IMG/VR virus record: IMGVR_UViG_3300044680_000280
Coordinates: 62,001-126,000 of that record
DNA length: 64,000 nt
Direction: 5' to 3' (one strand)
In this document: piece by piece, positions 1 to 64,000 of the stretch
How positions within the stretch are numbered: the first letter of the stretch is position 1
Layout: the number at the start of each line of letters is the position of its first letter
The notes under the pieces: generated by a model
What the model saw: only the letters and a program-made list of their open reading frames with translations
The model's database searches: none
Told to the model about the DNA's origin: nothing
Translations under genes and position numbers: made by a program

Positions 1-1961
1 TAGAGGAGTCCGTCCGATGAGCTGGAATCCGTGATCCTTAGGGTACGACCGTACATGGCTCCAGTCTGGGAACCCATGGAAGACCATGTGTAGGGCTGGA
101 ACTGAGTGGGAAGAGTTCGGCCACCGTAACTGAATAGGGGCGACGACTGGTCTGGAAAGAAGCACAACTGAATGACTCGGTTACCGTCATCAATGGCCGC
201 CATTACTGAGTTCGGCGAAATCCCATGGGTGAAGGTTCGAAGTTGCACAGAAACGTCGAGGACGACGTCCGAGGAGATCGACAAAAGTGGTTCGATGCGG
301 TCATACCCTCGGAAATCTCCGCCTATGAGTCCGACTTGGCTCTCAACGCTTGTTGTCGTAGCGCTCGTCGAATCGATAATCAGAGACTTAGCAAGAGCGG
401 TTGAGAGGAGAGTTTCCGTGCCCGCGTACCCTATGGGCGTCCACGGTTGAGACGCCGCCTCTGGGGTGGTCGTACCCTCATAGCTCACGAAGACAGATGG
501 TGCTGTCTGAAGAGGGTTCGTCGGAATGATGTCGTACTTGACGAAATCCCATAGAGAGGTGTTGACCGACTCATAGGACATCGACCCAAAGAAAACGCCC
601 TGGAGCTGATTGAACGGTGCCGTGAGCTCCTCAAGTGCAGGGAGTTGGCTCTCCAGAACTTGAAGCGTAGGCGTAACGTCTCCATCCAGGTAAACAGAGA
701 TGTTTCCTGACGGATCCCGAAAGAGTCGGTAGCTGTGGATAACGGTCCAGTCCAACGTAGCGGGGGAGCCCGTTGGACTTCCGTTTGAAATTCCCCCACT
801 CCAAGCTGTAATAACCGACGGGTCATTTCCACCCCCCGATACGAGGAGTCCAATCTGATTGACACCCCCGCTCGTAAGGTACCCGAGAACAATGGCTTTG
901 GATGAATCCGAGTAACCCGCCGCAATGCCCGTGAAAACTCCTTCAGTTGTCGTAGCGATCGTGATGTAATTTCGCCATGTAGCTGCAAAGACATGCTGAA
1001 AAGTGAGATCGACTTGACGCGTCCAAAATAGCACCCGCCCATTTGGAAAGGGACCAGCCACAGTCTTCGTGACAGTCAGAAGGCTGTTGGCGATAGACGT
1101 TGTGCCCGTACCTGTTCGATCCCACGGGGCAATCGGATCGTTTTCGGGAAGGGCCGTCGCCCCGTAAGAAACGAAGGTCGAGGTCACTTCCCTTGAAAGG
1201 GGCGGGTATGCGATCTTGTGAAGGGGTGAATTCAGAACAAGAAGGTTCGGATCGTTCAAAACCGCAGTGTACGCCCGCTCGTAGGCACGGTACTTGAGAT
1301 CTCTTTGTTGAGGCTGAGGAAGAGTCGATTGGGAATTGCTCGGAACGTAATTGCTGGGGACGATGAGCTGATTGTTGTAGCGGTATTTGTGACCTGTACC
1401 GTCATCGGCATATCCCACGTCACGGTTCCAGGAATTCAAGCGAAACGCAGGACTATTCAACGAGCGAAAATCAACCGTAGGGTTCTCAATCCAAGAATAG
1501 GAGACTTTGACATCATCTCCCGGGTTTGGGGGATTCGTCAGAATGATCTGTCCAAGAAGCCCGTTCACCTGTTCTGGGATAACCTGAACGTTGTTGATGA
1601 GAACCGTGACATCATCGGCTCTCTCGGCAATTTGCCCGTTACGTGGGTCAAAAACCTCCCAGGAGATGTCAGTATTGTCTGGGTCCGGAAGGTAGAAGCA
1701 TGACACGAGCTTGACAGCCGTCGTGCTCAAAATCGTTGCAATGCGGTACGTGCCCGCATTAACGTTCGTCCCACTCAGAGTAACGTAGAGCCCGAGCATG
1801 GACGGGGTGATGAGGCCGCCGGGCAGCACAACCGTAACTGGGTCCAGAATGGTTGCCCCCGATCCGCTCGCCAGGGTAAGCGGAGGTCTTGATATTGGCC
1901 CATGATCGACGAAAATCGACCTAGAGGTTATAGCCGGGGTTGTTGTGACCGCGAAACTCAT
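1..1961 (-). CDS. Large virion structural protein, partial (runs off the window start; >650 aa; absent from the ORF track)
   Basis: ATG at 1961 overlaps the TGA of the 2706-aa gene (ATGA). Manual translation MSFAVTTTPAITSRSIFVDHGPISRPP... stays open to position 1. It has three spaced motifs (FVSYGATALPENDPIAPW, FVSYEGTTTPEAASQPW, FSYGGRTLPTQFQPYTW) suggesting repeated beta-sandwich domains. Confidence 0.85.
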   Translation of the reverse strand, partial: MSFAVTTTPAITSRSIFVDHGPISRPPLTLASGSGATILDPVTVVLPGGLITPSMLGLYVTLSGTNVNAGTYRIATILSTTAVKLVSCFYLPDPDNTDISWEVFDPRNGQIAERADDVTVLINNVQVIPEQVNGLLGQIILTNPPNPGDDVKVSYSWIENPTVDFRSLNSPAFRLNSWNRDVGYADDGTGHKYRYNNQLIVPSNYVPSNSQSTLPQPQQRDLKYRAYERAYTAVLNDPNLLVLNSPLHKIAYPPLSREVTSTFVSYGATALPENDPIAPWDRTGTGTTSIANSLLTVTKTVAGPFPNGRVLFWTRQVDLTFQHVFAATWRNYITIATTTEGVFTGIAAGYSDSSKAIVLGYLTSGGVNQIGLLVSGGGNDPSVITAWSGGISNGSPTGSPATLDWTVIHSYRLFRDPSGNISVYLDGDVTPTLQVLESQLPALEELTAPFNQLQGVFFGSMSYESVNTSLWDFVKYDIIPTNPLQTAPSVFVSYEGTTTPEAASQPWTPIGYAGTETLLSTALAKSLIIDSTSATTTSVESQVGLIGGDFRGYDRIEPLLSISSDVVLDVSVQLRTFTHGISPNSVMAAIDDGNRVIQLCFFPDQSSPLFSYGGRTLPTQFQPYTWSSMGSQTGAMYGRTLRITDSSSSDGLL

Positions 1962-4900
1962 TGATTTGTCACATAATTTCTGGATATGTCTTTGGGACCA
2001 CCAATTTCTGTATCGAAGACCGTGGCGAATCCTGTGACGGTTGACGTGCCATACACTGTTCCCATTAGATTAGAAACGAATTCGACGTTCCCGGTGACGT
2101 CACAGGAACCGTCCGACTCTCCTGCGGCATCGATGGGGATAGCGTAGTCGGCAACGCACTCGGAGTTCGACGTAATGTTGGCACCGACTCCAATTGTGGT
2201 CGTTGCGGACGCGATGATCGTAGAGTTGGCATCGATTGTGGACGTATCGTGACCGTGGACGAAGATCGTGAGGGAATCACTGGTCGAAACCGCATCCGAA
2301 AGGGTCTCGCGATGATTGACGTTAATCGCATAGCTATTGGGCACGCACACGGAGTTGGCGGTGACCGTCGAGGAGACATTGAGAGTCTTAGTACCGTTTG
2401 CAGTGATCGAGGAGTTGGCCGTGACGGTCGCGGTGTCTGTCTTATAGTTGGCACCGATATTGGCTGTAACTGTAGAGTTTGCCGTAATGGCCGATTGACC
2501 GGTTACATTGGTAATAGCTTCAACCGTGAGAGTGGCGTATGCCTCAATGTTGACGTAGCCCGCCGCCTGCTGGTAGATGACATTTCCACCAACGATACAC
2601 CCGGACTCGGAGAAGCCCTGTCCGAATACGGCTCCACCAAGGAGGCCCGTAAGGTAAGAGGTACCGTAGCCAGCCGAGGCAATGCTTTGAACGACCTGTT
2701 CTCTGACCCCAGTGGTCGAAAGACCCGTAACTGCCCCAGAAATGTGATTTGCATATTCCGCATTTCCAGTAATGGTACCGACACCATCGGCTTCACATGG
2801 ATTGTCCCCGTAATACTGATTGCCAGGACCCATTATGGCCGTGGCCATGCCGGTAATAGAACCCGCAATATGGTTGTCAAACTCCGCGTCGCCGGACACG
2901 GTCGCGAACCCGTCCACCGTATTGAGGCTGGGAGCCCAGATCTTCCTGATACCACCATAGAGCTGACCGGTAGCGCCAGAGACGTCGGCTCCCGCATAAA
3001 CCCTGTCGAGGGTCAGAGTTGTGTCGTTCTGGATGGATTCAATGAGATAGTATCCCGATCCGCCTGGGGCTGTGCCGCCGTAGAATTGAAGTATTTCACT
3101 CGCGTATAGTTGGGTCGTGAAGGAAGTTCCGACTCCAGCAACCACTGCGGTCCCATTCGTTAGCGTAAACGTACCCGTGGCAGTCTCATTGAGATTGCTG
3201 AGTTCGGTTACATTGCAGGAGCCAGACGTCGAACCAGAAATGTGATTCGTGTACTCGACATCACCCGTAAGGGTCGACGAACCGCCAGCACCAATATCCC
3301 CACCATCGACGGGGCTAAGGGCAATGATGAGGCCGATGTTAGCCTCAACGTAGGAAAGACCGTACGTAAGACCCTCAATCCAATTGGCGGGTTCAACGAA
3401 GCCCTGGACATAACACTCACCTCGGCACGTAATACCCTGGTAAAGGGAAGCACCAGTCGAGGTCGTTCCCGTGTAGGACGTGCTCAAGGTGAGAGACGTT
3501 TCACTGGAGATTGACTGGATGTAGTAAGTACCTGTTGCAGCCGGCGAACCCTCTCGGAAAGTTAGGGACTGGCCGATGTACAGGTTCAGGAAACTCGTAC
3601 CGGTTCCAGTAACCGTTGCAGAACCATTCGTCAGGGCAACCGTCCCCTCGAGCTTCTGGAACTGCACCGAGATGAGCATCGTCGAGGCGATGAGGTCGAC
3701 GGTTGCGGTCCCGCTAATCGTTTGGAACGGCGCGTACAATGCAGCAACGTTGTCCGAGTCCGTAAGAGTCTCGAAACTATCCGTGAGGGTCTCGTGAACT
3801 CCTCGACTGACCTTGAGCTTGTCGCTCGTTGTCATCGAATCCGAAGCAGACGGATAGTACTTGGCCGTCGCGGAAGCCGTAGTGGTCGCCGAACCATTGA
3901 GACTCGTGGCCCCAGACGCAACAATCACGGTAACCAGGGAGTCCTTGGTGGTCACCGTGTCAGAGACGTTCGCATTCAAAACAACAATCGAACCCGCCTG
4001 ATCCGAAATTGCAATCGTGTCGGAAACCGACTGATGTAGTTCAGCATTGACGTTAGCCGTGACACTAGAGTCAGCCAAAACGGACGAGGTTCCCGTAGCA
4101 TTGATATAGTTCGTCAGGGAGTCGGACGTGGTGGCCGTGTCGGAAACCCCCTCCACCACCGTATGAACAACGGCAAGGGAGTCGGAAACTGTAAAGTCAT
4201 CGGAGACATTTTCGAAGTAGTTCGAGTTCTGACGGGCCGTGAGGGACGAGTCGGCGGTGATCGATGCATTCGCCGTAAAATTGGCGTCCGTCTGAATGGA
4301 GTCACTGATCGAAACAGAATCGGAGAGGTTTTCGTAGATGACAATGACAGCGGTTAGAGAATCCGTGACTGTAATCGTATCCGACGCGTGAATCTCATCG
4401 TCAGCAAGCGGAGATGCCGTGACCGAGGCACTTGCATTTAGAGATGCGGTAACCTCAAAAGATGCCGACGTGTTAAGGCTATCCGTAGGGGTAATCGTAT
4501 CGGACAGTTGCTCGTTAACAACGATGACGGCGACGAGCGAGTCGCTGATCGTAATGGTGTCAGAGAGTCGAGCCTCATCCTCGTCCGTAGCATTTGCTGT
4601 AACCGAGGAACTCGCGGAGAGGGAAGCGTCCGTTCCAAAAGATGCCGAGCTCGAAAGGGAGTCAGAATAGGCGACCGAGTCAGAAAGATTCTCGTAGGCG
4701 ACTATGACTGAACTGAAGGAATCGCTGATTGTAATAGTATCGGAAATGGGCTCGATGTGGTCAGCCGTAATAGCGGCTACGAAGGAGTCCGAGCCGTCAA
4801 GCATCGCTGAGGCTTCGTAAGATGATGTGCCAGTCAAAGAGTCGCTGATCGAGATTGTGTCGGAGATGTTTTGGGTGATGACACTCAGGACTGTCAGGGA

Positions 4901-7900
4901 GTCGGACGTGGTGACCGTATCCGAAAGGCTCTCGCGGAGGTTGGCGGTAGCGCTGGCCGTAACGGTGGAATCCCCATTAATCGAAGACGAGGCAGTGAAG
5001 TTTGCATCCGTGTATAGATAATCAGAGGATGTAATCGTGTCCGACAGAGTCTCATGGAGCACGACGATGGCCGAAGCGGTGTCGGTAATCGAGATTGAAT
5101 CGGAGATATCGACTTCCTCGTACGCATTGGAACTTGCCGTCACCGAAGACGTGCCATTGAGGGAGGCGGCTACAGTGAAGTTCGCATCCGCTGTGAGGGA
5201 ATCGGAGCACCCGATTGTGTCGGACAAGGACTCGTGGAATACAACGATTCCGGTCGCCGAGTCCGTGATCGTGATGACGTCGGATAGATAAACATAGTCA
5301 TCCGCCGTAACGTTTGCTGTCAGGGACGATGAACCGTCGAGGGTCGCGGATGCCGTGAAGCTGGCGTCTGCTGTTAGGCTATCCGAAGTGGTGACCGAAT
5401 CCGAAACGCTCTCATGAAGAACGACGATTCCGGTAACCGAGTCCGTGATCGTGACGGTGTCCGAGAGGTGGATTTCATCGTCTCCCGTTACCGAAGCGGA
5501 CAAGGACGCGGAGCCGTCCAGGGTAGCAGTCGCATGAACGTCGGCACTGGTCTGTAGGAAGTCCGTAAGAGAAATGGTGTCCGACAGGCTTTCGGTAAAG
5601 ACAACAACCGAGCTGACGGAATCCGTGATTGAGATCGTATCGGAGAGGTGAAGTTCGTCCTCTCCAGTGGCATTAGCCGTGACCGAGGAGTCAGCGGAGA
5701 TGGTCGACACCACGAAGTAGGCGGCGTCGGTCTGAAGGGAGTCTGTATAGCTAACCGAGTCCGACAGGTTCTCATTGATTACGATGACCGCGGTTAGGGA
5801 GTCACTGATAGAGATCGTATCGGATAGGTGAAGCTCATCGTCTGCCGTCACGCTCGCGGTGAGCGTAGAACTGGCCGAAATGGCCGAGGCTGCCTCGAAA
5901 GACGCAAAACTGGTAAGAGAGTCCTCGTACGTCGTTGTGTCAGAGACGCTAACAGTAAGAACCACCTGAGCGGTCAGAGAATCGCTACTAGTAATCGAAT
6001 CGGAAATAGTGATGATATGATCGGCTGTGATAGCGGCTACGAAGGAGTCGGAACCATCGAGCATCGCCGAGGCTTCGTAATCCGCAGTGCTCGTCAAGGA
6101 GTCACTGATTGAGACCGAGTCCGACACGCTAACAGTAAGAACCACCTGAGCGGTCAGAGAATCGTAGATGCTGATTGTGTCAGAAACTGACGTGGGGTAA
6201 TTCGAATTCGACCGAGCCGTGATAGACGAGTCCCCATCTATCGATGCGGAGACCGCATGGTTAGCGCTTGTACTGAGGAAGTCCGAAGTGCTGATCGAGT
6301 CAGATAGTGCTTCGTAGGCAACAACGATTGCGGAGACGGAGTCCGTGGCCGAAATCGTGTCCGAGAGGTGGAGTTCATCATCTGCCGTCGCGGCGGCCGT
6401 AAGAGAGGAGCTTCCGTTGAGGTTCGAATGCGCCGTGAAGTTGGCGTCCGTTTGAATCGAATCGGCATAGGTAATCGTATCCGAGGGACTCTCGTACACA
6501 ACGATGACCGCGGTCAGAGAATCGGAGATGCTGATTGTATCAGTGACAGACCCGCTATCGTGAGCCGTAATACTAGCGGAAACCGATGAAGTTCCGTCGA
6601 TGGTCGAGGTTCCCGTATGACTGGCTACGGCCTGAAGAGAATCGGTCGAAGTGATCGTATCCGAGATGTTGGCTTGGATGACGACAACCGCAGTCAGGAT
6701 GTCACTGACCGTAATGGTGTCCGAAAGCGTCTCGACGTGCGAGGCCGTGACGCTAGCAGAAACCGAGGCGTCGGCGTCGATGGTTGAGGTTGCAGTGAAG
6801 TTGGCGTCAGTTTCCAGGGTGTCGGAATAGGTGACAGTGTCCGAAACGTTTGCGTGGACGATGATAACTGACGTTACCGAGTCAGAAATAGACACGGAGT
6901 CAGATACGGAGGCGGCATCGTGGGCTGTGATGCTGGCCGAAACCGAGGAACTCGCCGTGAGGGACGCTTGAACCTGATGGTTCGCATCCGTCTGGAGGGA
7001 ATCCGAAATGGTGACCGTATCGGAAACGTTCTTGTAGATCGTGAGGGTCGTCGACAGGGAGTCCGATATGGTGACAGTATCGGAAAGGCTCTCAACGTGA
7101 TCAGCGGTGATCGCCGCCAAGAGGGAGTCGGTTCCGTCTATGACCGCGAACGCCTGGTAGCTCGCATCCGTGGTCAGAGAATCGGTACAGGTAATCGTAT
7201 CCGAGAGAGAAGGTATACCCGAGAGAACAACGGAAAGTGAATCCGAGAAGGTGACAGTGTCTGAGACAGGGTTTAGGTAATTGGAGTTGCTTCGAGCTGA
7301 GCAGGTCGAGTTCGCCGTCAGTGAGGCGGCCACTTCCCTTATGGCAATGGCAGAGGCCGTGTCTGAGTACGTGATCGTATCTGAAACGTTCGCATTGAGG
7401 ACGACGGTTGCGGTAACCGAGTCCGTGGCACTGACCGTATCAGACAAACTTGCCTTATGCTGAGCAAGGGCCGAAGCGGATACGGATGCAGAACCGCTCA
7501 AACTCGAGGCGGCCGTATGATTGGCGTATGCGGTGAGAGAATCCGTATAGGTAACCGTGTCCGAAACGCTTCGATGAACCGTGGTTATGCACGTGACCGA
7601 ATCAGTAGTCGAGATCGTGTCACTGAGAGATATGACTCGATTCGCTTGAGCCGATAGGGAGTCCGTGGCCGAAATCGTATCGGAAAGGGATTGGATATGA
7701 TTCGCGTCAATGGAAAGAGAATCGGTGACCGAAACCGTGTCGGAGACGCTTACCGACAACACAATGATTGAGGACAGAGAGTCCGAAATTGAGATCGTGT
7801 CTGATAGACTCGGATTGTGTTGCGCGAGAGCTGAAGCCGTGAAAGACGAGCTGGCGGATAGAGAGGAAGCAGCGACCTTATTCGGATGGGCCGTAACAGA

Positions 7901-10078
7901 ATCAGTGCACGTAAGGGTGTCAGCAAGTGGAATACTGTTATTCCTGCCGACTGCCAAGGAATCGGATACCGCAATTGTGTCACTGACCGAGATATGGTGA
8001 CCAGCAGAGGGCGAAAGAGAGTCAGAAATTGTAATCGAGTCGGACGTGCTGATAGCTCCGTACGTCCGTTGTTTCTGAAGTGGTTGTCGACGTCTCGGAA
8101 GCTTTGCGTAGTAGGGAACGGGCGGGTCGGCGCCCTGAGTGGCCGTGTTCGCTGATGTGTTGATATTCGCCGTGGTGGCGGTGGTGCCCGTATAAGGTTG
8201 GGCTAGAGTGAGCTGACCATTTCCCATTGTGTAACCACTATTCGTGGGAACAGTGGTCGTCATGGTCATGGAGGTGGAACTGTTAATTGATGATATCGTA
8301 TACGTGCCAGTTGCCGTCTCGCTCTCATAGTATAGAGTTACGGTTTGACCTGGGAATAGGTGAGTAAAATCCCCAGTATCAACTGCCCCTACGCCCCCGA
8401 CGGTGTTGCTTGCGGTGAGCGTTGTGGTGCCATTCGCATTTATACCGCAACTGCAATTGTAAATGGCTGCAATCGTGTACAACGGAGAAACGGTAACACC
8501 CACGGGACCCAATGGGGTAACGGACACTCCTGAGGTGTTCGCCGAACTGGTGTAATTCGTTGTTAGAGTCAACGAAGTGGTACTAGAGATGCTCTGAATG
8601 ACATAGGTGCCAGATGCGGTAGGGGAGCCCCCGCTAAAAGTTATCGATTGACCCGCAGCAAGATTCGTTGTAAAGCTGGTACTGGTACCAGTAACGGTTG
8701 CAGAACCATTAGTGAGGGCGACCGTACCTGGAATAGTGGATGGGGACCCTTGGTATGGGGTCGTCAAAGTCAGTGCGGTGTTACTCGAAATGGAAGCGAT
8801 GGTGTAAATACCGACCGATAGTAAGGCTCCAATTGTCGTTGCCGAGGCATAGTTCGTTGTTAGTGTCAGAGACGTTGTACTCGCAATAGCCGCGATAACG
8901 TAGGTGCCGGATGCGGTTGACGAGCTACCAGACGAGGCGCCACCACTGAACGTAACCGTCTGTCCTACAACCAAGGTAGTTGTAAAACTAGTGCCAGAGC
9001 CTGTTACTGTAGCCGATCCATTGGTAACAGTGACAGTACCTCCAATGGTACCTGGACCAGTAGAGAAGGAAATGGGTTGCCCGACAGCAAGCAGGGTTGA
9101 AAAACTAGTGCTCGTACCTGTAACTGTCGTTGAGCCATAAGTGAGTGCGGCAGTGCCGGCTATACTAGATTGAGAGGAAAAGGATACGATTTGCCCAGGG
9201 TACAACTGGTTCAAGTAGTTGTAGTTCCACGACAGAATCGTGGTTGGTGCCGTCGGAGTGACCGTGGTTGAACCGTTTGTAACCGAGTTCTGAAGACTTA
9301 CAATTGAGAACCCCGACCCGTTCCCCAAAAGGGTGTACGTAGCGCTAGTTCCAGCAAATGGCCTTAATGCAAATTCAACATTGTAGAAGTTCGGGGCTTG
9401 GTTGTTGAGGTCTGTTTCTCTAGTAAATGGCCAGTATCCGTAAAGGGTATTCAGATTGTCATATGTGGGGGAGAGTTGCTCGGACTCCCTTTCAATGGCC
9501 GCAATCGGCAGAGCCTCCAGCCACATTTTCAGACCAGATATCGAACCTATGAAGGTGTTCTGGAATGTGTTTGTGTACGTGTAGGCGCCGTAGTTGTAAT
9601 TGATACCCAGGCAAAATGTCTGCCCGAGCACTTGTGGGATAGTGGTGTTAGTGTAGTAACTGAGTGAGCTAGTAGGTGTGCCCACAGCCTTCGCAAAAAT
9701 GGTGACAACCGTAGAGGCCGTGTAGGCACTCATCGTCATTCCGACGAAGTACCATTGGTTGTTCTGTAGGGAGACAGTGGATCCGCTTGTAGTGACAACC
9801 GTAGAGGTAGGATCTCCCACCGCTAGAGTGAGCAGACCGGGGGACCCCGCTGCACCCGCGGAACCTTCAATAACTAGAGCGATAGTAGAGCCGCTGGCCG
9901 TCGAGGCCATCTGAAACAAGTAGGCATACGGGGCCCCGCTGCCGTTGTTGTTCAACGACTGAAAGTGCTGCATGTTGATAAACATGCAGATGGTGAAGCC
10001 GTAACCGTTCGAAGAAATGAGCGCGGGAGAGGGGGTCGCTACGAGACCGCCGGCACCTCCTGATAGGTATAAGGACAC
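1958..10078 (-). CDS. Giant fibre/adhesin-like virion protein (2706 aa): N-terminal LamG/ConA-like domain, nested TNGS modules, long Ser/Asp/Thr repeat stalk
   Basis: LamG-type motifs (QWYFVGMT...FIGSISGLKMW...LYGYWP), seven TNGS modules and ~1,400 aa of SDTITISDSL-type repeats; lies in the fibre gene cluster. Confidence 0.75.
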   Translation of the reverse strand: MSLYLSGGAGGLVATPSPALISSNGYGFTICMFINMQHFQSLNNNGSGAPYAYLFQMASTASGSTIALVIEGSAGAAGSPGLLTLAVGDPTSTVVTTSGSTVSLQNNQWYFVGMTMSAYTASTVVTIFAKAVGTPTSSLSYYTNTTIPQVLGQTFCLGINYNYGAYTYTNTFQNTFIGSISGLKMWLEALPIAAIERESEQLSPTYDNLNTLYGYWPFTRETDLNNQAPNFYNVEFALRPFAGTSATYTLLGNGSGFSIVSLQNSVTNGSTTVTPTAPTTILSWNYNYLNQLYPGQIVSFSSQSSIAGTAALTYGSTTVTGTSTSFSTLLAVGQPISFSTGPGTIGGTVTVTNGSATVTGSGTSFTTTLVVGQTVTFSGGASSGSSSTASGTYVIAAIASTTSLTLTTNYASATTIGALLSVGIYTIASISSNTALTLTTPYQGSPSTIPGTVALTNGSATVTGTSTSFTTNLAAGQSITFSGGSPTASGTYVIQSISSTTSLTLTTNYTSSANTSGVSVTPLGPVGVTVSPLYTIAAIYNCSCGINANGTTTLTASNTVGGVGAVDTGDFTHLFPGQTVTLYYESETATGTYTISSINSSTSMTMTTTVPTNSGYTMGNGQLTLAQPYTGTTATTANINTSANTATQGADPPVPYYAKLPRRRQPLQKQRTYGAISTSDSITISDSLSPSAGHHISVSDTIAVSDSLAVGRNNSIPLADTLTCTDSVTAHPNKVAASSLSASSSFTASALAQHNPSLSDTISISDSLSSIIVLSVSVSDTVSVTDSLSIDANHIQSLSDTISATDSLSAQANRVISLSDTISTTDSVTCITTVHRSVSDTVTYTDSLTAYANHTAASSLSGSASVSASALAQHKASLSDTVSATDSVTATVVLNANVSDTITYSDTASAIAIREVAASLTANSTCSARSNSNYLNPVSDTVTFSDSLSVVLSGIPSLSDTITCTDSLTTDASYQAFAVIDGTDSLLAAITADHVESLSDTVTISDSLSTTLTIYKNVSDTVTISDSLQTDANHQVQASLTASSSVSASITAHDAASVSDSVSISDSVTSVIIVHANVSDTVTYSDTLETDANFTATSTIDADASVSASVTASHVETLSDTITVSDILTAVVVIQANISDTITSTDSLQAVASHTGTSTIDGTSSVSASITAHDSGSVTDTISISDSLTAVIVVYESPSDTITYADSIQTDANFTAHSNLNGSSSLTAAATADDELHLSDTISATDSVSAIVVAYEALSDSISTSDFLSTSANHAVSASIDGDSSITARSNSNYPTSVSDTISIYDSLTAQVVLTVSVSDSVSISDSLTSTADYEASAMLDGSDSFVAAITADHIITISDSITSSDSLTAQVVLTVSVSDTTTYEDSLTSFASFEAASAISASSTLTASVTADDELHLSDTISISDSLTAVIVINENLSDSVSYTDSLQTDAAYFVVSTISADSSVTANATGEDELHLSDTISITDSVSSVVVFTESLSDTISLTDFLQTSADVHATATLDGSASLSASVTGDDEIHLSDTVTITDSVTGIVVLHESVSDSVTTSDSLTADASFTASATLDGSSSLTANVTADDYVYLSDVITITDSATGIVVFHESLSDTIGCSDSLTADANFTVAASLNGTSSVTASSNAYEEVDISDSISITDTASAIVVLHETLSDTITSSDYLYTDANFTASSSINGDSTVTASATANLRESLSDTVTTSDSLTVLSVITQNISDTISISDSLTGTSSYEASAMLDGSDSFVAAITADHIEPISDTITISDSFSSVIVAYENLSDSVAYSDSLSSSASFGTDASLSASSSVTANATDEDEARLSDTITISDSLVAVIVVNEQLSDTITPTDSLNTSASFEVTASLNASASVTASPLADDEIHASDTITVTDSLTAVIVIYENLSDSVSISDSIQTDANFTANASITADSSLTARQNSNYFENVSDDFTVSDSLAVVHTVVEGVSDTATTSDSLTNYINATGTSSVLADSSVTANVNAELHQSVSDTIAISDQAGSIVVLNANVSDTVTTKDSLVTVIVASGATSLNGSATTTASATAKYYPSASDSMTTSDKLKVSRGVHETLTDSFETLTDSDNVAALYAPFQTISGTATVDLIASTMLISVQFQKLEGTVALTNGSATVTGTGTSFLNLYIGQSLTFREGSPAATGTYYIQSISSETSLTLSTSYTGTTSTGASLYQGITCRGECYVQGFVEPANWIEGLTYGLSYVEANIGLIIALSPVDGGDIGAGGSSTLTGDVEYTNHISGSTSGSCNVTELSNLNETATGTFTLTNGTAVVAGVGTSFTTQLYASEILQFYGGTAPGGSGYYLIESIQNDTTLTLDRVYAGADVSGATGQLYGGIRKIWAPSLNTVDGFATVSGDAEFDNHIAGSITGMATAIMGPGNQYYGDNPCEADGVGTITGNAEYANHISGAVTGLSTTGVREQVVQSIASAGYGTSYLTGLLGGAVFGQGFSESGCIVGGNVIYQQAAGYVNIEAYATLTVEAITNVTGQSAITANSTVTANIGANYKTDTATVTANSSITANGTKTLNVSSTVTANSVCVPNSYAINVNHRETLSDAVSTSDSLTIFVHGHDTSTIDANSTIIASATTTIGVGANITSNSECVADYAIPIDAAGESDGSCDVTGNVEFVSNLMGTVYGTSTVTGFATVFDTEIGGPKDISRNYVTNQ
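3745..8055 (-). repeat. Coding tandem repeat: ~20-aa units arranged in a 60-aa (180-nt) super-repeat
   Basis: Two SDxxxxSDSL units alternate with one LxGSSSxxA unit. A 39-nt identical DNA stretch occurs at 5946-5984 and 6126-6164, exactly 180 nt apart. Confidence 0.9.
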
Positions 10079-10098
10079 GTCAGATCAACCTTTCTAGG

Positions 10099-11904
10099 TT
10101 ATGCAACCTGACGCTTGATGCCTTGCCACGTGTGACCAAAGGCCGGGGTCTCCAAGTACAAAGACGTCGTAGTCGAAGTCGTTCCCGTGTAATTGGACGC
10201 CAAGGTCAACGAGGTGCCGCTTCCAATTGCTGAAATGGTGTACGGGACTCCGGGCTGAGAAGCAAAGGAGATGACTTGCCCAACGGTAAGTTGTAGAAAG
10301 CTCGACGTAGCAGTTGTAACTGTCGCGGACCCGTTCGTCACATTGACGTTAGTCAGGCTGTCAAATGCACTAGTCAGTAGGGCGACTCCGCTTCGGTTCT
10401 CAACGATGATGACTATGTGATCGGGAAGGGAACCACTGAAAGCGGACGCGACACTGAAGGGGGAGCTAAACTTGCTGACGTACCCTGTTAGGGTCGTACC
10501 GGTACTTGTTGCTCCAGTATAGGGAGAGGTCATCGTCAGAGTGGGATTGCCCGTCAAAGTCACTGACCCCGAGCCAGAGTTATTTGCATTAGTAGTTAGC
10601 GTTAGCGAAGTATTGCTGGTGATCGTCGCAATGACATATGTGCCCGTCGGAGGAGTGGTTCCACCTGAAAATGTAACTGCCTGGCCAGGAACGAACTGGG
10701 TCAAAAAGCTTGTGGAGGTTCCCGTAACGGTTGAAGAACCGCTCGTAGTGGCGACTGTACCACTACCCGTAACGCTGCTACCAATGGCCAAAACCATGTA
10801 TGGGACACCGGCTTGACTCGCGAGAGTTATGGTTTCACCCACAGCAGCAGTAAAGGCCGTCGCGCTAGAGAGGACGGAGTATCCGTTCGTAGCATAAACC
10901 GTTGTGCTTCCACCTGGAGCCGTGGCAGCGGACGTGCCGACGTTCATTGTACCTATGAGTCGGGCATTCGGAGGAGATGTCAAGGTCACAGGAGCGGAAA
11001 CCCCGGTTACCTCTTCACCGTAAGTCAATCCGCCGTCCGATGTGCCCGTCGCGTATACGTTAATGATCGACGGTGCGACAGGAGTTGTATTCGTGGTGGC
11101 TTTGACTTGGACGAAAATGTCCTCGAACTCATTGAGAAATGAGTACATAGACAGTGAGTTTGAAGTCGTGCCTGAGTAAGTGGTGGTCAGACTCAAGGAG
11201 TACGCACTTGCGATAGAAGCTATCGTGTAGGTAGTCCCCAGAGACCCTGCAAACTGTACAACCTGATTGACGTACAAGGTGGAGTTGAAATACGTTCCTC
11301 CGTTGGTGTACAAGGTGGCGCTCGACGACGTCGCACCACTGTAAAAACCCGTCAGAGTGAGAGTCGTATTGGTAATACTGGAGATCGTGTAATTCACCCC
11401 GGGTTGCGAGCTGAAACTGATCAATTGACCGATGCTCAACGGAAGGTAGGTGAAGCTGGCCCCAGACGTCCCCGTGCCCGTATAGTTCGTGGTTAGGGTC
11501 AAGGAGGTGTTGTTTGTGATCGACCCAATGACGTAGGTCCCCGTTGCCGTACCACCACCGAACGTGATCATCTGACCCACGGACAACTGAGTCAGGAAGC
11601 TCGTGCTAGACCCTGTCACGGTTGCAGAGGCGTTCGTGACAGTTACGGTCCCCGTTCCTGTGTATCCCGTAAGGCTCGTGGTGACGCTCGTCGAACCATT
11701 CGTCACCGTCACCGTGCCAGAAATGGAAGCCATCGAGACGGCCGTCGAACCATTCGTCACCGAGACAGATCCAGGAAGCAGAACTATCCCGTTCGCCGTG
11801 TTGTCGATGTACGAAGAGGCTGTCGCGGACGTTGAGCCCAGGTTCGCCAGAGCCATCGGCAAGGGCTGAGCCGGTGCCGCGTAATTGGACGAAACTATGC
11901 TCAT
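10099..11904 (-). CDS. Virion/fibre-associated protein (601 aa): small core inflated by six TNGS modules; paralog of 13015-15333
   Basis: Shares core segments with the 772-aa ORF (SATASSYIDNTAN, FEDIxVQ, DGGxTYGE, PPNARL, LPDHIV, ENRSG, HTWQG). Confidence 0.75.
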   Translation of the reverse strand: MSIVSSNYAAPAQPLPMALANLGSTSATASSYIDNTANGIVLLPGSVSVTNGSTAVSMASISGTVTVTNGSTSVTTSLTGYTGTGTVTVTNASATVTGSSTSFLTQLSVGQMITFGGGTATGTYVIGSITNNTSLTLTTNYTGTGTSGASFTYLPLSIGQLISFSSQPGVNYTISSITNTTLTLTGFYSGATSSSATLYTNGGTYFNSTLYVNQVVQFAGSLGTTYTIASIASAYSLSLTTTYSGTTSNSLSMYSFLNEFEDIFVQVKATTNTTPVAPSIINVYATGTSDGGLTYGEEVTGVSAPVTLTSPPNARLIGTMNVGTSAATAPGGSTTVYATNGYSVLSSATAFTAAVGETITLASQAGVPYMVLAIGSSVTGSGTVATTSGSSTVTGTSTSFLTQFVPGQAVTFSGGTTPPTGTYVIATITSNTSLTLTTNANNSGSGSVTLTGNPTLTMTSPYTGATSTGTTLTGYVSKFSSPFSVASAFSGSLPDHIVIIVENRSGVALLTSAFDSLTNVNVTNGSATVTTATSSFLQLTVGQVISFASQPGVPYTISAIGSGTSLTLASNYTGTTSTTTSLYLETPAFGHTWQGIKRQVA

Positions 11905-11947
11905 GGGGTGCCTAATCCCGTGAGCTAAAAGAAGAAAGTGGCCTCAG
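11905..11947 (-). promoter_or_regulatory. Duplicated leader/promoter segment upstream of the 601-aa gene
   Basis: CTGAGGCCACTTTCTTCTTTTAGCTCACGGGATTAGGCACCCC-ATG is nearly identical to the leader of the paralog at 15334-15375. Confidence 0.55.
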
Positions 11948-12000
11948 GAAAGAGTCCCCGCAAGACCAATTTCCAAGGGTTCCCCACAATTTTTGGGGAA

Positions 12001-12219
12001 CTAACCTTTGGCCGTTTCTTTGACTGGAACGATGGCTACCACTCGAAAGAGGTAGGGAGCCGCAAGCGGGGCGCCAGCAAGACCGGCCGCGAACTTCTCT
12101 GCGGCGGACGCGGTAAAGGGACCGTGGTGAATGTCCACGAGGCAGATAACCTTCTCCTCGGTTCCATCTTCACTCCGAACAGTGGCTTTTCCGTGTAGGT
12201 TCTCTTTTACATTGACCAT
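12001..12219 (-). CDS. Small hypothetical protein (72 aa)
   Basis: ORF track gives 12001-12234. The ATG at 12219 is preferred because GGAGG lies about 8 nt upstream. Confidence 0.6.
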   Translation of the reverse strand: MVNVKENLHGKATVRSEDGTEEKVICLVDIHHGPFTASAAEKFAAGLAGAPLAAPYLFRVVAIVPVKETAKG

Positions 12220-12266
12220 TTTGGTGTCCTCCATAGGAACAGGAATCCTAGCATAAATGGCTCACG

Positions 12267-13013
12267 TTATGCAGTGAATCCATAACGTGTGGTGACGTAG
12301 CTCTTCCAAGCGGAGCGCACTGTAGAGCCGACGGATCCGTTGTAAAAGGCCAACTCGTAAATCTTCCCACCAAATTGAATGGAGCCTGCCCCGTTACCCA
12401 CTACAATGCCGGTTCCGCCCGCAGGTACGTTACCACCGCCCCCAGAGGAGGCAGTGGTGCTGTTCGTGGTAGTGGAAACATATGAAAATGCAGAGGTGGT
12501 AGAAAAAAGGCAATCGATAAGGTACGAATTTCCAGTTGCGACCGTAACCTGATTTATGAAGCTAGTACTAGTTCTCTGACCAATCTCAGTGGCAGTTCCC
12601 ATACGAATAGCCGGGTACCCTGCGCCAGAATTGGTTAGGTCGATCAACCATGCCGTAGAATCCGAGGTAGTATACTGAACCACCATGAAAACTTCGTATG
12701 GATTGCCTAGGTTCAAAGTCTGACTTGACGAAAGGAAGTACCCCCCTATGGTCGAGAAGTCAATATACGGACAACCATTGAGACCTCCAGTAGTCTTGTA
12801 CCCGGGCCTATTTCCAGGCGTTGCTTGAGTCAATGTTTGACTGTTGGCCAAACCCAATTGGTCCACCCACTCAGAGACGTTATTGCTTGAGTCTGTAGTG
12901 ACGCCTAAGTCACTACGAAACCAAGAAACGCAAGTCGGACTGGTGGTGCCCGTGGCAATAACGGGAAATATGTTTATCGGTGCTGGAGCGCCTGCTCCCA
13001 ATGCGAAAGGCAT
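12267..13013 (-). CDS. LamG/ConA-like beta-sandwich virion protein (248 aa)
   Basis: WFRSDLGV...VSEWVDQ...LTQAT..NRP, FGGKIYELAFYN and YVTTRYG are typical of phage LamG-like fibre domains. Confidence 0.7.
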   Translation of the reverse strand: MPFALGAGAPAPINIFPVIATGTTSPTCVSWFRSDLGVTTDSSNNVSEWVDQLGLANSQTLTQATPGNRPGYKTTGGLNGCPYIDFSTIGGYFLSSSQTLNLGNPYEVFMVVQYTTSDSTAWLIDLTNSGAGYPAIRMGTATEIGQRTSTSFINQVTVATGNSYLIDCLFSTTSAFSYVSTTTNSTTASSGGGGNVPAGGTGIVVGNGAGSIQFGGKIYELAFYNGSVGSTVRSAWKSYVTTRYGFTA

Positions 13014-13014
13014 C

Positions 13015-15333
13015 TTAGGCCACCACCTTCTGCGTAACGTCGATAGACCAGTGGATCGTCGTCGACGCCAAACCCGTAACCGAGATTTGCAAGGTGTTCG
13101 TGCTGAGAGCGACCGAGGAGTTCATAGAGCTACCTGAACCGTTCGTGAGGATATTGTAGGCCGCGGGAGTCGAAGGGTTCAGAGTGGCGGCGGAGGACCC
13201 CGCTCGTTGAACCAGGAACTCGTAGTCGGCGCTATAGAGGTCTCCCGCTCCGCCCGTGTCTACCCCTAGAACGTTGACAATGAAGCGACTGGCGGAGCTT
13301 GCAGCCATCGCAATCGACACGGCCGTCGTGGACGTGGAGTTTGTGGTCGTCTGGGAGTAGATGATCGAGTTGACGGGATTTGTACCGCTAGAGTTCAGGA
13401 CCGTCTCGGTTGCCGTGATGGGAATCGAAGAGGCGCCGCTGATCGAATTGACCGTTCCAGTAACTGACCCGGGTCCCGTTGCCGTGACGTCTCCCGTAAT
13501 GGCCGTGATGGCCGAGGTGGAACTCGATTCCAATGGGTCGACGAATTGGCGTTTGGTGCCTTGCCATGTGTGCGTGAATGCCTCGATGTAAATAGAAGCA
13601 GTCGAAGCCCCGGCACCCGTATAGTTCGTGGTCAAAGTCAACGAGGTCCCACTAACCGAGGAAACGGTATAGGGAACTCCCAACTGGGAGCTGAACGAGA
13701 TCATTTGACCGGGGGTCAGGAAGGAGGCCAGAGTCGCGCTCGCCGTGACAAGGTTCGTTCCTGGAGTTAGAGCCGCGGTCGGGGTGATCGCCGTATTGAA
13801 AAGAGTCTGTCCGCTCCTGTTTTCGGCAATGAGGACAATATGGTCAGGGAGAGTTCCCCCATATGCCGCTGCAATGCTGAAAGGAAGACTGAATTTGTTG
13901 ACGTAAGCGGTAAGAGCTCCCGTGGTCGTAGTCGTACCCGTGAAGGGGGTGTTCAAAACGAACGTCGGTTGACCTGTCATGGTCGCTGAGCCCGTCCCAA
14001 CCCCAGTAGCCGTGTTGATAGTCAGAGAGGTATTACTGGCGATGGCCGTAATGACGTACGGCACGGTACCAGTCAGGTAGGTAGACTGGATGACTACCTG
14101 TCCAACAGAGAAGGTGGTCGTAAACGTCGTGCCAGACCCCGTCACCGTCGTGGTGCCGTTGAATGTTACCGTAGCCGAGGATTGAGTCGTGGCCGGTATC
14201 GCGATGATCGTGTACGGGACTCCCACCTGACCCGTGCTGAACGTCACCGTCATTCCAACTAGCAAGCTAGAAATGGTGGTAGACGTGCCAGAAACAATGG
14301 AGGAACCGTTCGTAGCGGTAAGAGTGGAACCACCAATGTTGGACGATGGAGCGGCCGTAGTACCTAGATTGATGATTCCAACGAGTCTAGCGTTTGGCGG
14401 GGCCGTCAAAGTAACTGGACCTGAAACCCCGTTAACCTGCTCACCGTACGTGGTACCGCCATCGGTCGACCCCGTGGCGTAAATGTTTAGGATAGCTGGA
14501 GCTGTTGGAGTGCTGGAAACCGTAACCCTAAACTGAACCAGAATGTCCTCGAACTGATTGAGCAACGAGTACATTTGGAGTCCGCCCGCTGTCATTGTCG
14601 CGTTTACCGACGTCGTGGATCCCGTGTAAACGGATCCAAGGGTGAGGGACGTAGAGCTTTGAATCGAAGAAATGTAGTACGTACCCGAAGCCGTCGGAGT
14701 ACCGCCACTGAACGTGACGTACTGACCCGCGTAGAAGCTTGTAAAACCGGTTCCCGTAACCGTAACGGACCCGTTCGTAAGGGCAACGGATGCCGTAGCC
14801 CCCGTCGAGTTCCCCGTGTAGTTGCTCGTCAGAGTCATGACATATGGGCTCGTGATCGAGGAGACCACGTACGACGTACCCAACGTGCCCGCGAACTGAA
14901 CCGACTGACTCTGGTACAGAGCCGAATTGAAGTACATACCCCCGTTCGTGTACAGGGTTGCGGTCGAGGATGTTGCGCCGCCGTAATTACCCAAGAGAAG
15001 CAACAGAGTGGTGCTAAAAACCTCAAGAATCGTGTAGCTCACACCAGGCTGGGAACTGAAACTAATGACCTGGCCCGCGCTTAAGGGCGTGAAGTTTGCC
15101 GTGCCCGCCGTAACGATCTGCGATCCCTGGGTCACCGTGACGGTTCCCGAGATTGACGCCATTGTGACGGTTGCGGAACCGTTCGTGAGGAGAACCGTTC
15201 CAGGGAACAATAAAGACCCGTTCGCCGTGTTGTCGATGTAGCTCGACGCCGTGGCCGAGGCACTGGTAAGGCCCGCCAGGGACATACCCAAAAGCTGATT
15301 GGGCGAGGAGTAGATAGGCGAAAGAGTGCTCAT
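13015..15333 (-). CDS. Virion/fibre-associated protein (772 aa): paralog of the 601-aa protein with six TNGS modules and a C-terminal domain shared with the 2178-aa fibre
   Basis: Core identity with 10099-11904. The last ~165 aa closely match the C-terminus of 18206-24742. Confidence 0.75.
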   Translation of the reverse strand: MSTLSPIYSSPNQLLGMSLAGLTSASATASSYIDNTANGSLLFPGTVLLTNGSATVTMASISGTVTVTQGSQIVTAGTANFTPLSAGQVISFSSQPGVSYTILEVFSTTLLLLLGNYGGATSSTATLYTNGGMYFNSALYQSQSVQFAGTLGTSYVVSSITSPYVMTLTSNYTGNSTGATASVALTNGSVTVTGTGFTSFYAGQYVTFSGGTPTASGTYYISSIQSSTSLTLGSVYTGSTTSVNATMTAGGLQMYSLLNQFEDILVQFRVTVSSTPTAPAILNIYATGSTDGGTTYGEQVNGVSGPVTLTAPPNARLVGIINLGTTAAPSSNIGGSTLTATNGSSIVSGTSTTISSLLVGMTVTFSTGQVGVPYTIIAIPATTQSSATVTFNGTTTVTGSGTTFTTTFSVGQVVIQSTYLTGTVPYVITAIASNTSLTINTATGVGTGSATMTGQPTFVLNTPFTGTTTTTGALTAYVNKFSLPFSIAAAYGGTLPDHIVLIAENRSGQTLFNTAITPTAALTPGTNLVTASATLASFLTPGQMISFSSQLGVPYTVSSVSGTSLTLTTNYTGAGASTASIYIEAFTHTWQGTKRQFVDPLESSSTSAITAITGDVTATGPGSVTGTVNSISGASSIPITATETVLNSSGTNPVNSIIYSQTTTNSTSTTAVSIAMAASSASRFIVNVLGVDTGGAGDLYSADYEFLVQRAGSSAATLNPSTPAAYNILTNGSGSSMNSSVALSTNTLQISVTGLASTTIHWSIDVTQKVVA

Positions 15334-15375
15334 GGGTGCCTACTCCCATGAGGTAAAAGAAGAAAGTTGGCTCAG
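15334..15375 (-). promoter_or_regulatory. Duplicated leader/promoter segment upstream of the 772-aa gene
   Basis: CTGAGCCAACTTTCTTCTTTTACCTCATGGGAGTAGGCACCC-ATG matches 11905-11947. Confidence 0.55.
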
Positions 15376-15461
15376 TGGAGGAGGTCCGTGTCCTCAGAAC
15401 TTGGGAGAGTAGGTTCGGGTTCCGCCAAGAGTAAGTTTCTCTACGGACAGTTGACGGTCAA

Positions 15462-15845
15462 CTATGCCTCAGTGACGGTCAATTGTCCTGCTGGGAATTT
15501 GATTTGGTCGTTCATATTGACAACGCGGGAAGTCGTCAACGAGCCGAAATAAAGCATGTTGCCAGTGTTTGGGTCATCGAGAATGGCGAAGGCGACAACA
15601 GTACCCCAAGACGACGTCGCAATGGGGTATGTGATGTCCAGAGTATTTGACACGGCACCCGCTACGGGAGCACTGAAGCTCGCGGCCTGTCTCGTGTAAC
15701 TGCCCCCGCTGACCTCCGTGCCAGTCGTTGTGGGAGTCGGAGAACCGGTGTACAGAGCCACGTATACGGTCGTCGGGGAGCTGTACGCGGTGTTTCGCAA
15801 TGCAGCGTTCAGCACGGCAGTTTCGAAGTACTGAGTCTTGGGCAT
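15462..15845 (-). CDS. Conserved small phage tail/fibre-associated protein (127 aa)
   Basis: Pattern VYVALYT..P....EVSGGSYxRQ...SN...xYP.AT..WGTV..FAI.D...GN.L.xG.L is a family common in phage tail regions (recognised by eye). Confidence 0.7.
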   Translation of the reverse strand: MPKTQYFETAVLNAALRNTAYSSPTTVYVALYTGSPTPTTTGTEVSGGSYTRQAASFSAPVAGAVSNTLDITYPIATSSWGTVVAFAILDDPNTGNMLYFGSLTTSRVVNMNDQIKFPAGQLTVTEA

Positions 15846-15924
15846 GGACTTGGCCTCTGTCTCGGCGTACCGAGCAATCGGAAGTTGCTATCCATTATGA
15901 GCGTACAAGAGAAAACCCAAAAAT

Positions 15925-16512
15925 TTAGGGAGCAGCGACGAAGACGCTGTACGACCCGGAACCTACGCCTAAGGTGAGCAAAACTACCTGATTGGCACTC
16001 GCGGTTCGAACTCCCAGAATGTTCACAACGGTTGGGCCAGAAATGCTGTAAACGGCGGGGTTAAGGAGCGGGGTGTCAATCATCATCTGCTTCGAAAAAG
16101 TCAAAAGAAAGCTCCCGTTGGCAGGAATGTACTCAACGTCCGTGACTTGGGGCCCGCCAGTGGCAGTTCGCCATTGAGCTGAAGCGTTGAAAGGGGTTCC
16201 ATCCGCATTCTGAAGACCCGAGACCGTCAAAAGGTACAGGCTCGAACTCGTGGGCTCGTAAATGTACAGGGTGACCCCTGTAACAACCCCTGGAACACTT
16301 TGAATTGGAACCGCCGAGAGAACCATGGAAGGGACGCCCCCTCCGATAGCCGTGACTTGGTAGTTACCAGGATCATTGACTCCGTAAAGAAGCAGGTTCT
16401 TCGAGAAAGTAACAGTGAGGATCGACCCGCCCGAAACCGTAATCGCGTTCGGAATTACCGCCGTAAATGTCGAACTAGCGATAATGGTAGAGCTTACGGA
16501 TTGGTTCGCCAT
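15925..16512 (-). CDS. Virion protein with two Ig-like domains (195 aa)
   Basis: Twice-repeated LTxxFSK...(D/N)PxxYxI/V motif; AGGA Shine-Dalgarno upstream. Confidence 0.6.
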   Translation of the reverse strand: MANQSVSSTIIASSTFTAVIPNAITVSGGSILTVTFSKNLLLYGVNDPGNYQVTAIGGGVPSMVLSAVPIQSVPGVVTGVTLYIYEPTSSSLYLLTVSGLQNADGTPFNASAQWRTATGGPQVTDVEYIPANGSFLLTFSKQMMIDTPLLNPAVYSISGPTVVNILGVRTASANQVVLLTLGVGSGSYSVFVAAP

Positions 16513-16545
16513 GAGTTCCTACAACACCGAAGAGACAAAAGATAA

Positions 16546-16574
16546 AACGGTCGTCCGTAATTCGGACGACCGTT
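16546..16574 (-). terminator. Probable intrinsic terminator after the 238-aa gene
   Basis: Perfect 12-bp stem AACGGTCGTCCG/CGGACGACCGTT with a 5-nt loop, followed on the minus strand by TTATCTTTT. Confidence 0.7.
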
Positions 16575-16597
16575 CTTTCAAGTGCTTGAAAAGACAC

Positions 16598-17314
16598 TCA
16601 AATGGTGATGGTGTATGTCACCGCTAAAGTATCATTGGTGTACAGCGTTCGCTGCGTGAACAGAATCTCGTTGTTCATCGCGCCGGCCGAAGAGGCATTG
16701 AAGAGCGCCGTGAGCTGAACCGCCTGCGAGGAACCGCCCGTATACGTGAACGTGTGGGAAATCGTCGCCGTCGTTGTGCCCGTCGTGTGGGCGTACGTGC
16801 CTTGGGTTCGTCCGAGGCCGTTCGTCGTAAGCTCACCGGAGAGAGTCGTATCACTGTAGGAGACCGCCGTGGCGGCCGTTGCGCCGTACGACGTGCCCGT
16901 GTAGTTCCCCGTCAAAACGATTGCCGTGCCCGAAACCGACAAGACCGTGTAAACGGTGTCGCTGGTGTCGGAGGTGAACAGGATGGTCGCTCCAGGGTAG
17001 AGGGAGCCAGTCTGAGACGTGGACGCCGTAACGTTGGCCGACCCGTTGGAAACGTTGAACGTACCGGACAACGAAGTGCCCGCCGAGTTCGACAGGGCGA
17101 TGTAGTTGAAGCCGTTGGTTGCCAGGCCCGTCGTTGCGTACCCCTGAATGAAGAGCTGGTCGATGCCGCCGCTCAACACGAGGTTGTGCGCGACTTCGTC
17201 GTCTTCTTCCTGGCGGTACATCCAAAGCCCTCGCGACTCATCGAAGTCGTAGGCTCGCTCGACATGGATCAAAGCCGAGGATCGAAAACGGGGGTGGGTT
17301 TCTTGAATCAGCAT
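16598..17314 (-). CDS. Tail/baseplate-associated protein (238 aa) with one inserted TNGS module
   Basis: HNLV..G.D, YIALSN...DTTLSGELTTNGLGR and ALFNASSAG...DTLAVTYTI resemble phage fibre-attachment proteins. Start moved to ATG 17314 because AGGAG lies upstream. Confidence 0.7.
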   Translation of the reverse strand: MLIQETHPRFRSSALIHVERAYDFDESRGLWMYRQEEDDEVAHNLVLSGGIDQLFIQGYATTGLATNGFNYIALSNSAGTSLSGTFNVSNGSANVTASTSQTGSLYPGATILFTSDTSDTVYTVLSVSGTAIVLTGNYTGTSYGATAATAVSYSDTTLSGELTTNGLGRTQGTYAHTTGTTTATISHTFTYTGGSSQAVQLTALFNASSAGAMNNEILFTQRTLYTNDTLAVTYTITI

Positions 17315-17365
17315 GGGCGATGCTCCTAGCCTTGGGGGGATAATCAAAGGTTATTGAACTGGAAC

Positions 17366-18202
17366 TCAAAAGTCTTTCGAGTGGTCCTCACTGACCACTG
17401 CTTTATTGACCTTGACCCCAAGACGATCCCTGTCACGTATACCCGCCCAATAAGAACGAAAATCCTCGTAGTAGTACGTGTGGAGATACCAGGACATGGC
17501 ATCGAGGATCTTGTTGATGTTCGTTCCGTTCGGAACGTAGGTGTCCTGGAAAATGTACCGAATCGTATAAAGGGTATGGGCGGGTCGAATGATGTCAAGG
17601 ATGAGCCGTATGGAAGAATCCACGTCAAAGACATCTGGCGGAAACCCCCCACCGGGAGGGGCGACGACGTCTATTCCGAATCCGAACTCATCCGATATGT
17701 CGTAACCGGAGGCTCCCTGACGAACGAGGAGGAAGTTCTCCGTAACCGTCACGGCGCCTGTATAGAAGAGGGCTACCGCATCCGAGATAGATTTGGGTAT
17801 TGACCCCTGAAAGTAGATTTGGAGCAACCCCAAAAGAAACGTTTGGAAGGAGTTGTCCGAGAACGTAATCGTTGGGATCTGCCCGTTTACGAGCAAAAGG
17901 TAACCGCAAATCGTATAGAGGAAGTCCGACCGTGTCGTCTGTTGATTGGGAAGGTTACCCCAGTTCAAGTCCCCGCTTACGTCCTCAAGAGCCAGCTCGA
18001 GGCGTGCGAGTTCCACGGCAACGGCTTTAAGCTCCAACGTGTAGTTTGGGCCTTCAATCGTGCTCGAGTAGTTACTGGGAAGAAGATCGAGGAGGGTTTT
18101 GAAGATTGCCTGAGACCGGTAAAAGAGCCTAAGGTTGTACTCTTTGCCCTTCTGAACGATGTTGTAGTTCAGGCGCGAAGGATCGAAGGAGAACCTAGCC
18201 AT
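17366..18202 (-). CDS. Baseplate wedge protein (P2 gpI/T4 gp7-like, 278 aa)
   Basis: LLDLLPSNY near the N-terminus and the IIRPAHT motif; lies downstream of the J-like gene. Confidence 0.6.
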   Translation of the reverse strand: MARFSFDPSRLNYNIVQKGKEYNLRLFYRSQAIFKTLLDLLPSNYSSTIEGPNYTLELKAVAVELARLELALEDVSGDLNWGNLPNQQTTRSDFLYTICGYLLLVNGQIPTITFSDNSFQTFLLGLLQIYFQGSIPKSISDAVALFYTGAVTVTENFLLVRQGASGYDISDEFGFGIDVVAPPGGGFPPDVFDVDSSIRLILDIIRPAHTLYTIRYIFQDTYVPNGTNINKILDAMSWYLHTYYYEDFRSYWAGIRDRDRLGVKVNKAVVSEDHSKDF

Positions 18203-18205
18203 ACC

Positions 18206-21200
18206 CTAGCTTATCACCTTCTGCGTGACATCGATCGACCAATCAATTGTAGTCGAAGACAGTCCAGTAACCCCCACTCTGAAAGTGTTTCCAAGCAGAG
18301 AAACGCTAGAGCTCATGGAGCTGCCCGAACCGTTCGTGAGAATGTTGTACGGAGCTGGAGTTGTGGGATTCAAAACGGCCGAAGAAGAACCGGCCCTCTG
18401 AACGACGCACTCGTAATCCGCGGAGTACATATCCCCTGCCCCGCCCGTATCTACACCAAGAACATTAATGGTGAAGCGGCTAACCGTGGCTGGAGGGAAG
18501 GTGCCGATAGAGTATGGGTACACCGTAGTTGCGTTGGTCGTTGTGTATGTGGTGACGATCGCACTGATGGGTGCCGTGGGAGTACCAGAAGAGTTGAGTG
18601 TCGTCTCCGTGGCCGTGATGTTGATGGGAGACGACCCGCTAATCGAGTTGACCGTCGCCGCAGCGGAACCTGGCCCTGAGGCTGTAACGTCCCCAGTAAG
18701 AGCCGTGATCGCTGGAGCGGTTGTGGTGACCCAACCTTGACCCGTACTGATGATGTTAGACGCAGAACCGCTAATGATCGATACGGTGGCGCCCGTGAGA
18801 GCCCCACCGTAGGAGCTTGAGCCGCCGACCGTAATGGTGTTACCAGTATTGTTGATGATGGTTTTCTGGTAGCCTTTGGTCACAAACGGAAGAACAACCG
18901 TCGTAATGGTTGGACCAGCGATTGCGATGGTTCCGTACATGAAACTCGTTGAATCAACCCAATACGTTGTGGCCGACCCACTATAAAGCTGCTTGTAGTA
19001 GGTGTCGTAGCAAGGGATTCGCACGCACGCCGTATTGTTCGAATCGACGAACGTTGCATTCACCTGAGTGAACACCCCACCCGCGGTCGGAGCAAAGAGA
19101 ATCTGATTAGGGACATTCCACCAAACGGGAGGCTGTGTATTTCCGATTAGGTAAGCCGACCCGTTGGGAAACGGCACATCTCCATTATTCGCAATTTGAG
19201 AAGGGTAGAAGCTCAAAAGGGGCTGGGAAACGAGAGGAGTAGAACTCGCGGTGTACGTAGGACCCAAACCGTTGTAGTTGAAATTCAGGTACTGGAGAGA
19301 ATAAACGGTTCCGGCAACATAGGATCCGTCCCCAGAAACCGGCATCCACGAGATTCCGCCTCCAACAGCGATAGGAGTTCCGGGAGTAAACGTAACAGCA
19401 GAGGAGTCCGGTGGAGAGAAAGTGCCCGTCCCCAGGACATAGGTCGTAGAGGAGACAATTCGGATGAAACAATTTTGAACGGAAGCCGACACAGTCACAT
19501 TGAGGCCAGAGGATGCCGCATAGGTCGTGCCAGTGTAGTTCGTTTGCAAGATGATATGGGCACTCGTAACTGAGGATACGAGGTAAATAGTACCGCTCGT
19601 ATCTGACGAGAAGGTAACAGCATCACCAGCAATCAGGGTACTGACCTGAGAAGAAGTCGTTGGCACAGTGGACGAGCCGTTGGTAATGGCAAACGTACCA
19701 CTCAAAGACGTTCCTGGAACGTAGAAGTATGCGGCCGGAGGGGGAGTGGTGGACCCGTCAGGACAAAGAATGGTGGTATTTCCAACGGACGGAACAACGA
19801 TACCCGTGTTGGGAACAGGGAATATCGCACTGTACGTGTTCCCACCGTCCGGGCTGTACTGGGCTTGTAGGGAAAGACCAGGGAACCCAGTCGTAGTGAT
19901 CTTAACCGCAGGTAGAACAGATGCGGTATTGAAGCTGCTTGCCAGATAAATTGGAGTGCTGGATCCGCCAATTGCGTACCCTGCCGTAATAAGGCACGAG
20001 TCGTTGGTCAGAGACCACGGTCCGCATACGATGACACCCTGACCGCCGTAATCGTTTACGGTTCCAGACCCGTTGTAAAGGGAGAGCTGGGCGGTTCGGT
20101 TGTACGAAATGTTGAGCAAGCGAATGACAGTGTCGAGCAAACCGCCGCCCTCGTTCGTTGCTCCGAGGTCGAAGATTTGAACCGCACAGTCTGGCTCAGC
20201 GAGTAGAAGGACATCTCCAAGCGTGTTCGCGCATCCCTCGATGAGAGGATCGGTCACCATCCAGCCCGACCCGCCGAGGATCAAGGCGTATGACATGTTC
20301 CCGCCGTAGACGAACTGGATGTGCTCAATAGCGTTTTGGTTGGACGCCCCAACTCCGCAAAAGCCGTAGCTCTCCGAAGTGTAATAACCATGAGAGCCCG
20401 TTAGGAAGGCGTTGCCTCCGAAGACAAAGATTTGCCTGTAAGTGCATTCATAGCAGTTGTTGACCCAGGTTCCGCCGATCGTCCCTTGGAGCCAGAGTCG
20501 TTCGTACTTGTTGAACGGAGCGAGTTGGCTGTAGTAAGCCATTCCCGTCTGGTACTTCTGGAGAGCCAAGTCGTGAATATGATTCCACGTGGCACCTTGA
20601 GAGTCGTTGACCGAAGAGTTCCAACGGTTCCAAACGGACATGGTCTTCTGCGAGACCCCGTTCCCTTGAAGAATGCCGATTCGGATGTCGTTGAGATACG
20701 TCGACGTTCCCGTGACGAACAAGTCCCTCTGAATGTTTGAGGGGTCGAAGTTGAGGAGATAGATCGTATGGGCGTCCGTCGAGAGTTCCGCCGTTGGGGG
20801 CGTGAAGTTCGTCGTGTATTCCTGCGTTGCGGAAATACGGAGTCCCCCAAAGTACCCGTCGAAGTTCTCTCCGACAAGTTCCCCCCAGTAGCCAGTTCCA
20901 GGCTTGATATAGCCCGAGAACATGCAGCCCATCGTGAGCTGCTCGGTTATGTTCTGGACCAAAGTTCCAGTAATCGCCGTCTTTAGAGTCGTATCCTCGA
21001 CGCCGTTGACGAACCAGTGGAGATATCCGTCCGCTCCCCAACTCATCGCAATGTGCGTGATGGTTCGAAGAGGGATCTGGATCCCTGAGGTCAGGGATCC
21101 GTTGAATTGTGGGTACGCGGGACCGCTCGGGAAGCTATAGAGATTTGACGTCGTCGCGATGTCTCCCGCGAGGTACCCATCACTCATACCGAACGAAACA

Positions 21201-24200
21201 ACCCGATATGGGTAGCCGTAGGTATAGGCGCTGAACGCGCCTCCTGGTCCAACGCCGCCTCCTCCATTCACAATTGGGGTATAGGAGGCTCCAGTCGTGT
21301 ACGAATTGAGGTAAACGAAGCACTCAATCGTGAGGCCCGTGGCTGGGCTCGTAGACGGCCCCAAACCGCCGAGGAAGCCGACACCTGTTTCGGAAAGTCG
21401 GAGGTACGCTCCGTTGTTCCCATTGGCGATAGTCCAATCGACCATATTGATGCCCGTAGAGGCATTGACTTGGCCAAGAGCGCCCGTGGCCGTGTACGTC
21501 GTACCCGTGTAGTTCGTCGTCAGGGTAATCGTCGTAGAATTGATCGGGGTTGTGAGGGTGTAGACCGTTTGGGTCGCGTCCTCGGCAAAGATGATCTTGT
21601 TCCCCGCTGCCAGAATTCCGACTTGGGACGACGTCGTGGTGACTGAGGCTGAGCCGTTGATAACGTGAAACGTCCCCACTAGATAGTTGACATACGGCGG
21701 CTGAGGATACGAAGGACAGTGGGCAATCAAGGGCCCGAGGAACTCTCCTTGGTAAAGGTTCCCGCCTGCGTCATACGAACGATCGTAGAACGTCGTAAAG
21801 TAGTCTGAAAAGATCTCCGAATTAGTCCCGTCGATGAATAGCGGAGACGTGAGGAAGTACGTGCCAGATGGACTCGGATCGAAGTAACATCGAGCTCCGC
21901 CGATAGACTTCGCGTGATCCAACATGGCTTGAAGGGCCGTATTTTGGCTCACTCCTACGGCGCCCGTTGCTCCGAAAGAGCTCGCGCGTAGGACGGGCAT
22001 GACGCTCGTCCAAGACGCCGCCGTGGAGCTCGTAGCAACAAGGGCCTCGCCCGCCGCGGGCGTCCCACTGAGGACAATCGAGCCTTGGAGTCGTCCCGTA
22101 GTTGTTGAGATACTTCCGCCCGACCCCGATCCCGTCGTATCGCCCGTGAGGGTGATGGTCGGCAATCCGCCCGAGGCCAAGGATACCGATGAAGCGGAAG
22201 TAGCGCGTCCCTTGGCGTCGAAAGTCACCTCGGGGATGGTTGTCGTCGAACCGTACGTTCCTGCGGTCACCCCTGAGGTGGCCAGAGTTGACGCTTGGGA
22301 TCCGCTACCAGGACCGGCGGTGACATCTCCAGTGAGTTGTGTGATACCCGTACTAGACGGCGTTTGCCAATCGGCCGCGGTCGAGGAGGTGGCTGTGAGA
22401 ACCTGACCCGTGGAAGGCGTCCCAGAGACGGTGATTCCAGATACGGCCGAAACGGTCGGCGTTACCGTGGTGATACTGGTCGTTCTCCCCTTCACATCGA
22501 TGGTGATAACTGGGATTGCGGTGCTTCCGCCCGTTGTCCCTGCTGTCGCTACCGTGGCGAGAGAAACGCCGATAGTACCACCTGCCCCGGAACCTAAGAC
22601 GTCTCCTGTAATCGTGATTGTGGGTAGATTCGCGGAAGTGGGGGTGGGTGGTGTTGTTGCGACGGATGTAACCCGCCCCTTCGCGTCGATGGTAACCCTT
22701 GGAATGGCATTCCCACTGCCGTAAGTACCAGCCGTAGCCACCGTAGCAAGCGTTGTGGGTATACTTCCGGCACTTCCCGAACCAGAGACATCTCCCGTCA
22801 ACGTGATTGTGGGAAGGTTCGCGGAACTCGGAGTGACCTGAGTCGTGGTAACCGCAGTAATTAAACCCTTGCCATTGACGGTAATGACGGGAATATCCCC
22901 ACCGTCACCAAAGGTTCCAGTATCGGAGTTCACAGTGCTTAATGTCAGGACTTGAGATCCCAAGCCGGGACCCGCGGTGCCGTCCCCCGTAAGCTGATTG
23001 ATTCCCGTAACGGCCGGAGTCTGCCAATCCGCTGTGGTCGAACTCGTCGCAATAAGAGCTTGTCCGATAGAGGGGGTGCCAGAAACTGTAATTCCACTGA
23101 TGGCGCTGACCGTCGGAGTTGCCGTGGAAACAGATGTAACCCGCCCCTTCGCGTCGATAGTGATTACTGGAACTTGTGTGGAAGATCCTGTCGTTCCCGC
23201 TGTCGCAACTGTGGCAAGAGTGAATACCGATGCACCGGGACCAGTCGCCGTACCATCTCCAGTCAAGGAGGTGATTCCCAACCCCCCACTGTTCGGTTCC
23301 CAGCTCGCCGCAGAGCTCGAAGTGGCCGTGAGAATGTAACCAGCCGAAGGGGTCCCACTGAGGGTAATCGTTCCCTGAAGACTGTCTACCGTTGTGTTGA
23401 TGGTGCCACCCGAGCCCGAGCCAGCGGCATCCCCCGTCAACGTGATTGTGGGAAGGTTCGAAGCGCTCGGAGTGACCTGAGCCAGAGAGACAGAGGTAAT
23501 GCGTCCCTTGGAGTCAACGTTTACGACGGGAACGGCATTTCCACCGCCATAAATTCCAGCAGAAACACCGGAGGCGGCGAGAGTCGCCGCAGCCGTTCCA
23601 GGACCCGTTGCCGTAACATCTCCTGTCAGGCCCGTAATTCCAGCCGCAGGGAATGCTTCCCAGACGGCAGTCGTGGAACTCGTAGCAACGAGGGCCTGAC
23701 CAGCGGACGGAGACCCTGGAATCGAAACCCCACTGACAGAGGAAACCGTCGGAGTGGCGGAGGAGACGGCCGTAACAAGTCCCTTGGCATTGATGGTAAT
23801 GACCGGAACGGAAGTCGGGCCTCCTGTCGTTCCCGCCGTGGACACTGTGGCGAGAGTGAAAGGAACAACCCCTGGTCCGCTAGCTGTACCGTCACCGGTA
23901 AGTCCCGTGATCGCCAGCTCATAGCTGGGCGGGGGGAGAACATAGGAATTGTTTGGGTCTTGCCTGATTTTGAATGTGACGCCCGTTGAGAAATTCGGTG
24001 AGGTGTAGCAGCCGATCTGAAAAAACAAGCAACTGGTACCGGGCATGACAACTTCGGGAGCGTTCCATGTTCCCGTGAAGTTGATCGGAGCATCAGGAAC
24101 AATACCCTGAGGGGTCAGAGCGATTGGACTGGTGGTTAGCTCAATTACAGAGCTTGGGCTTCCACCCTGCCAAACTCGGATAAGAAATCCGATCTCTCCA

Positions 24201-24742
24201 CCAACACTTGTGGGTGACGTTTGCTCGATAGCCAGAGCAAACGTCCACTGGCCAGCCGCAAAGGTCTGAGTAAGCTCTGCCGTTTGAAAGCTGTCACTGC
24301 TCGAGATCGTACCGCCTACCGTAACAGGACCTGTATAGTTCGATTGAGTGCTGATCGTAAAAAAGGACGGACTTACGGATACGACCTGAGGAACGTAGCC
24401 AGGAGAAAAGGTTGGACCCGTTGAGAACCAAACATAATCCCCTGGAACTAGAACATCGACCTGACTGACCGAAGTTTGAACATTGGCAGAGCCACTCGTT
24501 GTGGAAAAGGTGCCAGACAGAGACTGCGGACCTGGGAACTCGGCAAACTGCCCTGACGTGGTAATCGCCTCCAACGTCCCGAAGACCATGAGGGCCGTCG
24601 TGTTGTATCCGTTGACGAGGCTCGTAGTCCATCCCGTGCCAGTCGTGGCTACCGATGGGGCGGACCCCCCGAATTGGGCAGTTCCATTGCTGCCAGTCGG
24701 AGAATTGACCAGATAAAATATACTCAAGGGGTCACCGTTCAC
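18206..24742 (-). CDS. Long tail fibre/tailspike (2178 aa): repeat shaft, pectin-lyase-like beta-helix with an inserted LamG domain, three TNGS modules
   Basis: Fibre repeats LTGD and ITxDAKGR; FGATG...NTALQAMLD...YF.P...Y.LTSPL marks a beta-helix start; LamG motifs TIECFVY, THIAMSW, LHWFVNG, FDGYFGGLRIS. Confidence 0.75.
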   Translation of the reverse strand: MNGDPLSIFYLVNSPTGSNGTAQFGGSAPSVATTGTGWTTSLVNGYNTTALMVFGTLEAITTSGQFAEFPGPQSLSGTFSTTSGSANVQTSVSQVDVLVPGDYVWFSTGPTFSPGYVPQVVSVSPSFFTISTQSNYTGPVTVGGTISSSDSFQTAELTQTFAAGQWTFALAIEQTSPTSVGGEIGFLIRVWQGGSPSSVIELTTSPIALTPQGIVPDAPINFTGTWNAPEVVMPGTSCLFFQIGCYTSPNFSTGVTFKIRQDPNNSYVLPPPSYELAITGLTGDGTASGPGVVPFTLATVSTAGTTGGPTSVPVITINAKGLVTAVSSATPTVSSVSGVSIPGSPSAGQALVATSSTTAVWEAFPAAGITGLTGDVTATGPGTAAATLAASGVSAGIYGGGNAVPVVNVDSKGRITSVSLAQVTPSASNLPTITLTGDAAGSGSGGTINTTVDSLQGTITLSGTPSAGYILTATSSSAASWEPNSGGLGITSLTGDGTATGPGASVFTLATVATAGTTGSSTQVPVITIDAKGRVTSVSTATPTVSAISGITVSGTPSIGQALIATSSTTADWQTPAVTGINQLTGDGTAGPGLGSQVLTLSTVNSDTGTFGDGGDIPVITVNGKGLITAVTTTQVTPSSANLPTITLTGDVSGSGSAGSIPTTLATVATAGTYGSGNAIPRVTIDAKGRVTSVATTPPTPTSANLPTITITGDVLGSGAGGTIGVSLATVATAGTTGGSTAIPVITIDVKGRTTSITTVTPTVSAVSGITVSGTPSTGQVLTATSSTAADWQTPSSTGITQLTGDVTAGPGSGSQASTLATSGVTAGTYGSTTTIPEVTFDAKGRATSASSVSLASGGLPTITLTGDTTGSGSGGSISTTTGRLQGSIVLSGTPAAGEALVATSSTAASWTSVMPVLRASSFGATGAVGVSQNTALQAMLDHAKSIGGARCYFDPSPSGTYFLTSPLFIDGTNSEIFSDYFTTFYDRSYDAGGNLYQGEFLGPLIAHCPSYPQPPYVNYLVGTFHVINGSASVTTTSSQVGILAAGNKIIFAEDATQTVYTLTTPINSTTITLTTNYTGTTYTATGALGQVNASTGINMVDWTIANGNNGAYLRLSETGVGFLGGLGPSTSPATGLTIECFVYLNSYTTGASYTPIVNGGGGVGPGGAFSAYTYGYPYRVVSFGMSDGYLAGDIATTSNLYSFPSGPAYPQFNGSLTSGIQIPLRTITHIAMSWGADGYLHWFVNGVEDTTLKTAITGTLVQNITEQLTMGCMFSGYIKPGTGYWGELVGENFDGYFGGLRISATQEYTTNFTPPTAELSTDAHTIYLLNFDPSNIQRDLFVTGTSTYLNDIRIGILQGNGVSQKTMSVWNRWNSSVNDSQGATWNHIHDLALQKYQTGMAYYSQLAPFNKYERLWLQGTIGGTWVNNCYECTYRQIFVFGGNAFLTGSHGYYTSESYGFCGVGASNQNAIEHIQFVYGGNMSYALILGGSGWMVTDPLIEGCANTLGDVLLLAEPDCAVQIFDLGATNEGGGLLDTVIRLLNISYNRTAQLSLYNGSGTVNDYGGQGVIVCGPWSLTNDSCLITAGYAIGGSSTPIYLASSFNTASVLPAVKITTTGFPGLSLQAQYSPDGGNTYSAIFPVPNTGIVVPSVGNTTILCPDGSTTPPPAAYFYVPGTSLSGTFAITNGSSTVPTTSSQVSTLIAGDAVTFSSDTSGTIYLVSSVTSAHIILQTNYTGTTYAASSGLNVTVSASVQNCFIRIVSSTTYVLGTGTFSPPDSSAVTFTPGTPIAVGGGISWMPVSGDGSYVAGTVYSLQYLNFNYNGLGPTYTASSTPLVSQPLLSFYPSQIANNGDVPFPNGSAYLIGNTQPPVWWNVPNQILFAPTAGGVFTQVNATFVDSNNTACVRIPCYDTYYKQLYSGSATTYWVDSTSFMYGTIAIAGPTITTVVLPFVTKGYQKTIINNTGNTITVGGSSSYGGALTGATVSIISGSASNIISTGQGWVTTTAPAITALTGDVTASGPGSAAATVNSISGSSPINITATETTLNSSGTPTAPISAIVTTYTTTNATTVYPYSIGTFPPATVSRFTINVLGVDTGGAGDMYSADYECVVQRAGSSSAVLNPTTPAPYNILTNGSGSSMSSSVSLLGNTFRVGVTGLSSTTIDWSIDVTQKVIS
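22000..23915 (-). repeat. Fibre shaft repeats
   Basis: Nine (L/I)TGD units, seven KG(R/L) units (PxITxDAKGR type) and five ATSSxxAxW units, in shuffled order. Confidence 0.85.
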
Positions 24743-24769
24743 CCTTGAGAAGAAAAAAGGAGATTACCG

Positions 24770-27700
24770 TCAACTTGTGGCAGTACGGTAGGTGATCGTG
24801 AAGTCCCCTTGTGTGATGTACTCAACGGCAGCCGCCGTGATATCGTGGGAACCGGTATCACCTCGTATGATGTACGTGCATGTATACGCATGATTCGTCG
24901 GAATATCGGGTGGTGTACCCGCCGATGATAGGGAAATGACCACGTGGTTAGCCGTAAGGACGAGTTGCTGAGCGGCGATTTGTGCGGGCGTCGTATAACC
25001 CTGAGCAATGAGGGTAGCCGAGTCGGAATATCCAGTAATGCTGGCACCTTCCGCCCCTATAATCCAACCCTGAGACGGACCGCTCGCCACCGTGGCAAGC
25101 GACGTCGCTGGAGTCATTTGCACGTCGTCTTGGAAGACTCCGTGGGTTTCAGTAGCCAATCCCCCACCGTCAGTTGTTGGGTACTCCAAAGCGCCCGTAA
25201 GAATGTATGCGTTATTGCCCCCGATATTAAGTGAGGGAACCGCCTGGTATGCCGAGTTCACGGTCTCTCGAAGCTTGATCGAACCATCGGCGTAACCCAT
25301 GAGGGCGAAAGGTAGGACATTGAAGTCCACACCCGTCGTATCATTGATGGCGGCGTCTATGTTTGATTGAGCGACGCCCTGACCGATGAGCTTCTGATTC
25401 AGAATGAGAGAGGTGTTCGTACGAATAAGTGGGTCCACGGTCGACTGCACCGCGCCCGAATCGAGCTGAACCGTAGTCTCCAGGTTCACATCATTCTCAA
25501 TTGTCTGCTTGACAAGAACGTCCGCCGTAACGTGCCTTTGGGTATTCACGACGGCTTGGAGCTGCTGGAGGAGATCGTTGATGACGTACGTGACCACGAA
25601 GTTTTCATCGTGGACGTAGTCGACGCTAACCGTCTGCCCACTAACAATGTTCGAAGTCGCTGTTCGCACGAGCTTTGCGGGCGTCGTTGCCGTTCCCTGA
25701 ACGATATCGTAATCAGGAGCCGAGGAGCCTGGTCCATTGTACTCAGTCGTACGATCCGCAGAGTACACGGCAATCGTATCCGTGTTGATTCCTATGCTCT
25801 CTAGGGGTTCGTTGAAGAACCCAATGAGAACATGGACTTCATTGTTCACCGTAATGGTCGCTCCCGACGGGATTCCCTGATACTGAATGATCGAAATGTT
25901 GTCCGTGGAGATGGTAGATTCCCCAACGAGGAGAGGATCCGCGCTCTTGTCGAAAACGATATTGTTTGTGGGGGACAAGGGTCCAGAAACTTCTCCAACG
26001 ACAGAAACGACTCGAATGACTGGCTGAAAACTGAACGTAAAAACGTTCGCCACTTGAAATCGGTAACTAGCTTCAATGACGTCATCAATGTGCGTTGTCG
26101 GCTGGTCCGGAAGAGCGGGGTTCAGCGTGAACGTCTCATAGTCGACAAGGGTCAACCCCGTGAGATCGTAACTCAACCCCTGCGTAACGTTGAATACACT
26201 CAGAACTTGGATAATAGGCGTTGACGGTGTGACCCTTGAGTCCAAAGCTCGCAGTGTGAGCGTCGCAAGATTGATAATAGAGGCATCGATCCCACTGGCA
26301 ATCGTATACGTAAAGGCAAAAGTCTCAGAGATCGTACGCTCAAGCGTGCCTTGAACCCAAATGTCGACTTTGCCACCAATGTGCTTCATACGGACAGGGT
26401 CATAGTCGCGCATCATGAGGGGATCGCCACTCTTGACAACGAGGGCTTTCACTATGCCTACCTGGGACGAAGCCGTACGCTCGTAACCACCCTCAGTGCC
26501 CGTATCAACAGAGACGAACCCTAGGATGGCCCTAGCCGCGAGCTGGGAGTTTGTCTCGACGTCGGTCCCAAAGACCGTTGCAGCATCGTTTGTGACCAGA
26601 ACACCCGAGACGCCCGAAATTTGCGTAATGGAACCCGCGGGAAGGTTTCCGATGCTCCCTGTCTGTTCACAAACGATGTCAACCGTAATTTGGTAGCGCT
26701 TCTCATCGAAGTTGTAATACGCTTGCGCATTCGCAGCAGGGAGAGTGTACGCGCCCGCAATAAGGAACCGTACGGCCGTCGTGTTGGTGCTCGAATTAGC
26801 CGGAGCCGTCACATAGGAATTGGCAGGAATGTCAATGTCTTGAATGGGGGCGGTCAGAGTGTAAATGACTACCTGTCCAGTCGCGGCATTGCCGGGAAGC
26901 CGTGTCTTGTCCTCGTTCCCAGCGAGCTTGTCGAACTGGGTATCGATGAGGCTTTGCACTGCCGCCGTGGACTGAAACCCGAGAGCCGCCATAAGGGCGG
27001 TCTTGTAGGGGCTTGAGCTGACTGGGTCAGAAGTCCCCGTATTGTTCGCATCGTCGATCTGAATTAAGGTTAGGAAACTCTGGGATCTGTGGACGAAATC
27101 CAACACGAACCAAAGGCGCTCCCCTTCCGAGGCAAATGGGTCAATGGATACGTCTCGGGTCGTTGAACCCGGAATCATGGCCACATTGGCGTTGACCGTT
27201 TGAACCTGAGTGATGTAGGAAGTGGTGATGTCGGCAGCAACTCGGCCTGGAAGGTCCGTAATCGCCGTATCGATGGTTAGCGGCGTTCCGAGAACTTCCT
27301 GAGAATACGGGGTCTCAATTTCCTGGTGGAGAGCGCTGTCGTAGAAAACAGCGGTAACAACGTAGTAAAGTGGGTCCGTTGCGGCCACACTGACGAACTG
27401 CTCCGAATTGATGATTCCAGTACCGCCCGCACGATTGTGGGTGAATACGATGAACTCGTTCATGTGGTAGCTCTGAAAGGTGTCCGTGAAGGACAGCTTC
27501 TCAGCGAGGTTCGCTACCTGATACGAATTGTCGTATCTTACGGCTAAGATTTGACCGAAGTCATTCTCCTCCGTAACGCGGATTCGAACGTTCTGAAGGA
27601 TGGTATTGTCCCAAATAGCCGTGTCATTGGCGGACGTAATGATATCCTTTTCGTACGTCGTCGGCGTCAGAACAGGCGAAGCGTTGACCTTGTAATACCC

Positions 27701-28246
27701 CGTAGAGCCACCGGACGCCGTCGAGGCGTAAATATTGAACCCCAGGAAAGACGTCGTCGCAGGAACCGAAATGGCATTCGAGTTTTGAACGACCTGACCG
27801 GGAACCGCTACTGGTTGCTGCCCAACGATGAGAATGGGGGCGAGAGCCAGGATATCGACCGTGTTTCGGTTGCGATTGACCCGAACGCCGGTCGGAATTT
27901 GGGTAATGACAGCATTCGAAGAAAGAACTCTCGTAACCGTTACGGTAGAGGCGGCGCTAACCGCTCCAATGATGTCGACGGTTCGAAGTTGTATCGTATT
28001 GAGCCCGACGATAAGGCCTAGCCCGTCGGGGTAGGACGCTGGATTAGGAACCGTGAAGTTCTGGAGGTTGAAAAGAATGAGAGTTGGATCCGAGACGAAC
28101 GTGCCCCCGTTTATCGATATTTGGATCGCCGCTGTGTCCGGAGTGACCGTACCCGTAATGATGATCGCAGACTCGTTCGTAGTGAACGTAAGGGCTGTTG
28201 TTGTGCCCGAGCCATCTCTCAATTCGATCTGGGGTGCGGTTGCCAT
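24770..28246 (-). CDS. Baseplate J-like wedge protein (T4 gp6/P2 gpJ family, 1158 aa) with N-terminal Ig-like extension
   Basis: PGSTTRD, RLPGNAATGQV, GSIGNLPAGSI, VTNDAATVFGTDVETNSQLAAR, GTEGGY and GGKVDIWV are baseplate-J motifs. Confidence 0.85.
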   Translation of the reverse strand: MATAPQIELRDGSGTTTALTFTTNESAIIITGTVTPDTAAIQISINGGTFVSDPTLILFNLQNFTVPNPASYPDGLGLIVGLNTIQLRTVDIIGAVSAASTVTVTRVLSSNAVITQIPTGVRVNRNRNTVDILALAPILIVGQQPVAVPGQVVQNSNAISVPATTSFLGFNIYASTASGGSTGYYKVNASPVLTPTTYEKDIITSANDTAIWDNTILQNVRIRVTEENDFGQILAVRYDNSYQVANLAEKLSFTDTFQSYHMNEFIVFTHNRAGGTGIINSEQFVSVAATDPLYYVVTAVFYDSALHQEIETPYSQEVLGTPLTIDTAITDLPGRVAADITTSYITQVQTVNANVAMIPGSTTRDVSIDPFASEGERLWFVLDFVHRSQSFLTLIQIDDANNTGTSDPVSSSPYKTALMAALGFQSTAAVQSLIDTQFDKLAGNEDKTRLPGNAATGQVVIYTLTAPIQDIDIPANSYVTAPANSSTNTTAVRFLIAGAYTLPAANAQAYYNFDEKRYQITVDIVCEQTGSIGNLPAGSITQISGVSGVLVTNDAATVFGTDVETNSQLAARAILGFVSVDTGTEGGYERTASSQVGIVKALVVKSGDPLMMRDYDPVRMKHIGGKVDIWVQGTLERTISETFAFTYTIASGIDASIINLATLTLRALDSRVTPSTPIIQVLSVFNVTQGLSYDLTGLTLVDYETFTLNPALPDQPTTHIDDVIEASYRFQVANVFTFSFQPVIRVVSVVGEVSGPLSPTNNIVFDKSADPLLVGESTISTDNISIIQYQGIPSGATITVNNEVHVLIGFFNEPLESIGINTDTIAVYSADRTTEYNGPGSSAPDYDIVQGTATTPAKLVRTATSNIVSGQTVSVDYVHDENFVVTYVINDLLQQLQAVVNTQRHVTADVLVKQTIENDVNLETTVQLDSGAVQSTVDPLIRTNTSLILNQKLIGQGVAQSNIDAAINDTTGVDFNVLPFALMGYADGSIKLRETVNSAYQAVPSLNIGGNNAYILTGALEYPTTDGGGLATETHGVFQDDVQMTPATSLATVASGPSQGWIIGAEGASITGYSDSATLIAQGYTTPAQIAAQQLVLTANHVVISLSSAGTPPDIPTNHAYTCTYIIRGDTGSHDITAAAVEYITQGDFTITYRTATS

Positions 28247-28250
28247 TAGG

Positions 28251-29393
28251 TCATCCTGTTAGTACGTAGCCAGAAAGAGATTGACGAATCAAACCCTGTT
28301 GCTGGGTGGATCCCAGTAGGTCCAAGGGTTGAGGTAGGACAAGCCCACGTGTCAACTGAATGGGTTTCGTCGAACGGTTCTGAATAACAAGGGTTAAGAA
28401 GCAGATGGTGGGGTCGGAGGTCGATTGGTTCAGCGTAACAGACACAAGGCGAAGTGGGTACTCCTCATCCGTCAGAATCTGCCCGACGACCTGCTCCTGC
28501 TGTCGCTTGATCGACTGCCATCGCTGGAATGCCGTGTAAGCGTCCTGAAGAATCGAGTTCTGATTGAACCCGCCCGAGGCGATCTTCTGCCCGACGCTGT
28601 TCTCAATCTGAGTCCCATACCATATGTGGAAAGGGTTCGAACCGAGCAGGGTGAACATGAGCTTCTGAGATTCTTGGATGAGCAGGGCCTCATCGATGAC
28701 GTTCGCCGTTTCACCTGTAGACCCATATCTCCAATCGTTTTCGACTCCAAGTCCACCGCACCGCCGGCACGTCTGCTGGGTGGTCGAATAAGAAAGCTGC
28801 ACGAAGTCGTTGAAGCCCTTGAGAGGCTCATCAAACACAATGAGCCTGAGAGGCGGGTTGGTGAGCGACTGTGGATCCGAAACAAGAGTCCAACCAGGAG
28901 CAGCCTGTACCCCACGGTAGAAGCGGTTTGTCGTCAGACCCAACGTGGGGGCCAAGGTGCTCGCGGCACTGATGTAGATGCTCGCTCCGACTCCCGTGGA
29001 GGCACTCTTGATGCCGATCTGATTACCGTTCGAGGTAAACGCCATTCCTGCCACTTGTGGATTCAAAAGAGCCACCAAGTGGTTTGGCGTGATCTGATTC
29101 GTCGCTGGAACAACCAAAGTCTGGGGAGTCCCCTGGTCTACCGTGACGACCATCGTGTCATTGGCTCCAGTCACAATGTTGTACGGCCCCACGGCTGAAC
29201 CAGTCACTTGAGCGGCGACCTGAACCCCGTTAGGGGGGACATTGAAAGCGCCGTTGTAGTTGAGGACGATCGAACCTAGGTTGCTGATTGGCTGAAGTGG
29301 GACCACGGTCTGACGATCGATAGGAGACACAAATAGACCTTCTTCCGCCACGATGTGCGGGCAAATTTGGTCTATTTGACGGTCGTAACTCAT
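28251..29393 (-). CDS. Baseplate gp25/gpW-like sheath initiator (380 aa) with Cys motifs and an inserted domain
   Basis: C-terminal QKLMFTLLGSNPFHIWYGT is gp25-like; immediately precedes the J-like gene; carries CPH and CRRC motifs. Confidence 0.7.
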   Translation of the reverse strand: MSYDRQIDQICPHIVAEEGLFVSPIDRQTVVPLQPISNLGSIVLNYNGAFNVPPNGVQVAAQVTGSAVGPYNIVTGANDTMVVTVDQGTPQTLVVPATNQITPNHLVALLNPQVAGMAFTSNGNQIGIKSASTGVGASIYISAASTLAPTLGLTTNRFYRGVQAAPGWTLVSDPQSLTNPPLRLIVFDEPLKGFNDFVQLSYSTTQQTCRRCGGLGVENDWRYGSTGETANVIDEALLIQESQKLMFTLLGSNPFHIWYGTQIENSVGQKIASGGFNQNSILQDAYTAFQRWQSIKRQQEQVVGQILTDEEYPLRLVSVTLNQSTSDPTICFLTLVIQNRSTKPIQLTRGLVLPQPLDLLGSTQQQGLIRQSLSGYVLTG

Positions 29394-30154
29394 GTGCCCG
29401 TAGTGTTCGTTGGGTTATCCGTACCGTCATTCGGAGTCACGTACCCATTGAGAGTGCGGTAGTATGCCGTAACGACTGGCCTTTGAGGTCCAGGCTCGAG
29501 GCCCGCATAAGGAGCGTGCGTAAGAGTTCCCTCGGGATCCTTGCCACCGTCGTCCGCGATAGCTCGATAGTTTCGGTCTGTAATGAGTTGTTGAACAGAG
29601 CTAATCATGTTTTGAGCCGAACCCGAAACCGTCGTGTCTCCCTGAATTGTCTTCAGTAGCGTGATCTCATCGTTCAATTGGTCCGAATAGTCTAGAGCTT
29701 TTCGAATCTTTCTCTCAAGGTACTCCCTCTTATATTGGAGGGAGTCATACATCCAGTCCCTAATTTGCTGACCCAAAACCGCGGAAGGGGCATCTGCCAG
29801 ACCCTCCGTAGAAACGACCGTCCCGTCACTGCGAACTTGCGGGGCTCGGGTTTCGTCCGCCCTCATGAGGTAGAGAGCTTGGGTGGCCTTCTGCCTGAGC
29901 TTGAGGTCGTAATAAGGATTACCCCCAAGAACTTCGTAAGCCCGGAAGAGCTTCCCCATGTAGGAATCGGAGGGACTGGGCTCGTAGCCCGTGACAGTTG
30001 CCTTATCAAAGGTGAACACCACCTGACCGATTCGAGTAAGCTCAGCCGTAAGATGTGCGATTCGACCCGGGATATCCTGTACCTGAGCGAGGGTGTAGGT
30101 CGACAGTCGCTGGAACTGACTGGAATTAAAGGTCCCTAGATGATCGTACGCCAC
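29390..30154 (-). CDS. Hypothetical baseplate-region protein (254 aa, helical)
   Basis: Intact ORF overlapping the next gene (ATGA), AGGAG upstream, coiled-coil-like middle. Confidence 0.65.
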   Translation of the reverse strand: MAYDHLGTFNSSQFQRLSTYTLAQVQDIPGRIAHLTAELTRIGQVVFTFDKATVTGYEPSPSDSYMGKLFRAYEVLGGNPYYDLKLRQKATQALYLMRADETRAPQVRSDGTVVSTEGLADAPSAVLGQQIRDWMYDSLQYKREYLERKIRKALDYSDQLNDEITLLKTIQGDTTVSGSAQNMISSVQQLITDRNYRAIADDGGKDPEGTLTHAPYAGLEPGPQRPVVTAYYRTLNGYVTPNDGTDNPTNTTGT

Positions 30155-30187
30155 GTCTAGCGTCTCCTACAAATAGAAAGCTACCGC

Positions 30188-32392
30188 TCAGAAAATGAGC
30201 TTAAACGCACTGGCAAAAGCAGTTACATCCGGTGCCTCGTAGGCGAGGGCGACGCCTGCCGAATAGCCCCCGGGGCCGCTAGGCGGTGGAGTCCCGCCAG
30301 CTCCATCGATCAGTGAAAACCATGTGGTGACGTCCCCGCTCGTCTGTGGAACGAAAAGAAGGTAGAACCCACCCTCCAATGCAAGGATGAAGTCTAGGAT
30401 GTTCACCAAGTACTCGATGAATTGCTCGAGCACTGTGATCTTGCGCTCGATGGCGGCAATAAATTGGGCTATCTCAGCATTGATGCCACGAGAAGAGTCT
30501 TGCATTGCCTTGATCTTGGCAATGATGTCGTAGATGAGCTGTCCCGACCAAGGGATGACGTCCTTGAGTATGGTGAGTTGAATCCAGTCTGGCGGAGTAC
30601 CCCCAAGGGTGTAGGCCGTGATGTGCTGAATGGCGAAGAGAATGTTCTGTCGACACGAAGAGTCGTTGAAGGCCGCCACATAGGCGTTATAGGTGTCGAG
30701 ATCGTAATTCCCGTCGCTATCGAGATATGTGATTGCCATCACGAGCTGGGAAAGGTTCGTCGAAGCGGCTATTTTCGTTGTTGCTGGCGCTAGGGGTCCC
30801 TTCGGCAGTGATTGCATGATTTGTTGAAACTGGGTCATTGCCGAAGAACCCTGTTCGAGTAGCGAGGAGGCTACGGTGTTTGCCAGTCTCGCGGCTTGTC
30901 TCCGCACCGTGGGCATTTGCCAGGGGACGACAACATTCGTCCCCAAAACGGGATCCACAGGAATTGGAGTGATGACAGTAACCGAACTGTAACTCGGAAT
31001 GTTGACCGCACTAGCGATGGCGGAGATGACAGGTTGGGCGAGGAACCCTGCCAGAATGCCCGCATTTTTCGTCAGCGAACCGTACCCTATATGAGTCACG
31101 GGTGTTGGAGGAATGTTCACTCCAGAGTTCGTAAACTTGTCCGGGGACTGAACTGGGACTTGAAAGTTCAATGAAAAGCCCGCTAGGAAAAGAGCGGTCA
31201 AATTCCCTACGATATCGAAATTTGCTGGAATCTTGGGCACACGTTGACGAAAAATGCCGCTCGGATGTCCCATAACCAGGCCCGTGCCTGGCCAGGGAAG
31301 GTACGGGCGTTTGCTCGTATCCATCGATGGGGTCGTTGCCCATTGGACTTGATTGTTCGAGATATTCAGCGTTCCGAAGAAGGCTCGCACTCGGTAGTAG
31401 TATGTTTGGTCGGGTTGGACGTTGGTGTCGAAATATTGGATGAAACCAAGCTCTCCGAAGGCACCATTCGCAATCGTGTTGAGCAGGTTCCCATTGTCGT
31501 CAGTGAGAGTGAGAACCTTGTAGGTGTCGAACTTGATAACAGGGTCGCCGTTTTCGTCATGAAGGTAGACTTTCTGAGAGAGGAATTGTCCTGGAGCGCC
31601 TCGATTTTCATGTTGAGTCTGAAGCATGTAGGTGCATCGACCTGTGCCCGTTGCCGCAATGTCTACGTCCCCATTGAGGGGCGTCGAGCTGCGCTCTATC
31701 AGCCACTTGGGCGGGATAAACTCGTTGGCGACGACGCTACCGAGGTCGGTGAACCCACGAGCTGGGGGATTGGTTGTACCCCCTAGAGTCCACTGCATCG
31801 AAATGCCCGTCGGCGTTGCCCCAAATACTTGAGCAAGGCTCGTTAGGGGTTCGTTTTTACTCCCCATCGGAAGGAGCTTGACGTTCGTTGGAGCCGCGAA
31901 TCTAGTCTGGGAAAGTAGCTCATCCTTCTGAAAGAACCGAATGAGCACCTTCAGGAGCTGCATGAGTGCCATAGGCGTTTGAGCGTCTGCCACAATGAGA
32001 ATGAAGCCGCTCTGGGTGGCACCCGAGATGGGTTGGGGTCGGTTTGGGTCTCGTGTGTCCAAAAGGGACCCTTTGAACCGCTGCACGAACGCCTGATACC
32101 CCCCGGTATACTTGAAAAAGTTGGGGTCCTTCGATGGATCTGGAATATCGAAGTACCCGTAGACACCCGTTTGATTCAAGGACTGGAAAAGAGTATTGAT
32201 GAGGCCGATGAGAGCTTGAACGAGAGCCGCAATCGGATTCGAAATGGGAATGAGAAATGACTTGACTGTGTCAAGAATCGTCTTGAGAACCTCAAGAAAA
32301 ACGACAAGGGTCTCGAGAATACTCCTAACCGGCTCAAGAAGGGTCTCCCCGGGGAGCTGGATAGTGAAGCTCTGCCAAGTAGCTGATGCCAT
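30188..32392 (-). CDS. Baseplate-region structural protein (734 aa): amphipathic helical ends around an FN3-like domain
   Basis: YFDTNVQPDQTYYYRVRA is FN3-like; hydrophobic helices at both termini. Confidence 0.65.
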   Translation of the reverse strand: MASATWQSFTIQLPGETLLEPVRSILETLVVFLEVLKTILDTVKSFLIPISNPIAALVQALIGLINTLFQSLNQTGVYGYFDIPDPSKDPNFFKYTGGYQAFVQRFKGSLLDTRDPNRPQPISGATQSGFILIVADAQTPMALMQLLKVLIRFFQKDELLSQTRFAAPTNVKLLPMGSKNEPLTSLAQVFGATPTGISMQWTLGGTTNPPARGFTDLGSVVANEFIPPKWLIERSSTPLNGDVDIAATGTGRCTYMLQTQHENRGAPGQFLSQKVYLHDENGDPVIKFDTYKVLTLTDDNGNLLNTIANGAFGELGFIQYFDTNVQPDQTYYYRVRAFFGTLNISNNQVQWATTPSMDTSKRPYLPWPGTGLVMGHPSGIFRQRVPKIPANFDIVGNLTALFLAGFSLNFQVPVQSPDKFTNSGVNIPPTPVTHIGYGSLTKNAGILAGFLAQPVISAIASAVNIPSYSSVTVITPIPVDPVLGTNVVVPWQMPTVRRQAARLANTVASSLLEQGSSAMTQFQQIMQSLPKGPLAPATTKIAASTNLSQLVMAITYLDSDGNYDLDTYNAYVAAFNDSSCRQNILFAIQHITAYTLGGTPPDWIQLTILKDVIPWSGQLIYDIIAKIKAMQDSSRGINAEIAQFIAAIERKITVLEQFIEYLVNILDFILALEGGFYLLFVPQTSGDVTTWFSLIDGAGGTPPPSGPGGYSAGVALAYEAPDVTAFASAFKLIF

Positions 32393-32560
32393 TTACGCCC
32401 CATACGTGAGTTTGCGCAATTTTTTGCGGTACGACTCGATGTCCGCCTGAGCGACTTTAATCGTGGCTTGAATCACCTCCCGCATACGCTCGTTAATCGA
32501 GAACTGCGTCTTGTACTCCCACTCGACCTTCGGGGGTTCTGGTTTCAAATCTTCGTCCAT
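32393..32560 (-). CDS. Small hypothetical protein (55 aa; below the ORF-track cutoff)
   Basis: MDEDLKPEPPKVEWEYKTQFSINERMREVIQATIKVAQADIESYRKKLRKLTYGA fills the gap exactly: it starts 1 nt after the upstream TAA and its TAA abuts the next ATG. Confidence 0.8.
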   Translation of the reverse strand: MDEDLKPEPPKVEWEYKTQFSINERMREVIQATIKVAQADIESYRKKLRKLTYGA

Positions 32561-32561
32561 C

Positions 32562-35500
32562 TTACTGATCCTGTAAGGCTAGAAGTTTCGTCAGTTGATT
32601 AACGACGTCCGCTTGAGCTGCAATGCGGTTAGCGACTGCCATCTGCTCCAACACAAGGAGGCCACTCTGCTTATCAATCCTCTCGGAAATCCAAATGTAG
32701 CGGGCATCGTACAATCTGTCGGATGAGGTAAGTGGCGTCTCGATGCTCGTGATGTAGCCAGTGAGGGCCGTTTGACGAGCGGTTACGATGGTGTACCGAT
32801 TGTTGAGATCCGAAGGCAGGTACCCGTAAGCTGTTGCTCCCGAATCCCCAAGAACTGGAACCGTGGTGGATAGCAATCCAGAAAACGTAGTGGTATCAGA
32901 CAAGAACGTTACGTTTTGTAGGTAGATGTTCAAAACTACCTGCAAGGTCGCAAGGGATACCCCGAACGTACTAACGATTTCATACGAAGGAAGAGAGCCC
33001 GAGGAGGGGAACGCCGAGGCGACCGTGATACCCGTTGGACTGTTGATGCTGGCGATTGCGTAGACCCCGGCGTTCGCCCCCGTTTGGACGTACACGAAGT
33101 CTGACGTGGTCACACCGTCATTCGTGAAATCTTGAGAACCGTCCGTCAAAGACGTTCCAGAAACCGAACCGGTTGTACTTGTGATTTCCGTGGTGAAAAC
33201 CGTCCCCAGGAAGTTCAGGATTGCCGTATTCTCATTCGTGACCGCCGTGAGGAGAGTTGAGACCGCCTCCTGTAGCTCGGTTAGGACGCTTCCCGTGTAA
33301 GTGTCGAGTGGGTTGTCGACGCGATAGGTGCCGCCCGTACCACTCGTGAATGCGGAACTCAAGGTCAGGATCGTGTTACTGGCGATAGCCACAATCTGTC
33401 GACGGAGACCCGCATTGGGTCCGCTCGTCATAACTACGGTCCAACCCACCTGAACCGTAGATTCAAACGTGGCGAGAGAATCACTGAAACTCGTGCCTGA
33501 CAAGCTCGCCGTCCCAGAAACCGTCGTAGAGCTGACAGCGATGTCAAAGGTGAACCCCGAGTCCAAAGTGAATGCATCGCTGACCGTGATGGTCGTGCTT
33601 GTAGGAACCGACGTGATCTGACGCCAGGAAGATCCAGCATTCAGACCCGAGGTGATGCGAACGAGGTCGTAGAGCTTGGGCACCGGAGATGGGAAGATCC
33701 CGCTCGTGAGGGTGATCACCGTGCCCCCTAGATTGAGACTCCCCATTCCGACGAACGTTGGTGTCGTCGTCGACGTGCGAAACGTACTGGTAGAGACCTC
33801 GTTCAGAGCTTCGACGTTCAATGGTCCACCGCCAGACGGAACGATTTCTCCGTCAAAGGTAGGCCCGATCAAAGGAACCGCCTGATCTCCATCATCGTCC
33901 GTAGTCTCACCATCGAGAGCGGGGAATCGGTAGGGAGTCAAGTATGTAACACTGACACCTGCCTCGTTCGCCTGAAGAATGTCTCCCGCCTGAACTGGAT
34001 TGATTGTTGGAAACAAGGGGAACGTGACGGCCGGGGCTGGAACGTAAAGCAGTTCCCCTGTCAGAAGATCGGCATTCACGTCTTTGCCAAACTGGTAAAG
34101 CATTTGGTAGCCGTTTTGCGAACTGTTCAAACGGCTCGAGGCATCCGTCGGCGACATGTAGATCGTAGCGCCAGCGGGAACGTCTAAGGGCACCGAGGAA
34201 CTCAGCGTAATGCTTGTAGACGAGAACGAAGCCACCTCAGCGTTAGCCGAATAACTCAAGTACACATTCCCCAGGGAATCCTCTATGACGACCTGCATAC
34301 CAGTGATGAACGAAGGACGCTGCAAGGAGTCGTCTGTTCCAGTGGCGTTGTCAACTGTGAATGTGCTGGTTCCAGCGGGATAGTCGAACTGGATCTGAGC
34401 TCGGGGCCATCGTTTGAATGTGACACCGGGAAGGGACGAAAGGGCTTGGAACGTGTATTGAGCGATATGATCGCCTTCTTTGACCCCCGCTAGAGCGGGG
34501 GACGTGGTGAACACGTTTCGCTTCGTCTTGAAAAACCGACTGTACGGTCCGTTCAGGTAGATTTGCTGATAGGTCCCGTTCGGAAGTGGAAAAGGCGATA
34601 CCTGAATGAGATCATCAATTTGATTGAGAACGCCCGTTGGGGGAAACCCTGAGATGGTTCGTCCAATAACCCCATCGAACACAAACAGTCCATCAGAATC
34701 CCCGACTACTCGACCGTCCATCGCTGTAAGGACGGCTTCCAGGTAATTGATGGCGGAGTTGTAGTAAACGAGCACACTCCGAGCGATGATGTCCTGATTC
34801 GCGTAGTGCCCCTCATTGAAGTAAAGTGACGGCTTACCCTGCTCATACAAAACAGGTTGAGACGCGTTCGATGTGGTGGGGCCGCCCGAGGGAACGTTGG
34901 ACGTGGCGTCCGCTTGAATATCCGCCTCGTATTCCGCACGAAAGTTCGTCATCGTCTCCACGCGGAAGTAGAAATTGTCCGGGTTGAACGTTGAATAGTC
35001 CGCGAGGAGAATCTGATTGAGGAGCCCATTTGCCGTCGTGGGCGTAGTCACGTACGTGTAGCTTGCTTTGAAGTGAAGTCCAGCTTGGACGCTGTAGCTA
35101 CCCGTATAGAAAATCGAGACCTCCTCACCTGACTGAAGCGGGGTTGCCAGCGTGACGTTCCCTGCCGCGTCCATCGTATAATCCGTAGGAGAGGTGAGGA
35201 TGACGCCAGGCTGTCCCTCGACTCTCCTCCAAACGATAATGGATTGAGTCGTAATGGGTGGATACTGTGTCGAAACCGTTGTCGTAGTCGCTTCGAGAAC
35301 GGGTCGAACCGAATACTTGAGCGCCGTCGTTGTGTACTGCTGAACCGTATTGCGAGTCAATGTGACCTGCGTGAGATTCGAGCTCGAGTCGTACGTTGCT
35401 CCCGTAGCTTCGTAATAATCGGAACCAAGTAGAATGATCGTACCCGTTTTGTAAGAGCTCGTCCTATCCCCTACAACGCTGATGGCGTTCATTCCCTGGG

Positions 35501-38459
35501 CAATCGCATTGTACTGGGACAACTCAGTTACGAAGTACGAAGGAACGGTCGGTGTACCCGTCGTCGGAAGAGGTCCGGACGACACATAGAGAGTGGGGTT
35601 CGTGTAGTCGTCTGTGAATGTCTCCCCGATGGTCACCGTGGTGAAACCAGAGGCGTAAGAGGACGAGGCGATGAGGTAAATCTGCTCACTGTCGACGCGT
35701 AGGAGATAACCGACTGGGAATGAGTCCGAATAGTCCCCAGTGATGGTCAAACTACTTTGATCGGAAGTAATACTGACCTGAGCAAGGTTGATTGGCGGAT
35801 TTTGAACTGTGATGTTCTGTTCACCGCCTATCGCCTGGTAAATGTAGTAATCAATGTAGACGTTTTCCGTCGGGGCGATGGTGGCCCCATGCGGTAGCGC
35901 GTCCGTCAGAATAGAATCAGACAAGAACGTAATGGTGGAGTTCGCGGTATCAACCGTGCATTGAGTGCCTAGAACTTGCGGACGACCACCCCGGAAGACT
36001 GCTTGAGTTGGAGTCGTAGCTACTGTTCGCCCCAACGGATTGAAACTCAAGGTCGATGTTGGCAACGGGTGGGGTTGCGTCAGTTCCTTACGAACTAGGA
36101 ACGTTGCCGACTCCATGATAACGACAGACGGATTTTCGGTAGACGTATACGTGACGTACGCCTCTTCGAGGGCGAGGAAACGATCCGTAAAACTGATAGT
36201 CCCAAAGTACGCGGCGATTGTGTAATCCACGTTCTGGACAAGGGTGCGCGACCAATAGACGGTTCCACCGGTCAAATCGGCCGATGAAAAATTCAGGTCT
36301 CCCGTCGCTGCGCTGATCTCAACTGTACCAGACGGCAGAATGGCAGGATTCGAAAAAGCCGCGTCATTCGAAACAATGTTGACCGTCGTAGAGAAAACAG
36401 GAGCACTCCCGTAGCGGAACCGTGTGACCCCCACGTACGTGATAGGAATGCTCAAGCGGGGGGAATTCGTAATCACCCCAAGAGAGTTGATTCTCTCAAC
36501 CCGTGTGTTTGGGTCCACGAGGACAACCTGCTCAAAAAAGCGGTCCGCAAGGACCTCCTTCGAGGAAAGAACCTCGTAATCTAGATCGCTCGAGGTGATG
36601 CCGGGAACATCTGTTGTGAGTGTCGTTGTTCCGACGGCCGAAACCCCATAGACCCCCTCGGAAGCGCCCGACTGAACAACAAGGAAGTCCCCAGGAGTGA
36701 CGCCATCTGTCGTGAAGTTTTGACTTGTGTCCGTAAAGGTAGGACCACTAAATGAGCCTGACGAACTCGCGGCGTATTGCGTTCCGGCCACTTGCGTAAA
36801 TGCGAATTGACCCGCCGTTGTGTCCAGAATGCCGCCTAGCCCGCTCGATGTAACGAATACGTTGGAGGATCCAACCTGTGTGAACGGGTTGTAGAAGCCT
36901 GAACCTGGAGAGGTTTCAATGGCAAAGTCGAGCTCTGAATCCACGATGAGGGGATTGAGAATCGCCGCAGGGGTGGACTGCTCGAAAAGGCTGACGTTGC
37001 TGTTCAGTCGAAACGCGTACTGAAGTTGTCCCGCGTCATAATCGATGACGTACCCCAGTCCCGCGGGCGGACTCGATTGCTGTAGATTGGGAAGGGTTCC
37101 CGTAAATGTCCCGGTCCCCTGGGAAACCGTGACCGTAATCGGATAGCTAGAAGATTCAATGGGCGTCGACGGAAGGGATACGATAGGACTTTGAATCATG
37201 GGACTAGCCCATGTGGCACCCGTCACCGTATAGATGGCACTGACGTCATTGACGGAGGCATCCGTACCAGAAAGGTCCACCGGCGTGCGGAAGAACCGCA
37301 TCGAGATTCCACGCTCGATGGCGAGATCCCCAAGCGTCACACTGAGGGGTTGGCCACTGTACGTCGTGCGGTCCGCCAGAGACAGAAGAACTTGTCCCGT
37401 CGTGGGATCGTACTGGACTTCGCTTTGCTTTCCAGTGTAATTGAAGTCGGAGAACTGGGTTGAAATGGCCTCCTGAAAGTCGATGACGCCAGGGATTCTA
37501 AAGATGATGTCCCCCCCAGGAGACGGAATTGGAGACAGTACGGTTCCCTGCACGCCCGAAGGATTGACCGTCCCCAAAGACTGGGTGGGGAGCGATAGGT
37601 TCGCAGAGATGAGGACCCCATCGTAATAGACGGGTGTCCCCGCATTGTCCGAGATATCCGTTGAATTGAACTTAAGGAGCCCCGTCGTGAGCGCCCACTG
37701 AACGGTACCTGCGGTAGGATTTGGAGAGAAACTGGACTCGTTCGGAACCTCAACTGCTGTAAGCCAGAGCCCATATCCGATTCTAAGGACAGGGTACTGA
37801 GTATCTCCTGGAATTGGATTCAAGAGCAGGGTGTTGTTTCCAATGAGCCCGATGTTACCGTCCGACGCGGTAAAAGAGAACGGGGCTTGCTGCTGGAAGC
37901 GAACAGTCTGTCCTGCGTACGTTGCAAGGTCTGAGGAGTTCCAGTTGAGCTGACCTGCATTCGAACCAATGGTCATGAGTTCCGTCGTGCCCGGGGGAGG
38001 CGAACCGAAGCTCGAAACGAGAGAGACCGTCTGGGTCGTACCACTCCCCGTCGTACCGATCGAAAGTCGGAACGGAGCGGCGGAAGTTACTCCGATCGGA
38101 ACCGCGACCGAAAGGCGTTGAGTGTTCGAAGTTGAACCGAGAACCCCCACGGTAGTCGCTGGACCGCCAGGTAATGGATAGAACCTTTGGTGAGTCGAGT
38201 CGTAGTCGAAACGCTGGACCGCGGCTTCCTCAACAACGAGGCCCTCATTCTTTGTCCAGCCGAATGTAGCGGCGGGGAGCTTTCCCTGGGTCATGACCAC
38301 GACGAGGTAGTCATCTCGGGGTACGTCTTCGGCAGATGTGTAGTAGGCGTTATACGTACCAGGGTCAGATACAAAGTCGTTTGGCGTCGAGGTGAAGGGC
38401 GAGTTTGAGCCGCCCACTCGAGGCGGCTCAAGTACATATCCGCTGATACTGAAGCCCAT
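32562..38459 (-). CDS. Very large baseplate/virion structural protein (1965 aa)
   Basis: Long beta-rich ORF after the spike genes, with divergent small beta modules (e.g. GDFLVVQSGASEGVYGVSAV) and a helical C-terminus. Confidence 0.7.
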   Translation of the reverse strand: MGFSISGYVLEPPRVGGSNSPFTSTPNDFVSDPGTYNAYYTSAEDVPRDDYLVVVMTQGKLPAATFGWTKNEGLVVEEAAVQRFDYDSTHQRFYPLPGGPATTVGVLGSTSNTQRLSVAVPIGVTSAAPFRLSIGTTGSGTTQTVSLVSSFGSPPPGTTELMTIGSNAGQLNWNSSDLATYAGQTVRFQQQAPFSFTASDGNIGLIGNNTLLLNPIPGDTQYPVLRIGYGLWLTAVEVPNESSFSPNPTAGTVQWALTTGLLKFNSTDISDNAGTPVYYDGVLISANLSLPTQSLGTVNPSGVQGTVLSPIPSPGGDIIFRIPGVIDFQEAISTQFSDFNYTGKQSEVQYDPTTGQVLLSLADRTTYSGQPLSVTLGDLAIERGISMRFFRTPVDLSGTDASVNDVSAIYTVTGATWASPMIQSPIVSLPSTPIESSSYPITVTVSQGTGTFTGTLPNLQQSSPPAGLGYVIDYDAGQLQYAFRLNSNVSLFEQSTPAAILNPLIVDSELDFAIETSPGSGFYNPFTQVGSSNVFVTSSGLGGILDTTAGQFAFTQVAGTQYAASSSGSFSGPTFTDTSQNFTTDGVTPGDFLVVQSGASEGVYGVSAVGTTTLTTDVPGITSSDLDYEVLSSKEVLADRFFEQVVLVDPNTRVERINSLGVITNSPRLSIPITYVGVTRFRYGSAPVFSTTVNIVSNDAAFSNPAILPSGTVEISAATGDLNFSSADLTGGTVYWSRTLVQNVDYTIAAYFGTISFTDRFLALEEAYVTYTSTENPSVVIMESATFLVRKELTQPHPLPTSTLSFNPLGRTVATTPTQAVFRGGRPQVLGTQCTVDTANSTITFLSDSILTDALPHGATIAPTENVYIDYYIYQAIGGEQNITVQNPPINLAQVSITSDQSSLTITGDYSDSFPVGYLLRVDSEQIYLIASSSYASGFTTVTIGETFTDDYTNPTLYVSSGPLPTTGTPTVPSYFVTELSQYNAIAQGMNAISVVGDRTSSYKTGTIILLGSDYYEATGATYDSSSNLTQVTLTRNTVQQYTTTALKYSVRPVLEATTTTVSTQYPPITTQSIIVWRRVEGQPGVILTSPTDYTMDAAGNVTLATPLQSGEEVSIFYTGSYSVQAGLHFKASYTYVTTPTTANGLLNQILLADYSTFNPDNFYFRVETMTNFRAEYEADIQADATSNVPSGGPTTSNASQPVLYEQGKPSLYFNEGHYANQDIIARSVLVYYNSAINYLEAVLTAMDGRVVGDSDGLFVFDGVIGRTISGFPPTGVLNQIDDLIQVSPFPLPNGTYQQIYLNGPYSRFFKTKRNVFTTSPALAGVKEGDHIAQYTFQALSSLPGVTFKRWPRAQIQFDYPAGTSTFTVDNATGTDDSLQRPSFITGMQVVIEDSLGNVYLSYSANAEVASFSSTSITLSSSVPLDVPAGATIYMSPTDASSRLNSSQNGYQMLYQFGKDVNADLLTGELLYVPAPAVTFPLFPTINPVQAGDILQANEAGVSVTYLTPYRFPALDGETTDDDGDQAVPLIGPTFDGEIVPSGGGPLNVEALNEVSTSTFRTSTTTPTFVGMGSLNLGGTVITLTSGIFPSPVPKLYDLVRITSGLNAGSSWRQITSVPTSTTITVSDAFTLDSGFTFDIAVSSTTVSGTASLSGTSFSDSLATFESTVQVGWTVVMTSGPNAGLRRQIVAIASNTILTLSSAFTSGTGGTYRVDNPLDTYTGSVLTELQEAVSTLLTAVTNENTAILNFLGTVFTTEITSTTGSVSGTSLTDGSQDFTNDGVTTSDFVYVQTGANAGVYAIASINSPTGITVASAFPSSGSLPSYEIVSTFGVSLATLQVVLNIYLQNVTFLSDTTTFSGLLSTTVPVLGDSGATAYGYLPSDLNNRYTIVTARQTALTGYITSIETPLTSSDRLYDARYIWISERIDKQSGLLVLEQMAVANRIAAQADVVNQLTKLLALQDQ

Positions 38460-38470
38460 GGTTGCCCCCT

Positions 38471-39040
38471 TTACACCACATTGCCGAAGCCAACGCCGGA
38501 TGATGGATAGGGACCTCCCGCACCGACAATGGGACTGACGAGAGTGAGAGCCGTAAAGGTCGTACTGAGACCGATTCCGATAGCGGTTGCCATCTTAATC
38601 GACCCCGTATTGGTCATTCCGTTAGCGGCAAAAGCAGCAAGCAGAGGCGGAACGGCAGATGTTGACCCAAACCGAACGATAGCTGTACCGTCGCCCACCC
38701 CCGGATGAGCCGTAATGACAAGGGCCTGTAAGAATGCAAGAACAAGTCCGTTCGTTAGCCCTAGGATAAAATTTGGCGCCATGACCCCAAGTATCCCTTG
38801 GCCCACAAAAGACGTTGACAAGTTCGAAAGCAGAAGCGGATTCGGAACGACCAGGGGAATTTCACCAGTGCCGACGCCGATCGCACCAACGTCAGTCGTG
38901 AGGACCGGAAGGGCATGGATCCAAACGTCGACCCCCGTTGCAATGGCTGATGCGAGTTTGGGGACTCCCGTACCGAGCTGACCCGATGAGACCAGACCGG
39001 CTGCGATGATCCCCGTGGCGCCCGCTGGCGTAAGGGGCAT
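38471..39040 (-). CDS. Putative spike-tip protein (189 aa; three internal repeats, Gly/Ala-rich)
   Basis: Coupled (TAATG) to the spike gene; three ~60-aa pseudo-repeats. Function is inferred. Confidence 0.45.
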   Translation of the reverse strand: MPLTPAGATGIIAAGLVSSGQLGTGVPKLASAIATGVDVWIHALPVLTTDVGAIGVGTGEIPLVVPNPLLLSNLSTSFVGQGILGVMAPNFILGLTNGLVLAFLQALVITAHPGVGDGTAIVRFGSTSAVPPLLAAFAANGMTNTGSIKMATAIGIGLSTTFTALTLVSPIVGAGGPYPSSGVGFGNVV

Positions 39041-41238
39041 TAGAGCGACCTCACAACCGCACAGCCCTGCAAGGGCAGGCCCGTTATCCAGTCAATACTG
39101 GGAGTTGACGGCGGAAGCATGGGGGTTCCACGAGAGACCCCCAAAACTGCGGGGGCTCCCCCAAGAAGAATTTGGGGGGCGACGAGCGAGACCGAAACGG
39201 GAGAGGTCATCGTAATGGCGCCCGATGCCGTAAACGCCATGGTCGTGAGAGACGTCAAACTGACAGCGGCAGAGGCTGTCATTGAGATTCCGCCTGCCGC
39301 TACGGAAACGCTATAGGAACCGACCCCAACACTGACACTGAAAGCACCACCCGCATTATCCCAAGACGTTGACCCCGCTGCCGTCGTGTACGTCCTCGAT
39401 CCTGCAAGAACCGTATCCTCGAGATCGCCTGAAAGGATGGTATTTATTTCCCCGCCCGTCAGGATGTTCTTCATGACCTGCTTGGCATAGTTGTAAGTCG
39501 CGGTATCCGTGCATGTGACGCCGATACCACCGAAGTTACCTGTGTAGCCCGTCTGGGCGGACAAGGAAACCGCGTCCGCCATAACCGTGTAGCCGCCGTT
39601 CGACGTGTGGACAATGGCGCCGTACGCGTTCAGGATATGGTCACCGGAAACGACCTTGTTCTCGTTACCAGTAACCGTGGTGTCGAGAGCGATTCCGTTG
39701 CCTTCATTGTCGGCTGGGGAGCTTGTGAAACTTTGCTTGACGAGAGAACCGTATTCAATATCGATCGCCCGTCCGTTTGCGAGGTGACCGATTCGAGCTC
39801 GAATACCGCCCGCGAGATCGGCAATGACACTAGCACCGAAAACCGTATCCGCCCCAATGAATGCCTTCAAGGCTCCGTCAAGATTGGCTTCCATCGAGAC
39901 GTTCTTAGAGCCGCTCGGATACCGCTCAACTTTGCTACCTGGAATGTTGAGAAATACCTTGCCCTGCTTTGAAACCGATGCAACGAACTGGGAATCTGTA
40001 TCCTGTTGATTCGTTGGAGGAACAATACGAAGGAGAAACGCCCCCGCTGTCGTGTCGACCTCAATGTCTGGCTCAGTGGGAGAGCGTGGAACTTCATCGA
40101 GCTGAAACTTCCCGCGGTTCTTCCCTTCGGAAACAATATCGTCAAAGATGACCGGCTTGAGGATCTTCCCATACTGACGGAGCCCGCGACTCGAAAATGC
40201 ATCATTTCCGACGACGGTACCGTACGCTTGCTCAATGTATGACCGTCGACCATCGAAGGTGAACCCATCAATCTCGTCCCGAACCTCCTGGGAGCCGTCG
40301 GTCGTGTGAGAGAGCTCCATGCGGCTCTCCGTGTACATATCCCCGCCCGATGGGGCCTCGGGATTCGTCCCGACGATAGTACTCGGATAGAACGTCCGCT
40401 TGCCGTTCGAGTAGGTGACGGGTGGAAACTCTCCCGTTTGGTTGTTGAACAACCCGAGCATTTTACCCGTGGTGGTATTCGTGTACGTCCCCCCACCGAC
40501 CGTATTGGGTCCAGTTGCCTCGAGTTCCGCTTGCCCGTAGTAACTGTTTGCCGTGGTCTGAAGAGTGACCCCGTCCGACTGAAAAATGTCACTGGGGAGA
40601 AAGAGTGCGCCGCGTCGAACAGGGCCTGAAAGCTCGTATACGCCGCTGGTGCTAGCCACTCGATTGACCGACTGCATGACCATCGTGCGATCCGTGTCAC
40701 GAAGCTCAAAGAGGTCTCCAGCACGATTCGAGAAGGTCACGTTCTTATTTAGGGCGAATTCGGAACCGGCCGAGGACAGGCCACCCACGTCACCCGGTCG
40801 AAGTTTCAATCGACGGTAACGAACAGTGGGTCCAAAGAACGACGCGAGATTCGTGTCCGTCGGATCAATATCGTTCGGGTCGAGAGGAGACATCGGATCG
40901 AATCCGAGTCCAAGGTGCTGCCCCGTAGGGATGTACCCAAGAATGATGGCTTGGTAAATCTGCTTGTGCTTGCGTCGATAGCCGATCTGAACCAATGAAC
41001 CGACTTCGGGGACACCCCCGAAGAAGCTTCTTGGTCCCGCCATCGCTTGAGACAAGTCAACTTCGTACTGGTCACCACCGCCCGTGATGACCTTGACATC
41101 GGCTTTCATGTGGAGTTCATCCACACGTGTGATCAAGCCAATTTTCATGCCGTTCGGATCGCCCGTGTCTACGAACTTTGACTTCGGGTCCACCCCCATG
41201 TCGGGCGGCATGCGCATTCCTTCGGGTCGCTTAGGCAT
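39040..41238 (-). CDS. Baseplate central spike (gp5/gpV/VgrG-spike-like, 732 aa)
   Basis: N-terminal OB-fold pattern (IGLITRVD...VKV...GGVPEVGSLVQIGY) and C-terminal short beta-strand repeats; follows the hub gene. Confidence 0.75.
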   Translation of the reverse strand: MPKRPEGMRMPPDMGVDPKSKFVDTGDPNGMKIGLITRVDELHMKADVKVITGGGDQYEVDLSQAMAGPRSFFGGVPEVGSLVQIGYRRKHKQIYQAIILGYIPTGQHLGLGFDPMSPLDPNDIDPTDTNLASFFGPTVRYRRLKLRPGDVGGLSSAGSEFALNKNVTFSNRAGDLFELRDTDRTMVMQSVNRVASTSGVYELSGPVRRGALFLPSDIFQSDGVTLQTTANSYYGQAELEATGPNTVGGGTYTNTTTGKMLGLFNNQTGEFPPVTYSNGKRTFYPSTIVGTNPEAPSGGDMYTESRMELSHTTDGSQEVRDEIDGFTFDGRRSYIEQAYGTVVGNDAFSSRGLRQYGKILKPVIFDDIVSEGKNRGKFQLDEVPRSPTEPDIEVDTTAGAFLLRIVPPTNQQDTDSQFVASVSKQGKVFLNIPGSKVERYPSGSKNVSMEANLDGALKAFIGADTVFGASVIADLAGGIRARIGHLANGRAIDIEYGSLVKQSFTSSPADNEGNGIALDTTVTGNENKVVSGDHILNAYGAIVHTSNGGYTVMADAVSLSAQTGYTGNFGGIGVTCTDTATYNYAKQVMKNILTGGEINTILSGDLEDTVLAGSRTYTTAAGSTSWDNAGGAFSVSVGVGSYSVSVAAGGISMTASAAVSLTSLTTMAFTASGAITMTSPVSVSLVAPQILLGGAPAVLGVSRGTPMLPPSTPSIDWITGLPLQGCAVVRSL

Positions 41239-44200
41239 CAGCTACCCCCATTGAGCGCTGCGAGTTGAGATTGGTAATTGGCAAGATTTTTCTGTTGGGT
41301 TGCGAGTTGAGCATTCAGACTTGCTAGAGTGCTCGTCTTGTCCCCCACATAGAAAGAGGCTGACTGAGTCTTTTGAATTTGAGACTGTAGACTCGCTATC
41401 TGACTCTGAGCTGCCGATATGCTTGCCTGAAGAGCCGCTGCTTGGGCATTGGATTGAAGGTTCTGACCGAAAGCCTTGAAAGATTGGGCCAGGTTGGAGA
41501 TAGCAGTAGACCCTTGCTGGGCAATGGCTGTTGGGTCGCCAAGAGCCGCACGATTAGCCGAACCGTAGGGAGGAACGAGTTCGCCAGTTCCCCCACCCGT
41601 CTGCGCGTACGCTATATTCTGAGCAAGAGTCGAGCTACTATTTCCGTCCGACTCGGAAAGGGTGTTATTCGGGTAAGACGGCTCTCCACGGAGAACGGCT
41701 TCGTACTGTTGATGCACGGTATCGAGCGTATTGTACAAGGTGTACAGGAAGTTGTCGATCGTGTTCAAGACCTGTTGTGGATTGATCGGAGTGACGGTTG
41801 ATGCATCCACGACAGGAATGGCTTGATTCGATTGCGTCACACCAGAGAAGAGACTGGACGGATCGAGAGTCGAATCGTCGGTAGTTGCTGGATTCGGCAT
41901 CGAGAGCACTTTAAGCTGGTATCCGTTCGATAGGAACGTAAGGTCCGACCGCCCTAAAAGGCATGGGCATGTTTGGTCTGACTGAACGTCATTCGTTGTG
42001 GGCTCCATCTCCGCAAGCGTAAGTCCTTTCGACAAGAGACCCACCTCAACACTAGACGGGAGTCCTTGTTGTTGGGGAGATTGCAAAGGGGTGGACCCAA
42101 CGAAGTTGTCCTCCGTGTTCATGAAGGTGGGGGCAGAACCGTCGTTGTTAGTGGTTCCCGCGGTCTGCAAGTCCTCTGGCTCTAAGCGGGTCAACGCATC
42201 GGCGGGATTCGAGTAAGAGCTCGTGAGAGACGTGAGTCCTTGGGACTGTGCATTCAGGGCGGCAAAAAGGTTGCCGGTTAGGGCTGTTTGGGCGGACACG
42301 GTAGCTGGGGCATCAACGTTTCCAGTTTGCTGAATGAGTCGTCCATCGCGTAGGGCGACGCCCCTTCCGTAAGCGAAGGCCCCTACGACCTCGAACCCTC
42401 TCTCATCGCTGACCGGACGAATAAGGGCGGAAGCGCCCTTATTCGGAACGATATTCTGAACGTCTGTACCGGCAACTGTAAGGTTCGTGGACGGAAACAA
42501 GGTCAGCTCTTGAAGGTAACCAGGATTGGTTCCAGAGCTACCCGTGGGGGTCCCCCCAACGTCGTGAGCGTATAGGTAGGCGCCCGCCGAATTGAGGCCA
42601 TAATGGTACCTATTGCTGAGGTACTTATCTCGAAGTGTATCGTCGGCGTTAATGGCAGTTTCCTGCGTGAAGTACTGTTGAAGACTGGTCGCGGCACGAC
42701 TTTCAATTGTGGTGAGGCTCACACTCCTGTTCGTGAGAGGAGGGGCCTGCGTACTAGACCGCATACCGCCGACATTGAGAAGGTCATTCTGCGGGGCTGT
42801 AAAGGGACGTGAGAAGACCATAACCGCATTGGGGTAACCTACGATCTTCCCAGTCTTCGGATGACGAAGAATCATCGGATCGTATGGTGACGGCATCCCT
42901 TCAGCCGGGAATGTTGTCGGTGGGAACGTGGCGGCTTCCCCGACTGTGAGCTTGTAAGTAGCGTACCTAGAAAGCTGGGTCGTCGTGGGTTGAACCGTAC
43001 CGTTACTATTGCCGTTGCTTGTCGTTGTAGCCGGCACCCCTCCATTGAAGCCAGTTCTCTCCAACTTACCGATGCCCTTCGGAGCGATCCACTTCTTTCT
43101 ACGAGCGGTGAGTGTCAGAGTCGTTGTTGCCCGCCCGCCAAAGGCGATGTTGTGAGAGATGCCAGTGATGTACCAAATCTCATCCTTTGAAGCAATGTAA
43201 ACAGGGAATCCCATTCTGAGCTCGGAACGCATAGGAATCGTAACGGTCGCCCTATGGCGTCTGGCGTTCCAACGATCGAGAACGTCGAGCCCAACGTAGA
43301 ACATGTCGTTTGTATTTCCGAGAAACTCGGAATTGTATGTCTGGGACCGCCACCCGTACTGACGAAGTAAGTGATAGTCCGTGACGGACGTCATCGGAGT
43401 CAGCTCCTCACCCCCGATACCTAGATCGACATGACCGCTGTAATTACCCTGCATGAGTACTTGGGTAACAACTTCACTTTCAGAGCTCGAGAAGTCCCAG
43501 TCAATGACGTCAATGTCCTGAATCCACGATATGGGTTTGTTAGACAAAACATCGAGGTTGTAGAAGGGCGGCTTGAAAACGATGGACCCATCGACGTCCA
43601 TATAGAACTCGAAGCCAATGGCATCCTTGGCGGCGGTCGCAAGCTCTAGCTTCGTCTGGTACTCAGATGTCCAGAAGGGGACGTTGGCGTTGATGTTGCT
43701 CCTAAACGCTACAACGCTTGCACTAGTGGGGTCATACAACGCCCCGCCGCTATCCGAAGATCCGTTTGACAGACCTACCGTACGAGAGGCGAAGGCTTGT
43801 CCAATCTTGGCGTTCGCTTTTCGCATTGCCTGATAGAGAGTATCCCCGCGTACAGCAACTCCATTCAGACCGTAAAGCATCAGTGCAGAACGCATCTTCT
43901 GGAAACGCTGTTGCCAGTAAATCATGATGTCGTTCAGAGCTGCCGTGAACGTGTTCTTCTGTACCGACTCACGGTAGAAGCTCGTAAGGTTTCCCGTACC
44001 CACGATAACGTCACCAAAAGACTGCTGTGCCAGAGTCCAAATGACATCGTACGGGTTCATTCCGTAGAAGACGTTTCCGAACAAGCTCATTCCGAGAGAG
44101 CCCGGGTTGGGACTCGTCATGGCGGAGTTGGTCGACATTTTGGTCAATTCCCACCACTTGAGAATGTCAGCGCAGTGGACTGTGACCGTATTTTCCCCAC

Positions 44201-44579
44201 TGGAGTAGGAGTCGTTGACTTCGGTTACCAGTCCCCAAAATACCGGGTAGTATTGAGGAATTCCCTCAACGAGATAGTAACCTTTCGCATAGATCTCAAC
44301 CTCCATCATCTCCGTGATAATGGGTGTGTTGTCGAAGAAGAAGTCGTCGACCGCGTGCCTAGGAATCGACATCGTAAAGCTAGCCGAGCCGGGGACGCTA
44401 TCGACGGACAGGTCGATCTGGATGCTCGTGATGTACTTGTTGAAGGGGAACTTCTTTTTGCACGAAGGGCAACCGATAGCCTCCGAAGAGCCGTTGACAT
44501 AGACAACGGCATCCGGCGCCGTCACGATAGTCGGACGGATTCCAGAGACCCAAGTACCTTGAAACGGACTGCGAGGCAT
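41238..44579 (-). CDS. Baseplate hub protein (gp27/gpD-like, 1113 aa)
   Basis: VFWGLVTEV...VTVHCAD, FEFYMDVDGSIVFKPPFYN, QYGWR and ELRMGFPVY...YITGISH; position between initiators and spike. Confidence 0.75.
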   Translation of the reverse strand: MPRSPFQGTWVSGIRPTIVTAPDAVVYVNGSSEAIGCPSCKKKFPFNKYITSIQIDLSVDSVPGSASFTMSIPRHAVDDFFFDNTPIITEMMEVEIYAKGYYLVEGIPQYYPVFWGLVTEVNDSYSSGENTVTVHCADILKWWELTKMSTNSAMTSPNPGSLGMSLFGNVFYGMNPYDVIWTLAQQSFGDVIVGTGNLTSFYRESVQKNTFTAALNDIMIYWQQRFQKMRSALMLYGLNGVAVRGDTLYQAMRKANAKIGQAFASRTVGLSNGSSDSGGALYDPTSASVVAFRSNINANVPFWTSEYQTKLELATAAKDAIGFEFYMDVDGSIVFKPPFYNLDVLSNKPISWIQDIDVIDWDFSSSESEVVTQVLMQGNYSGHVDLGIGGEELTPMTSVTDYHLLRQYGWRSQTYNSEFLGNTNDMFYVGLDVLDRWNARRHRATVTIPMRSELRMGFPVYIASKDEIWYITGISHNIAFGGRATTTLTLTARRKKWIAPKGIGKLERTGFNGGVPATTTSNGNSNGTVQPTTTQLSRYATYKLTVGEAATFPPTTFPAEGMPSPYDPMILRHPKTGKIVGYPNAVMVFSRPFTAPQNDLLNVGGMRSSTQAPPLTNRSVSLTTIESRAATSLQQYFTQETAINADDTLRDKYLSNRYHYGLNSAGAYLYAHDVGGTPTGSSGTNPGYLQELTLFPSTNLTVAGTDVQNIVPNKGASALIRPVSDERGFEVVGAFAYGRGVALRDGRLIQQTGNVDAPATVSAQTALTGNLFAALNAQSQGLTSLTSSYSNPADALTRLEPEDLQTAGTTNNDGSAPTFMNTEDNFVGSTPLQSPQQQGLPSSVEVGLLSKGLTLAEMEPTTNDVQSDQTCPCLLGRSDLTFLSNGYQLKVLSMPNPATTDDSTLDPSSLFSGVTQSNQAIPVVDASTVTPINPQQVLNTIDNFLYTLYNTLDTVHQQYEAVLRGEPSYPNNTLSESDGNSSSTLAQNIAYAQTGGGTGELVPPYGSANRAALGDPTAIAQQGSTAISNLAQSFKAFGQNLQSNAQAAALQASISAAQSQIASLQSQIQKTQSASFYVGDKTSTLASLNAQLATQQKNLANYQSQLAALNGGS

Positions 44580-46456
44580 TATGAATTCCCATTATTCGAG
44601 GGGACGATGGTTCCAACTAGCACGTTTTGAGCAGCCTGACTCGCCGCCGTGGCCGCATCAGAGACGGATCCGCCGCTATTGATGGAGTTGTTGTAGGCGT
44701 CGTCCCAACTCTGTTGAGCCTGACTCGCTGGCGTGCCCAAGGAAGAGGTGGCCGACTGTGTGGTCGGAACCGTCGGAGGACTCTGGGTAGAAACTCCGCC
44801 TTGAGCCACGTCGAAGGTAAAGTTTGGGTCGGAGATCTGGTCGAGAAGGAAGGTAGCCCGAACCGTGAATGTGAACGAGTACTCGAGCGTGAAAGGAGCG
44901 GAATCCGTCTCCGTGATTGTGAATGTATCAAACGACCCGATGTAAATCGTGTGGTCATAGTAGATGTAAATCGAACCAACGACGGACATGACCTGCTTTC
45001 GTGAGTCCGTCGGTTCGATGTTGTCCGTGAGGTATAAGCCCCCGTTGTTTCGGTAGAGTTGGTATAGAGACAGGAAGTTCTGGTAGGACGCGGAGTACTG
45101 GCGGGCGGTTCTCGTGAGTCCTGGACCATTCGCATTGACCGAAGCGTCAATAGCTTGAAAGGCGGCCACTCTACCTGAAGCGTCGATCTTGTCTTGTTGT
45201 TCACCCCAATGCTCTACAACATCGGAGGGTCCGTAACGCGTCCAACCTCCATCGGAAATGACTTTTTCTGCCCCGACCTTGAAAGACGACGGATTGACGA
45301 TCATCCGAAGTGGTGGAGTGTTTGCCATATTCTTCAGCAAGAGCTGGGTTGCCGCGATCATCGCACTTTGCTGCTGAGTGTACTTGTTACCCGTAAACGT
45401 GTCGTTGCCGATGTTGTTGTTGATATTCGCCACGTTCGCCATGGTGCTCTGATTGGCAGCATCGGAACCCCCTCCCGTAGCCCATGCAGTAGCTGAACTC
45501 GTATTGACTTGAGTACTCGGACCCAAAGTGAGGGGAGGCGGAAGAATCGAAGTGCTCAGATTGGACACATCCCCAATGTTCGAAGCGATGGTGTTGACGT
45601 TGGGGAACCCGGCCACGTAGTGACTGACGGTGTCCGTGAAATACCCACCATTGTAAAGAGCCTGGCAATACCCTTGAACGTCCCCGTTGTTCGCAGCGTC
45701 AATAGCTGACTGACCTCCGCAACGATAAATCGCTCCAATATAGGCGGAAGCCCCCGCTTGAGCCGTCGAATAGGACATGTAGTACGAAACCGACCCATCC
45801 TGATTGACGAAAGAGAAGGTCTGGTTGTTGTTGATCGCGTTCTGTCCGCCCGTCGTGTTTGGATTGAAGTTGCCTATGTTTCCCGGATTGTAGTTAGGCC
45901 AGCCCCCGCTCGTCTCGCGAATGGACTGTCCTACGAACATGGCGACCGCTTGCGAGGTCGGGGGCTGACCGAATCGCTGCATGTAGGCGGCATTGAAAGC
46001 GGCGGCCATCTGTTGTTGGCTCAACTGAGTCACAATGGCTGGACCCTGATTGGAACCTGGCACTCCGTCGGTGGTCTGTCCGTTGTACCCGTACCCACCC
46101 TGTCCCGACGTGGAACCTGATTGAGCGCTCAGCGCGTTGGCTTGAGTGAGGACCGCTGGTGTGTCTGGTGTGGCCTGGGCAATCGAGTTCGAACGATCCA
46201 GAATCTTGCCCGAAACCTGAGAAGAGGGGGGTATGAGACCGACAACGAAGAGCTTTTTCTTCTGGTCGGGGTTGTTCATCGCGTCCGAGACGGGAATGAA
46301 CTGGTTGCCCGCTGAATCCGTCGGCAACTGAAGAGAATGGTGAAACGTCAGCAGGTTCTGATAGACGCTAGGCGAATAGTAGTCAGCGTCCTGCTCAATC
46401 TGCTGAAAGATGAGGGACTGAGAGGACGATGTGTTCGGATTGGAGCTCGATGGCAT
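44579..46456 (-). CDS. GH73/FlgJ-like muramidase fused to a tail-tube-initiator domain (625 aa)
   Basis: GQSIRETS, YxSY and ALxxGGYFTD..HY give a FlgJ-like pattern. C-terminal LRMIVNPSSF...EHWGE is similar to the adjacent 255-aa protein. Confidence 0.65.
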   Translation of the reverse strand: MPSSSNPNTSSSQSLIFQQIEQDADYYSPSVYQNLLTFHHSLQLPTDSAGNQFIPVSDAMNNPDQKKKLFVVGLIPPSSQVSGKILDRSNSIAQATPDTPAVLTQANALSAQSGSTSGQGGYGYNGQTTDGVPGSNQGPAIVTQLSQQQMAAAFNAAYMQRFGQPPTSQAVAMFVGQSIRETSGGWPNYNPGNIGNFNPNTTGGQNAINNNQTFSFVNQDGSVSYYMSYSTAQAGASAYIGAIYRCGGQSAIDAANNGDVQGYCQALYNGGYFTDTVSHYVAGFPNVNTIASNIGDVSNLSTSILPPPLTLGPSTQVNTSSATAWATGGGSDAANQSTMANVANINNNIGNDTFTGNKYTQQQSAMIAATQLLLKNMANTPPLRMIVNPSSFKVGAEKVISDGGWTRYGPSDVVEHWGEQQDKIDASGRVAAFQAIDASVNANGPGLTRTARQYSASYQNFLSLYQLYRNNGGLYLTDNIEPTDSRKQVMSVVGSIYIYYDHTIYIGSFDTFTITETDSAPFTLEYSFTFTVRATFLLDQISDPNFTFDVAQGGVSTQSPPTVPTTQSATSSLGTPASQAQQSWDDAYNNSINSGGSVSDAATAASQAAQNVLVGTIVPSNNGNS

Positions 46457-46457
46457 A

Positions 46458-47225
46458 TCAGATAATTCCTGTTACGCCGGGTGGAAGACCACTGTCCTGG
46501 TTACCAGTGAGACCGATATTGGACAAGGTGGACGTACCACTAGAATTGGCTTGATTTGCGGAAGCAGGTTGGGTATACGCGGTCCGAGTATTCTGGCTCG
46601 CAAATGTCGGAGCAAGGGTTTGTTGGGCGGCCGAATACGGAATCGCCAAAATGGTCTCCTGCACCTTGAAGGACCAGGACAATTTAAACATGAAAGGGGT
46701 GTCGTCCGTCTCCTCCGGATCGAACGTCTTAAAATACCCGAGGTAGATGCCCCTATCGTATTGAAGCATGATCCGACCTTGAAGAACGATGTTCCCAAAG
46801 GGATCGTACACGGACCCGTTATTTCGGTAGAGGTCGAAGAGGTCCCTGTATCGGTCCCATGCAATCGTTTGCTGCCGAACGACGCTCGCGGTCCCCGTGT
46901 AGAGATTGAGAAAAGCGCCCGTCACACCGTCCGCCGATATATCGGTCATCTCGTCGCCCCAGTGCTGCTCAACGAACCCGCCCCTAGTCTGAATAGGTTC
47001 AATCTTCTTTGTGAGAGTCTCAGAAAACGTTGAGGGATTGATATGCATAACAAGAGCGTGTGGAAGGAGAGCACGGCGCGTATCGAGCGGACTTGTAACC
47101 TGAAATGACATCGGAATGAACGAACGCCTGCTGTCAACACCATGAACGTATGCTGGCGTCTTTGTGGGCGCCGGCTCCCGCTTGAAGTTGTCGGGATTGG
47201 ACGGAGAATGGAGAGGTCCGGGCAC
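46458..47225 (-). CDS. Tail tube initiator/baseplate centrepiece (gp48/gp54-like, 255 aa)
   Basis: LVMHINPSTF...IQTRGGFVEQHWGDEM...YLGYFKTF...PFMFKLSWSF; directly follows the tape measure gene. Confidence 0.7.
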   Translation of the reverse strand: MPGPLHSPSNPDNFKREPAPTKTPAYVHGVDSRRSFIPMSFQVTSPLDTRRALLPHALVMHINPSTFSETLTKKIEPIQTRGGFVEQHWGDEMTDISADGVTGAFLNLYTGTASVVRQQTIAWDRYRDLFDLYRNNGSVYDPFGNIVLQGRIMLQYDRGIYLGYFKTFDPEETDDTPFMFKLSWSFKVQETILAIPYSAAQQTLAPTFASQNTRTAYTQPASANQANSSGTSTLSNIGLTGNQDSGLPPGVTGII

Positions 47226-47235
47226 TGGTCAACTC

Positions 47236-50200
47236 TCACGTGAACTTGTGTTTACGTTGCCACTCAAGGACAACATTCATGGCAGCCGCCCGCATCATAT
47301 TGCCAAGCTCTTGTCCTCCAGGCCCATTGACACTGATGGGAATCGTCAAACTCAGAGGTCCGCCACCTTGTTGTCCCTTGGGTATGATCTTTTCCCCTGG
47401 ACGAGCCGCGACGAATACCTGGTCAGGAGACTTAGGTTCAGGAACCGTACCACCCGACGCCATGCCCGGCAATTTAGTCGTCGGCTGATCCTTCGTCGGC
47501 ATAGCAATGGTGCCCGTCGCCGTGGCGCCTGAGAGTACGCCCTGACCGAACGTTGTGGCGTCGAAGTTGCCCGCCTGGAGGCCCTTGGCGACGTCGGCCG
47601 GGTCCATCTTGGAGTAGAGAAAGTACTCGAGAAGGGCTTCACGGTTTGCGTCGAGAACGGCATCATGCCCGTTCTTCCAAAACTGATTTCGAAGGAAGGA
47701 GCGATTGATTTTGATACCGTTCTGAGACAACGTATCCGACAACCCATCGAGAGAGCCGAGTATGGCTTCCCCCTGATCCTGGGTCATCGTGTCGGGCGCC
47801 TTCGCCTTCGCTACGGCGGCCGCATGGGCTGGACTGACCGCGGGAGCTCCAGCCATGGCGGTCGGTGCCGGTGGAGGCGGGAGAGACATACCGATTTGAG
47901 ACAAGGTGTCTGCAAAGTTATCGACAGACTTGACGACGCCCTTCGTGGGAGGGGGAACCGCAGGCGGCGGTGCGGGCGGAACGGGAGCCGTTGCAGAAGG
48001 GGCAACAGGATCAGGAGGAGCCGTGGGGCCTCCCGCATCGATGGATGCTTGTTCTTGGCCCGTCGGTTTGGCATCATCCGTGGCAATGGATGTACCCGCT
48101 GCAATGACCTTCATGAGATCGGGAGTGGTTAGAAACATCCGAATCTTGTCGAGAATCTTGGCTTCCTCGTCCGAGGTCAAACCAGCCTTTTTCAGAGAAT
48201 CGGCGAATCCGTTACCTTTGAGCAGATTCCGCTCGACGGATTGACCCTTCTTTTCGTCGAGGCCTGTGGCTCCCACGGCTTTCGAAAATGCGGACGTGAG
48301 TTCGCTCTTCGACACGTTGTCGGATATAGACTTTGCAAAGTCGTCCCTTTGCTTGTCCGTACCCTGATACATAGCTTTTTCCTGACCCTTGTTTCGGGCA
48401 AGTTCAAAGAGCCCCTTCCGAACGTCATCAAGGCTCTTAGCCTTGTCCACAACCTCTTGAATGGCACTGTTACCAGTCTTCGTTGCCTTGAGTTGGAGTT
48501 TGGTCAGCTCTCTAGTCGGATCCTTGATGATCCACGATGCAATATCGGCAACGGCATCGTAGATGTCGGACATGACATCCCAAAGTTTGTTCATGAGCCA
48601 GTCAATGAGAACTTGAAGTTTGTCAGAAGCAGAACTGGTAAACTGCGCCGTTTGCTTGGCGTAATCCATCTCGGTCTTGGCACCTTGGAGAGCTTCCTTA
48701 TCCCCTTCGTCCAAGGTATCCATAATCTGATCAAAGCCAGCCTGATCGATTGCTTTCTGATCGTCAGCGTCGTTACCAGTCAGCTTGATGCCAGCCTTTG
48801 TCAACTTCGCTTGAGTCTTGTCTTCCCTAAGGGTCTTTTTGAGAACGTCCCGTTGATCCTTCATGGCGACTTCGAACTTAGCCATCTGATTCAACTGATC
48901 GATTGAGATGCCCAGGTTTTCAGCCATGAACTGTTCCCCGAGGGTATTGATACCGTCGAGAAGGCTCTTGCCGCCGTTGAACCCCTTGAGAGCATCCGTG
49001 AGAACTTGAAGTTGTCCCGCTGGTCCGGATTCACCAGCAGCAAACGCAGTTCCGACAGCACCCTTACCGGCACGCATCTTGCGCTTCACCCCAATTTCCA
49101 ACTGGGCTTCCCGAATCTCCCCCCGCATGTTTTCAGGGAGATCCTCAAGCGCTTTGGTGAAGTCCTCCCCACCTTTTTCGATGGCTTCTCGATACTGATC
49201 GGCAGAGCCCTTTCCCATGCTCGCCATCTTCTCGGCAAGATTGTCCGTACCCCGCTTGATGTCTCGGTCCACGACGCCACCGGTCTTACCGGCGCCCGCG
49301 AGCATGGCCACCTTAATCCTCTCCACACGACCCATGTTCTTCACAGCGCCCATGGAAGCACTGAGGAACTTTTGGGCATTCCTAGGGCTCATCACCTTCC
49401 CTAGAACCGTGAGTAGGTGAGCAGCGTCCTCGATACGAGTGTTGTAGAGGTTGAGATCAGCGGACACTCCTCGAATGATGGCAAAAAACTTGTTTGAAGC
49501 GATCCCCGATTCAGAGGCGCCTTTCGTCATCATGTGGAAAGTCTTCGTAACCGAGTCCAGACTTTGACCCATCTCGGTCATCATCTCTCCCTGAAAACTA
49601 GAAATCTCCTGTAGGGAAACGCCAAACTCTCGAGAGTACGCCACGGCTACGTGAACCGCATCTCCGAAAATGGCTGCTTCTCCAGCCGCGTCTTTAGCGG
49701 CGTCCCCGGTCTTCTTGTATTGCTTTGCCAATTCCCCGAGCTGGACGCCCTCTGCCGACATAGCGTTTAGAACCGCAATGTGATCCTCTTTACTGATGCC
49801 CCATTTGATGTTGTCCATAGAGGCTGCATCGTCCCGGATCTTACGGAGCATATCGTCCATGTCCGCAAGAGCGGCCCCGCTCTTCTGATTGTTGCGGTAG
49901 AAGGCGTTCGAAGAACCCGAGACCTCCAAGATTTTCTTGTTCATCTCCTTAGCGGCGGCCTCAGCATCCACCATCAATTTGACAATTCCAGCAAAGATTC
50001 CACTGGCCACGGACAACAAAGGTCCCATAGCTCCTAGCATCTTCAAAATGCCCCCGAGCCCCTTTGAGAGTCCCGCTAGACCGGTATTTCCAAGAGCCAG
50101 GGCTCCCTCCGCTAGACCTCCAACCTTGTTACCGGAAGCAAACTTTTCCCCACTCCTACCGTATCTTTTCTTAGCTTTGTCCCAGAATCCTTTGCCCGCT

Positions 50201-50766
50201 TTCTCGGCCCACTTACCCGTAACTTTGCCGGAAGACATCATCGCGGCAATGGCTTGAGCTGCGCTTTTGGCACTGCTCTTAAAGTCCTTACTGAATAGTT
50301 CTGTCCCGGCTTCAAAGAGATTTCGACCAGCCGTCGCTCCGTGCTTTCCAAGTTTGACAACGTCCCTGTGGGCTTCCATCCCACGACCGTGCTTGACCTT
50401 GAATTCTCGAAGTGCTTGCTTCTTCAACTCCTTGGTCTTGTCGATACGATCTTGAAGGACCTTCTTTTCATCCTCGCTCGCCTCGAGCATCCTCTTGGAA
50501 TCACGAGCAATGTGCGCATTGTAAGCTGATAGAACCTTACCGTATTCCTTATAGGCTTTCTTGGCATCCCCAATGCCAAACGTCATCTTATTAATACCGG
50601 CCAGGGCGAACTTCTGGACATTCTGTCCAAGAGCGCGCATGCCCTTCGAAACGGCGCTGGCGGCTCGAGCACCGCTGTCTCGAAACTTCTTGAGAGCTTG
50701 CTGGGCTTGGTCTACATTTAGGTTTAGACCTACCTCAAAGATATCCTTGTCCTTAGTGGGCATCAC
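47236..50766 (-). CDS. Tape measure protein (1176 aa)
   Basis: Long Ala/Lys/Gly-rich helical ORF after the chaperones, with a hydrophobic segment and C-terminal ASGGTV...AARPGEKIIP typical of TMPs; Pro-rich linker near the C-terminus. Confidence 0.85.
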   Translation of the reverse strand: MMPTKDKDIFEVGLNLNVDQAQQALKKFRDSGARAASAVSKGMRALGQNVQKFALAGINKMTFGIGDAKKAYKEYGKVLSAYNAHIARDSKRMLEASEDEKKVLQDRIDKTKELKKQALREFKVKHGRGMEAHRDVVKLGKHGATAGRNLFEAGTELFSKDFKSSAKSAAQAIAAMMSSGKVTGKWAEKAGKGFWDKAKKRYGRSGEKFASGNKVGGLAEGALALGNTGLAGLSKGLGGILKMLGAMGPLLSVASGIFAGIVKLMVDAEAAAKEMNKKILEVSGSSNAFYRNNQKSGAALADMDDMLRKIRDDAASMDNIKWGISKEDHIAVLNAMSAEGVQLGELAKQYKKTGDAAKDAAGEAAIFGDAVHVAVAYSREFGVSLQEISSFQGEMMTEMGQSLDSVTKTFHMMTKGASESGIASNKFFAIIRGVSADLNLYNTRIEDAAHLLTVLGKVMSPRNAQKFLSASMGAVKNMGRVERIKVAMLAGAGKTGGVVDRDIKRGTDNLAEKMASMGKGSADQYREAIEKGGEDFTKALEDLPENMRGEIREAQLEIGVKRKMRAGKGAVGTAFAAGESGPAGQLQVLTDALKGFNGGKSLLDGINTLGEQFMAENLGISIDQLNQMAKFEVAMKDQRDVLKKTLREDKTQAKLTKAGIKLTGNDADDQKAIDQAGFDQIMDTLDEGDKEALQGAKTEMDYAKQTAQFTSSASDKLQVLIDWLMNKLWDVMSDIYDAVADIASWIIKDPTRELTKLQLKATKTGNSAIQEVVDKAKSLDDVRKGLFELARNKGQEKAMYQGTDKQRDDFAKSISDNVSKSELTSAFSKAVGATGLDEKKGQSVERNLLKGNGFADSLKKAGLTSDEEAKILDKIRMFLTTPDLMKVIAAGTSIATDDAKPTGQEQASIDAGGPTAPPDPVAPSATAPVPPAPPPAVPPPTKGVVKSVDNFADTLSQIGMSLPPPPAPTAMAGAPAVSPAHAAAVAKAKAPDTMTQDQGEAILGSLDGLSDTLSQNGIKINRSFLRNQFWKNGHDAVLDANREALLEYFLYSKMDPADVAKGLQAGNFDATTFGQGVLSGATATGTIAMPTKDQPTTKLPGMASGGTVPEPKSPDQVFVAARPGEKIIPKGQQGGGPLSLTIPISVNGPGGQELGNMMRAAAMNVVLEWQRKHKFT

Positions 50767-52028
50767 GGCCTCCTAACGCTGAAAGGAGGGCTCTGGGGCG
50801 TCCTAGCGGGCGTGATAGGCCTAGCCGTCGACGGGTCCTGGTCGGTCGTTCCCACCCGGGTCTCAATCTCCTCAAAGTCAGATCTCACCGCTCTCGATTG
50901 GGGAGGTAGTTTCTTAGCTTGAGCTTCTGCCACTTGGACTTGAAATTGACGGCGGCGAATCATTGCATCCCGTACCTCGGCCGGAGTCAAGCCCGACATA
51001 TCTGTGCCGCCAATAAGTGACTTCCCGCCGAACTCGATCTCCCGCTGAGCGTGCAGTTCTTTTACCTGCTCTTCCTTGGCTTTTTGCGCGTCTTTCATGC
51101 GGTTTTCGTAAGTGTCAACGACGACGTCGTGCCAATCCTTCTCTCCCCGAAGGTCACTCTGCAATTGCTGAGCTAGGTCTTCCACGGTTTGAGCGGTTAC
51201 CCAAACGGCACCAGCCTTGTGAAGAGCTTTATCATGCAAGGGCTCCCCGAGGAGAACGTGACGCAGAACGGCATCCTTTCTGGATAGCTGCTCAGTTCTC
51301 TCCTGCCGCCTGCGCTCCGAGTCCTTTGTGTAAACTTTCTGAATTTCCTTACCAGCACTGCAAGAACCGATGAACTTGGCATGCTCCCACTGCTGCTCAA
51401 GGATATCACGCAAGTCATCAATTCGATTAATCGCTCTCCAAGTGAGCTGACCCCAGTTCATTCCAAGTTGGTCAGTTCCGGCAATTCCAGTGATAGAGGG
51501 GGACGTCATATCCGTATTCAGAACCTGCAACCATCGATACCTGGAGTATTTTTCAAGGGCATAACACTCCACCAGAGTGATCGCCTTTCGCGCCCGACGA
51601 TTAAGCTCACTCAAATAGCGAACAATCTTCATTTTGACGGACAAAATGATTTCCCCGTACTCTTTCGTGAGGCGAGGGATCCACTGATTACGTTCAGGAA
51701 GAATGTTGATTCCACCAACCATAAAGGTGCTGTAAGCGATAAACTGGGACCAAAACCTCTTAGTCGGAGATCCCTTTTCGTCATACCCACCAGTCAAACG
51801 AATGAGCTCGTGCTCGTGGTGATTCAAGGTTTTGAAAACGAATTCGACGTCATTCACCTCACAGGACTGCGTGAGGAATCCGTGAAAAAGCAAGTCTTCG
51901 ACGTCCCGGTAAACCTCGGGGTTGACCTCTGGCTCTTTGGGAGCCTCCACAACGATCTTCTCACCTGCCTCCATTCTCTGGAGTTCGGCTTGCTGCTCGT
52001 CATAGGACGTGGGTAGCTTGTTTTTCAT
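50763..52028 (-). CDS. Tail assembly chaperone-like protein 2 (421 aa)
   Basis: Immediately precedes the TMP. N-terminal FLTQSCEVNDVEFVFKTLNHHE resembles the N-terminus of the upstream gene. Confidence 0.55.
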   Translation of the reverse strand: MKNKLPTSYDEQQAELQRMEAGEKIVVEAPKEPEVNPEVYRDVEDLLFHGFLTQSCEVNDVEFVFKTLNHHEHELIRLTGGYDEKGSPTKRFWSQFIAYSTFMVGGINILPERNQWIPRLTKEYGEIILSVKMKIVRYLSELNRRARKAITLVECYALEKYSRYRWLQVLNTDMTSPSITGIAGTDQLGMNWGQLTWRAINRIDDLRDILEQQWEHAKFIGSCSAGKEIQKVYTKDSERRRQERTEQLSRKDAVLRHVLLGEPLHDKALHKAGAVWVTAQTVEDLAQQLQSDLRGEKDWHDVVVDTYENRMKDAQKAKEEQVKELHAQREIEFGGKSLIGGTDMSGLTPAEVRDAMIRRRQFQVQVAEAQAKKLPPQSRAVRSDFEEIETRVGTTDQDPSTARPITPARTPQSPPFSVRRP

Positions 52029-52029
52029 C

Positions 52030-53166
52030 TCACCTCGGAGTAGGTCGGAACTTCGGATTCATTACACCTTGAGGTTTTTGCTCGAGTATTGAAGCCACGG
52101 CCCCGATATCCGTGTGACGAGTTCCCTGCTTGGTGAGTACCGGCTTAGCGGTCGGCACGTTCGGTTGAATCAAACTCTGCGGCACGTTGGGCGGGAGGGT
52201 CATCCCAGGCGGAAGAACCGCTTGTGGGGCGGGAGCTCGCATCTGATCGAGGTCCTCATCCATCACCCCTGGCTCTTGTCCCATGAGGGCCGCAATTTCC
52301 GCCGCACGCTTACTCACCGGAGTAGATTGTTCTTGAACCGGGGTGGGTGGTGGCGTAATGATCGGCGTCGATGGTGGGGTTCTAACAATCTCTGGCACGT
52401 TGACGACCTGCTGATTCAACGGAACCCTCTGGCGCATCAACTTAGCCGCCTCTCGAGCCGCCTCAGCACTAACGGTATTAGATGCCTGAACTGGCGGAGC
52501 AGTAGCCGGAGGTGGAGAGGCTGAAACCTCTTCTTGCTGAGGCTGAGGTTCTGCGATCGACTGATCCAGATCCTCTAGAGCCTTTTCATCTTGAGGTCTG
52601 GTAAATAGCGTGTACCCGTTCTCCTCCAGAATCATTTTCAGAATCTGAGGAGGTACTTCTTCCTCTATCTCCTTCATTTCACCAAGGAGACGTCGATACT
52701 TGTCCTCCGCAGTCTCTTCCGCAAGGACAAACGTGACCTTATCCTTCGCTTTGTTCTCCGCTTTGTGGACTACATCGCTGAACTTTCGGTACGCAACGAA
52801 GACGGCTTCTTTGCTCCAGGTCGAAAGGATATTTTTGAGAAGCCAATCGTGGAGCTCACGCTTGATCAGACGAAGGCGCGTCTTGTCCTTCGGATCGGGC
52901 TCCTCCACCTCGACGTAACTAACATCTCTTAGGTCGACGCCATTCAGCTCAACAATAGCTCGACACAAGTGGGCGAGTTGCCACTTGTTGAGGTACTTAA
53001 TGTCCTCAAAAGACTCCGTCTCATCGACGATGGACTCGTATTCGTCCGGTCGCAGATTCCTTAGAACGACTTCACAGTCGTCCAAAATGAATCCCTCTTC
53101 GACTTTACCTACGCCTTTGGCCTTGTCCAAAGACGACAGAAGTTGCTTTTGCGATATCGATCCCAT
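52030..53166 (-). CDS. Tail assembly chaperone-like protein 1 (378 aa, Pro-rich C-terminal half)
   Basis: Follows the tube gene; VVLRNLRPDEY...LCRAIVELNG; strong AAGGAG SD. Confidence 0.55.
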   Translation of the reverse strand: MGSISQKQLLSSLDKAKGVGKVEEGFILDDCEVVLRNLRPDEYESIVDETESFEDIKYLNKWQLAHLCRAIVELNGVDLRDVSYVEVEEPDPKDKTRLRLIKRELHDWLLKNILSTWSKEAVFVAYRKFSDVVHKAENKAKDKVTFVLAEETAEDKYRRLLGEMKEIEEEVPPQILKMILEENGYTLFTRPQDEKALEDLDQSIAEPQPQQEEVSASPPPATAPPVQASNTVSAEAAREAAKLMRQRVPLNQQVVNVPEIVRTPPSTPIITPPPTPVQEQSTPVSKRAAEIAALMGQEPGVMDEDLDQMRAPAPQAVLPPGMTLPPNVPQSLIQPNVPTAKPVLTKQGTRHTDIGAVASILEQKPQGVMNPKFRPTPR

Positions 53167-53187
53167 CCTTCGCTCCTTTTTAATGAG

Positions 53188-53333
53188 GACGCGTGAGGAT
53201 TGACGACGGGATACTTCGAAGGACGGAATCTAAATTTGGGTCCGTGTCTTACTGACGGAAAGCGGAACCGTGTACATTTGGTCTGATCTGATTCAATCCG
53301 TATCTACAAATCGCGTCGCCGCCTCAATGCGTC
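53188..53333 (-). promoter_or_regulatory. Candidate structured intergenic RNA between the tube and chaperone genes
   Basis: Nested complementary segments GACGC/GCGTC, TGAGG/CCTCA, GGCGACG/CGTCGTC, GATAC/GTATC and GAATC/GATTC, in the order needed for one long interrupted stem. Confidence 0.5.
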
Positions 53334-53335
53334 GA

Positions 53336-54085
53336 TTAGGCTCCCGGCGGAACCGTAGTAGCCGCCGCACTATTGCTCGCAAACCGCAGAGAAAACCCTG
53401 CGCCAGCCTGACCGTTGTCAGAAATGGGGGCGAGACCCGTGTCGATGAATTCACCGTACTGCGATACACCGTCGATGATGTCGGAAACCGTAACGCTCGC
53501 ATTTTCAGCGACCATCGCAGCATCTGAGGTGAACGACGCCGAGTAAGAGTTGAACCAGCAACCCTCGAAGTACGTGAAAAGCGCCTCAACCGCCAGAATG
53601 GGGGTCGCTGCTGGATTGAAGATGAACTGTTGACTCGGTTGCGTGCCGTAAGGCAGTGTCGCGGGCTGAGCATTTGGACCGGCGCCGACGTCTTGCTGGG
53701 TGCTGATCTCCGAAAAAACTAGCTCCTGCTTGATGTCGAAGGGCCAGCGGTGGTGCTTCAGGCTTCGAGCGATACCGTCGATCCCCGCCTTGTAGCCAAC
53801 CGTCTGAAAAACGTTCGCCGTATTCAGGAGAGTACGATTGAGGGTCATCGTCATCGGCTCGGTGATGGACGGCACGAGCTCGGCGATCTGATCACCAAAA
53901 CCTACGCCACGAGCCGCGTCGATCGTACGAGACTCGTCGGTCGAGAACTCGGAGATAACACCAACCTGAACGAATCCCTTGGCCCCTACGGCGTAGCCGT
54001 AAACCTTGTTCTTCTGGGAGATTGCGGACCGAACGTTCGGCGCCGTACCCATACGGTAAATGTAGTTTGTCGTGGTAACAGGCAT
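53336..54085 (-). CDS. Tail tube protein (249 aa)
   Basis: VGVISEFSTDESR...RGVG.GD..AELVP...MTLNRT and YFEGCWFNSYS...VAENASVTVSDI match myophage tube proteins; precedes chaperones and TMP. Confidence 0.8.
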   Translation of the reverse strand: MPVTTTNYIYRMGTAPNVRSAISQKNKVYGYAVGAKGFVQVGVISEFSTDESRTIDAARGVGFGDQIAELVPSITEPMTMTLNRTLLNTANVFQTVGYKAGIDGIARSLKHHRWPFDIKQELVFSEISTQQDVGAGPNAQPATLPYGTQPSQQFIFNPAATPILAVEALFTYFEGCWFNSYSASFTSDAAMVAENASVTVSDIIDGVSQYGEFIDTGLAPISDNGQAGAGFSLRFASNSAAATTVPPGA

Positions 54086-54103
54086 GGCTTACTCCCGGTC
54101 TCC

Positions 54104-55084
54104 TCAGACCTTCGCAGAAGCGAAGAGATTGTGAATCTGCTTGGCACTATCATCGAGTGCAGTCAGGTCCTTACGAACCCAGGATTGTGCGAGATCGACA
54201 CTGTTGAGAATCTCGCTCGTTCGCGACGCAATTGCGTAAAGGTCGCCCTGAGCCTTTGCCGCGTTGAACTTGCGTCCCGCCGTGACAAGAGCCTCGACCT
54301 TGGTGTTGGTCGACTCGACCGTATCGAGAATCCCCTGAGCAAGCTCGGTGTTCGCTTTGAGAATTTCGTATGACGGAGACTGCGTCGACGCCGACTTCGT
54401 TCCAGGAGCGTATACCGGAGTCGTCGAAGGCTCGGGAGCCATGACGGGGGTTGTCGACGGCTTGGGGGCGAAAACGGGCGTCGTAGAAACGTCCGCAACT
54501 TCAACCTTCGTACCGAGAGCACTCGCGTGAGTCGCGCTCGAGGGAAGGCTCTGATTGCCCTCCACCGTATCGACCTTGGGGGCGCTATCGATGTACCAAG
54601 CGTCGTTCTTGCTCTGATCGCCAGGGTTGTAAAAGTGCAGTCCAGCCGCCAAGGATCGCAGCCCCTCGTGCAGCTTGGGAGCGATGAGACCCTCGTCTTT
54701 GGCATACTTGTCGAGACGAGTAACCGTCTGCTCGAGTTGACCCAAACGCTCCAAAAGTGTTTTCTGAGACATGGTGATTGACCCTTCCGCCTTCGCAGAG
54801 ATTCGATTTCCCTCGTCAATAAGAGGACTAACAAGTAAAGGCTTAGCGGCCCACCGTGTTCTGGTAGGAGCCATAAGCTCTTCCATAATGTCGATGTCAG
54901 CCGTAATAACGCAGGATCCAAACGCGTTAAAAGCGTCCAAAGCACCACGAACCTCCCTTTTGGGGGCTACTTTGGTGACAAACTTGAGTACCGAGATGGT
55001 ACCCAGGATCTTGCGATGTCCATTGGGAAATCGGACATAATCACGGAGACCGTCTGTCTCCAACGTGACAAGGATTTTCCGCAT
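54104..55084 (-). CDS. Hypothetical protein (326 aa) with three STTPVxAP repeats
   Basis: Intact ORF; STTPVFAPKP/STTPVMAPEP/STTPVYAPGT; helical C-terminus. Confidence 0.7.
   Translation of the reverse strand: MRKILVTLETDGLRDYVRFPNGHRKILGTISVLKFVTKVAPKREVRGALDAFNAFGSCVITADIDIMEELMAPTRTRWAAKPLLVSPLIDEGNRISAKAEGSITMSQKTLLERLGQLEQTVTRLDKYAKDEGLIAPKLHEGLRSLAAGLHFYNPGDQSKNDAWYIDSAPKVDTVEGNQSLPSSATHASALGTKVEVADVSTTPVFAPKPSTTPVMAPEPSTTPVYAPGTKSASTQSPSYEILKANTELAQGILDTVESTNTKVEALVTAGRKFNAAKAQGDLYAIASRTSEILNSVDLAQSWVRKDLTALDDSAKQIHNLFASAKV
54398..54487 (-). repeat. 3 x 30-nt coding tandem repeat
   Basis: Encodes STTPVxAPxx three times. Confidence 0.85.
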
Positions 55085-55117
55085 GGTCTCTCTTGGAGAG
55101 ACCTAACGAAAGGAAAC

Positions 55118-55318
55118 TCAGTCCTCTTCGTCGTACCAGTCGGCGTCCAGGTCGAACTTCATCTCCATGTCATCCGGAGGCGGGCACGGAATGGTCGGAA
55201 CCTTTGAGGTCGGGGGCTCCACCAGCTCAAATTCATCCGGGGACAGGTAGGGGACGCTCCGGGGACGGGGGCGCACTTCCGTATACTCAAAATCCTCGTA
55301 TGACATGGCGAGCGACAT
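55118..55318 (-). CDS. Small acidic, Pro-rich protein (66 aa)
   Basis: Starts 3 nt after the upstream stop and fills the gap; ends DADWYDEED. Confidence 0.6.
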   Translation of the reverse strand: MSLAMSYEDFEYTEVRPRPRSVPYLSPDEFELVEPPTSKVPTIPCPPPDDMEMKFDLDADWYDEED

Positions 55319-55321
55319 AAC

Positions 55322-56230
55322 TCACACCCTCAAAAGAACTTCGAGAACGTCGTCTACAGAGAGAACGGTACCACCCCAGGGAGAGTATAGCCACAACTCT
55401 TCGGCAATCCACCGTTTCGGATTGCCCGCGGCAGTTTCCACCTCAGAGAGGATAGCCGCTGCTTTACTCAAGTCAAACCGCACGTACATGCTTTTGCGAG
55501 AGGCCGTCATGTGACGAAGACCCGTTTCTGGTTCATCGTCCTTCTCAGGCTCGTGTTCAGCGGTTGAGGTATACAAAAGACCTCTTAGGTAGCCTTGTTC
55601 ATACAGACGCGTCCACCCGGTGAACATTTGCCGAAATAGGGGTTTGGGGGTCGCAGCCACCACAAAGCCGTTAGACCCGACCGTCTTGATTTGAGGTTGG
55701 GGAATGTGAAACGGGGGTACCTTCGTCCCCCCGTGAGTGAAGTCGTGCACCCACTCAACGGCGACCGTCAGACGCTTCGCCCGCTCGTTCTCTCGAATGT
55801 ACTCCTTTGGTCGAACGAACTCGTCGAGGGCCAGAACGAGGTTGCGAACCTCTGGCTCAATGTGCGCTAGACCCTGGGCACCTAGTCGGTGAGCAAAGTC
55901 GACCTGAGAAACGATCTTCAAAAAAGATGGGTGTGTAAGTAGGTCCCGGTGCAGAAAAAGAGCAACCGCCACGACCACATCCACATTCAAAAACCGCGTC
56001 ATGAACTTCGTCGGCATCGGACGACCGAGCATGACGTCCTGATAAAAACTCCAAAGGGCTCCGGGGTCCGTTGCCGAAAATTCCGCGCCATGGTGCTCGT
56101 AGGCGTATAGGGTCGGGTCCGCCGCCTGCGCCCTCGTCAAACCTGTCTTGAAGCTGATGGCTCCAGGAAACAACCCCCTGTTATCGGGGTTCACGGAGAC
56201 TTCGAGCGGAATGTTGGACGTACCCATCAT
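55322..56230 (-). CDS. Hypothetical protein (~302 aa), possibly a degenerate DHH/MYG1-like phosphoesterase
   Basis: Start moved to ATG 56230 to avoid overlap with the 128-aa gene. YEHHG is followed by LNVDVVVAVAL and a later VD. Confidence 0.5.
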   Translation of the reverse strand: MMGTSNIPLEVSVNPDNRGLFPGAISFKTGLTRAQAADPTLYAYEHHGAEFSATDPGALWSFYQDVMLGRPMPTKFMTRFLNVDVVVAVALFLHRDLLTHPSFLKIVSQVDFAHRLGAQGLAHIEPEVRNLVLALDEFVRPKEYIRENERAKRLTVAVEWVHDFTHGGTKVPPFHIPQPQIKTVGSNGFVVAATPKPLFRQMFTGWTRLYEQGYLRGLLYTSTAEHEPEKDDEPETGLRHMTASRKSMYVRFDLSKAAAILSEVETAAGNPKRWIAEELWLYSPWGGTVLSVDDVLEVLLRV

Positions 56231-56246
56231 TGAGAAGGTACACCGA

Positions 56247-56633
56247 CTACTTAGGCTCCCAGGAGACGAATCTTCCGCTCTCGATGTCATCCTGCTTGAA
56301 GTCGTAGTCCTCCATGCAGTCCTCGATCCGTTCACGAAGGGAGTCCCGCCACCCCTGCGTCCGCTTGACAATGGGGGCCTTACCAGGCTTGAGGGGCTTC
56401 CCTTTGGCAAAGGAGTAGAGCTGCACTCGAATGGCGTCCTCGCCGACGCCCGCACCAGAGGTTCCGCGCTCGGAAATGGACGTCCAAACTCGCACGCCTG
56501 CGTTTTGGGAGAGGAACAGGTCCAGGACGACCTCCCCTCGAATCGCGCTCTTCCGTGGGTGCAGCGCATGAAACGCCCGATGAATGTAGGTCTCCATCTC
56601 GGAAAGAGTGACCTCTGTGTAGGTCGCGGCCAT
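56247..56633 (-). CDS. Hypothetical protein (128 aa)
   Basis: ATG overlaps the helicase stop (TAATG) with AGGAGG upstream; VRVWTSI...GEDAIRV...VKRTQGWR. Confidence 0.75.
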   Translation of the reverse strand: MAATYTEVTLSEMETYIHRAFHALHPRKSAIRGEVVLDLFLSQNAGVRVWTSISERGTSGAGVGEDAIRVQLYSFAKGKPLKPGKAPIVKRTQGWRDSLRERIEDCMEDYDFKQDDIESGRFVSWEPK

Positions 56634-59600
56634 TACACGTTCCTCCTGTCGTAGGTTGTAGGAGCGGCCCAAACGGGAAGCGCAAGGTCCTCCTCCGTGG
56701 CACTGGCGTGACTGAAGAATTGAGCGAGAACGGTCTTTACCTCTGCCTCGGGTGTCGTCTCAGGGGTGGGATCGTTCTTTCCCGCAACGTTCTGTCCCGT
56801 TGTCAACCCAGCTTGAGCCACGAACGGGGAGATCCCAGCTTGCCGACCGTAAACGCTCTTACGTGGGCAGACGATGGTGAGGTTCTTTGCGGCTCGAGTC
56901 ATGGCCACGTAGGCCAGTTGGCGTTCCGTTTTGTACTCTTCTTCCCGTTCCTTTCGAAGAGCCTCCTGAACCTCGGGAGGCAGCTCGGCCTCCAAGGGGT
57001 TTGGCTTTGGCTCGTACGGAAACACTCCCTTGGCCATGACGACCGACGTGTTGTTCCATTGGGCGCCCTTGACAGAGTGAATCGTTGAAAGAATGACACA
57101 GGGGGGTGCTCTTCGTTCACTCGGAGCCAACTTTAGCTGTTCATCGTCCCAAGTCTTGAGATCGACACGCAAGTCTTTCGCCGCAACAACGAGCTTGTCG
57201 ATGCGAGCCTTGAATTTCTTTGGATCGCTCGGGTCCGTCTCTGGATTGTCTGGGTCTGGTTGGGCGATCTGAAATAGGAAGGCGACGTTTCCCACAGGTT
57301 TCTTGGATTCGTCATCATCGGGATCAGGCGGGGCATCACCTTCTTCCTCGTGCTCGTTATTGAATGGCATGAGAACGTCACGAAGAGTTGGAGCGTCTGC
57401 GCCTTGACGCTCAGGAGCACCCTTAATATTGAGGATATCCCCGAAAAGGTCCTGGGTTGTGTACTTTTTTTGTTCGCCACCCCTACTCACAAGAATCCCT
57501 GAATCGACAGAGCTTCGTATGCCGTTGAGAGAACGACCTAAATTCTCGAGCTCCTCACCAGTCGCTCGTACTTTCCAGTTTTCCCATCGACGAGCTGGAT
57601 CCATCGCGTCCATGAAGTCATTGATTCCGTTACGGTCAAACAAATCGAGGGGATTCACGTTCGCCGTGGTCGTTCCAGACTTGCGGGCCCTCTTCTCAAC
57701 AACCTCACGAACAATCCGTTCCGACTCCCCAGCCTTCAAGAAAAAACGGTTGGGCTTGTTCAAAATCTCAATGAGAGACCGCTGCATTCGCTCGAAGTCC
57801 TGCCCGACTGCGAGATTGAAGTAGCTCATGACCGTAATGGTCTCGGGCGACTTCAAAAAGCTTGTACCGCCTTTGCGGGCGTATGGAATGCCCTGAATGA
57901 TGCAGGCCGTTTCGAAGTCGTTCTGCTCCATGTTGGTGCGAGTAAGCACGGCATAGTTTTCGATGGGTTCCCCAGCGTCCAAATCCTGCTTGATCTGACC
58001 AACGACGTTGAGCGCTCCGTTTGCGTGCGTTGCGGGCTCCTGAACAACAATAGACGCCTGCCCTCGCGGTTTAGATGGGTCAGGACGGGCTTCGATACGA
58101 ACTGCCGTTTCATGGTGCTCCATGAGCTGATTGGCATGGTCCACGATTTCAGGCAGACAACGGTAATTGGTCTTGATCGACTTGACCTTCCAACCTGGCT
58201 TGCCGTGAAACTGATTGAAGAGCTCGGGACGCGCCCCCACGAAGCGGTTGATCGATTGTTTTGGGTCGCCCACGAGCCATTCGGACTTACCATCCGAGCC
58301 GTCGCCGATTTTCTCGCACATCATGTCGATGATCTGATGTTGAACCGTATTAAGGTCCTGGGCTTCATCAACGATAACGTGGTCGAACATCGCTTGGATC
58401 TTCGCTCGAACCTTCGGGTCTCTCTTCAAAAGGTCACGAAAGAGCAGAATCATATCGGAAAAGTCTCCGAGACGAGCTTTCCCATTATCGCGCCACTTGG
58501 CCAGAAATTCCCCCCATTGCCTGCTGGCTCTGGGGTTAGTCCTCACACACGGGGGAGACCAGTTCTTGTTGACGCCCTTAAAGCCTTGAGTCCAGGCGTA
58601 CCACTCAGCTTGAGCGGCCTCATCGGGTCCCTTTGCCGAAGCTTTAGCCTGTTCTGACGTAACGTCATTCATGATCCATGCTTGAACCACATTGCCTGTT
58701 TTGCGCGGCGGATCCTCATTTAAACATTCCTTCCAGATCCGAGACATGTACCCGAAAAACGCACCAGGAGATGGGGCACGACCCGCCCGATGTTCGTGAA
58801 ACCCAGACTTTTCCGAATCCTTTGGCATAAACCATGTGGAAAGAGTTGCCTTTTCCTCAGGAGTCCCGTTTTCCACAACAAACTTGCGAAACATCCCGTG
58901 CATCGTACCGACATGCATCTGATTAAGGATATTGTCCCCCACTCGAGCGGCAATACGCTCACGTAGCTCCCGAGCGGCCTTTTTGTTGAAACTAACGATG
59001 AATACGCGCGAAGGGTTCACCTTCTTTTCTTTGACCAAATAGGCGGCTCGAGCGGTCGCCGTCGTCGTCTTTCCAGATCCCGCGCCCGCATCCACGAGAA
59101 CCTTGCCGTCAGTCATTGCGGCGTCGAGCTGCTCGGGATCAAGACCTTTGAGAGACTCGGGAACGTTCTGTGCTTTTGCCGCCGCTACAGCCGCCGTCGC
59201 GATGCCCACCACCTCGGATCGGGTGGGAGGTATGTCTGGTGTCCCGCTGACCTCGAGCGCCTTTGCCGCCGCCACCGTGGCGTCCGCCTGAATGAGGCTC
59301 AGACGTTCTGTATGGGCCGCCTGCGCCTGGTGCCCCTCTTCACTCAGAGGCGGGCTGTTCGACTTCTTGGCGTGGTCTATGGCCAGCGCCGCCGTGTTGT
59401 CCTGCGTCGCCGTAGAGGCAGCGTCGACAGCATCCTGGAAAGATCCTGAACCCGCCGTCTTCGCCGCAATGTCGATCCACGCCCGAATGCGACCGTTCCG
59501 AACGTTGATAACTGAAAACTTGTCCAGGGCGATAGCGCCGTCGTCGAGACAGGACGACTGCATCGCCGTCTTGACCTCCTGAATGGCTTTGTTCGTCTTG

Positions 59601-59944
59601 AAGACCTTGCGGATGGTGTTTGCTCCTCCGCGCGAAAGTACTGTACGAAGTTGCAGGGCTTGGCGCGGGAGACCCGCTCGATTCGCCCCGAAGTGGAAAA
59701 CCTTCTCAAGCATTTTCCGCATGTTGTCCGTCGGCATGTGCTCAGACAGAAACGTGTGGAACTCGTCGCCCATCATGGAATTGAGCGTACGGATGAGCGC
59801 GACGCCCTTTTGGATGACGGGATCGGAAGGATCTTGGATACCCGTCTTTTCCTTGAGAGTTCGATAGTATGTATCGAAGGCGAGGATCAGTACGACCCAC
59901 TCCGCAACCTCGATCTCCTTGATATCCGCTACGGGCTCGTCCAT
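56633..59944 (-). CDS. Superfamily 1 DNA helicase, UvrD/Rep/PcrA family (1103 aa), with ~265-aa N-terminal extension
   Basis: Q motif LDPEQ, Walker A AGAGSGKT, Ia SFNKKAARELRER, Walker B VDEAQD, III GDPKQSI, IV NYR, V TIHSVKG, VI ERQLAYVAMTRA. Confidence 0.93.
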   Translation of the reverse strand: MDEPVADIKEIEVAEWVVLILAFDTYYRTLKEKTGIQDPSDPVIQKGVALIRTLNSMMGDEFHTFLSEHMPTDNMRKMLEKVFHFGANRAGLPRQALQLRTVLSRGGANTIRKVFKTNKAIQEVKTAMQSSCLDDGAIALDKFSVINVRNGRIRAWIDIAAKTAGSGSFQDAVDAASTATQDNTAALAIDHAKKSNSPPLSEEGHQAQAAHTERLSLIQADATVAAAKALEVSGTPDIPPTRSEVVGIATAAVAAAKAQNVPESLKGLDPEQLDAAMTDGKVLVDAGAGSGKTTTATARAAYLVKEKKVNPSRVFIVSFNKKAARELRERIAARVGDNILNQMHVGTMHGMFRKFVVENGTPEEKATLSTWFMPKDSEKSGFHEHRAGRAPSPGAFFGYMSRIWKECLNEDPPRKTGNVVQAWIMNDVTSEQAKASAKGPDEAAQAEWYAWTQGFKGVNKNWSPPCVRTNPRASRQWGEFLAKWRDNGKARLGDFSDMILLFRDLLKRDPKVRAKIQAMFDHVIVDEAQDLNTVQHQIIDMMCEKIGDGSDGKSEWLVGDPKQSINRFVGARPELFNQFHGKPGWKVKSIKTNYRCLPEIVDHANQLMEHHETAVRIEARPDPSKPRGQASIVVQEPATHANGALNVVGQIKQDLDAGEPIENYAVLTRTNMEQNDFETACIIQGIPYARKGGTSFLKSPETITVMSYFNLAVGQDFERMQRSLIEILNKPNRFFLKAGESERIVREVVEKRARKSGTTTANVNPLDLFDRNGINDFMDAMDPARRWENWKVRATGEELENLGRSLNGIRSSVDSGILVSRGGEQKKYTTQDLFGDILNIKGAPERQGADAPTLRDVLMPFNNEHEEEGDAPPDPDDDESKKPVGNVAFLFQIAQPDPDNPETDPSDPKKFKARIDKLVVAAKDLRVDLKTWDDEQLKLAPSERRAPPCVILSTIHSVKGAQWNNTSVVMAKGVFPYEPKPNPLEAELPPEVQEALRKEREEEYKTERQLAYVAMTRAAKNLTIVCPRKSVYGRQAGISPFVAQAGLTTGQNVAGKNDPTPETTPEAEVKTVLAQFFSHASATEEDLALPVWAAPTTYDRRNV

Positions 59945-60010
59945 GGTTCTTCCTTACATTACCCCGCACAAGTGAAACCGGACGGTTTCTCTTACACCGT
60001 AGAGCTTGGC

Positions 60011-60976
60011 CTAAGAAGAGAATTTGTCGAGAACCGTTCCGTCTTTCGTGTACGCTTCTTCGAGGTTAGGGACCAGGTACTGAGAGCGCAACGTGGACGG
60101 CTCGTGCCCGACCGCGTCGGACGTCTCATCCAACGCTTTCAAGAACTCCTTTTTCAGGAGCTTTTCTCGCTCCTTCTTGTCTTCAGGGAGTTCCTTGCCC
60201 TTCGACCGGATCGCCTTGAGACGCTCCTGCATTTCCCGGTTCGCATGATACCCCCGGAGATCCTTTGCCGTAACGTCAAAATCCTTCAGATAGGCGTTGA
60301 CTTTCTCAGCCGTAGCCTTCGGAAGAAGTTCGGAATTCTCCCCTTTGGCCGCTTCGTACGCTTTCTTGAGGGCCTTTTTGATGCCGGCGTCCGTGACCTT
60401 TTTGTCGTGATCCACCCCGGACTTGCCGACGTACCTAATGGTCGCCCCACCCGAACCGAAGCTCACGTGCTTCTTGCGCCACCCGGTGACCCCAAAGTGC
60501 CCGTCCTTGGCGCTGTCGTCATTGCCAACCCGCTCATACGTATGGTCAATGAGGGCGACCGCCAGGGCCGTTTGAGCCGTGTCCTCATCGTCGGAGGATA
60601 GGTCGCTCTTGTACTTAGTACGGAGTTTACCGATACTCTTTTTAAGGGCATCGATTCGCTCAGCCTTCTTCTTGTCCCGATTGGCAATTTGACGGTCCGA
60701 ATACTCGTAGACGGTCATTTCATCACCGTCTTTGGTCTTGACCTTCTTCTTGGACTTGTAGCTAGCGGCCACCCGCTCCACCATTGCCTTGTTGTGTTTG
60801 AAGTACTCAACCTCAGAAAGCCGCTTCTCTGCCTCACCCTTCGAAGGATAACAGCCCCCATTCCAGTCTTTATTATTCGGAGACCGAACGCAGAACTCCC
60901 CCTTCTCTTTGACGATAATGGCTACACGTGTCGCCGCAGCAATACGCCATACGACTCGAGGAGTTAGAGAGTCCAC
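60011..60976 (-). CDS. DNA topoisomerase IB (bacterial/viral short type, 321 aa) with N-terminal accessory domain
   Basis: Catalytic set in order: ERVGN (Arg), YVGKSG (Lys), TAKDLR (Arg), VGH (His), RSQYL (Tyr nucleophile). Confidence 0.9.
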   Translation of the reverse strand: MDSLTPRVVWRIAAATRVAIIVKEKGEFCVRSPNNKDWNGGCYPSKGEAEKRLSEVEYFKHNKAMVERVAASYKSKKKVKTKDGDEMTVYEYSDRQIANRDKKKAERIDALKKSIGKLRTKYKSDLSSDDEDTAQTALAVALIDHTYERVGNDDSAKDGHFGVTGWRKKHVSFGSGGATIRYVGKSGVDHDKKVTDAGIKKALKKAYEAAKGENSELLPKATAEKVNAYLKDFDVTAKDLRGYHANREMQERLKAIRSKGKELPEDKKEREKLLKKEFLKALDETSDAVGHEPSTLRSQYLVPNLEEAYTKDGTVLDKFSS

Positions 60977-60999
60977 CCTAGTACGATCCGATAAGAACG

Positions 61000-61644
61000 T
61001 CAGTGTGAATCGTATTGGATACCCAAGTGCTCCCAGAGAGCCTCGAGCTCCAGAATCGTCATGTTTGAGGCCTTGCTCATGTTGTCCTTGAGCCAGCCGT
61101 AGAATGCGATGCCACCCTGCCGCCCTCGGGGCCAGTAATTGGTGTCCTGCCTGTAACCGTCCGCCGCTTTCCCCTCGGCATGAATGACAACACTGTTTGT
61201 CACGCGAAAATCACGGGGACTCGCATGAATACTGACAATAGTGTCATCAGGAAACTTCTTTTCGAGATCAATCGTCGTGCCCGCCGGCTCAACGTCAATC
61301 CCGCGCCTGGTTTGCTCACGAAGCTTGAAGAGATTCTCGTGCCCTGAGCGTGAGAGAATATCTTCCAAGTGCTTCTTCGCCTCGTCGTAGCTCATGTGAG
61401 AGATCGACGAAACTGCCTGCTTGACGATCTTGTCCGAAAGCTCGTCATTCAGAGTCTTCGGAATCAGAGTCAGCTCGCGAACTTTCTTGCCCCTCTTGCC
61501 AGCGTTCTGCATCTCCGTGATCTGAAGACTTCCGTGAAAGTGATGGAGCTTCAGATGTTCCGTAAAAGTGGATTTACCCACTTCCAACGCAACGATCCGG
61601 AGGGCAGCCGCTCGAGCTGCAACACGAAAGGCTAGGGGATTCAT
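61000..61644 (-). CDS. Hypothetical protein (214 aa) with N-terminal RVAARAAA motif
   Basis: Strong AAGGGAG SD; follows the sheath stop. Confidence 0.75.
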   Translation of the reverse strand: MNPLAFRVAARAAALRIVALEVGKSTFTEHLKLHHFHGSLQITEMQNAGKRGKKVRELTLIPKTLNDELSDKIVKQAVSSISHMSYDEAKKHLEDILSRSGHENLFKLREQTRRGIDVEPAGTTIDLEKKFPDDTIVSIHASPRDFRVTNSVVIHAEGKAADGYRQDTNYWPRGRQGGIAFYGWLKDNMSKASNMTILELEALWEHLGIQYDSH

Positions 61645-61667
61645 TTTAATCTCCCTTACCTACGATC

Positions 61668-64000
61668 TCAGAGGCTCGCCCTGAGGTTGAACGTGAGTAC
61701 GAGGTATAGAAGGGGGAAGATGGGCTGGTAGTACGCCTGGAAGTCCAGGGTGGTCGGATCGTTCGCGTCCACGTTGGCAGCGACGCCCGTGTAAGCCGCG
61801 ATGATTTCCGCCTGAATGAGACCCTTCAAGAGAGCGGTCATCGAGACGACGACTTCATTCGTTCGCGAGGCAAGGAACTTGGTGCCAACGAACGAGTCGA
61901 GAGCGCTTCGGCTTTGCTCTTGTGTGAAGTCGGAGATCTGAGTGACCGTCGGAAGACGGGTCAAAATCGACGTCATGTTCGTCGTCAGACCCTGGCGGAT
62001 TCGGAGGAATCCGTTACCCAGGTCGTCGAGGAGCGTGACGCCCGCGACTGCCGTCTGGTTTGCCGTGACGGGGTCGAGAGTTCGCTCGATGCTGGTAAAG
62101 CCCAGAATCTTGCGGTGCGTATAGGGAGTCGCCACGTCGATTGCTGGGGAGCAGGACGCTCCTGCAACCGCCGCCGCAAAGAAGGTTCCGTCCACGATGC
62201 TGTCGTAGGACTGGCCGGTCTCGTCGGTCAGGGTGATATCCGAGCTGTCGGGGTAGAGAGCCAGGATACGGTTCGAATTGAGGCTCTTGGCAACGGACTG
62301 AGCATTGCTTGGAGTGGTTCCCGAAGCGAATCCGATCATACCCATGCGCTCTGCTTGATTTCGAATGCTCGACTGAACTTCGCAGTGCTGCGTGAGGTAC
62401 GCAAACACTGAGGTGTCCGTCGCGAGCGGAACGATGACGTCGGGCTTGACATTGCCAGGAAGCGGGGTCGCGAGACCTTGAATCGCAGCGATGAAACTCG
62501 CATCCGACGCCTGGTTCGTGTTCGCGACGGTGAGAACCTGGTCGATACCAACGAGAACCGCACCGTTCTGGACCATCAGATAGAAGGCAAGGGAGACGCG
62601 GTTCTGCGGGCTGACCGCACCGAAGTTGGCCTCGACTGTCTTCTGCTGCTGGTAAAGACGAGTCGTGTAGTCCTGCTTCATGTACGTGTAGGACACGTAG
62701 TAGGAGTCACCAATCGAAGGCGCGACGCCCGAGGGGTCGAACGTTTGAACCGTACCTGTATCGTTCACTCCGACACCGACCGTGTTCGAAACCGTTGTCT
62801 CGAGACCGGGAATGGCGTACGTCGGAATCGACGAGGACACCTGGAAGGTTTCGCTTACGGTCAGGGTGAAGCTTCCAGCCGAGTCGTACGAGCCGCTCGA
62901 GGCTGGGAGAACTGTGAAGCGAAGTCCCGTGACTTCGTCAACATAGGTCTGACCAGGGTAACCGACGTTGTTCGTACCCGTACCCGTACCGCTCGCATTC
63001 GAGGAGGTGACGACGTAGTTGTTCGTGGCGTCTTCGCCGTTATCCCCATCCGTACCAGGCGTGAGCCCGATGTTCGTAGTGGGATTGAAGGCCGAATTAC
63101 CCGAGGTGACGAAGGCGATGCTAGAGGATGCCGCACCGACGGTCAAAGACTCGAACGTGATGTAGTTCAAGCCATTGAGCTGATCGACATAAGCGACCGC
63201 GCCGCTTACGAAGCCCGACGTGGCCATCAGCTCATCGACAACTTCGTAGGCGAAAACCTTCGTCTGCGTTGCCGTCTGATTGACGGTGAGTCCGAGAGTC
63301 GCGTTCGACGTGCCCGAACCGATGGAGATGATCGAGTTGGCGTTATTCGTGGGGCTCGTCAAACGGAGCTTGTTGACGTTTCCAAGAGTTCCCGCCGACG
63401 CAACACCCGAAAGGCCCGGAACCGTATTGATGAGCGTCACAAGGGTCGACGTGGTAACGGAAGTACCAGCCGTCAGGGTGATGGTGTACTGAACCCCATT
63501 GACCGTAATGATGAGCTGGTCGTTGACACCCGCCGTGATGTTGAACGGTCCCGCAACCGATCCGAGAATCGTAGCGGGCTTGTTGATCGCACCAGGGGTG
63601 CCGTTCGCCGACTGGAAGGTCGTGAATCCAAGAACCGTCTCAACGGTTCCCTGCTCAATCGTGATGTTCGACACACTATCGAAACCGCCGGGGAGAGCCG
63701 CCGGAGTCGAGTAGCTGAAGATGTGAAAGAGCACGTCTCCGCCCGAGATCTGCGATAGGCCGGCGAGATGGTTCGGCGCCGTACCCGAGAAGGTGGCGTT
63801 CGCATCGATTGCCGCGTTGATCGCAGCCACGATAGCCGTAGGGGTCAGACTTCCGATAGGGATCGGGGCTACGACCGCCGTGCCGTCAATGAGCAGGTTG
63901 AGGTAGGGGGCCACTTGGGCTGTCGTCGCCGAATTCGTTGTACCCGTGTAAGATGCACTGAGCGTAACGACCGTACCAACAACCGTGGAAACGGTGTACG
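61668..64000 (-). CDS. Tail sheath protein, partial (5' end beyond the window)
   Basis: C-terminal sheath core (ERMGMIG, DGTFFAAAVAG, TPYTHRKI.GF, RIRQGLTT, FVGTKF, YQPIFPLLY). The frame stays open upstream of 63914 to the window end. Confidence 0.88.
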   Translation of the reverse strand, partial: YTVSTVVGTVVTLSASYTGTTNSATTAQVAPYLNLLIDGTAVVAPIPIGSLTPTAIVAAINAAIDANATFSGTAPNHLAGLSQISGGDVLFHIFSYSTPAALPGGFDSVSNITIEQGTVETVLGFTTFQSANGTPGAINKPATILGSVAGPFNITAGVNDQLIITVNGVQYTITLTAGTSVTTSTLVTLINTVPGLSGVASAGTLGNVNKLRLTSPTNNANSIISIGSGTSNATLGLTVNQTATQTKVFAYEVVDELMATSGFVSGAVAYVDQLNGLNYITFESLTVGAASSSIAFVTSGNSAFNPTTNIGLTPGTDGDNGEDATNNYVVTSSNASGTGTGTNNVGYPGQTYVDEVTGLRFTVLPASSGSYDSAGSFTLTVSETFQVSSSIPTYAIPGLETTVSNTVGVGVNDTGTVQTFDPSGVAPSIGDSYYVSYTYMKQDYTTRLYQQQKTVEANFGAVSPQNRVSLAFYLMVQNGAVLVGIDQVLTVANTNQASDASFIAAIQGLATPLPGNVKPDVIVPLATDTSVFAYLTQHCEVQSSIRNQAERMGMIGFASGTTPSNAQSVAKSLNSNRILALYPDSSDITLTDETGQSYDSIVDGTFFAAAVAGASCSPAIDVATPYTHRKILGFTSIERTLDPVTANQTAVAGVTLLDDLGNGFLRIRQGLTTNMTSILTRLPTVTQISDFTQEQSRSALDSFVGTKFLASRTNEVVVSMTALLKGLIQAEIIAAYTGVAANVDANDPTTLDFQAYYQPIFPLLYLVLTFNLRASL

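What the first reader, a model, noticed from the sequence alone, without database searches (positions are those of the whole stretch)
2958..64000. A ~70-75-aa domain behaving like a mobile in-frame insertion across the virion proteins
Seen: the module GT(V/F)xxTNGSxxVT...(L/F)xxGQxIxF...YxIxSI..TxLTLxxxYxG occurs about 24 times. Counts: 7 in the 2706-aa protein (cluster 8150-9295, plus ~2958-3186 and ~3440-3652), 6 each in the 601- and 772-aa proteins, 1 in the 238-aa protein, 3 in the 2178-aa fibre (~19505-19713, ~21478-21686, ~24297-24524), and a C-terminal half at the sheath window edge. More divergent relatives appear in the 1965-aa and 1-1961 proteins. The copies are not tandem: they interrupt unrelated scaffolds and each other. 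Inference: a compact beta domain with adjacent termini is repeatedly copied into surface loops, a domain-level diversification system (or a selfish coding element) that decorates the tail. I could not discern inverted repeats, target duplications or a transposase, so the mechanism is unknown.
Basis: partly seen in the sequence, partly recalled or inferred. Interest (0 to 1): 0.88.

Follow-up and report, generated by a model that had tools for sequence, protein, structure and literature searches.

The report
Self-nesting tail domain inserted into phage proteins
A small (~65-70 aa) beta-barrel domain related to the anchor domain of phage and pyocin tail fibres occurs 24 times in six tail proteins of a 407-kb soil phage; relatives show empty sites, so copies were inserted in frame into unrelated proteins and into each other, long ago and with no sign of a dedicated mobility machine.

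Summary
A divergent copy sits in the 1965-aa protein. Shuffled controls reach 7.4 bits against 14-72 for full copies.

The module is homologous to the N-terminal OB-like anchor domain of the F2-pyocin side fibre PyoF13 (25ve) and of 'distal tail protein gp20' (23gd). It has no Pfam or NCBIfam model.

Nine modules are split. Their pieces splice back into full-length modules around one or more complete inserted copies, up to three deep. AlphaFold2 models one nested unit confidently (pLDDT 86.6).

Empty sites exist:
- 22 orthologues of the 238/249-aa protein lack its module.
- 20 sheath orthologues lack one, and a sister phage carries one about 20 residues away.
- The 601- and 772-aa paralogues each hold one private extra module.
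- The 2706-aa protein holds 7 where its orthologue holds 2.

Even the closest copies are old: at most 69% aa and 64% nt identity, with synonymous sites saturated. Five of six positions in the 601/772 family are conserved. No transposase, endonuclease or reverse transcriptase was detected.

Verdict: repeated in-frame domain insertion is supported; an active selfish element or diversification system is not.

The parts
9164..9289 (-). 2706-aa protein, module A, N-part (aa 264-305; beta1-beta2-alpha-beta3). Outermost host of the nested cluster.
   Evidence: HMM positions 5-36. The spliced A aligns full length. The same outer module is present in orthologue L001.
9047..9163 (-). 2706-aa protein, module B, N-part (aa 306-344).
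   Evidence: HMM 1-37, E 7.6e-9. Part of the AF2 model, pLDDT 86.6.
8816..9046 (-). 2706-aa protein, module C (aa 345-421). A complete copy nested inside B, third level.
   Evidence: HMM 1-67, 70 bits. AF2 secondary structure is beta-beta-alpha-beta-beta-beta.
8729..8815 (-). 2706-aa protein, module B, C-part (aa 422-450; beta4-beta5).
   Evidence: HMM 36-62, which complements the B N-part.
8486..8728 (-). 2706-aa protein, module D (aa 451-531). A complete copy inside A.
   Evidence: HMM 1-68, 76.7 bits.
8459..8485 (-). 2706-aa protein, module A, beta4 piece (aa 532-540, LYTIAAIYN).
   Evidence: Read from the sequence. The spliced A aligns to the HMM.
8219..8458 (-). 2706-aa protein, module E (aa 541-620). 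A divergent complete copy inserted between beta4 and beta5 of A.
   Evidence: HMM 2-67, 49.5 bits.
8168..8218 (-). 2706-aa protein, module A, beta5 piece (aa 621-637).
   Evidence: Weak HMM hit at positions 47-67. The spliced A aligns.
3443..3646 (-). 2706-aa protein, module F (aa 2145-2212).
   Evidence: 74.5 bits. No counterpart in the 1176-aa orthologue of L001.
2969..3175 (-). 2706-aa protein, module G (aa 2302-2370). Lies between the conserved GDVEYTNHI and FDNHIAG anchors.
   Evidence: 69.2 bits. The L001 orthologue has only ~30 aa between the same anchors.
11725..11772 (-). 601-aa protein, module m1, N-hairpin (aa 45-60).
   Evidence: HMM 1-16. Spliced with aa 204-253 it aligns full length.
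11662..11718 (-). 601-aa protein, module m2, N-hairpin (aa 63-81).
   Evidence: HMM 1-21. Contiguous with the rest of m2 in P0001 and in the 772-aa paralogue.
11443..11652 (-). 601-aa protein, module m3. A private, complete copy nested in m2, which is nested in m1.
   Evidence: 92.5 bits. Absent from P0001 and the 772-aa paralogue. Sister to m5 of the same protein (0.86).
11311..11442 (-). 601-aa protein, module m2, C-part (aa 155-198).
   Evidence: HMM 23-67, 45 bits.
11146..11304 (-). 601-aa protein, module m1, C-part (aa 201-253).
   Evidence: HMM 6-67, 58 bits.
10774..10902 (-). 601-aa protein, module m4, N-part (aa 335-377; through beta4).
   Evidence: HMM 2-48.
10552..10761 (-). 601-aa protein, module m5. 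A complete copy nested in m4 between beta4 and beta5.
   Evidence: 70.8 bits. The position is conserved in P0001 and the 772-aa paralogue.
10486..10545 (-). 601-aa protein, module m4, C-part (aa 454-473; beta5).
   Evidence: HMM 49-68.
10156..10347 (-). 601-aa protein, module m6 (aa 520-583).
   Evidence: 72.8 bits.
15154..15201 (-). 772-aa protein, module m1, N-hairpin (aa 45-60).
   Evidence: HMM 1-16.
14953..15147 (-). 772-aa protein, module m2. A complete copy nested in m1.
   Evidence: 67.8 bits.
14791..14943 (-). 772-aa protein, module m1, C-part (aa 131-181).
   Evidence: HMM 11-66, 49.5 bits.
14590..14790 (-). 772-aa protein, module m3. A private complete copy.
   Evidence: 59.5 bits. 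Absent from the 601-aa paralogue and P0001. TACACGGG occurs at both junctions.
14179..14325 (-). 772-aa protein, module m4, N-part (aa 337-385).
   Evidence: HMM 2-62/2-49.
13975..14172 (-). 772-aa protein, module m5. Nested in m4.
   Evidence: 51.4 bits.
13906..13962 (-). 772-aa protein, module m4, C-part (aa 458-476).
   Evidence: Weak HMM hit at 51-68. The spliced m4 aligns.
13588..13779 (-). 772-aa protein, module m6.
   Evidence: 62.4 bits.
16868..17065 (-). 249(238)-aa protein: a single module inserted in an unrelated ~177-aa scaffold.
   Evidence: 56.4 bits. 22 orthologues lack it; it is a clean 70-aa block in alignment A6.
24308..24514 (-). 2178-aa fibre, module a (aa 77-145).
   Evidence: 18 bits, E 1e-4 with the broad HMM.
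21485..21676 (-). 2178-aa fibre, module b (aa 1023-1086).
   Evidence: 51 bits.
19511..19699 (-). 2178-aa fibre, module c (aa 1682-1744).
   Evidence: 48.6 bits. The similarity to the 249-aa protein extends ~50 aa past the module.
63921..64000 (-). Tail sheath: C-terminal half of a module that continues past the window edge.
   Evidence: The full module lies at window-equivalent 63921-64109 in the parent contig, 39.6 bits. It is absent from 20 sheath orthologues and sits at a different site in sister phage L071.
32970..33197 (-). 1965-aa protein: a divergent relative of the module (aa ~1755-1830), conserved at this site in orthologues.
   Evidence: hhalign of A9 against A5 gives probability 82.5%, E 9.9e-6. 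Orthologues L022, L063 and L034 hit the HMM directly.

Best explanation
The module is an autonomously folding beta-barrel of about 65 aa, with the order beta-beta-short helix-beta-beta-beta. It belongs to the same family as the N-terminal OB-like anchor domain of the F2-pyocin side fibre PyoF13 and of a 199-aa 'distal/minor tail protein'.

In this 407-kb soil jumbo phage two sub-lineages of the module have been duplicated to non-adjacent places:
- S1, within the 601-, 772- and 2706-aa proteins.
- S3, in the sheath, the 238/249-aa protein and the 2178-aa fibre.

A whole module plus a short linker is pasted in frame into a loop of an unrelated tail protein, or into one of three loops of another module: after beta2, between beta3 and beta4, or between beta4 and beta5. 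This gives nests up to three deep.

Shown: the module is a discrete homologous domain; split modules are complementary; empty sites exist in relatives; two different insertion sites occur in sister sheaths; the copies are old and under purifying selection.

Inferred:
- The events are rare illegitimate or short-homology recombinations (template switches) between module-coding DNA and other tail genes of the same genome.
- They survive because the module's N and C termini lie close together, so it can sit in a loop without breaking its host.
- The exposed barrels are useful, either as weak glycan or surface binders or as docking points between fibres, as in PyoF13.
For: Homology: profile A5 matches 23gd_B at E 3.4e-8 and 25ve_A at E 1.4e-7. 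PyoF13's N-terminal 'OB' domain anchors the side fibre (PMC13455828). The module matches the N-termini of PHROG tail-fibre and minor-tail families.

Discreteness and nesting:
- N- and C-pieces are complementary on the HMM.
- Spliced pieces align full length.
- AF2 of the nested unit gives pLDDT 86.6 and pTM 0.71, with the same strand order twice.
- Foldseek places ~76-81 aligned columns (about one module's length) of the model on phage tail proteins, including a 199-aa minor tail protein, at rmsd 1.6-3.3.

Empty sites:
- 249-aa protein against 22 orthologues.
- Sheath against 20 orthologues, with sister phage L071 filled ~20 aa away.
- 601 m3 and 772 m3.
- The 2706-aa protein against its 1176-aa orthologue: 7 modules against 2.

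Sub-lineages: all private copies fall in the S1 clade (0.92) or the S3 clade (0.91-0.96).

Age and selection: at most 69% aa and 64% nt identity; dS at least 1.5 or not computable; dN 0.2-0.8.

No machinery detected.

Generality: 3175 representative proteins match. 31 nested pairs occur in 27 of the 160 proteins analysed, at the same three loops. Nested doublets cluster by protein family rather than by inner or outer position.
Against: - No model coordinates were available, so the closeness of the termini and the packing of the outer half-modules are inferred rather than measured.
- Foldseek against the PDB gave only weak matches; the best E was 0.01.
- The whole 601-aa protein could not be modelled (pLDDT 34.5).
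- The module trees rest on ~65 columns, with local supports of 0.8-0.96 only.
- Only one independent orthologue exists for the 601/772 and 2706 proteins, so for some copies loss in the relative cannot be excluded.
- The junction repeats (8 nt) lie in a motif that every module carries, so they are not diagnostic.
- The function (binding or docking) is untested.
Confidence: 0.75

Rival explanations
1. The module is (or rides on) an active selfish coding element: an in-frame mobile cassette copied by a dedicated enzyme (homing endonuclease, transposase, or reverse-transcriptase-based copy-paste), comparable to inteins or mobile mini-domains.
For: Copies lie in six different genes. Two different insertion sites occur in sister sheaths. 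All private copies derive from two 'proliferating' sub-lineages. Short direct repeats flank two inserts.
Against: - No two copies exceed 64% nt identity, and synonymous sites are saturated.
- Family scans detected no endonuclease, transposase or RT in the 64-kb window or in 7 kb beyond it, though most ORFs matched no family.
- The repeat finder was not run; at this level of divergence no terminal DNA signature is expected.
- The same self-nesting occurs in bacterial surface proteins outside phages.
- Only ~71 kb of the 407-kb genome was examined.
Confidence: 0.06
2. The architecture is ancient and fixed. The window phage keeps the ancestral filled state, and the relatives have lost modules by deletion between repeats.
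For: 5 of 6 positions in the 601/772 family, the outer module A plus one inner copy of the 2706-aa protein, and the divergent copy in the 1965-aa protein are all shared with relatives. Repeats promote deletion.
Against: - The 249-aa site is filled once and empty 22 times.
- The sheath is empty in 20 relatives and filled at two different positions in the two closest phages.
- The 601 m3 and 772 m3 inserts are each private to one of three homologues, so at least one must be a gain.
Confidence: 0.08
3. There is no discrete inserted domain. The T/S/G-rich repeats are strands of a continuous beta-solenoid or fibre, and the apparent 'halves' are register shifts of a simple repeat.
For: The host proteins are 48-55% T+S+G+A. 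The AF2 model has one long strand (residues 110-127) running from the inner domain's tail into the outer beta4.
Against: - Solved homologues show a globular N-terminal domain.
- Shuffles score at most 7.4 bits.
- The halves complement each other exactly, and inserts are one or two whole modules long: 65-79 or 144-173 aa.
- No DNA tandem repeat is present.
- Single modules occur alone in unrelated scaffolds.
Confidence: 0.03
4. The spread reflects exchange of whole fibre genes or large gene segments between phages (mosaicism), not copying of the module itself.
For: - The 2178-aa gene is a lineage-specific insertion between two genes that are adjacent in relatives.
- The 772-aa and 2178-aa proteins share a C-terminal domain at 68% identity.
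- The similarity between the 249-aa and 2178-aa proteins runs ~50 aa beyond the module.
Against: The inserts in the 249-aa protein, the sheath and the 601/772 proteins are module-sized blocks inside otherwise collinear orthologous proteins. Segment exchange does not produce that.
Confidence: 0.08

Closest known systems
N-terminal OB-like anchor domain of F2-pyocin side fibre PyoF13 (PDB 25ve/25vj) and of 'distal tail protein gp20' (PDB 23gd); PHROGs 1980, 28473, 9922, 17834
   Same: Sequence-homologous over the whole ~63-aa module: E 1.4e-7 and 3.4e-8, plus the PHROG hits. Both are small beta-barrels in tail proteins.
   Different: In those proteins the domain is single and N-terminal, where it docks a fibre onto the tail. 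Here it is internal, present up to 7 times per protein, nested in itself, and also found in a sheath. No Pfam or NCBIfam model covers it.
Accretion of Ig-like and other accessory domains in phage structural proteins (Fraser et al. 2006, from my own knowledge; tail sheath survey PMC9230969)
   Same: Small beta domains are added in variable numbers to sheath, fibre and baseplate proteins, away from the conserved core. They are thought to be exchanged horizontally and to aid adhesion or stability.
   Different: The fold is different (an OB-like barrel, not an Ig sandwich). The domain nests recursively in its own loops. Here the events are documented by clean empty sites in ~20 orthologues and by two alternative sites in sister sheaths.
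Nested ('Russian-doll') domain organisation of T4 gp18-type sheath proteins
   Same: Domains are inserted into loops of other domains, so outer domains are made of discontinuous segments (my own knowledge; consistent).
   Different: In gp18 the nested domains are different folds and the arrangement is fixed. Here one fold is inserted into copies of itself, and copy number varies between close relatives.
Inteins and homing-endonuclease-borne in-frame insertions
   Same: In-frame insertions into conserved proteins, with filled and empty alleles among relatives.
   Different: Scans detected no splicing or endonuclease domain. The insert stays in the mature protein as a structural domain. The copies are ancient and divergent.

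Membership tests
PyoF13 / gp20-type N-terminal tail-fibre anchor (OB-like) domain | Significant sequence similarity over the whole domain | tested here: met
   A profile of 42 modules matches 23gd_B residues 4-67 at E 3.4e-8 and 25ve_A residues 7-67 at E 1.4e-7. PHROG 1980 and 9922 N-termini also match.
PyoF13 / gp20-type N-terminal tail-fibre anchor (OB-like) domain | Small five- or six-stranded beta-barrel fold | tested here: inconclusive
   AF2 gives pLDDT 86.6 with beta-beta-alpha-beta-beta-beta twice. BFVD matches to a minor tail protein and tail fibres have rmsd 1.6-3.3 over 76-81 columns. PDB Foldseek gave only E>=0.01, and 25ve and 23gd were not among its top 50 hits. No coordinates were available to inspect.
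PyoF13 / gp20-type N-terminal tail-fibre anchor (OB-like) domain | Single copy at the N-terminus of a fibre or tail protein | tested here: not met
   All 24 copies are internal. There are up to 7 per protein, and many are nested.
PyoF13 / gp20-type N-terminal tail-fibre anchor (OB-like) domain | Docks the protein onto the tail by forming a ring around a shaft | not testable with these tools
   Described for PyoF13 in PMC13455828. Nothing here addresses assembly.
Promiscuous accessory domains of phage virion proteins (domain accretion) | The same small domain in several unrelated structural proteins, with copy number varying between related phages | tested here: met
   Six host proteins. Empty sites in relatives. 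BFVD hits in sheath, baseplate wedge, fibre and tail tip proteins.
Mobile genetic element (transposon / homing element / intein) | An associated mobility enzyme or splicing domain | tested here: not met
   Pfam, PHROG and NCBIfam scans of 29 ORFs of at least 150 aa in the window show none. The only nucleic-acid enzymes are a helicase and a topoisomerase IB, and most ORFs matched no family.
Mobile genetic element (transposon / homing element / intein) | Near-identical copies indicating recent movement | tested here: not met
   Maximum 69% aa and 64% nt identity; dS saturated.
Mobile genetic element (transposon / homing element / intein) | Terminal repeats or target-site duplications | tested here: inconclusive
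   Two private inserts are flanked by ~8-nt identical stretches (ACGGGGAC; TACACGGG). These lie in the YTG-coding motif that every module carries.
Diversity-generating retroelement or other programmed diversification | A reverse transcriptase plus a near-identical template/variable repeat pair | tested here: not met
   Family scans detected no RT in the window. No repeat pair exceeds 64% nt identity. No DNA tandem repeats were found. The remaining ~340 kb of the genome was not examined.

The most novel reading that the evidence does not exclude
The two proliferating sub-lineages (S1 and S3) are propagated by a dedicated, still unrecognised copy-and-paste process. One candidate is recombinase- or replication-coupled template switching that targets loop-coding DNA of tail genes. 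That would make this a true 'domain-level mobile element': one that spreads as an in-frame protein module and is self-compatible enough to nest recursively.
Probability: 0.07. Interest if true: 0.9.

Novelty: new variant of a known kind. Interest (0 to 1): 0.6.

Why it matters
Adding accessory domains to phage virion proteins is a known theme, but the steps are rarely caught. Here one small fold can be followed as it enters a sheath, a small conserved tail protein and several fibres. About 20 orthologous empty sites are available for comparison, and two alternative insertion sites occur in sister phages.

The fold also tolerates insertion of its own copies at three loops, up to three levels deep, and this recurs in unrelated phage and bacterial surface proteins.

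That gives three things:
- An uncatalogued domain family: no Pfam or NCBIfam model, but 3175 representative clusters.
- A natural data set on where domain insertion is tolerated.
- A compact, insertion-tolerant scaffold that protein engineers could use.

It also warns annotators that the '601/772/2706-aa' giants are mostly stacks of one module.

Tried and rejected
- AF2 of the whole 601-aa protein with a 3-sequence alignment failed (pLDDT 34.5).
- tblastn of the 2706-aa protein and of one module against GenBank phages found nothing, probably because of low-complexity masking.
- megablast of 24 kb of the window found nothing.
- The search for homologous proteins restricted to the non-module core (aa 250-330) returned nothing, not even the known orthologue.
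- Metagenome and IMG/VR scans for 601-like proteins gave only one independent orthologue.
- The 50-kb virion regions of the nearest GenBank relatives (LR745208.1, Tunturi_5) contain no module.
- The 2178-aa fibre has no close homologue in IMG/VR, so its three sites could not be tested.
- The closest relative by baseplate protein (69%) has no 601/772-like gene where one would be expected.
- Pfam DUF7933 co-occurs with the module in bacterial proteins but is a different domain.
- The DGR and transposon readings were rejected for lack of any enzyme hit or near-identical repeats.
- The paper describing PDB 23gd could not be identified with certainty.

Full report
**Context**

All long ORFs of the window lie on the minus strand. 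They form the tail part of a virion module:
- tail sheath, 61668-63914, continuing past the window
- a helicase and a topoisomerase IB
- a Baseplate_J-like 1158-aa protein, 24770-28246
- downstream of it, very large T/S/G-rich proteins of 2178, 249, 772, 601 and 2706 aa

The window is part of IMG/VR contig UViG_3300044680_000280, 406,734 bp. It is therefore a jumbo phage. The nearest GenBank relatives are a 485-kb uncultured phage and Tunturiibacter (Acidobacteriota) phage Tunturi_5, at 35-40% sheath identity. IMG/VR holds about 50 related jumbo-phage contigs, with 33-69% identity in the baseplate protein.

Yes. jackhmmer from a single copy converges on 23 domain hits in four proteins. The last 86 nt of the window encode the C-terminal half of a further copy, in frame with the sheath. 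In the parent contig this is a complete module at window-equivalent 63921-64109, inside a ~1500-aa open frame.

In 250 composition-matched shuffles of the host proteins the best domain score is 7.4 bits, against 14-72 bits for full copies.

Profile-profile comparison gives probability 82.5%, E 9.9e-6. Orthologues in related phages hit the HMM directly at that position. A '1-1961 protein' does not exist.

**What the module is**

It has no Pfam or NCBIfam model. It matches the first ~70 residues of PHROG tail-fibre and minor-tail families.

A profile of 42 modules matches two solved structures over its whole length (weaker with 16 copies):
- 23gd_B, 'distal tail protein gp20', residues 4-67, E 3.4e-8
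- 25ve_A, F2-pyocin side fibre PyoF13, residues 7-67, E 1.4e-7

In PyoF13 this N-terminal 'OB' domain forms a pseudo-six-fold ring that anchors the side fibre to the central fibre. Its authors describe it as structurally similar to the decoration domain of T5 pb9 (PMC13455828). pb9 and phage depolymerase N-termini appear as weak hits here.

Against 1.84 billion representative proteins the profile finds 3175 proteins at E<=1e-3. Many of them carry multiple copies, up to 15 stretches. Sampled contexts include:
- another jumbo phage on a 333-kb contig
- a podo/sipho-like phage
- a tail sheath
- bacterial surface proteins carrying Peptidase_C25, DUF7933 and CLIPPER domains

**Nesting**

Nine of the 24 modules are split. 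In the 2706-aa protein the parse is A-N [B-N [C ] B-C ] [D ] A-beta4 [E ] A-beta5. In the 601-aa protein it is m1-N [m2-N [m3 ] m2-C ] m1-C, followed by m4-N [m5 ] m4-C.

The pieces are complementary on the HMM. For example, positions 1-37 pair with 36-62. When spliced, they align along the full length of the HMM.

In 160 module proteins I found 31 such pairs in 27 proteins. The split points cluster at three places: HMM positions 14-17, 30-37 (the dominant site) and 45-46. Inserts are one module long (65-79 aa) or two (144-173 aa).

AlphaFold2 on the B[C]B unit, using 12 collinear nested units from different contigs as the alignment, gives pLDDT 86.6 and pTM 0.71. The order beta-beta-helix-beta ... 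beta-beta appears twice. Foldseek results:
- Several BFVD hits to single-domain regions of phage tail proteins span 76-81 aligned columns, about one module's length. One is a 199-aa minor tail protein (78 columns, rmsd 2.9, 37% identity).
- Longer matches go to a cyanophage sheath, baseplate wedge proteins and fibres.
- PDB hits are weak; the best E is 0.01.

In a tree of inner and outer modules, pairs cluster by protein family rather than by inner or outer position. Nested doublets therefore arose several times, or were homogenised within lineages.

**Filled versus empty sites**

1. The 249-aa protein (real start probably M12) has 22 orthologues of ~172-200 aa in related jumbo phages. All of them lack the module. 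In alignment A6 the window protein carries one clean 70-aa block between two conserved motifs.

2. Sheath. 20 orthologues at 57-66% identity have no module. The window phage and its closest relative L071 (74%) each have one, but at sites ~20 residues apart: before LNLxIDG in the window phage, and after ...TLATGAL in L071.

3. 601/772 family.
- The one independent orthologue (P0001, 538 aa) and the two paralogues share five module positions.
- The 601-aa protein has a private sixth module nested in m2. The 772-aa protein has a private sixth module after m1.
- Each is private to one of three homologues, so at least one is a gain.

4. 2706-aa protein.
- Its 1176-aa orthologue in L001 has the same outer module A at the same place, with one inner copy where the window protein has four.
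- The orthologue lacks F and G. G lies between two conserved anchors that are ~30 aa apart in the orthologue.

5. In 49 related loci the 10 kb downstream of the baseplate gene carry essentially no canonical module.

6. The 2178-aa gene is itself an insertion between two genes that are adjacent in five relatives. It has no close homologue in IMG/VR.

**Relationships and age of the copies**

Positional orthologues (m1, m2, m4, m6) cluster across phages. All private copies fall in one of two clades:
- S1, which contains 601 m3 and m5, 772 m3 and m5, and 2706 B-G (support 0.92).
- S3, which contains the 249-aa copy, the three 2178-aa copies and both sheath copies (support 0.91-0.96).

601 m3 is sister to m5 of the same protein, 300 aa away (0.86). 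This is dispersed duplication, not tandem duplication.

No pair exceeds 69% aa or 64% nt identity. dS is at least 1.5 or not computable, and dN is 0.2-0.8. No DNA tandem repeat is detectable.

The two private inserts of the 601/772 family are flanked by ~8 identical nucleotides in the YTG-coding motif. This is compatible with short-homology recombination but is not diagnostic.

Family scans detected no transposase, homing endonuclease or reverse transcriptase among the ORFs of the window; most ORFs matched no family.

**Interpretation**

The 'would refute' condition holds only for a subset of copies, namely five of six positions in the 601/772 family, module A, and the divergent copy in the 1965-aa protein.

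The stronger reading is not supported. Every copy is old, selection is purifying, and no machinery is present, so this is not an active selfish element or a diversification system.

The most economical mechanism is rare illegitimate or short-homology recombination within the tail gene cluster. Selection then filters the products, because this fold can sit in a loop and tolerates inserts at three of its own loops. Function is inferred only. The options are exposed barrels for weak surface or glycan binding, as proposed for accessory domains of sheaths (PMC9230969), or docking points between fibres by analogy with PyoF13.

**Limits**

- No coordinates were available, so termini distance and packing were not measured.
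- The trees are short.
- Only one independent orthologue exists for the 601/772 and 2706 proteins.
- About 340 kb of the genome was not examined.

Noticed in passing
window ~3780-8040 (2706-aa protein, aa ~680-2100): About 23 repeats of ~60 aa built on 'LSDTI(S/T)xSDSL...'; the motif recurs at 20/40-aa spacing. The L001 orthologue has only ~400 aa of this array. No DNA-level tandem repeat is detectable.
   Followed up: partly
window 13015-13512 and 18206-18712: The C-terminal ~165 aa of the 772-aa protein and of the 2178-aa fibre are 68% identical. This looks like a shared distal (probably receptor-binding) domain on two different fibres.
   Followed up: no
window 18206-24742: The 2178-aa fibre gene sits between the baseplate-J gene and the 278-aa gene. 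Those two genes are directly adjacent in five related jumbo phages, and the fibre has no close homologue in IMG/VR. It appears to be a lineage-specific acquisition.
   Followed up: partly
window 60011-60976: A 321-aa ORF gives a clear Pfam Topoisom_I (eukaryotic-type topoisomerase IB catalytic core) hit, E 2.4e-28, next to a large helicase.
   Followed up: no
window 1-1957: No long ORF, no family hit and no module downstream of the 2706-aa gene. This is possibly the end of the structural operon, or non-coding DNA.
   Followed up: no
window 61668-64000 and L070/L071: The sheath is a ~1500-aa open frame. Its extension contains a repeated small motif, L.L.IDG...V.LTAG..TP..IV..INAAID. The module of sister phage L071 is inserted inside one copy of that motif.
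   Followed up: partly
L010, L011, L012 (metagenomic contigs): The same module, including nested doublets, occurs in ~2370-aa bacterial surface proteins carrying Peptidase_C25, DUF7933 and DUF7507/CLIPPER domains. The family is therefore not phage-restricted.
   Followed up: partly
L009:10001-17368 (P0007, 333-kb contig): A 2455-aa protein of another jumbo phage looks like two 601/772-like units fused in one ORF, with 14 module hits in two parallel series.
   Followed up: no
window 44579-46456 and 46458-47225: Adjacent ORFs share a ~155-aa segment at 32% identity (E 3e-18). This is a local partial duplication unrelated to the module.
   Followed up: no
window 1958-10078, N-terminal ~250 aa: The N-terminus of the 2706-aa protein is conserved in the L001 orthologue (30% identity) and precedes the module cluster. 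I suspected a LamG/concanavalin-like domain from the sequence pattern, but no Pfam hit supports this.
   Followed up: no

What the first reader, a model, noticed from the sequence alone, without database searches (positions are those of the whole stretch)
8150..9295. Russian-doll nesting: five modules inserted within one another in the 2706-aa protein
Seen: the sequence parses only as nested brackets. Outer SVTNGS...PGQIVSFSSQ [ GTAALTYGS...GQPISFSTGPG [ GTVTVTNGS...TLTTNY ] GIYTIASISSNTALTLTTPYQG [ GTVALTNGS...TLTTNY ] ] LYTIAAIY [ INANGTTTL...SMTMTT ] QLTLAQPYTG. At least three different loops of the module act as acceptor sites, and the whole cluster lies at the end of the LamG region. Inference: a branched, tree-like domain architecture rather than beads on a string.
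Basis: seen in the sequence. Interest (0 to 1): 0.75.

Follow-up and report, generated by a model that had tools for sequence, protein, structure and literature searches.

The report
Barrel domains nested inside each other
A giant tail-fibre protein of an uncultivated 400-kb peat phage carries five copies of one small beta-barrel domain inserted into each other's loops, a rare architecture previously documented mainly in cyanobacterial RNA polymerase.

Summary
In the 2706-aa ORF (window 1958..10078, minus strand), aa 264-631 (window 8186..9289) parse as A1 [A2 [M3] B2, M4] B1a [M5] B1b. An HMM trained only on uninterrupted copies outside this region returns exactly those partial coordinates. 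Joining the flanks in silico restores end-to-end matches: M2 54.7 bits, and M1 28.9 bits against 0 of 2000 controls.

The partial modules abut their neighbours with only 0-10 residues between them. That leaves no room for "degenerate tandem copies".

The two neighbouring fibre genes (601 aa and 772 aa) hold further nests, one in a third loop. As paralogs they also give a natural filled-site/empty-site pair, a 72-aa indel.

At least 12 of 150 database relatives show the half/whole/half unit. AlphaFold2 on that unit of this protein gives pLDDT 85, with both split halves at 86-97. The full five-module model left the split halves at low confidence, and no coordinates or PAE were available.

The module is the small barrel at the N-terminus of phage side fibres (PHROG 1980, pyocin PyoF13); its fold resembles FCCH and OB barrels.

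Verdict: recursive same-domain insertion. This is a new variant of a known kind, the precedent being RNA polymerase Si3.

The parts
1958..10078 (-). 2706-aa tail-fibre-like ORF. Layout: N-terminal concanavalin/LamG-like region, five-module nest, about 24 x 60-aa repeat shaft, two free modules, C-terminal region.
   Evidence: PHROG 1980 'tail fiber protein' E 3.9e-25; Baseplate_J/PHROG 6 gene upstream at 24770..28246
9314..10078 (-). aa 1-255, possible LamG/concanavalin-like domain
   Evidence: ESM-atlas neighbours are Laminin_G_3 clusters, 0.98; no Pfam hit
9170..9289 (-). A1: N-part (b1, b2, long helix region, b3) of the outermost host module M1, aa 264-303
   Evidence: hmm 5-34, 13.5-17.6 bits
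9056..9157 (-). A2: N-part (b1-b3) of host module M2, aa 308-341
   Evidence: hmm 1-35, 34-41 bits; pLDDT 87-95 in AF2 model 2
8813..9040 (-). M3: complete guest module including its sixth strand, aa 347-422, sitting in the b3/b4 loop of M2
   Evidence: hmm 1-58, 65 bits; pLDDT >90 in both models; VIA Z about 7 to Uba1 FCCH and T5 pb9 barrels over model residues 36-119
8747..8812 (-). B2: C-part (b4, b5) of host module M2, aa 423-444
   Evidence: hmm 38-59, 20.5 bits; pLDDT 86-97
8513..8728 (-). M4: complete guest module with sixth strand, aa 451-522. It lies inside the b3/b4 loop of M1, after M2.
   Evidence: hmm 1-58, 80.4 bits; pLDDT >90
8459..8482 (-). B1a: strand b4 of host module M1, aa 533-540
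   Evidence: hmm 36-46, weak alone; significant only in the rejoined construct
8252..8443 (-). M5: complete but divergent guest module, aa 546-609, in the b4/b5 loop of M1
   Evidence: hmm 1-56, 29.4 bits; pLDDT 77-89
8186..8215 (-). B1b: strand b5 of host module M1, aa 622-631
   Evidence: hmm 48-59, weak alone; rejoined M1 28.9 bits, 0/2000 controls
3467..3646 (-). free contiguous module, aa 2145-2204
2990..3175 (-). free contiguous module, aa 2302-2363
11143..11772 (-). 601-aa neighbour gene, aa 45-254: three-level nest through the b2/helix loop (b1b2 [ b1b2 [ full ] helix-b6 ] helix-b6)
   Evidence: rejoined halves give hmm 1-55 at 38.2 and 32.6 bits with an HMM built from database copies only
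10480..10914 (-). 601-aa gene, aa 331-475: full module inserted in the b4/b5 loop of a host module
   Evidence: rejoined hmm 2-55, 21.9 bits
14788..15201 (-). 772-aa paralog, aa 45-182: the same b2/helix-loop nest but one level shallower (the empty site for the innermost 601-aa guest)
   Evidence: rejoined hmm 1-55, 36.1 bits
13903..14334 (-). 772-aa gene, aa 334-477: module inserted in the b4/b5 loop of a host module
   Evidence: the rejoin test did not extend over b5 here

Best explanation
The region is a product of recursive same-domain insertion. The unit is a 60-70-aa six-stranded beta-barrel (b1, b2, short helix, b3, b4, b5, b6). This is the small barrel found at the N-terminus of many phage side tail fibres.

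Complete copies of the barrel have been inserted in frame into surface loops of other copies:
- M3 sits in the b3/b4 loop of M2.
- M2 (with M3) and M4 sit in the b3/b4 loop of M1.
- M5 sits in the b4/b5 loop of M1.

Each guest folds by itself. Because the start and end of a guest lie close together, the two pieces of the host can still close into one barrel around the insertion point. The result is a compact, branched cluster of five barrels that hangs off the fibre between the LamG-like head and the repeat shaft, rather than five beads in a row.

Shown:
- The sequence parse and its complementarity.
- The lack of space for alternative readings.
- A natural filled/empty-site pair in the neighbouring paralogs.
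- Conservation of the half/whole/half unit elsewhere.
- Purifying selection on the copies.
- A confident AlphaFold2 model of one host-guest pair.

Inferred:
- 3D closure of the outermost host.
- Function. By analogy with pyocin PyoF13, whose N-terminal barrel docks the side fibre onto the central fibre, the cluster most likely serves as a multivalent docking or adhesion hub in the tail-fibre apparatus of this megaphage.
For: 1. Parse. An HMM trained on contiguous copies outside the nest returns complementary partial coordinates in bracket order. Rejoined M2 matches hmm 1-59 (54.7 bits) and rejoined M1 matches hmm 5-59 (28.9 bits, 0/2000 controls).

2. Spacing. There are 4-5 residues between A1/A2 and A2/M3, 0 between M3 and B2, and 10 between M4 and B1a. 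No hidden half-modules fit.

3. Neighbouring genes. The 601-aa and 772-aa genes repeat the phenomenon at the b2/helix and b4/b5 loops. Their rejoined halves match an HMM built from database sequences only, end to end. Their alignment shows a 72-aa indel equal to one guest module.

4. Database relatives. 12 of 150 have N[1-~32] F C[~35-57] units with inserts of 69-79 aa. 19 such units align over their whole length at 31-48% identity. P0139 has three b4/b5 nests.

5. Structure prediction. AF2 of aa 306-448 with that alignment gives mean pLDDT 85.2 and pTM 0.66. The outer N-half scores 87-95 and the outer C-half 86-97. The split copy has the same E-E-H-E...E-E order as the contiguous copy.

6. 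Selection. Copies are old and constrained: pS 0.64-0.93 (saturated) versus pN 0.16-0.39.

7. Module identity.
- PHROG 1980 tail fibre, E 3.9e-25.
- PDB 23gd_B, E 5e-10, and PyoF13 25ve_A, E 6e-8.
- PyoF13's domain anchors the side fibre (PMC13455828).
- Fold hits to the Uba1 FCCH barrel (Z 7.4, rmsd 2.5 A) and T5 pb9 (Z 6.0).
- BFVD hits to the N-termini of T1-like tail fibres.
Against: - No coordinates or PAE were available, so contact between the split halves is inferred from pLDDT and secondary structure only.
- In the five-module AF2 model the split halves A1, A2, B2 and B1 have pLDDT 37-56.
- The split-chain test of A1 against B1a[M5]B1b returned 'no answer'.
- B1a and B1b are not significant on their own (-2.7 and -0.6 bits).
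- The HMM cannot tell which N-half pairs with which C-half: cross-pairings score equally. Nested rather than crossed pairing therefore rests on homology of A2[M3]B2 to stand-alone composite units and on the paralog indel.
- No orthologue with an uninterrupted M1 was found.
- Function is by analogy only.
Confidence: 0.78

Rival explanations
1. Beads on a string with decay. The partial matches are tandem modules whose other halves have diverged beyond recognition, so the domains are sequential and not nested.
For: Outer pieces are more divergent than inner ones (33-60% versus 65-80% identity). B1a and B1b are insignificant on their own.
Against: - Partial modules abut their neighbours with 0-10 residues, whereas a missing half would need 22-35.
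- The end coordinate of each N-part complements the start coordinate of a later C-part in 18 cases across the data set.
- Rejoined pieces match end to end.
Confidence: 0.04
2. The pieces do complement each other, but not in the nested, same-chain way. Either the pairing is crossed (A1 with B2, A2 with B1), or the halves are exchanged between the three chains of a trimeric fibre.
For: The HMM scores crossed constructs as well as nested ones (A2+B1 54.1 bits, A1+B2 34.8 bits). Tail fibres are usually trimers. The five-module AF2 model did not resolve the halves.
Against: - A2[M3]B2 is homologous over its whole length to composite units in proteins that have no other half-module available in cis, e.g. 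P0145, P0025, P0046.
- A monomer AF2 model of this unit is confident for both halves.
- In solved structures the module is formed by a single chain (PyoF13, PMC13455828).
- The paralog indel removes exactly one whole guest.
Confidence: 0.13
3. Artefact. The region is a mis-assembly or frameshifted mosaic of repeated module DNA from a metagenome.
For: Metagenomic origin; repeated modules.
Against: - Copies share only about 70% DNA identity, far below what confuses assemblers.
- The ORF is uninterrupted for 2706 codons.
- The same sequence occurs in a second IMG/VR record and in contigs of two Logan assemblies, with no differences, joints or loose ends in the nest.
- The same architecture occurs in unrelated database proteins.
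Confidence: 0.02

Closest known systems
Si3 insertion of cyanobacterial RNA polymerase beta' (sandwich-barrel hybrid motifs nested in one another)
   Same: - Recursive insertion of copies of one small beta domain into loops of other copies.
- Several domains are built from distant sequence segments while others are continuous (PMC10895346).
- Described as up to six-level nesting in a survey of domain insertions (PMC13114784).
   Different: - Different fold (SBHM versus a six-stranded FCCH/OB-like barrel).
- Different protein (an essential enzyme's trigger loop versus a phage fibre).
- Si3 is one ancient, vertically inherited structure. Here nests recur in three adjacent genes, use three loops, differ between paralogs, and the simple composite is scattered over many unrelated proteins.
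N-terminal barrel of phage side tail fibres: PHROG 1980, PDB 25ve F2-pyocin side fibre PyoF13, PDB 23gd_B
   Same: Same sequence family as each module. PyoF13's copy is called OB-like and anchors the side fibre to the central fibre. BFVD hits to T1-like tail-fibre N-termini at 25-35% identity.
   Different: In those proteins the module is single, contiguous and N-terminal. No solved structure contains a nested copy.
FCCH domain of ubiquitin-activating enzyme E1 and FCCH-type decoration domains of siphophage tail tube proteins
   Same: Six-stranded closed barrel. VIA Z 7.0-7.4, rmsd 2.5 A over 73 residues. Atlas neighbours carry PF16190. The phage literature uses this name for exterior tail domains (PMC13576161).
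   Different: No Pfam E1_FCCH sequence match. Z about 7 is within the range of common small-barrel resemblance. There is no link to ubiquitin chemistry.
Ordinary nested domain insertions (A1-B1-C-B2-A2) catalogued in ECOD
   Same: Host sequence interrupted by a guest that is itself a host (PMC13114784).
   Different: Those are mostly between different families. Here host and guest are the same family at every level.

Membership tests
Phage side-fibre N-terminal barrel module (PHROG 1980 N-terminus / PyoF13 N-domain) | Significant sequence match to the family profile | tested here: met
   PHROG 1980 E 3.9e-25 with 4 stretches. Module profile hits PDB 23gd_B residues 3-61 (E 2.3e-6 / 4.9e-10) and 25ve_A residues 5-68 (E 0.048 / 6.2e-8).
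Phage side-fibre N-terminal barrel module (PHROG 1980 N-terminus / PyoF13 N-domain) | Small closed beta-barrel fold | tested here: met
   AF2: six strands plus a short helix per copy, pLDDT >90. VIA Z 6-7.4 to T5 pb9, Uba1 FCCH and ATPase N-barrels over model residues 36-119.
Phage side-fibre N-terminal barrel module (PHROG 1980 N-terminus / PyoF13 N-domain) | Anchors a fibre to another tail component | not testable with these tools
   Known only for PyoF13 (PMC13455828). The phage is uncultivated.
Recursive (nested) domain insertion, Si3-like architecture | Host domain sequence interrupted by a complete guest domain, with complementary host pieces on both sides | tested here: met
   HMM coordinates 5-34 | 1-35 | full | 38-59 | full | 36-46 | full | 48-59. 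Same in neighbouring genes and in 12 database proteins.
Recursive (nested) domain insertion, Si3-like architecture | Rejoined host pieces reconstitute a full-length domain | tested here: met
   M2 hmm 1-59, 54.7 bits. M1 hmm 5-59, 28.9 bits, 0/2000 controls.
Recursive (nested) domain insertion, Si3-like architecture | Host pieces form one folded domain in three dimensions | tested here: inconclusive
   M2: both halves pLDDT 86-97 with the expected secondary structure, but no coordinates or PAE. M1: pLDDT 37-47, and the split-chain test gave no answer.
Recursive (nested) domain insertion, Si3-like architecture | A guest is itself a host (depth 2 or more) | tested here: met
   M3 in M2 in M1. 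Inner in middle in outer in the 601-aa protein.
SBHM family (the fold of Si3) | Sandwich-barrel hybrid motif fold or sequence | tested here: not met
   No Pfam match. The listed fold hits are FCCH/OB/ATPase-type six-stranded barrels and phage tail proteins; no RNA polymerase entry is among them.
Pfam E1_FCCH (PF16190) | Sequence match above the gathering threshold | tested here: not met
   No Pfam hit at E <= 0.1 on the whole protein. Only fold-level likeness.
   No Pfam hit at E <= 1. ESM-atlas feature neighbours are Laminin_G_3 clusters (0.98, 153 shared features), which is a lead only.

The most novel reading that the evidence does not exclude
One subtype of the barrel behaves as a copy-and-paste cassette. 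This 'guest' subtype is 65-80% identical across three genes. It is repeatedly inserted into three or four different loops of its own relatives, perhaps by microhomology-mediated recombination that leaves short direct repeats (YTGTGT around the 601-aa guest, T-I-G around M3). On this reading, phage fibres grow branched, fractal-like bouquets of binding domains as a general and still ongoing route to new receptor-binding or fibre-docking valency.
Probability: 0.2. Interest if true: 0.75.

Novelty: new variant of a known kind. Interest (0 to 1): 0.6.

Why it matters
Domain insertion is common, but recursive insertion of a domain into copies of itself has essentially one textbook case, cyanobacterial RNA polymerase Si3.

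This locus offers a second, independent system with several advantages:
- It is evolutionarily active, since paralogs differ by whole guests.
- It uses several acceptor loops.
- It is built from a 60-aa barrel small enough for folding and design experiments.

It shows how fibre proteins can become branched rather than linear. It also warns that domain annotation, repeat finders and structure predictors that assume contiguous domains will misread such proteins. The half/whole/half composite is already widespread and, as far as Pfam and the papers searched here show, undescribed.

Tried and rejected
- AlphaFold2 on all five modules (aa 258-640) with a 141-row fragment alignment: guests confident, split halves pLDDT 37-56. 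Inconclusive.
- Split-chain complex test, A1 versus B1a[M5]B1b: 'no answer', folds under pLDDT 50. Not evidence either way.
- GenBank phage searches, DNA and protein: no match.
- Search for relatives of aa 1-650 among long proteins: only P0001 is relevant.
- Search with aa 1-305 for an orthologue with an uninterrupted M1: nothing.
With the single protein it found only an identical record and one weak hit.
- Tandem Repeats Finder on the gene: nothing.
- PDB sequence search for a solved nested composite: none, only single modules.
- Foldseek of the low-confidence five-module model against PDB: no hit at E <= 0.001.
- P0001's genomic context is not syntenic and gave no further filled/empty pairs.
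- Literature searches for nested insertions in tail fibres found no description of this architecture.
- Rejected readings: decayed tandem copies (no room for them) and assembly artefact (three concordant assemblies).
Full report
**Context**

The window is bases 62001-126000 of a 406,734-bp IMG/VR virus record (classed provirus, 85% complete). Runs from peat metagenomes hold the sequence.

The finding lies in a 2706-aa ORF on the minus strand (window 1958..10078). This ORF sits downstream of a Baseplate_J / baseplate-wedge gene (24770..28246). It matches the PHROG 1980 'tail fiber protein' family through its modules (E 3.9e-25). No Pfam family covers the module.

**The observation**

The repeated unit is about 60-70 aa: strand b1, turn (T-N-G-S), strand b2, a short helix (S-F-x-x-x-L), then b3 (G-Q-x-I-x-F), a variable loop, b4 (G-T-Y-x-I-x-S-I), b5 (T-S-L-T-L-T-T-N-Y) and usually a sixth strand.

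So did an HMM made from 13 contiguous copies, none of them from the nest. With the latter, aa 262-634 read as hmm 5-34 | 1-35 | 1-58 | 38-59 | 1-58 | 36-46 | 1-56 | 48-59. The nest covers aa 264-631 = window 8186..9289.

I removed the inner copies in silico.
- A2+B2 becomes a single end-to-end match (hmm 1-59, 54.7 bits).
- A1+B1a+B1b becomes hmm 5-59 at 28.9 bits.
- A1 followed by random windows of the same protein, or by shuffled B1 residues, averages about 16 bits and never exceeds 25.3 in 2000 trials each.

The HMM cannot decide who pairs with whom, because crossed constructs score alike. That question needs other evidence.

**Why it is not a decayed tandem array**

The pieces touch. There are 4-5 residues between A1 and A2 and between A2 and M3, none between the sixth strand of M3 and B2, and ten between M4 and B1a. 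A hidden half-module would need 22-35 residues.

**Why it is not an artefact**

- Module copies are about 70% identical in DNA.
- Synonymous sites are saturated (pS 0.64-0.93) while non-synonymous change is low (pN 0.16-0.39). The copies are therefore old and under purifying selection.
- An identical 7158-bp stretch exists in a second IMG/VR record.
- Two Logan assemblies carry window 7000-10500 without a single difference, joint or loose end in the nest. They may include the source sample.

**More nests next door**

The two genes upstream (601 aa, window 10099..11904; 772 aa, window 13015..15333) are 58%-identical paralogs full of the same module.

The 601-aa protein has a three-level nest through a different loop, between b2 and the helix: b1b2 [ b1b2 [ full module ] helix-to-b6 ] helix-to-b6. 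The 772-aa protein has the same nest one level shallower.

Their alignment shows a 72-aa gap that equals the innermost guest. This is a natural filled site against an empty site. A second 72-aa gap equals a tandem module in the other protein.

Both proteins also carry a full module between b4 and b5 of a host, as M5 does in the big protein. With an HMM built from database sequences only, the rejoined hosts match end to end (38.2, 32.6 and 36.1 bits for the b2/helix-loop hosts; 21.9 bits for the 601-aa b4/b5 host). The 772-aa b4/b5 host did not extend over b5.

Three acceptor loops are thus documented in the gene cluster. Two are documented in the big protein itself: b3/b4 twice and b4/b5 once. 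A doubled sixth-strand-like motif after M4 hints at a further site. I did not test this.

**Relatives elsewhere**

A phmmer search of the nest region against 1.84 billion representatives found 180 proteins at E <= 0.001. Parsing the best 150 with a 57-position HMM gave the following.
- 12 have one or two units of the form N[1-~32], full module, C[~35-57], with inserts of 69-79 aa.
- With looser thresholds, 23 such units were collected, this genome's included.
- Nineteen of them align over their whole length at 31-48% identity to A2[M3]B2.
- Some host proteins contain no other half-module (for example P0145, P0025). In those the N and C pieces have no alternative partner in the same chain.
- P0139 has three b4/b5-loop nests.
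- Apparent orphan halves are explained by truncated ORFs or by partners too short for the HMM.
- Depth three with five modules was seen only here.
- The closest relative, P0001 (2455 aa, on a 333-kb contig), has simple nests in a different gene neighbourhood.

**Structure**

AlphaFold2 on aa 258-640 with a fragment alignment modelled M3 and M4 at pLDDT >90 and M5 at 77-89. The split halves stayed at 37-56.

AlphaFold2 on aa 306-448 (A2[M3]B2) with the 19-row natural composite alignment gave mean pLDDT 85.2 and pTM 0.66. The outer N-half scored 87-95 and the outer C-half 86-97. The split copy shows the same strand-strand-helix-strand ... strand-strand order as the contiguous one.

The tool returns no coordinates or PAE, so closure of the host barrel is inferred, not seen. 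A split-chain test of A1 against B1a[M5]B1b returned 'no answer' and is not used.

**Fold and family**

- VIA-align places the guest (model residues 36-119) on the Uba1 FCCH barrel (Z 7.0-7.4, rmsd 2.5 A), on T5 pb9 domain B (Z 6.0) and on ATPase N-terminal barrels.
- ESM-atlas neighbours are phage proteins, some annotated E1_FCCH or DUF4815. Several align with 104-118 of the 143 residues, that is, with both barrels.
- BFVD hits are tail fibre, tail tip and minor tail proteins of T1-like and other phages, at 25-35% identity over about 80 columns.
- By sequence, the module profile finds PDB 23gd_B and the F2-pyocin side fibre PyoF13.
- The PyoF13 paper describes that N-terminal domain as OB-like and as the part that docks the side fibre on the central fibre (PMC13455828).
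- Recent phage papers call the same kind of barrel FCCH (PMC13576161).
- No solved structure contains a nested copy.

**Origin**

Guest-type modules form a tight group at 65-80% identity across three genes: M3, M4, the two 601-aa guests, and two free copies. Hosts are only 33-60% identical to them and to each other. This fits repeated copying of one subtype into older, diverging hosts.

The 601-aa guest is flanked by a direct repeat Y-T-G-T-G-T (14 of 18 nt identical). M3 is flanked by T-I-G (8 of 9 nt). These may be footprints of illegitimate recombination from a tandem array. I did not test them against chance.

**Comparison with the known**

Nested domain insertions are catalogued. The one well-known recursive same-fold case is the Si3 insertion of cyanobacterial RNA polymerase: eight SBHMs, four of them built from distant segments (PMC10895346), described as six-level nesting (PMC13114784).

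The present case shares the principle but not the fold, the protein or the evolutionary mode. I found no paper describing nested barrels in phage fibres. That is absence of evidence within the library searched.

**Verdict**

The inner host-guest pair is supported by a confident model. The outermost host rests on sequence complementarity alone.

It is a new variant of a known kind of architecture. Function is inferred by analogy: a multivalent docking or adhesion hub in the fibre apparatus of a megaphage.

Noticed in passing
window ~3780-8055 (-), aa ~675-2100 of the 2706-aa protein: About 24 repeats with a 60-aa period made of 20-aa sub-repeats (S-D-T-I-S-x-S-D-S-L-T...). Protein autocorrelation is 0.44 at lags 60/120/180. 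Tandem Repeats Finder sees nothing at DNA level, so the copies are old. Probably the fibre shaft.
   Followed up: partly
window 11467-11670 (-), 601-aa gene aa 79-146; window 8813-9058 (-), big protein aa 341-422: Guests are flanked by short direct repeats: Y-T-G-T-G-T (14/18 nt) around the 601-aa innermost guest and T-I-G (8/9 nt) around M3. A possible recombination footprint, not tested against chance.
   Followed up: partly
window 8483-8533 (-), aa 516-532: Two consecutive sixth-strand-like motifs (S-G-V-S-V-T-P, then V-G-V-T-V-S-P) follow M4. M4 may sit between b5 and b6 of M2, which would be a fourth acceptor site.
   Followed up: no
database proteins P0002, P0003 (2520 and 2374 aa): These carry two half/whole/half composite units each, together with Pfam domains including PF01364 (Peptidase_C25 from memory, not checked here). 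The composite is therefore not confined to phage fibres.
   Followed up: no
window 9314-10078 (-), aa 1-255: ESM-atlas neighbours are Laminin_G_3 / concanavalin-like clusters of phages (score 0.98). Pfam finds nothing and no sequence homologue of aa 1-305 was found.
   Followed up: partly
whole window: Nearly all large ORFs lie on the minus strand. Several are giant: 2178, 1965, 1176, 1158, 1113 and 1103 aa. Most neighbours of the fibre genes have no Pfam or PHROG match. The genome is a roughly 400-kb megaphage-like record from peat.
   Followed up: no
G000:C1 58070-60043, 145836-148709, 155581-158547, 221979-224645 (outside the window): Four further ORFs of the same genome carry contiguous copies of the module. 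One (221979-224645) also has a collagen-like G-P-P/G-x-x stretch near its N-terminus.
   Followed up: no
L011 (contig of P0001, 333 kb): The closest relative's contig encodes a ribonucleotide reductase with an intein. Next to its nested-module fibre gene lies a protein of more than 3259 aa with Laminin_G_3 and pectate-lyase-like domains.
   Followed up: no

What the first reader, a model, noticed from the sequence alone, without database searches (positions are those of the whole stretch)
10099..15333. Paralog pair showing different filled and empty insertion sites
Seen: the 601- and 772-aa genes share a short core and five module positions, but each has one private copy. The 601-aa protein has an extra module at ~11446-11670 inside its second module, where the paralog reads VTAGTANFTPLSAGQ uninterrupted. 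The 772-aa protein has an extra module at ~14587-14802 in the tail of its first module, where the paralog reads YSGTTSNSLSMYS. Inference: gains (or precise losses) continued after the gene duplication. This is the best internal evidence for mobility.
Basis: seen in the sequence. Interest (0 to 1): 0.78.

Follow-up and report, generated by a model that had tools for sequence, protein, structure and literature searches.

The report
Extra barrel domains gained by phage paralogs
Two old duplicate genes of a 407-kb peat phage encode a jelly-roll virion protein whose loops carry small beta-barrel domains, and each duplicate later gained one more barrel at a different spot: ordinary domain duplication and insertion, not an active mobile element.

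Summary
The 601-aa and 772-aa proteins are paralogs, 58% identical. They differ by two clean 72-aa indels. Each indel is one complete copy of a ~65-aa module. In the 601-aa protein the copy sits inside another module, whose two halves are split around it. In the 772-aa protein the copy is added in phase at the end of a module array.

The only relative found is P0001, a 538-aa protein from another phage contig. It lacks both copies at the same sites. In that part of the gene it behaves as the outgroup, so two gains are the most economical history.

The predicted uninterrupted core exists. Dozens of ~160-aa proteins form a confident 8-strand jelly roll. In this lineage modules fill three of its loops.

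The module is homologous to the N-terminal OB-like anchor domain of the solved F2-pyocin side fibre. It also occurs in fibre, sheath and baseplate proteins of other phages.

"Mobility" holds only in the evolutionary sense:
- Synonymous sites are saturated.
- No donor can be identified.
- No terminal repeats, target duplications or enzymes are seen.
- No empty-site contigs occur in three metagenomes.

I read this as domain accretion by duplication and recombination in a virion-surface protein. It is a new variant of a known kind and of moderate interest.

The parts
10099..11904 (-). 601-aa paralog: jelly-roll core split into four pieces, with module arrays in three loops
   Evidence: ORF. Alignment with the uninterrupted cores is A4. 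In the AF2 model the core pieces have pLDDT above 90.
13015..15333 (-). 772-aa paralog: same core and five shared module positions, plus a private module and an extra C-terminal domain
11443..11658 (-). Private module of the 601-aa protein (residues 83-154): a complete SGG-type copy nested inside another module
   Evidence: 72-aa gap. Profile match 1-70 with E 4e-29.
11659..11718 (-). N-terminal hairpin of the host module (residues 63-82), cut off from its body by the nested copy
   Evidence: Module profile positions 1-22. Two strands are predicted at 65-68 and 73-76.
11308..11442 (-). Body of the host module (residues 155-199), which resumes after the nested copy
   Evidence: Module profile positions 16-67. 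It is contiguous with the hairpin in the 772-aa protein and in P0001.
15079..15096 (-). Empty site in the 772-aa protein (residues 80-85, NFT|PLS) matching the nested insertion in the 601-aa protein
14593..14808 (-). Private module of the 772-aa protein (residues 176-247): a complete SGG-type copy added in phase between module 3 and the core
   Evidence: 72-aa gap. Profile E 3e-27. Placement is ambiguous over about 25 residues.
11155..11178 (-). Empty site in the 601-aa protein (residues 243-250, YSGTTSNS) matching the private module of the 772-aa protein
11788..11904 (-). Core piece N of the 601-aa protein (residues 1-39, strands 1-2 of the jelly roll)
   Evidence: Aligns with residues 1-38 of the small cores.
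10912..11148 (-). Core piece C1 of the 601-aa protein (residues 253-331, strands 3-5)
   Evidence: phmmer finds this piece only in the two paralogs within the genome.
10360..10494 (-). Core piece C2 of the 601-aa protein (residues 471-515, strands 6-7)
10102..10146 (-). Core piece C3 of the 601-aa protein (residues 587-601, strand 8)
13018..13521 (-). C-terminal domain present only in the 772-aa paralog and shared with the end of the 2178-aa neighbour
   Evidence: 68% identity over 168 aa. Absent from the 601-aa protein and from P0001.
8525..8731 (-).
   Evidence: Among the best relatives of both private copies, but only 70-71% amino-acid identity over the module core (52-61% over the BLAST alignments) and 0.19-0.32 third-codon identity.

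Best explanation
The two genes are anciently diverged paralogs of a virion-surface protein. They lie in the fibre and baseplate block of a 407-kb phage from peat.

Architecture:
- The scaffold is a ~160-aa eight-strand jelly roll of the TNF/C1q-like or carbohydrate-binding-module kind. In most relatives it is an uninterrupted small protein or a C-terminal knob.
- In this lineage three loops of the jelly roll (strands 2-3, 5-6 and 7-8) carry arrays of a ~65-72-aa small beta-barrel module.
- The module is homologous to the N-terminal OB-like anchor domain of the F2-pyocin side fibre.

What changed after the paralogs' N-terminal regions last shared an ancestor:
- The 601-aa protein gained one more module of the 'SGG' subtype, in the loop after the first hairpin of an existing module. 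This is a domain nested within a domain.
- The 772-aa protein gained one more 'SGG' module in phase at the end of its first array.
- The 772-aa protein also acquired a C-terminal domain shared with the 2178-aa neighbour.

Inferred mechanism: occasional in-frame duplication or ectopic recombination of module-coding DNA, from the same gene or from neighbouring fibre genes. Copies survive because the module folds on its own and tolerates being placed in surface loops. Selection for more binding or spacer units on the virion surface would favour retention.

What is shown: the anatomy, the homologies and the polarity. What is inferred: the recombination mechanism and the adhesive or anchoring role.
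For: - Two exact 72-aa indels that are whole modules.
- Outgroup P0001 lacks both. It comes from a different phage contig with the same gene order.
- Around the indels the 601- and 772-aa proteins are sisters (supports 95 and 100).
- Seventy or more uninterrupted ~160-aa cores align cleanly with the four core pieces. The core model has pLDDT 97. It is a jelly roll nearest to XepA, TNF/C1q knobs and CBMs, and to uncharacterised phage proteins at TM 0.82.
- A different lineage, P0014, has one module in a fourth loop.
- The module profile hits solved PyoF13 residues 7-70 at E 4e-12, and a 'distal tail protein gp20' at E 1e-12. PMC13455828 describes the PyoF13 domain as an OB domain that anchors the fibre.
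- The module occurs 36 times in 11 ORFs of this genome. It also occurs in sheath and gpI-like proteins elsewhere.
- Nested arrays and module-count differences are also seen between the 2706-aa protein and its ortholog.
- A separate C-terminal domain was swapped between neighbours.
- Saturated synonymous sites and the absence of long DNA repeats show the events are old.
Against: - There is only one outgroup, so polarity rests on parsimony with three sequences.
- The gene's history is mosaic: the C-terminal half groups the 772-aa protein with P0001. The rooting therefore holds only region by region.
- In-phase loss of the tandem copy by unequal crossing-over is mechanistically easy.
- Module parts of the full-length model are low confidence (pLDDT 50-75). 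That the split host module still folds around its guest is therefore not shown.
- No direct evidence locates the protein in the virion or shows what the modules bind.
Confidence: 0.75

Rival explanations
1. Reciprocal precise loss. The ancestor of the paralogs carried both extra modules. Each paralog then deleted a different one, and the P0001 lineage lost both.
For: - The private copy of the 772-aa protein lies in phase next to a similar module, so unequal crossing-over could remove exactly one unit.
- There is only one outgroup.
- The history is mosaic.
Against: - It needs at least two independent deletions per site, against one gain each.
- The nested copy has no similar sequences at its two junctions that could drive a precise excision.
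- The general trend in this genome compared with its relative is more modules, not fewer.
Confidence: 0.12
2. The module is a selfish, self-propagating in-frame insertion cassette, analogous to inteins or homing cassettes. It would have a dedicated insertion mechanism that is still active in this phage lineage.
For: - Many copies in many genes of one genome.
- Insertions at several loop sites, including inside other copies.
- The same module occurs in unrelated virion proteins of other phages.
Against: - No near-identical DNA copies. Third-codon identity is at chance level. The longest shared DNA is a 56-nt stretch at 84% between two copies of one gene.
- No terminal repeats or target duplications.
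- No intein or endonuclease family hits in the proteins.
- The filled state is fixed in three metagenomes.
- The module is a bona fide structural domain of solved fibre proteins.
- An unrelated domain was also shuffled.
Confidence: 0.04
3. Alignment artefact. The proteins are low-complexity and Thr/Ser/Gly-rich, so the 72-aa gaps would be arbitrary placements in repetitive sequence rather than discrete events.
For: - Composition is strongly biased.
- The placement of gap 2 can slide by about 25 residues.
Against: - The same two gaps appear in the pairwise alignment, the three-way alignment and the 57-sequence alignment.
- Gap 1 has a sharp optimum.
- The inserts match a module profile built largely from other proteins end to end.
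- The lengths differ by exactly 72 aa at each site.
Confidence: 0.02

Closest known systems
N-terminal OB-like domain of the F2-pyocin side fibre PyoF13 (PDB 25ve; PMC13455828), and the N-terminal domain of 'distal tail protein gp20' (PDB 23gd)
   Same: Sequence-homologous ~65-aa small beta-barrel: profile E 4e-12 and 1e-12, covering profile positions 2-67. It is found in tail-fibre-type proteins.
   Different: In those proteins it is a single N-terminal copy that anchors the fibre to the tail. Here there are six or seven copies per protein, placed inside loops of a jelly-roll core and inside each other. An anchoring role here is untested.
Ig-like accessory domains on phage structural proteins (Fraser et al. 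2006, J Mol Biol, 'a tale of promiscuity and deceit'; cited from my own knowledge)
   Same: A small autonomous beta domain added to many unrelated virion proteins (fibres, sheath, baseplate). Copy number varies between close relatives, and the role is presumed to be weak surface binding.
   Different: A different fold and family: no Ig, FN3 or BIG2 hits. Here insertion is mostly internal, into loops, and recursive, rather than terminal or by frameshift.
Duplication of a small domain in the T4 gp37 tail-fibre adhesin (Tetart et al. 1996, J Mol Biol; cited from my own knowledge)
   Same: Fibre proteins gain extra copies of a small domain by recombination between short conserved motifs.
   Different: The T4 events are recent, tandem and visible in DNA. 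Here the events are ancient, one is nested, and no DNA homology is left.
Insertion domains in jelly-roll or HK97 capsid proteins (birnavirus VP2 projection domain, P22 coat I-domain; cited from my own knowledge)
   Same: A conserved core fold that tolerates a whole domain in a surface loop. Birnavirus VP2 chains top the Foldseek list for the full-length model, but with no statistical weight: TM 0.05-0.08, probability 0.03-0.06.
   Different: In those proteins one fixed insertion is present. Here three loops are filled with arrays of one repeated module, and occupancy varies between paralogs and orthologs.
E1 FCCH-like barrel on siphophage tail-tube proteins (PMC13576161)
   Same: A small six-stranded barrel that faces outward on a tail protein. 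The language-model search placed such clusters among the neighbours at score 0.84.
   Different: No detectable sequence match to PF16190 in any of the 110 module copies. This is a lead only.
Inteins and homing cassettes
   Same: An in-frame insertion of a self-contained unit inside a host protein or domain.
   Different: No Hint or endonuclease signatures, no DNA-level identity between copies, and the insert remains part of the mature protein fold family.

Membership tests
PyoF13-type small beta-barrel (OB-like) fibre domain | Significant sequence homology to the solved domain over its full length | tested here: met
   The profile of 110 copies hits 25ve_A residues 7-70 at E 4e-12 and 23gd_B residues 4-69 at E 1e-12.
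PyoF13-type small beta-barrel (OB-like) fibre domain | Small closed beta-barrel fold | tested here: inconclusive
   The AF2 model gives hairpin, short helix, then three or four strands per module, but at pLDDT 50-75. Local Foldseek matches are to 75-80-aa barrels of ATP synthase N-domains, at probability 0.97-0.99.
PyoF13-type small beta-barrel (OB-like) fibre domain | Acts as the attachment point of a fibre to the tail | not testable with these tools
   Described for PyoF13 in PMC13455828. There are no virion data for this phage.
Active mobile element (in-frame insertion cassette) | Near-identical DNA copies at different sites | tested here: not met
   Best nucleotide identity between copies is 0.66. 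Third-codon identity is 0.19-0.45. The longest repeat is 56 nt at 84%.
Active mobile element (in-frame insertion cassette) | Defined termini: inverted or direct repeats, or target-site duplication | tested here: not met
   The junction codons show no duplication. No such repeats were found.
Active mobile element (in-frame insertion cassette) | Presence/absence polymorphism in populations | tested here: inconclusive
   Contigs of three peat runs all carry the filled sites, and no joints skip them. However, contigs drop rare variants.
Intein | Hint-domain blocks and splice-junction residues, often with a homing endonuclease | tested here: not met
   No Pfam hit of that kind in either protein or in any of the 110 module copies. 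The inserts are homologs of a structural fibre domain.
Ig-like phage decoration domains | Ig, FN3 or BIG2 sequence family | tested here: not met
   No such Pfam matches.
E1_FCCH (PF16190) | A match to the Pfam model | tested here: not met
   None of the 110 copies matches at E up to 1. The only support is a feature-space neighbour at 0.84.
TNF/C1q-like or CBM-like jelly-roll knob (for the core) | Eight-strand jelly-roll fold | tested here: met
   The AF2 model has pLDDT 97 and eight strands. VIA Z is 10.5 to XepA and 7-8 to C1q, TNF, BclA, CBMs and Bdellovibrio fibre knobs.
TNF/C1q-like or CBM-like jelly-roll knob (for the core) | Trimeric assembly or sugar binding | not testable with these tools
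   No multimer model or assay is available. There are no Pfam, PHROG or NCBIfam hits for the core.

The most novel reading that the evidence does not exclude
The module is more than a passively duplicated domain. It would be a coding cassette with a dedicated, possibly phage-encoded, way of copying itself in frame into surface loops, including loops of its own copies. That would explain why one jumbo phage carries 36 copies in 11 virion genes with Russian-doll nesting. The events seen here would be old traces of a process that still runs in the lineage.
Probability: 0.04. Interest if true: 0.85.

Novelty: new variant of a known kind. Interest (0 to 1): 0.4.

Why it matters
This locus gives a polarised natural example of recursive domain insertion. 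One small barrel domain colonises three loops of a jelly-roll core. It also colonises loops of its own copies. Filled and empty sites are preserved side by side in paralogs and in an ortholog.

It also flags two widespread but uncatalogued phage protein families:
- a ~160-aa jelly-roll 'knob', with 70 or more clusters at 50% identity and no Pfam, PHROG or NCBIfam model;
- a ~65-aa fibre barrel domain that has recently solved structures but no Pfam model.

For protein engineers, the permissive sites mapped here indicate where this scaffold accepts whole-domain insertions. For phage biology, it suggests how very large phages build multivalent surface proteins.

It does not reveal a new kind of mobile element.

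Tried and rejected
- DNA search of the region against 50,697 phage records: no match.
- Scans of viral and metagenome contigs: these returned only the window's own virus (L003) and copies of the single relative (L004, L005).
- Word-indexed protein search and the exhaustive profile search: only one full-length outgroup found.
- Pfam, PHROGs and NCBIfam: no model for the core. No Pfam or NCBIfam model for the module. PHROGs only shows that the module matches the N-termini of tail-fibre families.
- The E1_FCCH lead from the language-model search: not confirmed by sequence.
- hmmalign of the long proteins to the core profile: failed across the large inserts. It was replaced by the MAFFT alignment A4, which is clean.
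- Donor identification by BLAST and by a maximum-likelihood tree of 41 module copies: unresolved. Support within the SGG group is 10-77.
- Tandem Repeats Finder: nothing.
- Full-length AF2 model: modules are too uncertain to judge how the split host module packs. Coordinates could not be inspected.
- Laying public runs on the region: only assembler contigs were available. They are identical and show no empty-site form. The two 'joints' listed there are weak 41-42-nt cross-matches between the paralogs, not deletions.
- A target-site-duplication reading of the 'GYT ... SFT' junction residues: rejected. 'S-[LF]-[YT]' is the normal tail of the module, and the codons differ.


Full report
**Setting.** The window is bases 62001-126000 of a single 406,734-bp contig that the tools treat as a virus record. 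Identical DNA is present in peat metagenome runs and on an IMG/VR contig. All large genes near the finding lie on the minus strand. They belong to a virion block that includes:
- a Baseplate_J protein (24770-28246);
- a gp80-like fibre protein (15462-15845);
- giant Thr/Ser-rich proteins of 2178 and 2706 aa.

**The observation.** The 601-aa (10099-11904) and 772-aa (13015-15333) proteins align at 58% amino-acid identity and about 60% nucleotide identity.
- Apart from 1-3-residue gaps, there are two internal gaps of exactly 72 aa each.
- There is also a ~170-aa C-terminal extension in the 772-aa protein.

Gap 1 is residues 83-154 of the 601-aa protein (window 11443-11658). Sliding a 72-aa deletion along the sequence gives a single optimum there, with a short plateau for starts at 76-83.

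Gap 2 is residues 176-247 of the 772-aa protein (window 14593-14808). Its placement can slide by about 25 residues, because the insert is in phase with the preceding module.

**The inserts are whole modules.** A profile seeded from five copies (the two private copies among them) scores each private copy end to end, at domain E-values 4e-29 and 3e-27.

A second profile, built from 110 copies (the two private copies among them, but most from other proteins), parses the 601-aa region as follows:
- module positions 1-22, the host hairpin;
- a full copy, positions 1-66;
- module positions 16-67, the rest of the host.

So the copy in the 601-aa protein sits inside another module, just after its first hairpin. 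The copy in the 772-aa protein is added in phase between the last module of the first array and the core. Both proteins otherwise share five module positions.

**The core.** An exhaustive profile search of 1.84 billion representative proteins found 520 hits.
- Dozens are proteins of 155-165 aa that match only the non-module parts.
- Fifty-three of them align cleanly with four pieces of the 601-aa protein: residues 1-39, 253-331, 471-515 and 587-601.

Their AF2 model is an eight-strand jelly roll at pLDDT 97.
- Its nearest solved neighbours are PBSX XepA (Z 10.5), then TNF/C1q-type knobs, BclA, Bdellovibrio fibre tips and carbohydrate-binding modules at Z 7-8.
- Its nearest predicted viral structures are uncharacterised phage proteins, at TM 0.82.
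- No Pfam, PHROG or NCBIfam model covers it.

In longer relatives the core sits at the C-terminus, like a fibre knob.

Modules therefore fill three loops of the core in the 601-aa protein, the 772-aa protein and P0001: between strands 2-3, 5-6 and 7-8. Of 78 core-family representatives only these proteins, P0014 and one other are interrupted. P0014 carries a single module in a fourth loop. On its contig it lies next to a major-capsid gene and a gp80-like gene.

**The module.**
- It has no Pfam model.
- It matches the N-termini of PHROG tail-fibre families.
- Its profile hits two solved chains: F2-pyocin side fibre PyoF13 residues 7-70 (E 4e-12), and a 'distal tail protein gp20' residues 4-69 (E 1e-12).
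- The PyoF13 paper describes that domain as an OB domain that forms a ring and anchors the side fibre to the central fibre (PMC13455828).

In the full-length AF2 model each module shows a hairpin, a short helix and three or four strands, but only at pLDDT 50-75. Local structural matches are to small barrels such as ATP-synthase N-domains.

A language-model neighbour search suggested E1 FCCH-like barrels. Such barrels decorate some siphophage tail tubes (PMC13576161). No sequence match to that Pfam family was found.

The module occurs 36 times in 11 ORFs of this genome. Elsewhere it occurs in a tail-sheath protein, a P2 gpI-like protein and many large surface proteins.

**Polarity.** Only one independent full-length relative exists in the databases searched: P0001, 538 aa, 47-62% identical.
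- It lies on a 13.9-kb contig of a related phage with the same gene order.
- That contig carries a single core-family gene.
- This genome has exactly two core-family genes.
- P0001 lacks both private copies at precisely the same sites.

The gene history is mosaic.
- Over the first ~230 alignment columns, where both indels lie, the 601- and 772-aa proteins are most alike: 0.62-0.70, against 0.48-0.62 to P0001.
- Over the C-terminal part the 772-aa protein and P0001 are most alike: 0.70-0.76.

A tree of 41 module copies, rooted by the other positions, agrees.
- Module 3 groups the 601- and 772-aa copies at support 95, with P0001 outside at support 100.
- The loop-2 and loop-3 modules group the 772-aa protein with P0001, at supports 100 and 99.

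Under either reading, one gain per private copy is more economical than two precise losses. For the nested copy there are no similar junction sequences that could drive a precise excision. With only one outgroup, this remains a parsimony argument.

**Age and donors.** At fourfold-degenerate codons with identical amino acids, the paralogs share the third base in 26% of cases, against 29% expected from codon usage. Between module copies third-codon identity is 0.19-0.45. The longest DNA repeat among modules is 56 nt at 84%, between two copies within the 2706-aa gene. Tandem Repeats Finder sees nothing. The events are therefore old.

Both private copies belong to an 'SGG' subtype. That subtype also includes modules of the adjacent 2706-aa gene and the loop-2 module of this gene family.
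- The best relatives of the 601-aa private copy are 2706-aa residues ~437-523 (88 bits) and its own loop-2 module (87 bits).
- The tree does not resolve a donor.

**Is it mobile?** The junction codons show no target duplication. The apparent 'GYT ... SFT' echo is simply the normal tail of a module. No intein or endonuclease signature is present. Contigs from three peat metagenomes all carry the filled sites, although contigs cannot exclude rare variants.

The 772-aa protein has also acquired a 168-aa C-terminal domain that is 68% identical to the end of the 2178-aa neighbour.

The 2706-aa protein shows deeper nesting: partial, partial, full, partial, full in the profile parse. It has several more modules than its 1176-aa ortholog on the related contig.

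Together this indicates long-running domain shuffling and accretion among neighbouring virion genes. It does not indicate a module-specific transposition system.

**Conclusion.** The finding is real and its polarity inference is supported. The best explanation is ancient, selection-filtered, in-frame duplication and insertion of an autonomous small barrel domain into permissive surface loops of a jelly-roll virion protein and of other copies of itself.

It works like the promiscuous Ig-like decoration domains of phages and like the small-domain duplications of T4 gp37 (both cited from my own knowledge). It differs from them by using another fold and by inserting internally and recursively.

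I rate it a new variant of a known kind, with interest 0.4. I give a 4% chance that a dedicated copying mechanism lies behind it.

Noticed in passing
window 1958-10078 (-), especially 8100-9300: The N-terminal region of the 2706-aa protein holds modules nested like Russian dolls: two N-terminal module halves, a full copy, a C-terminal half, then another full copy. Its 1176-aa ortholog on L001 has far fewer modules.
   Followed up: partly
window ~3900-7900 (-): The centre of the 2706-aa gene consists of about 20 diverged repeats with a 180-nt (60-aa) period, rich in 'SDT.S.SDS' motifs. They are found as repeat families with spacings that are multiples of 60 or 180 nt, but are too diverged for Tandem Repeats Finder.
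   Followed up: no
window 13018-13521 (-) and 18206-18712 (-): The last 168 aa of the 772-aa protein are 68% identical to the C-terminus of the 2178-aa protein. This domain is absent from the 601-aa paralog and from the outgroup. It has no Pfam hit.
   Followed up: partly
window 10099-15333; L001:2439-4055: Mosaic relatedness. The N-terminal part of the 601-aa protein is closest to the 772-aa protein. The C-terminal part of the 772-aa protein is closest to the outgroup P0001. This suggests old gene conversion or recombination between the paralogs.
   Followed up: partly
L007:3630-4352: A 240-aa member of the core family from an unrelated contig carries a single module in a different loop (between strands 4 and 5). 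It lies beside a major-capsid gene and a gp80-like gene.
   Followed up: partly
proteins P0004, P0005, P0043, P0066 (other metagenomes): The same module is inserted twice in a tail-sheath protein. It also appears in a P2 gpI-like baseplate protein and in two ~350-aa proteins of unknown role. This shows it is a widespread accessory domain without a Pfam model.
   Followed up: partly
window 11905-13013: Between the paralogs lie a 248-aa ORF (12267-13013) with no family hit and a 362-bp gap holding a 77-aa ORF (12001-12234). Neither has a counterpart next to the single gene on the related contig.
   Followed up: no
window 18206-24742 (-): The 2178-aa protein contains a run of ~95-aa repeats ('ITGLTGD.TA.GPG ...') as well as three copies of the module. 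It has no Pfam hit.
   Followed up: no
whole genome (G000, 406,734 bp): This is a single-contig virus of jumbo size from peat. The stretch 10099-15333 is identical in two peat metagenome runs, and short identical pieces of it occur in a third. An IMG/VR contig of 156 kb encodes the same 601-aa protein. No match was found in the collection of deposited phage genomes.
   Followed up: partly
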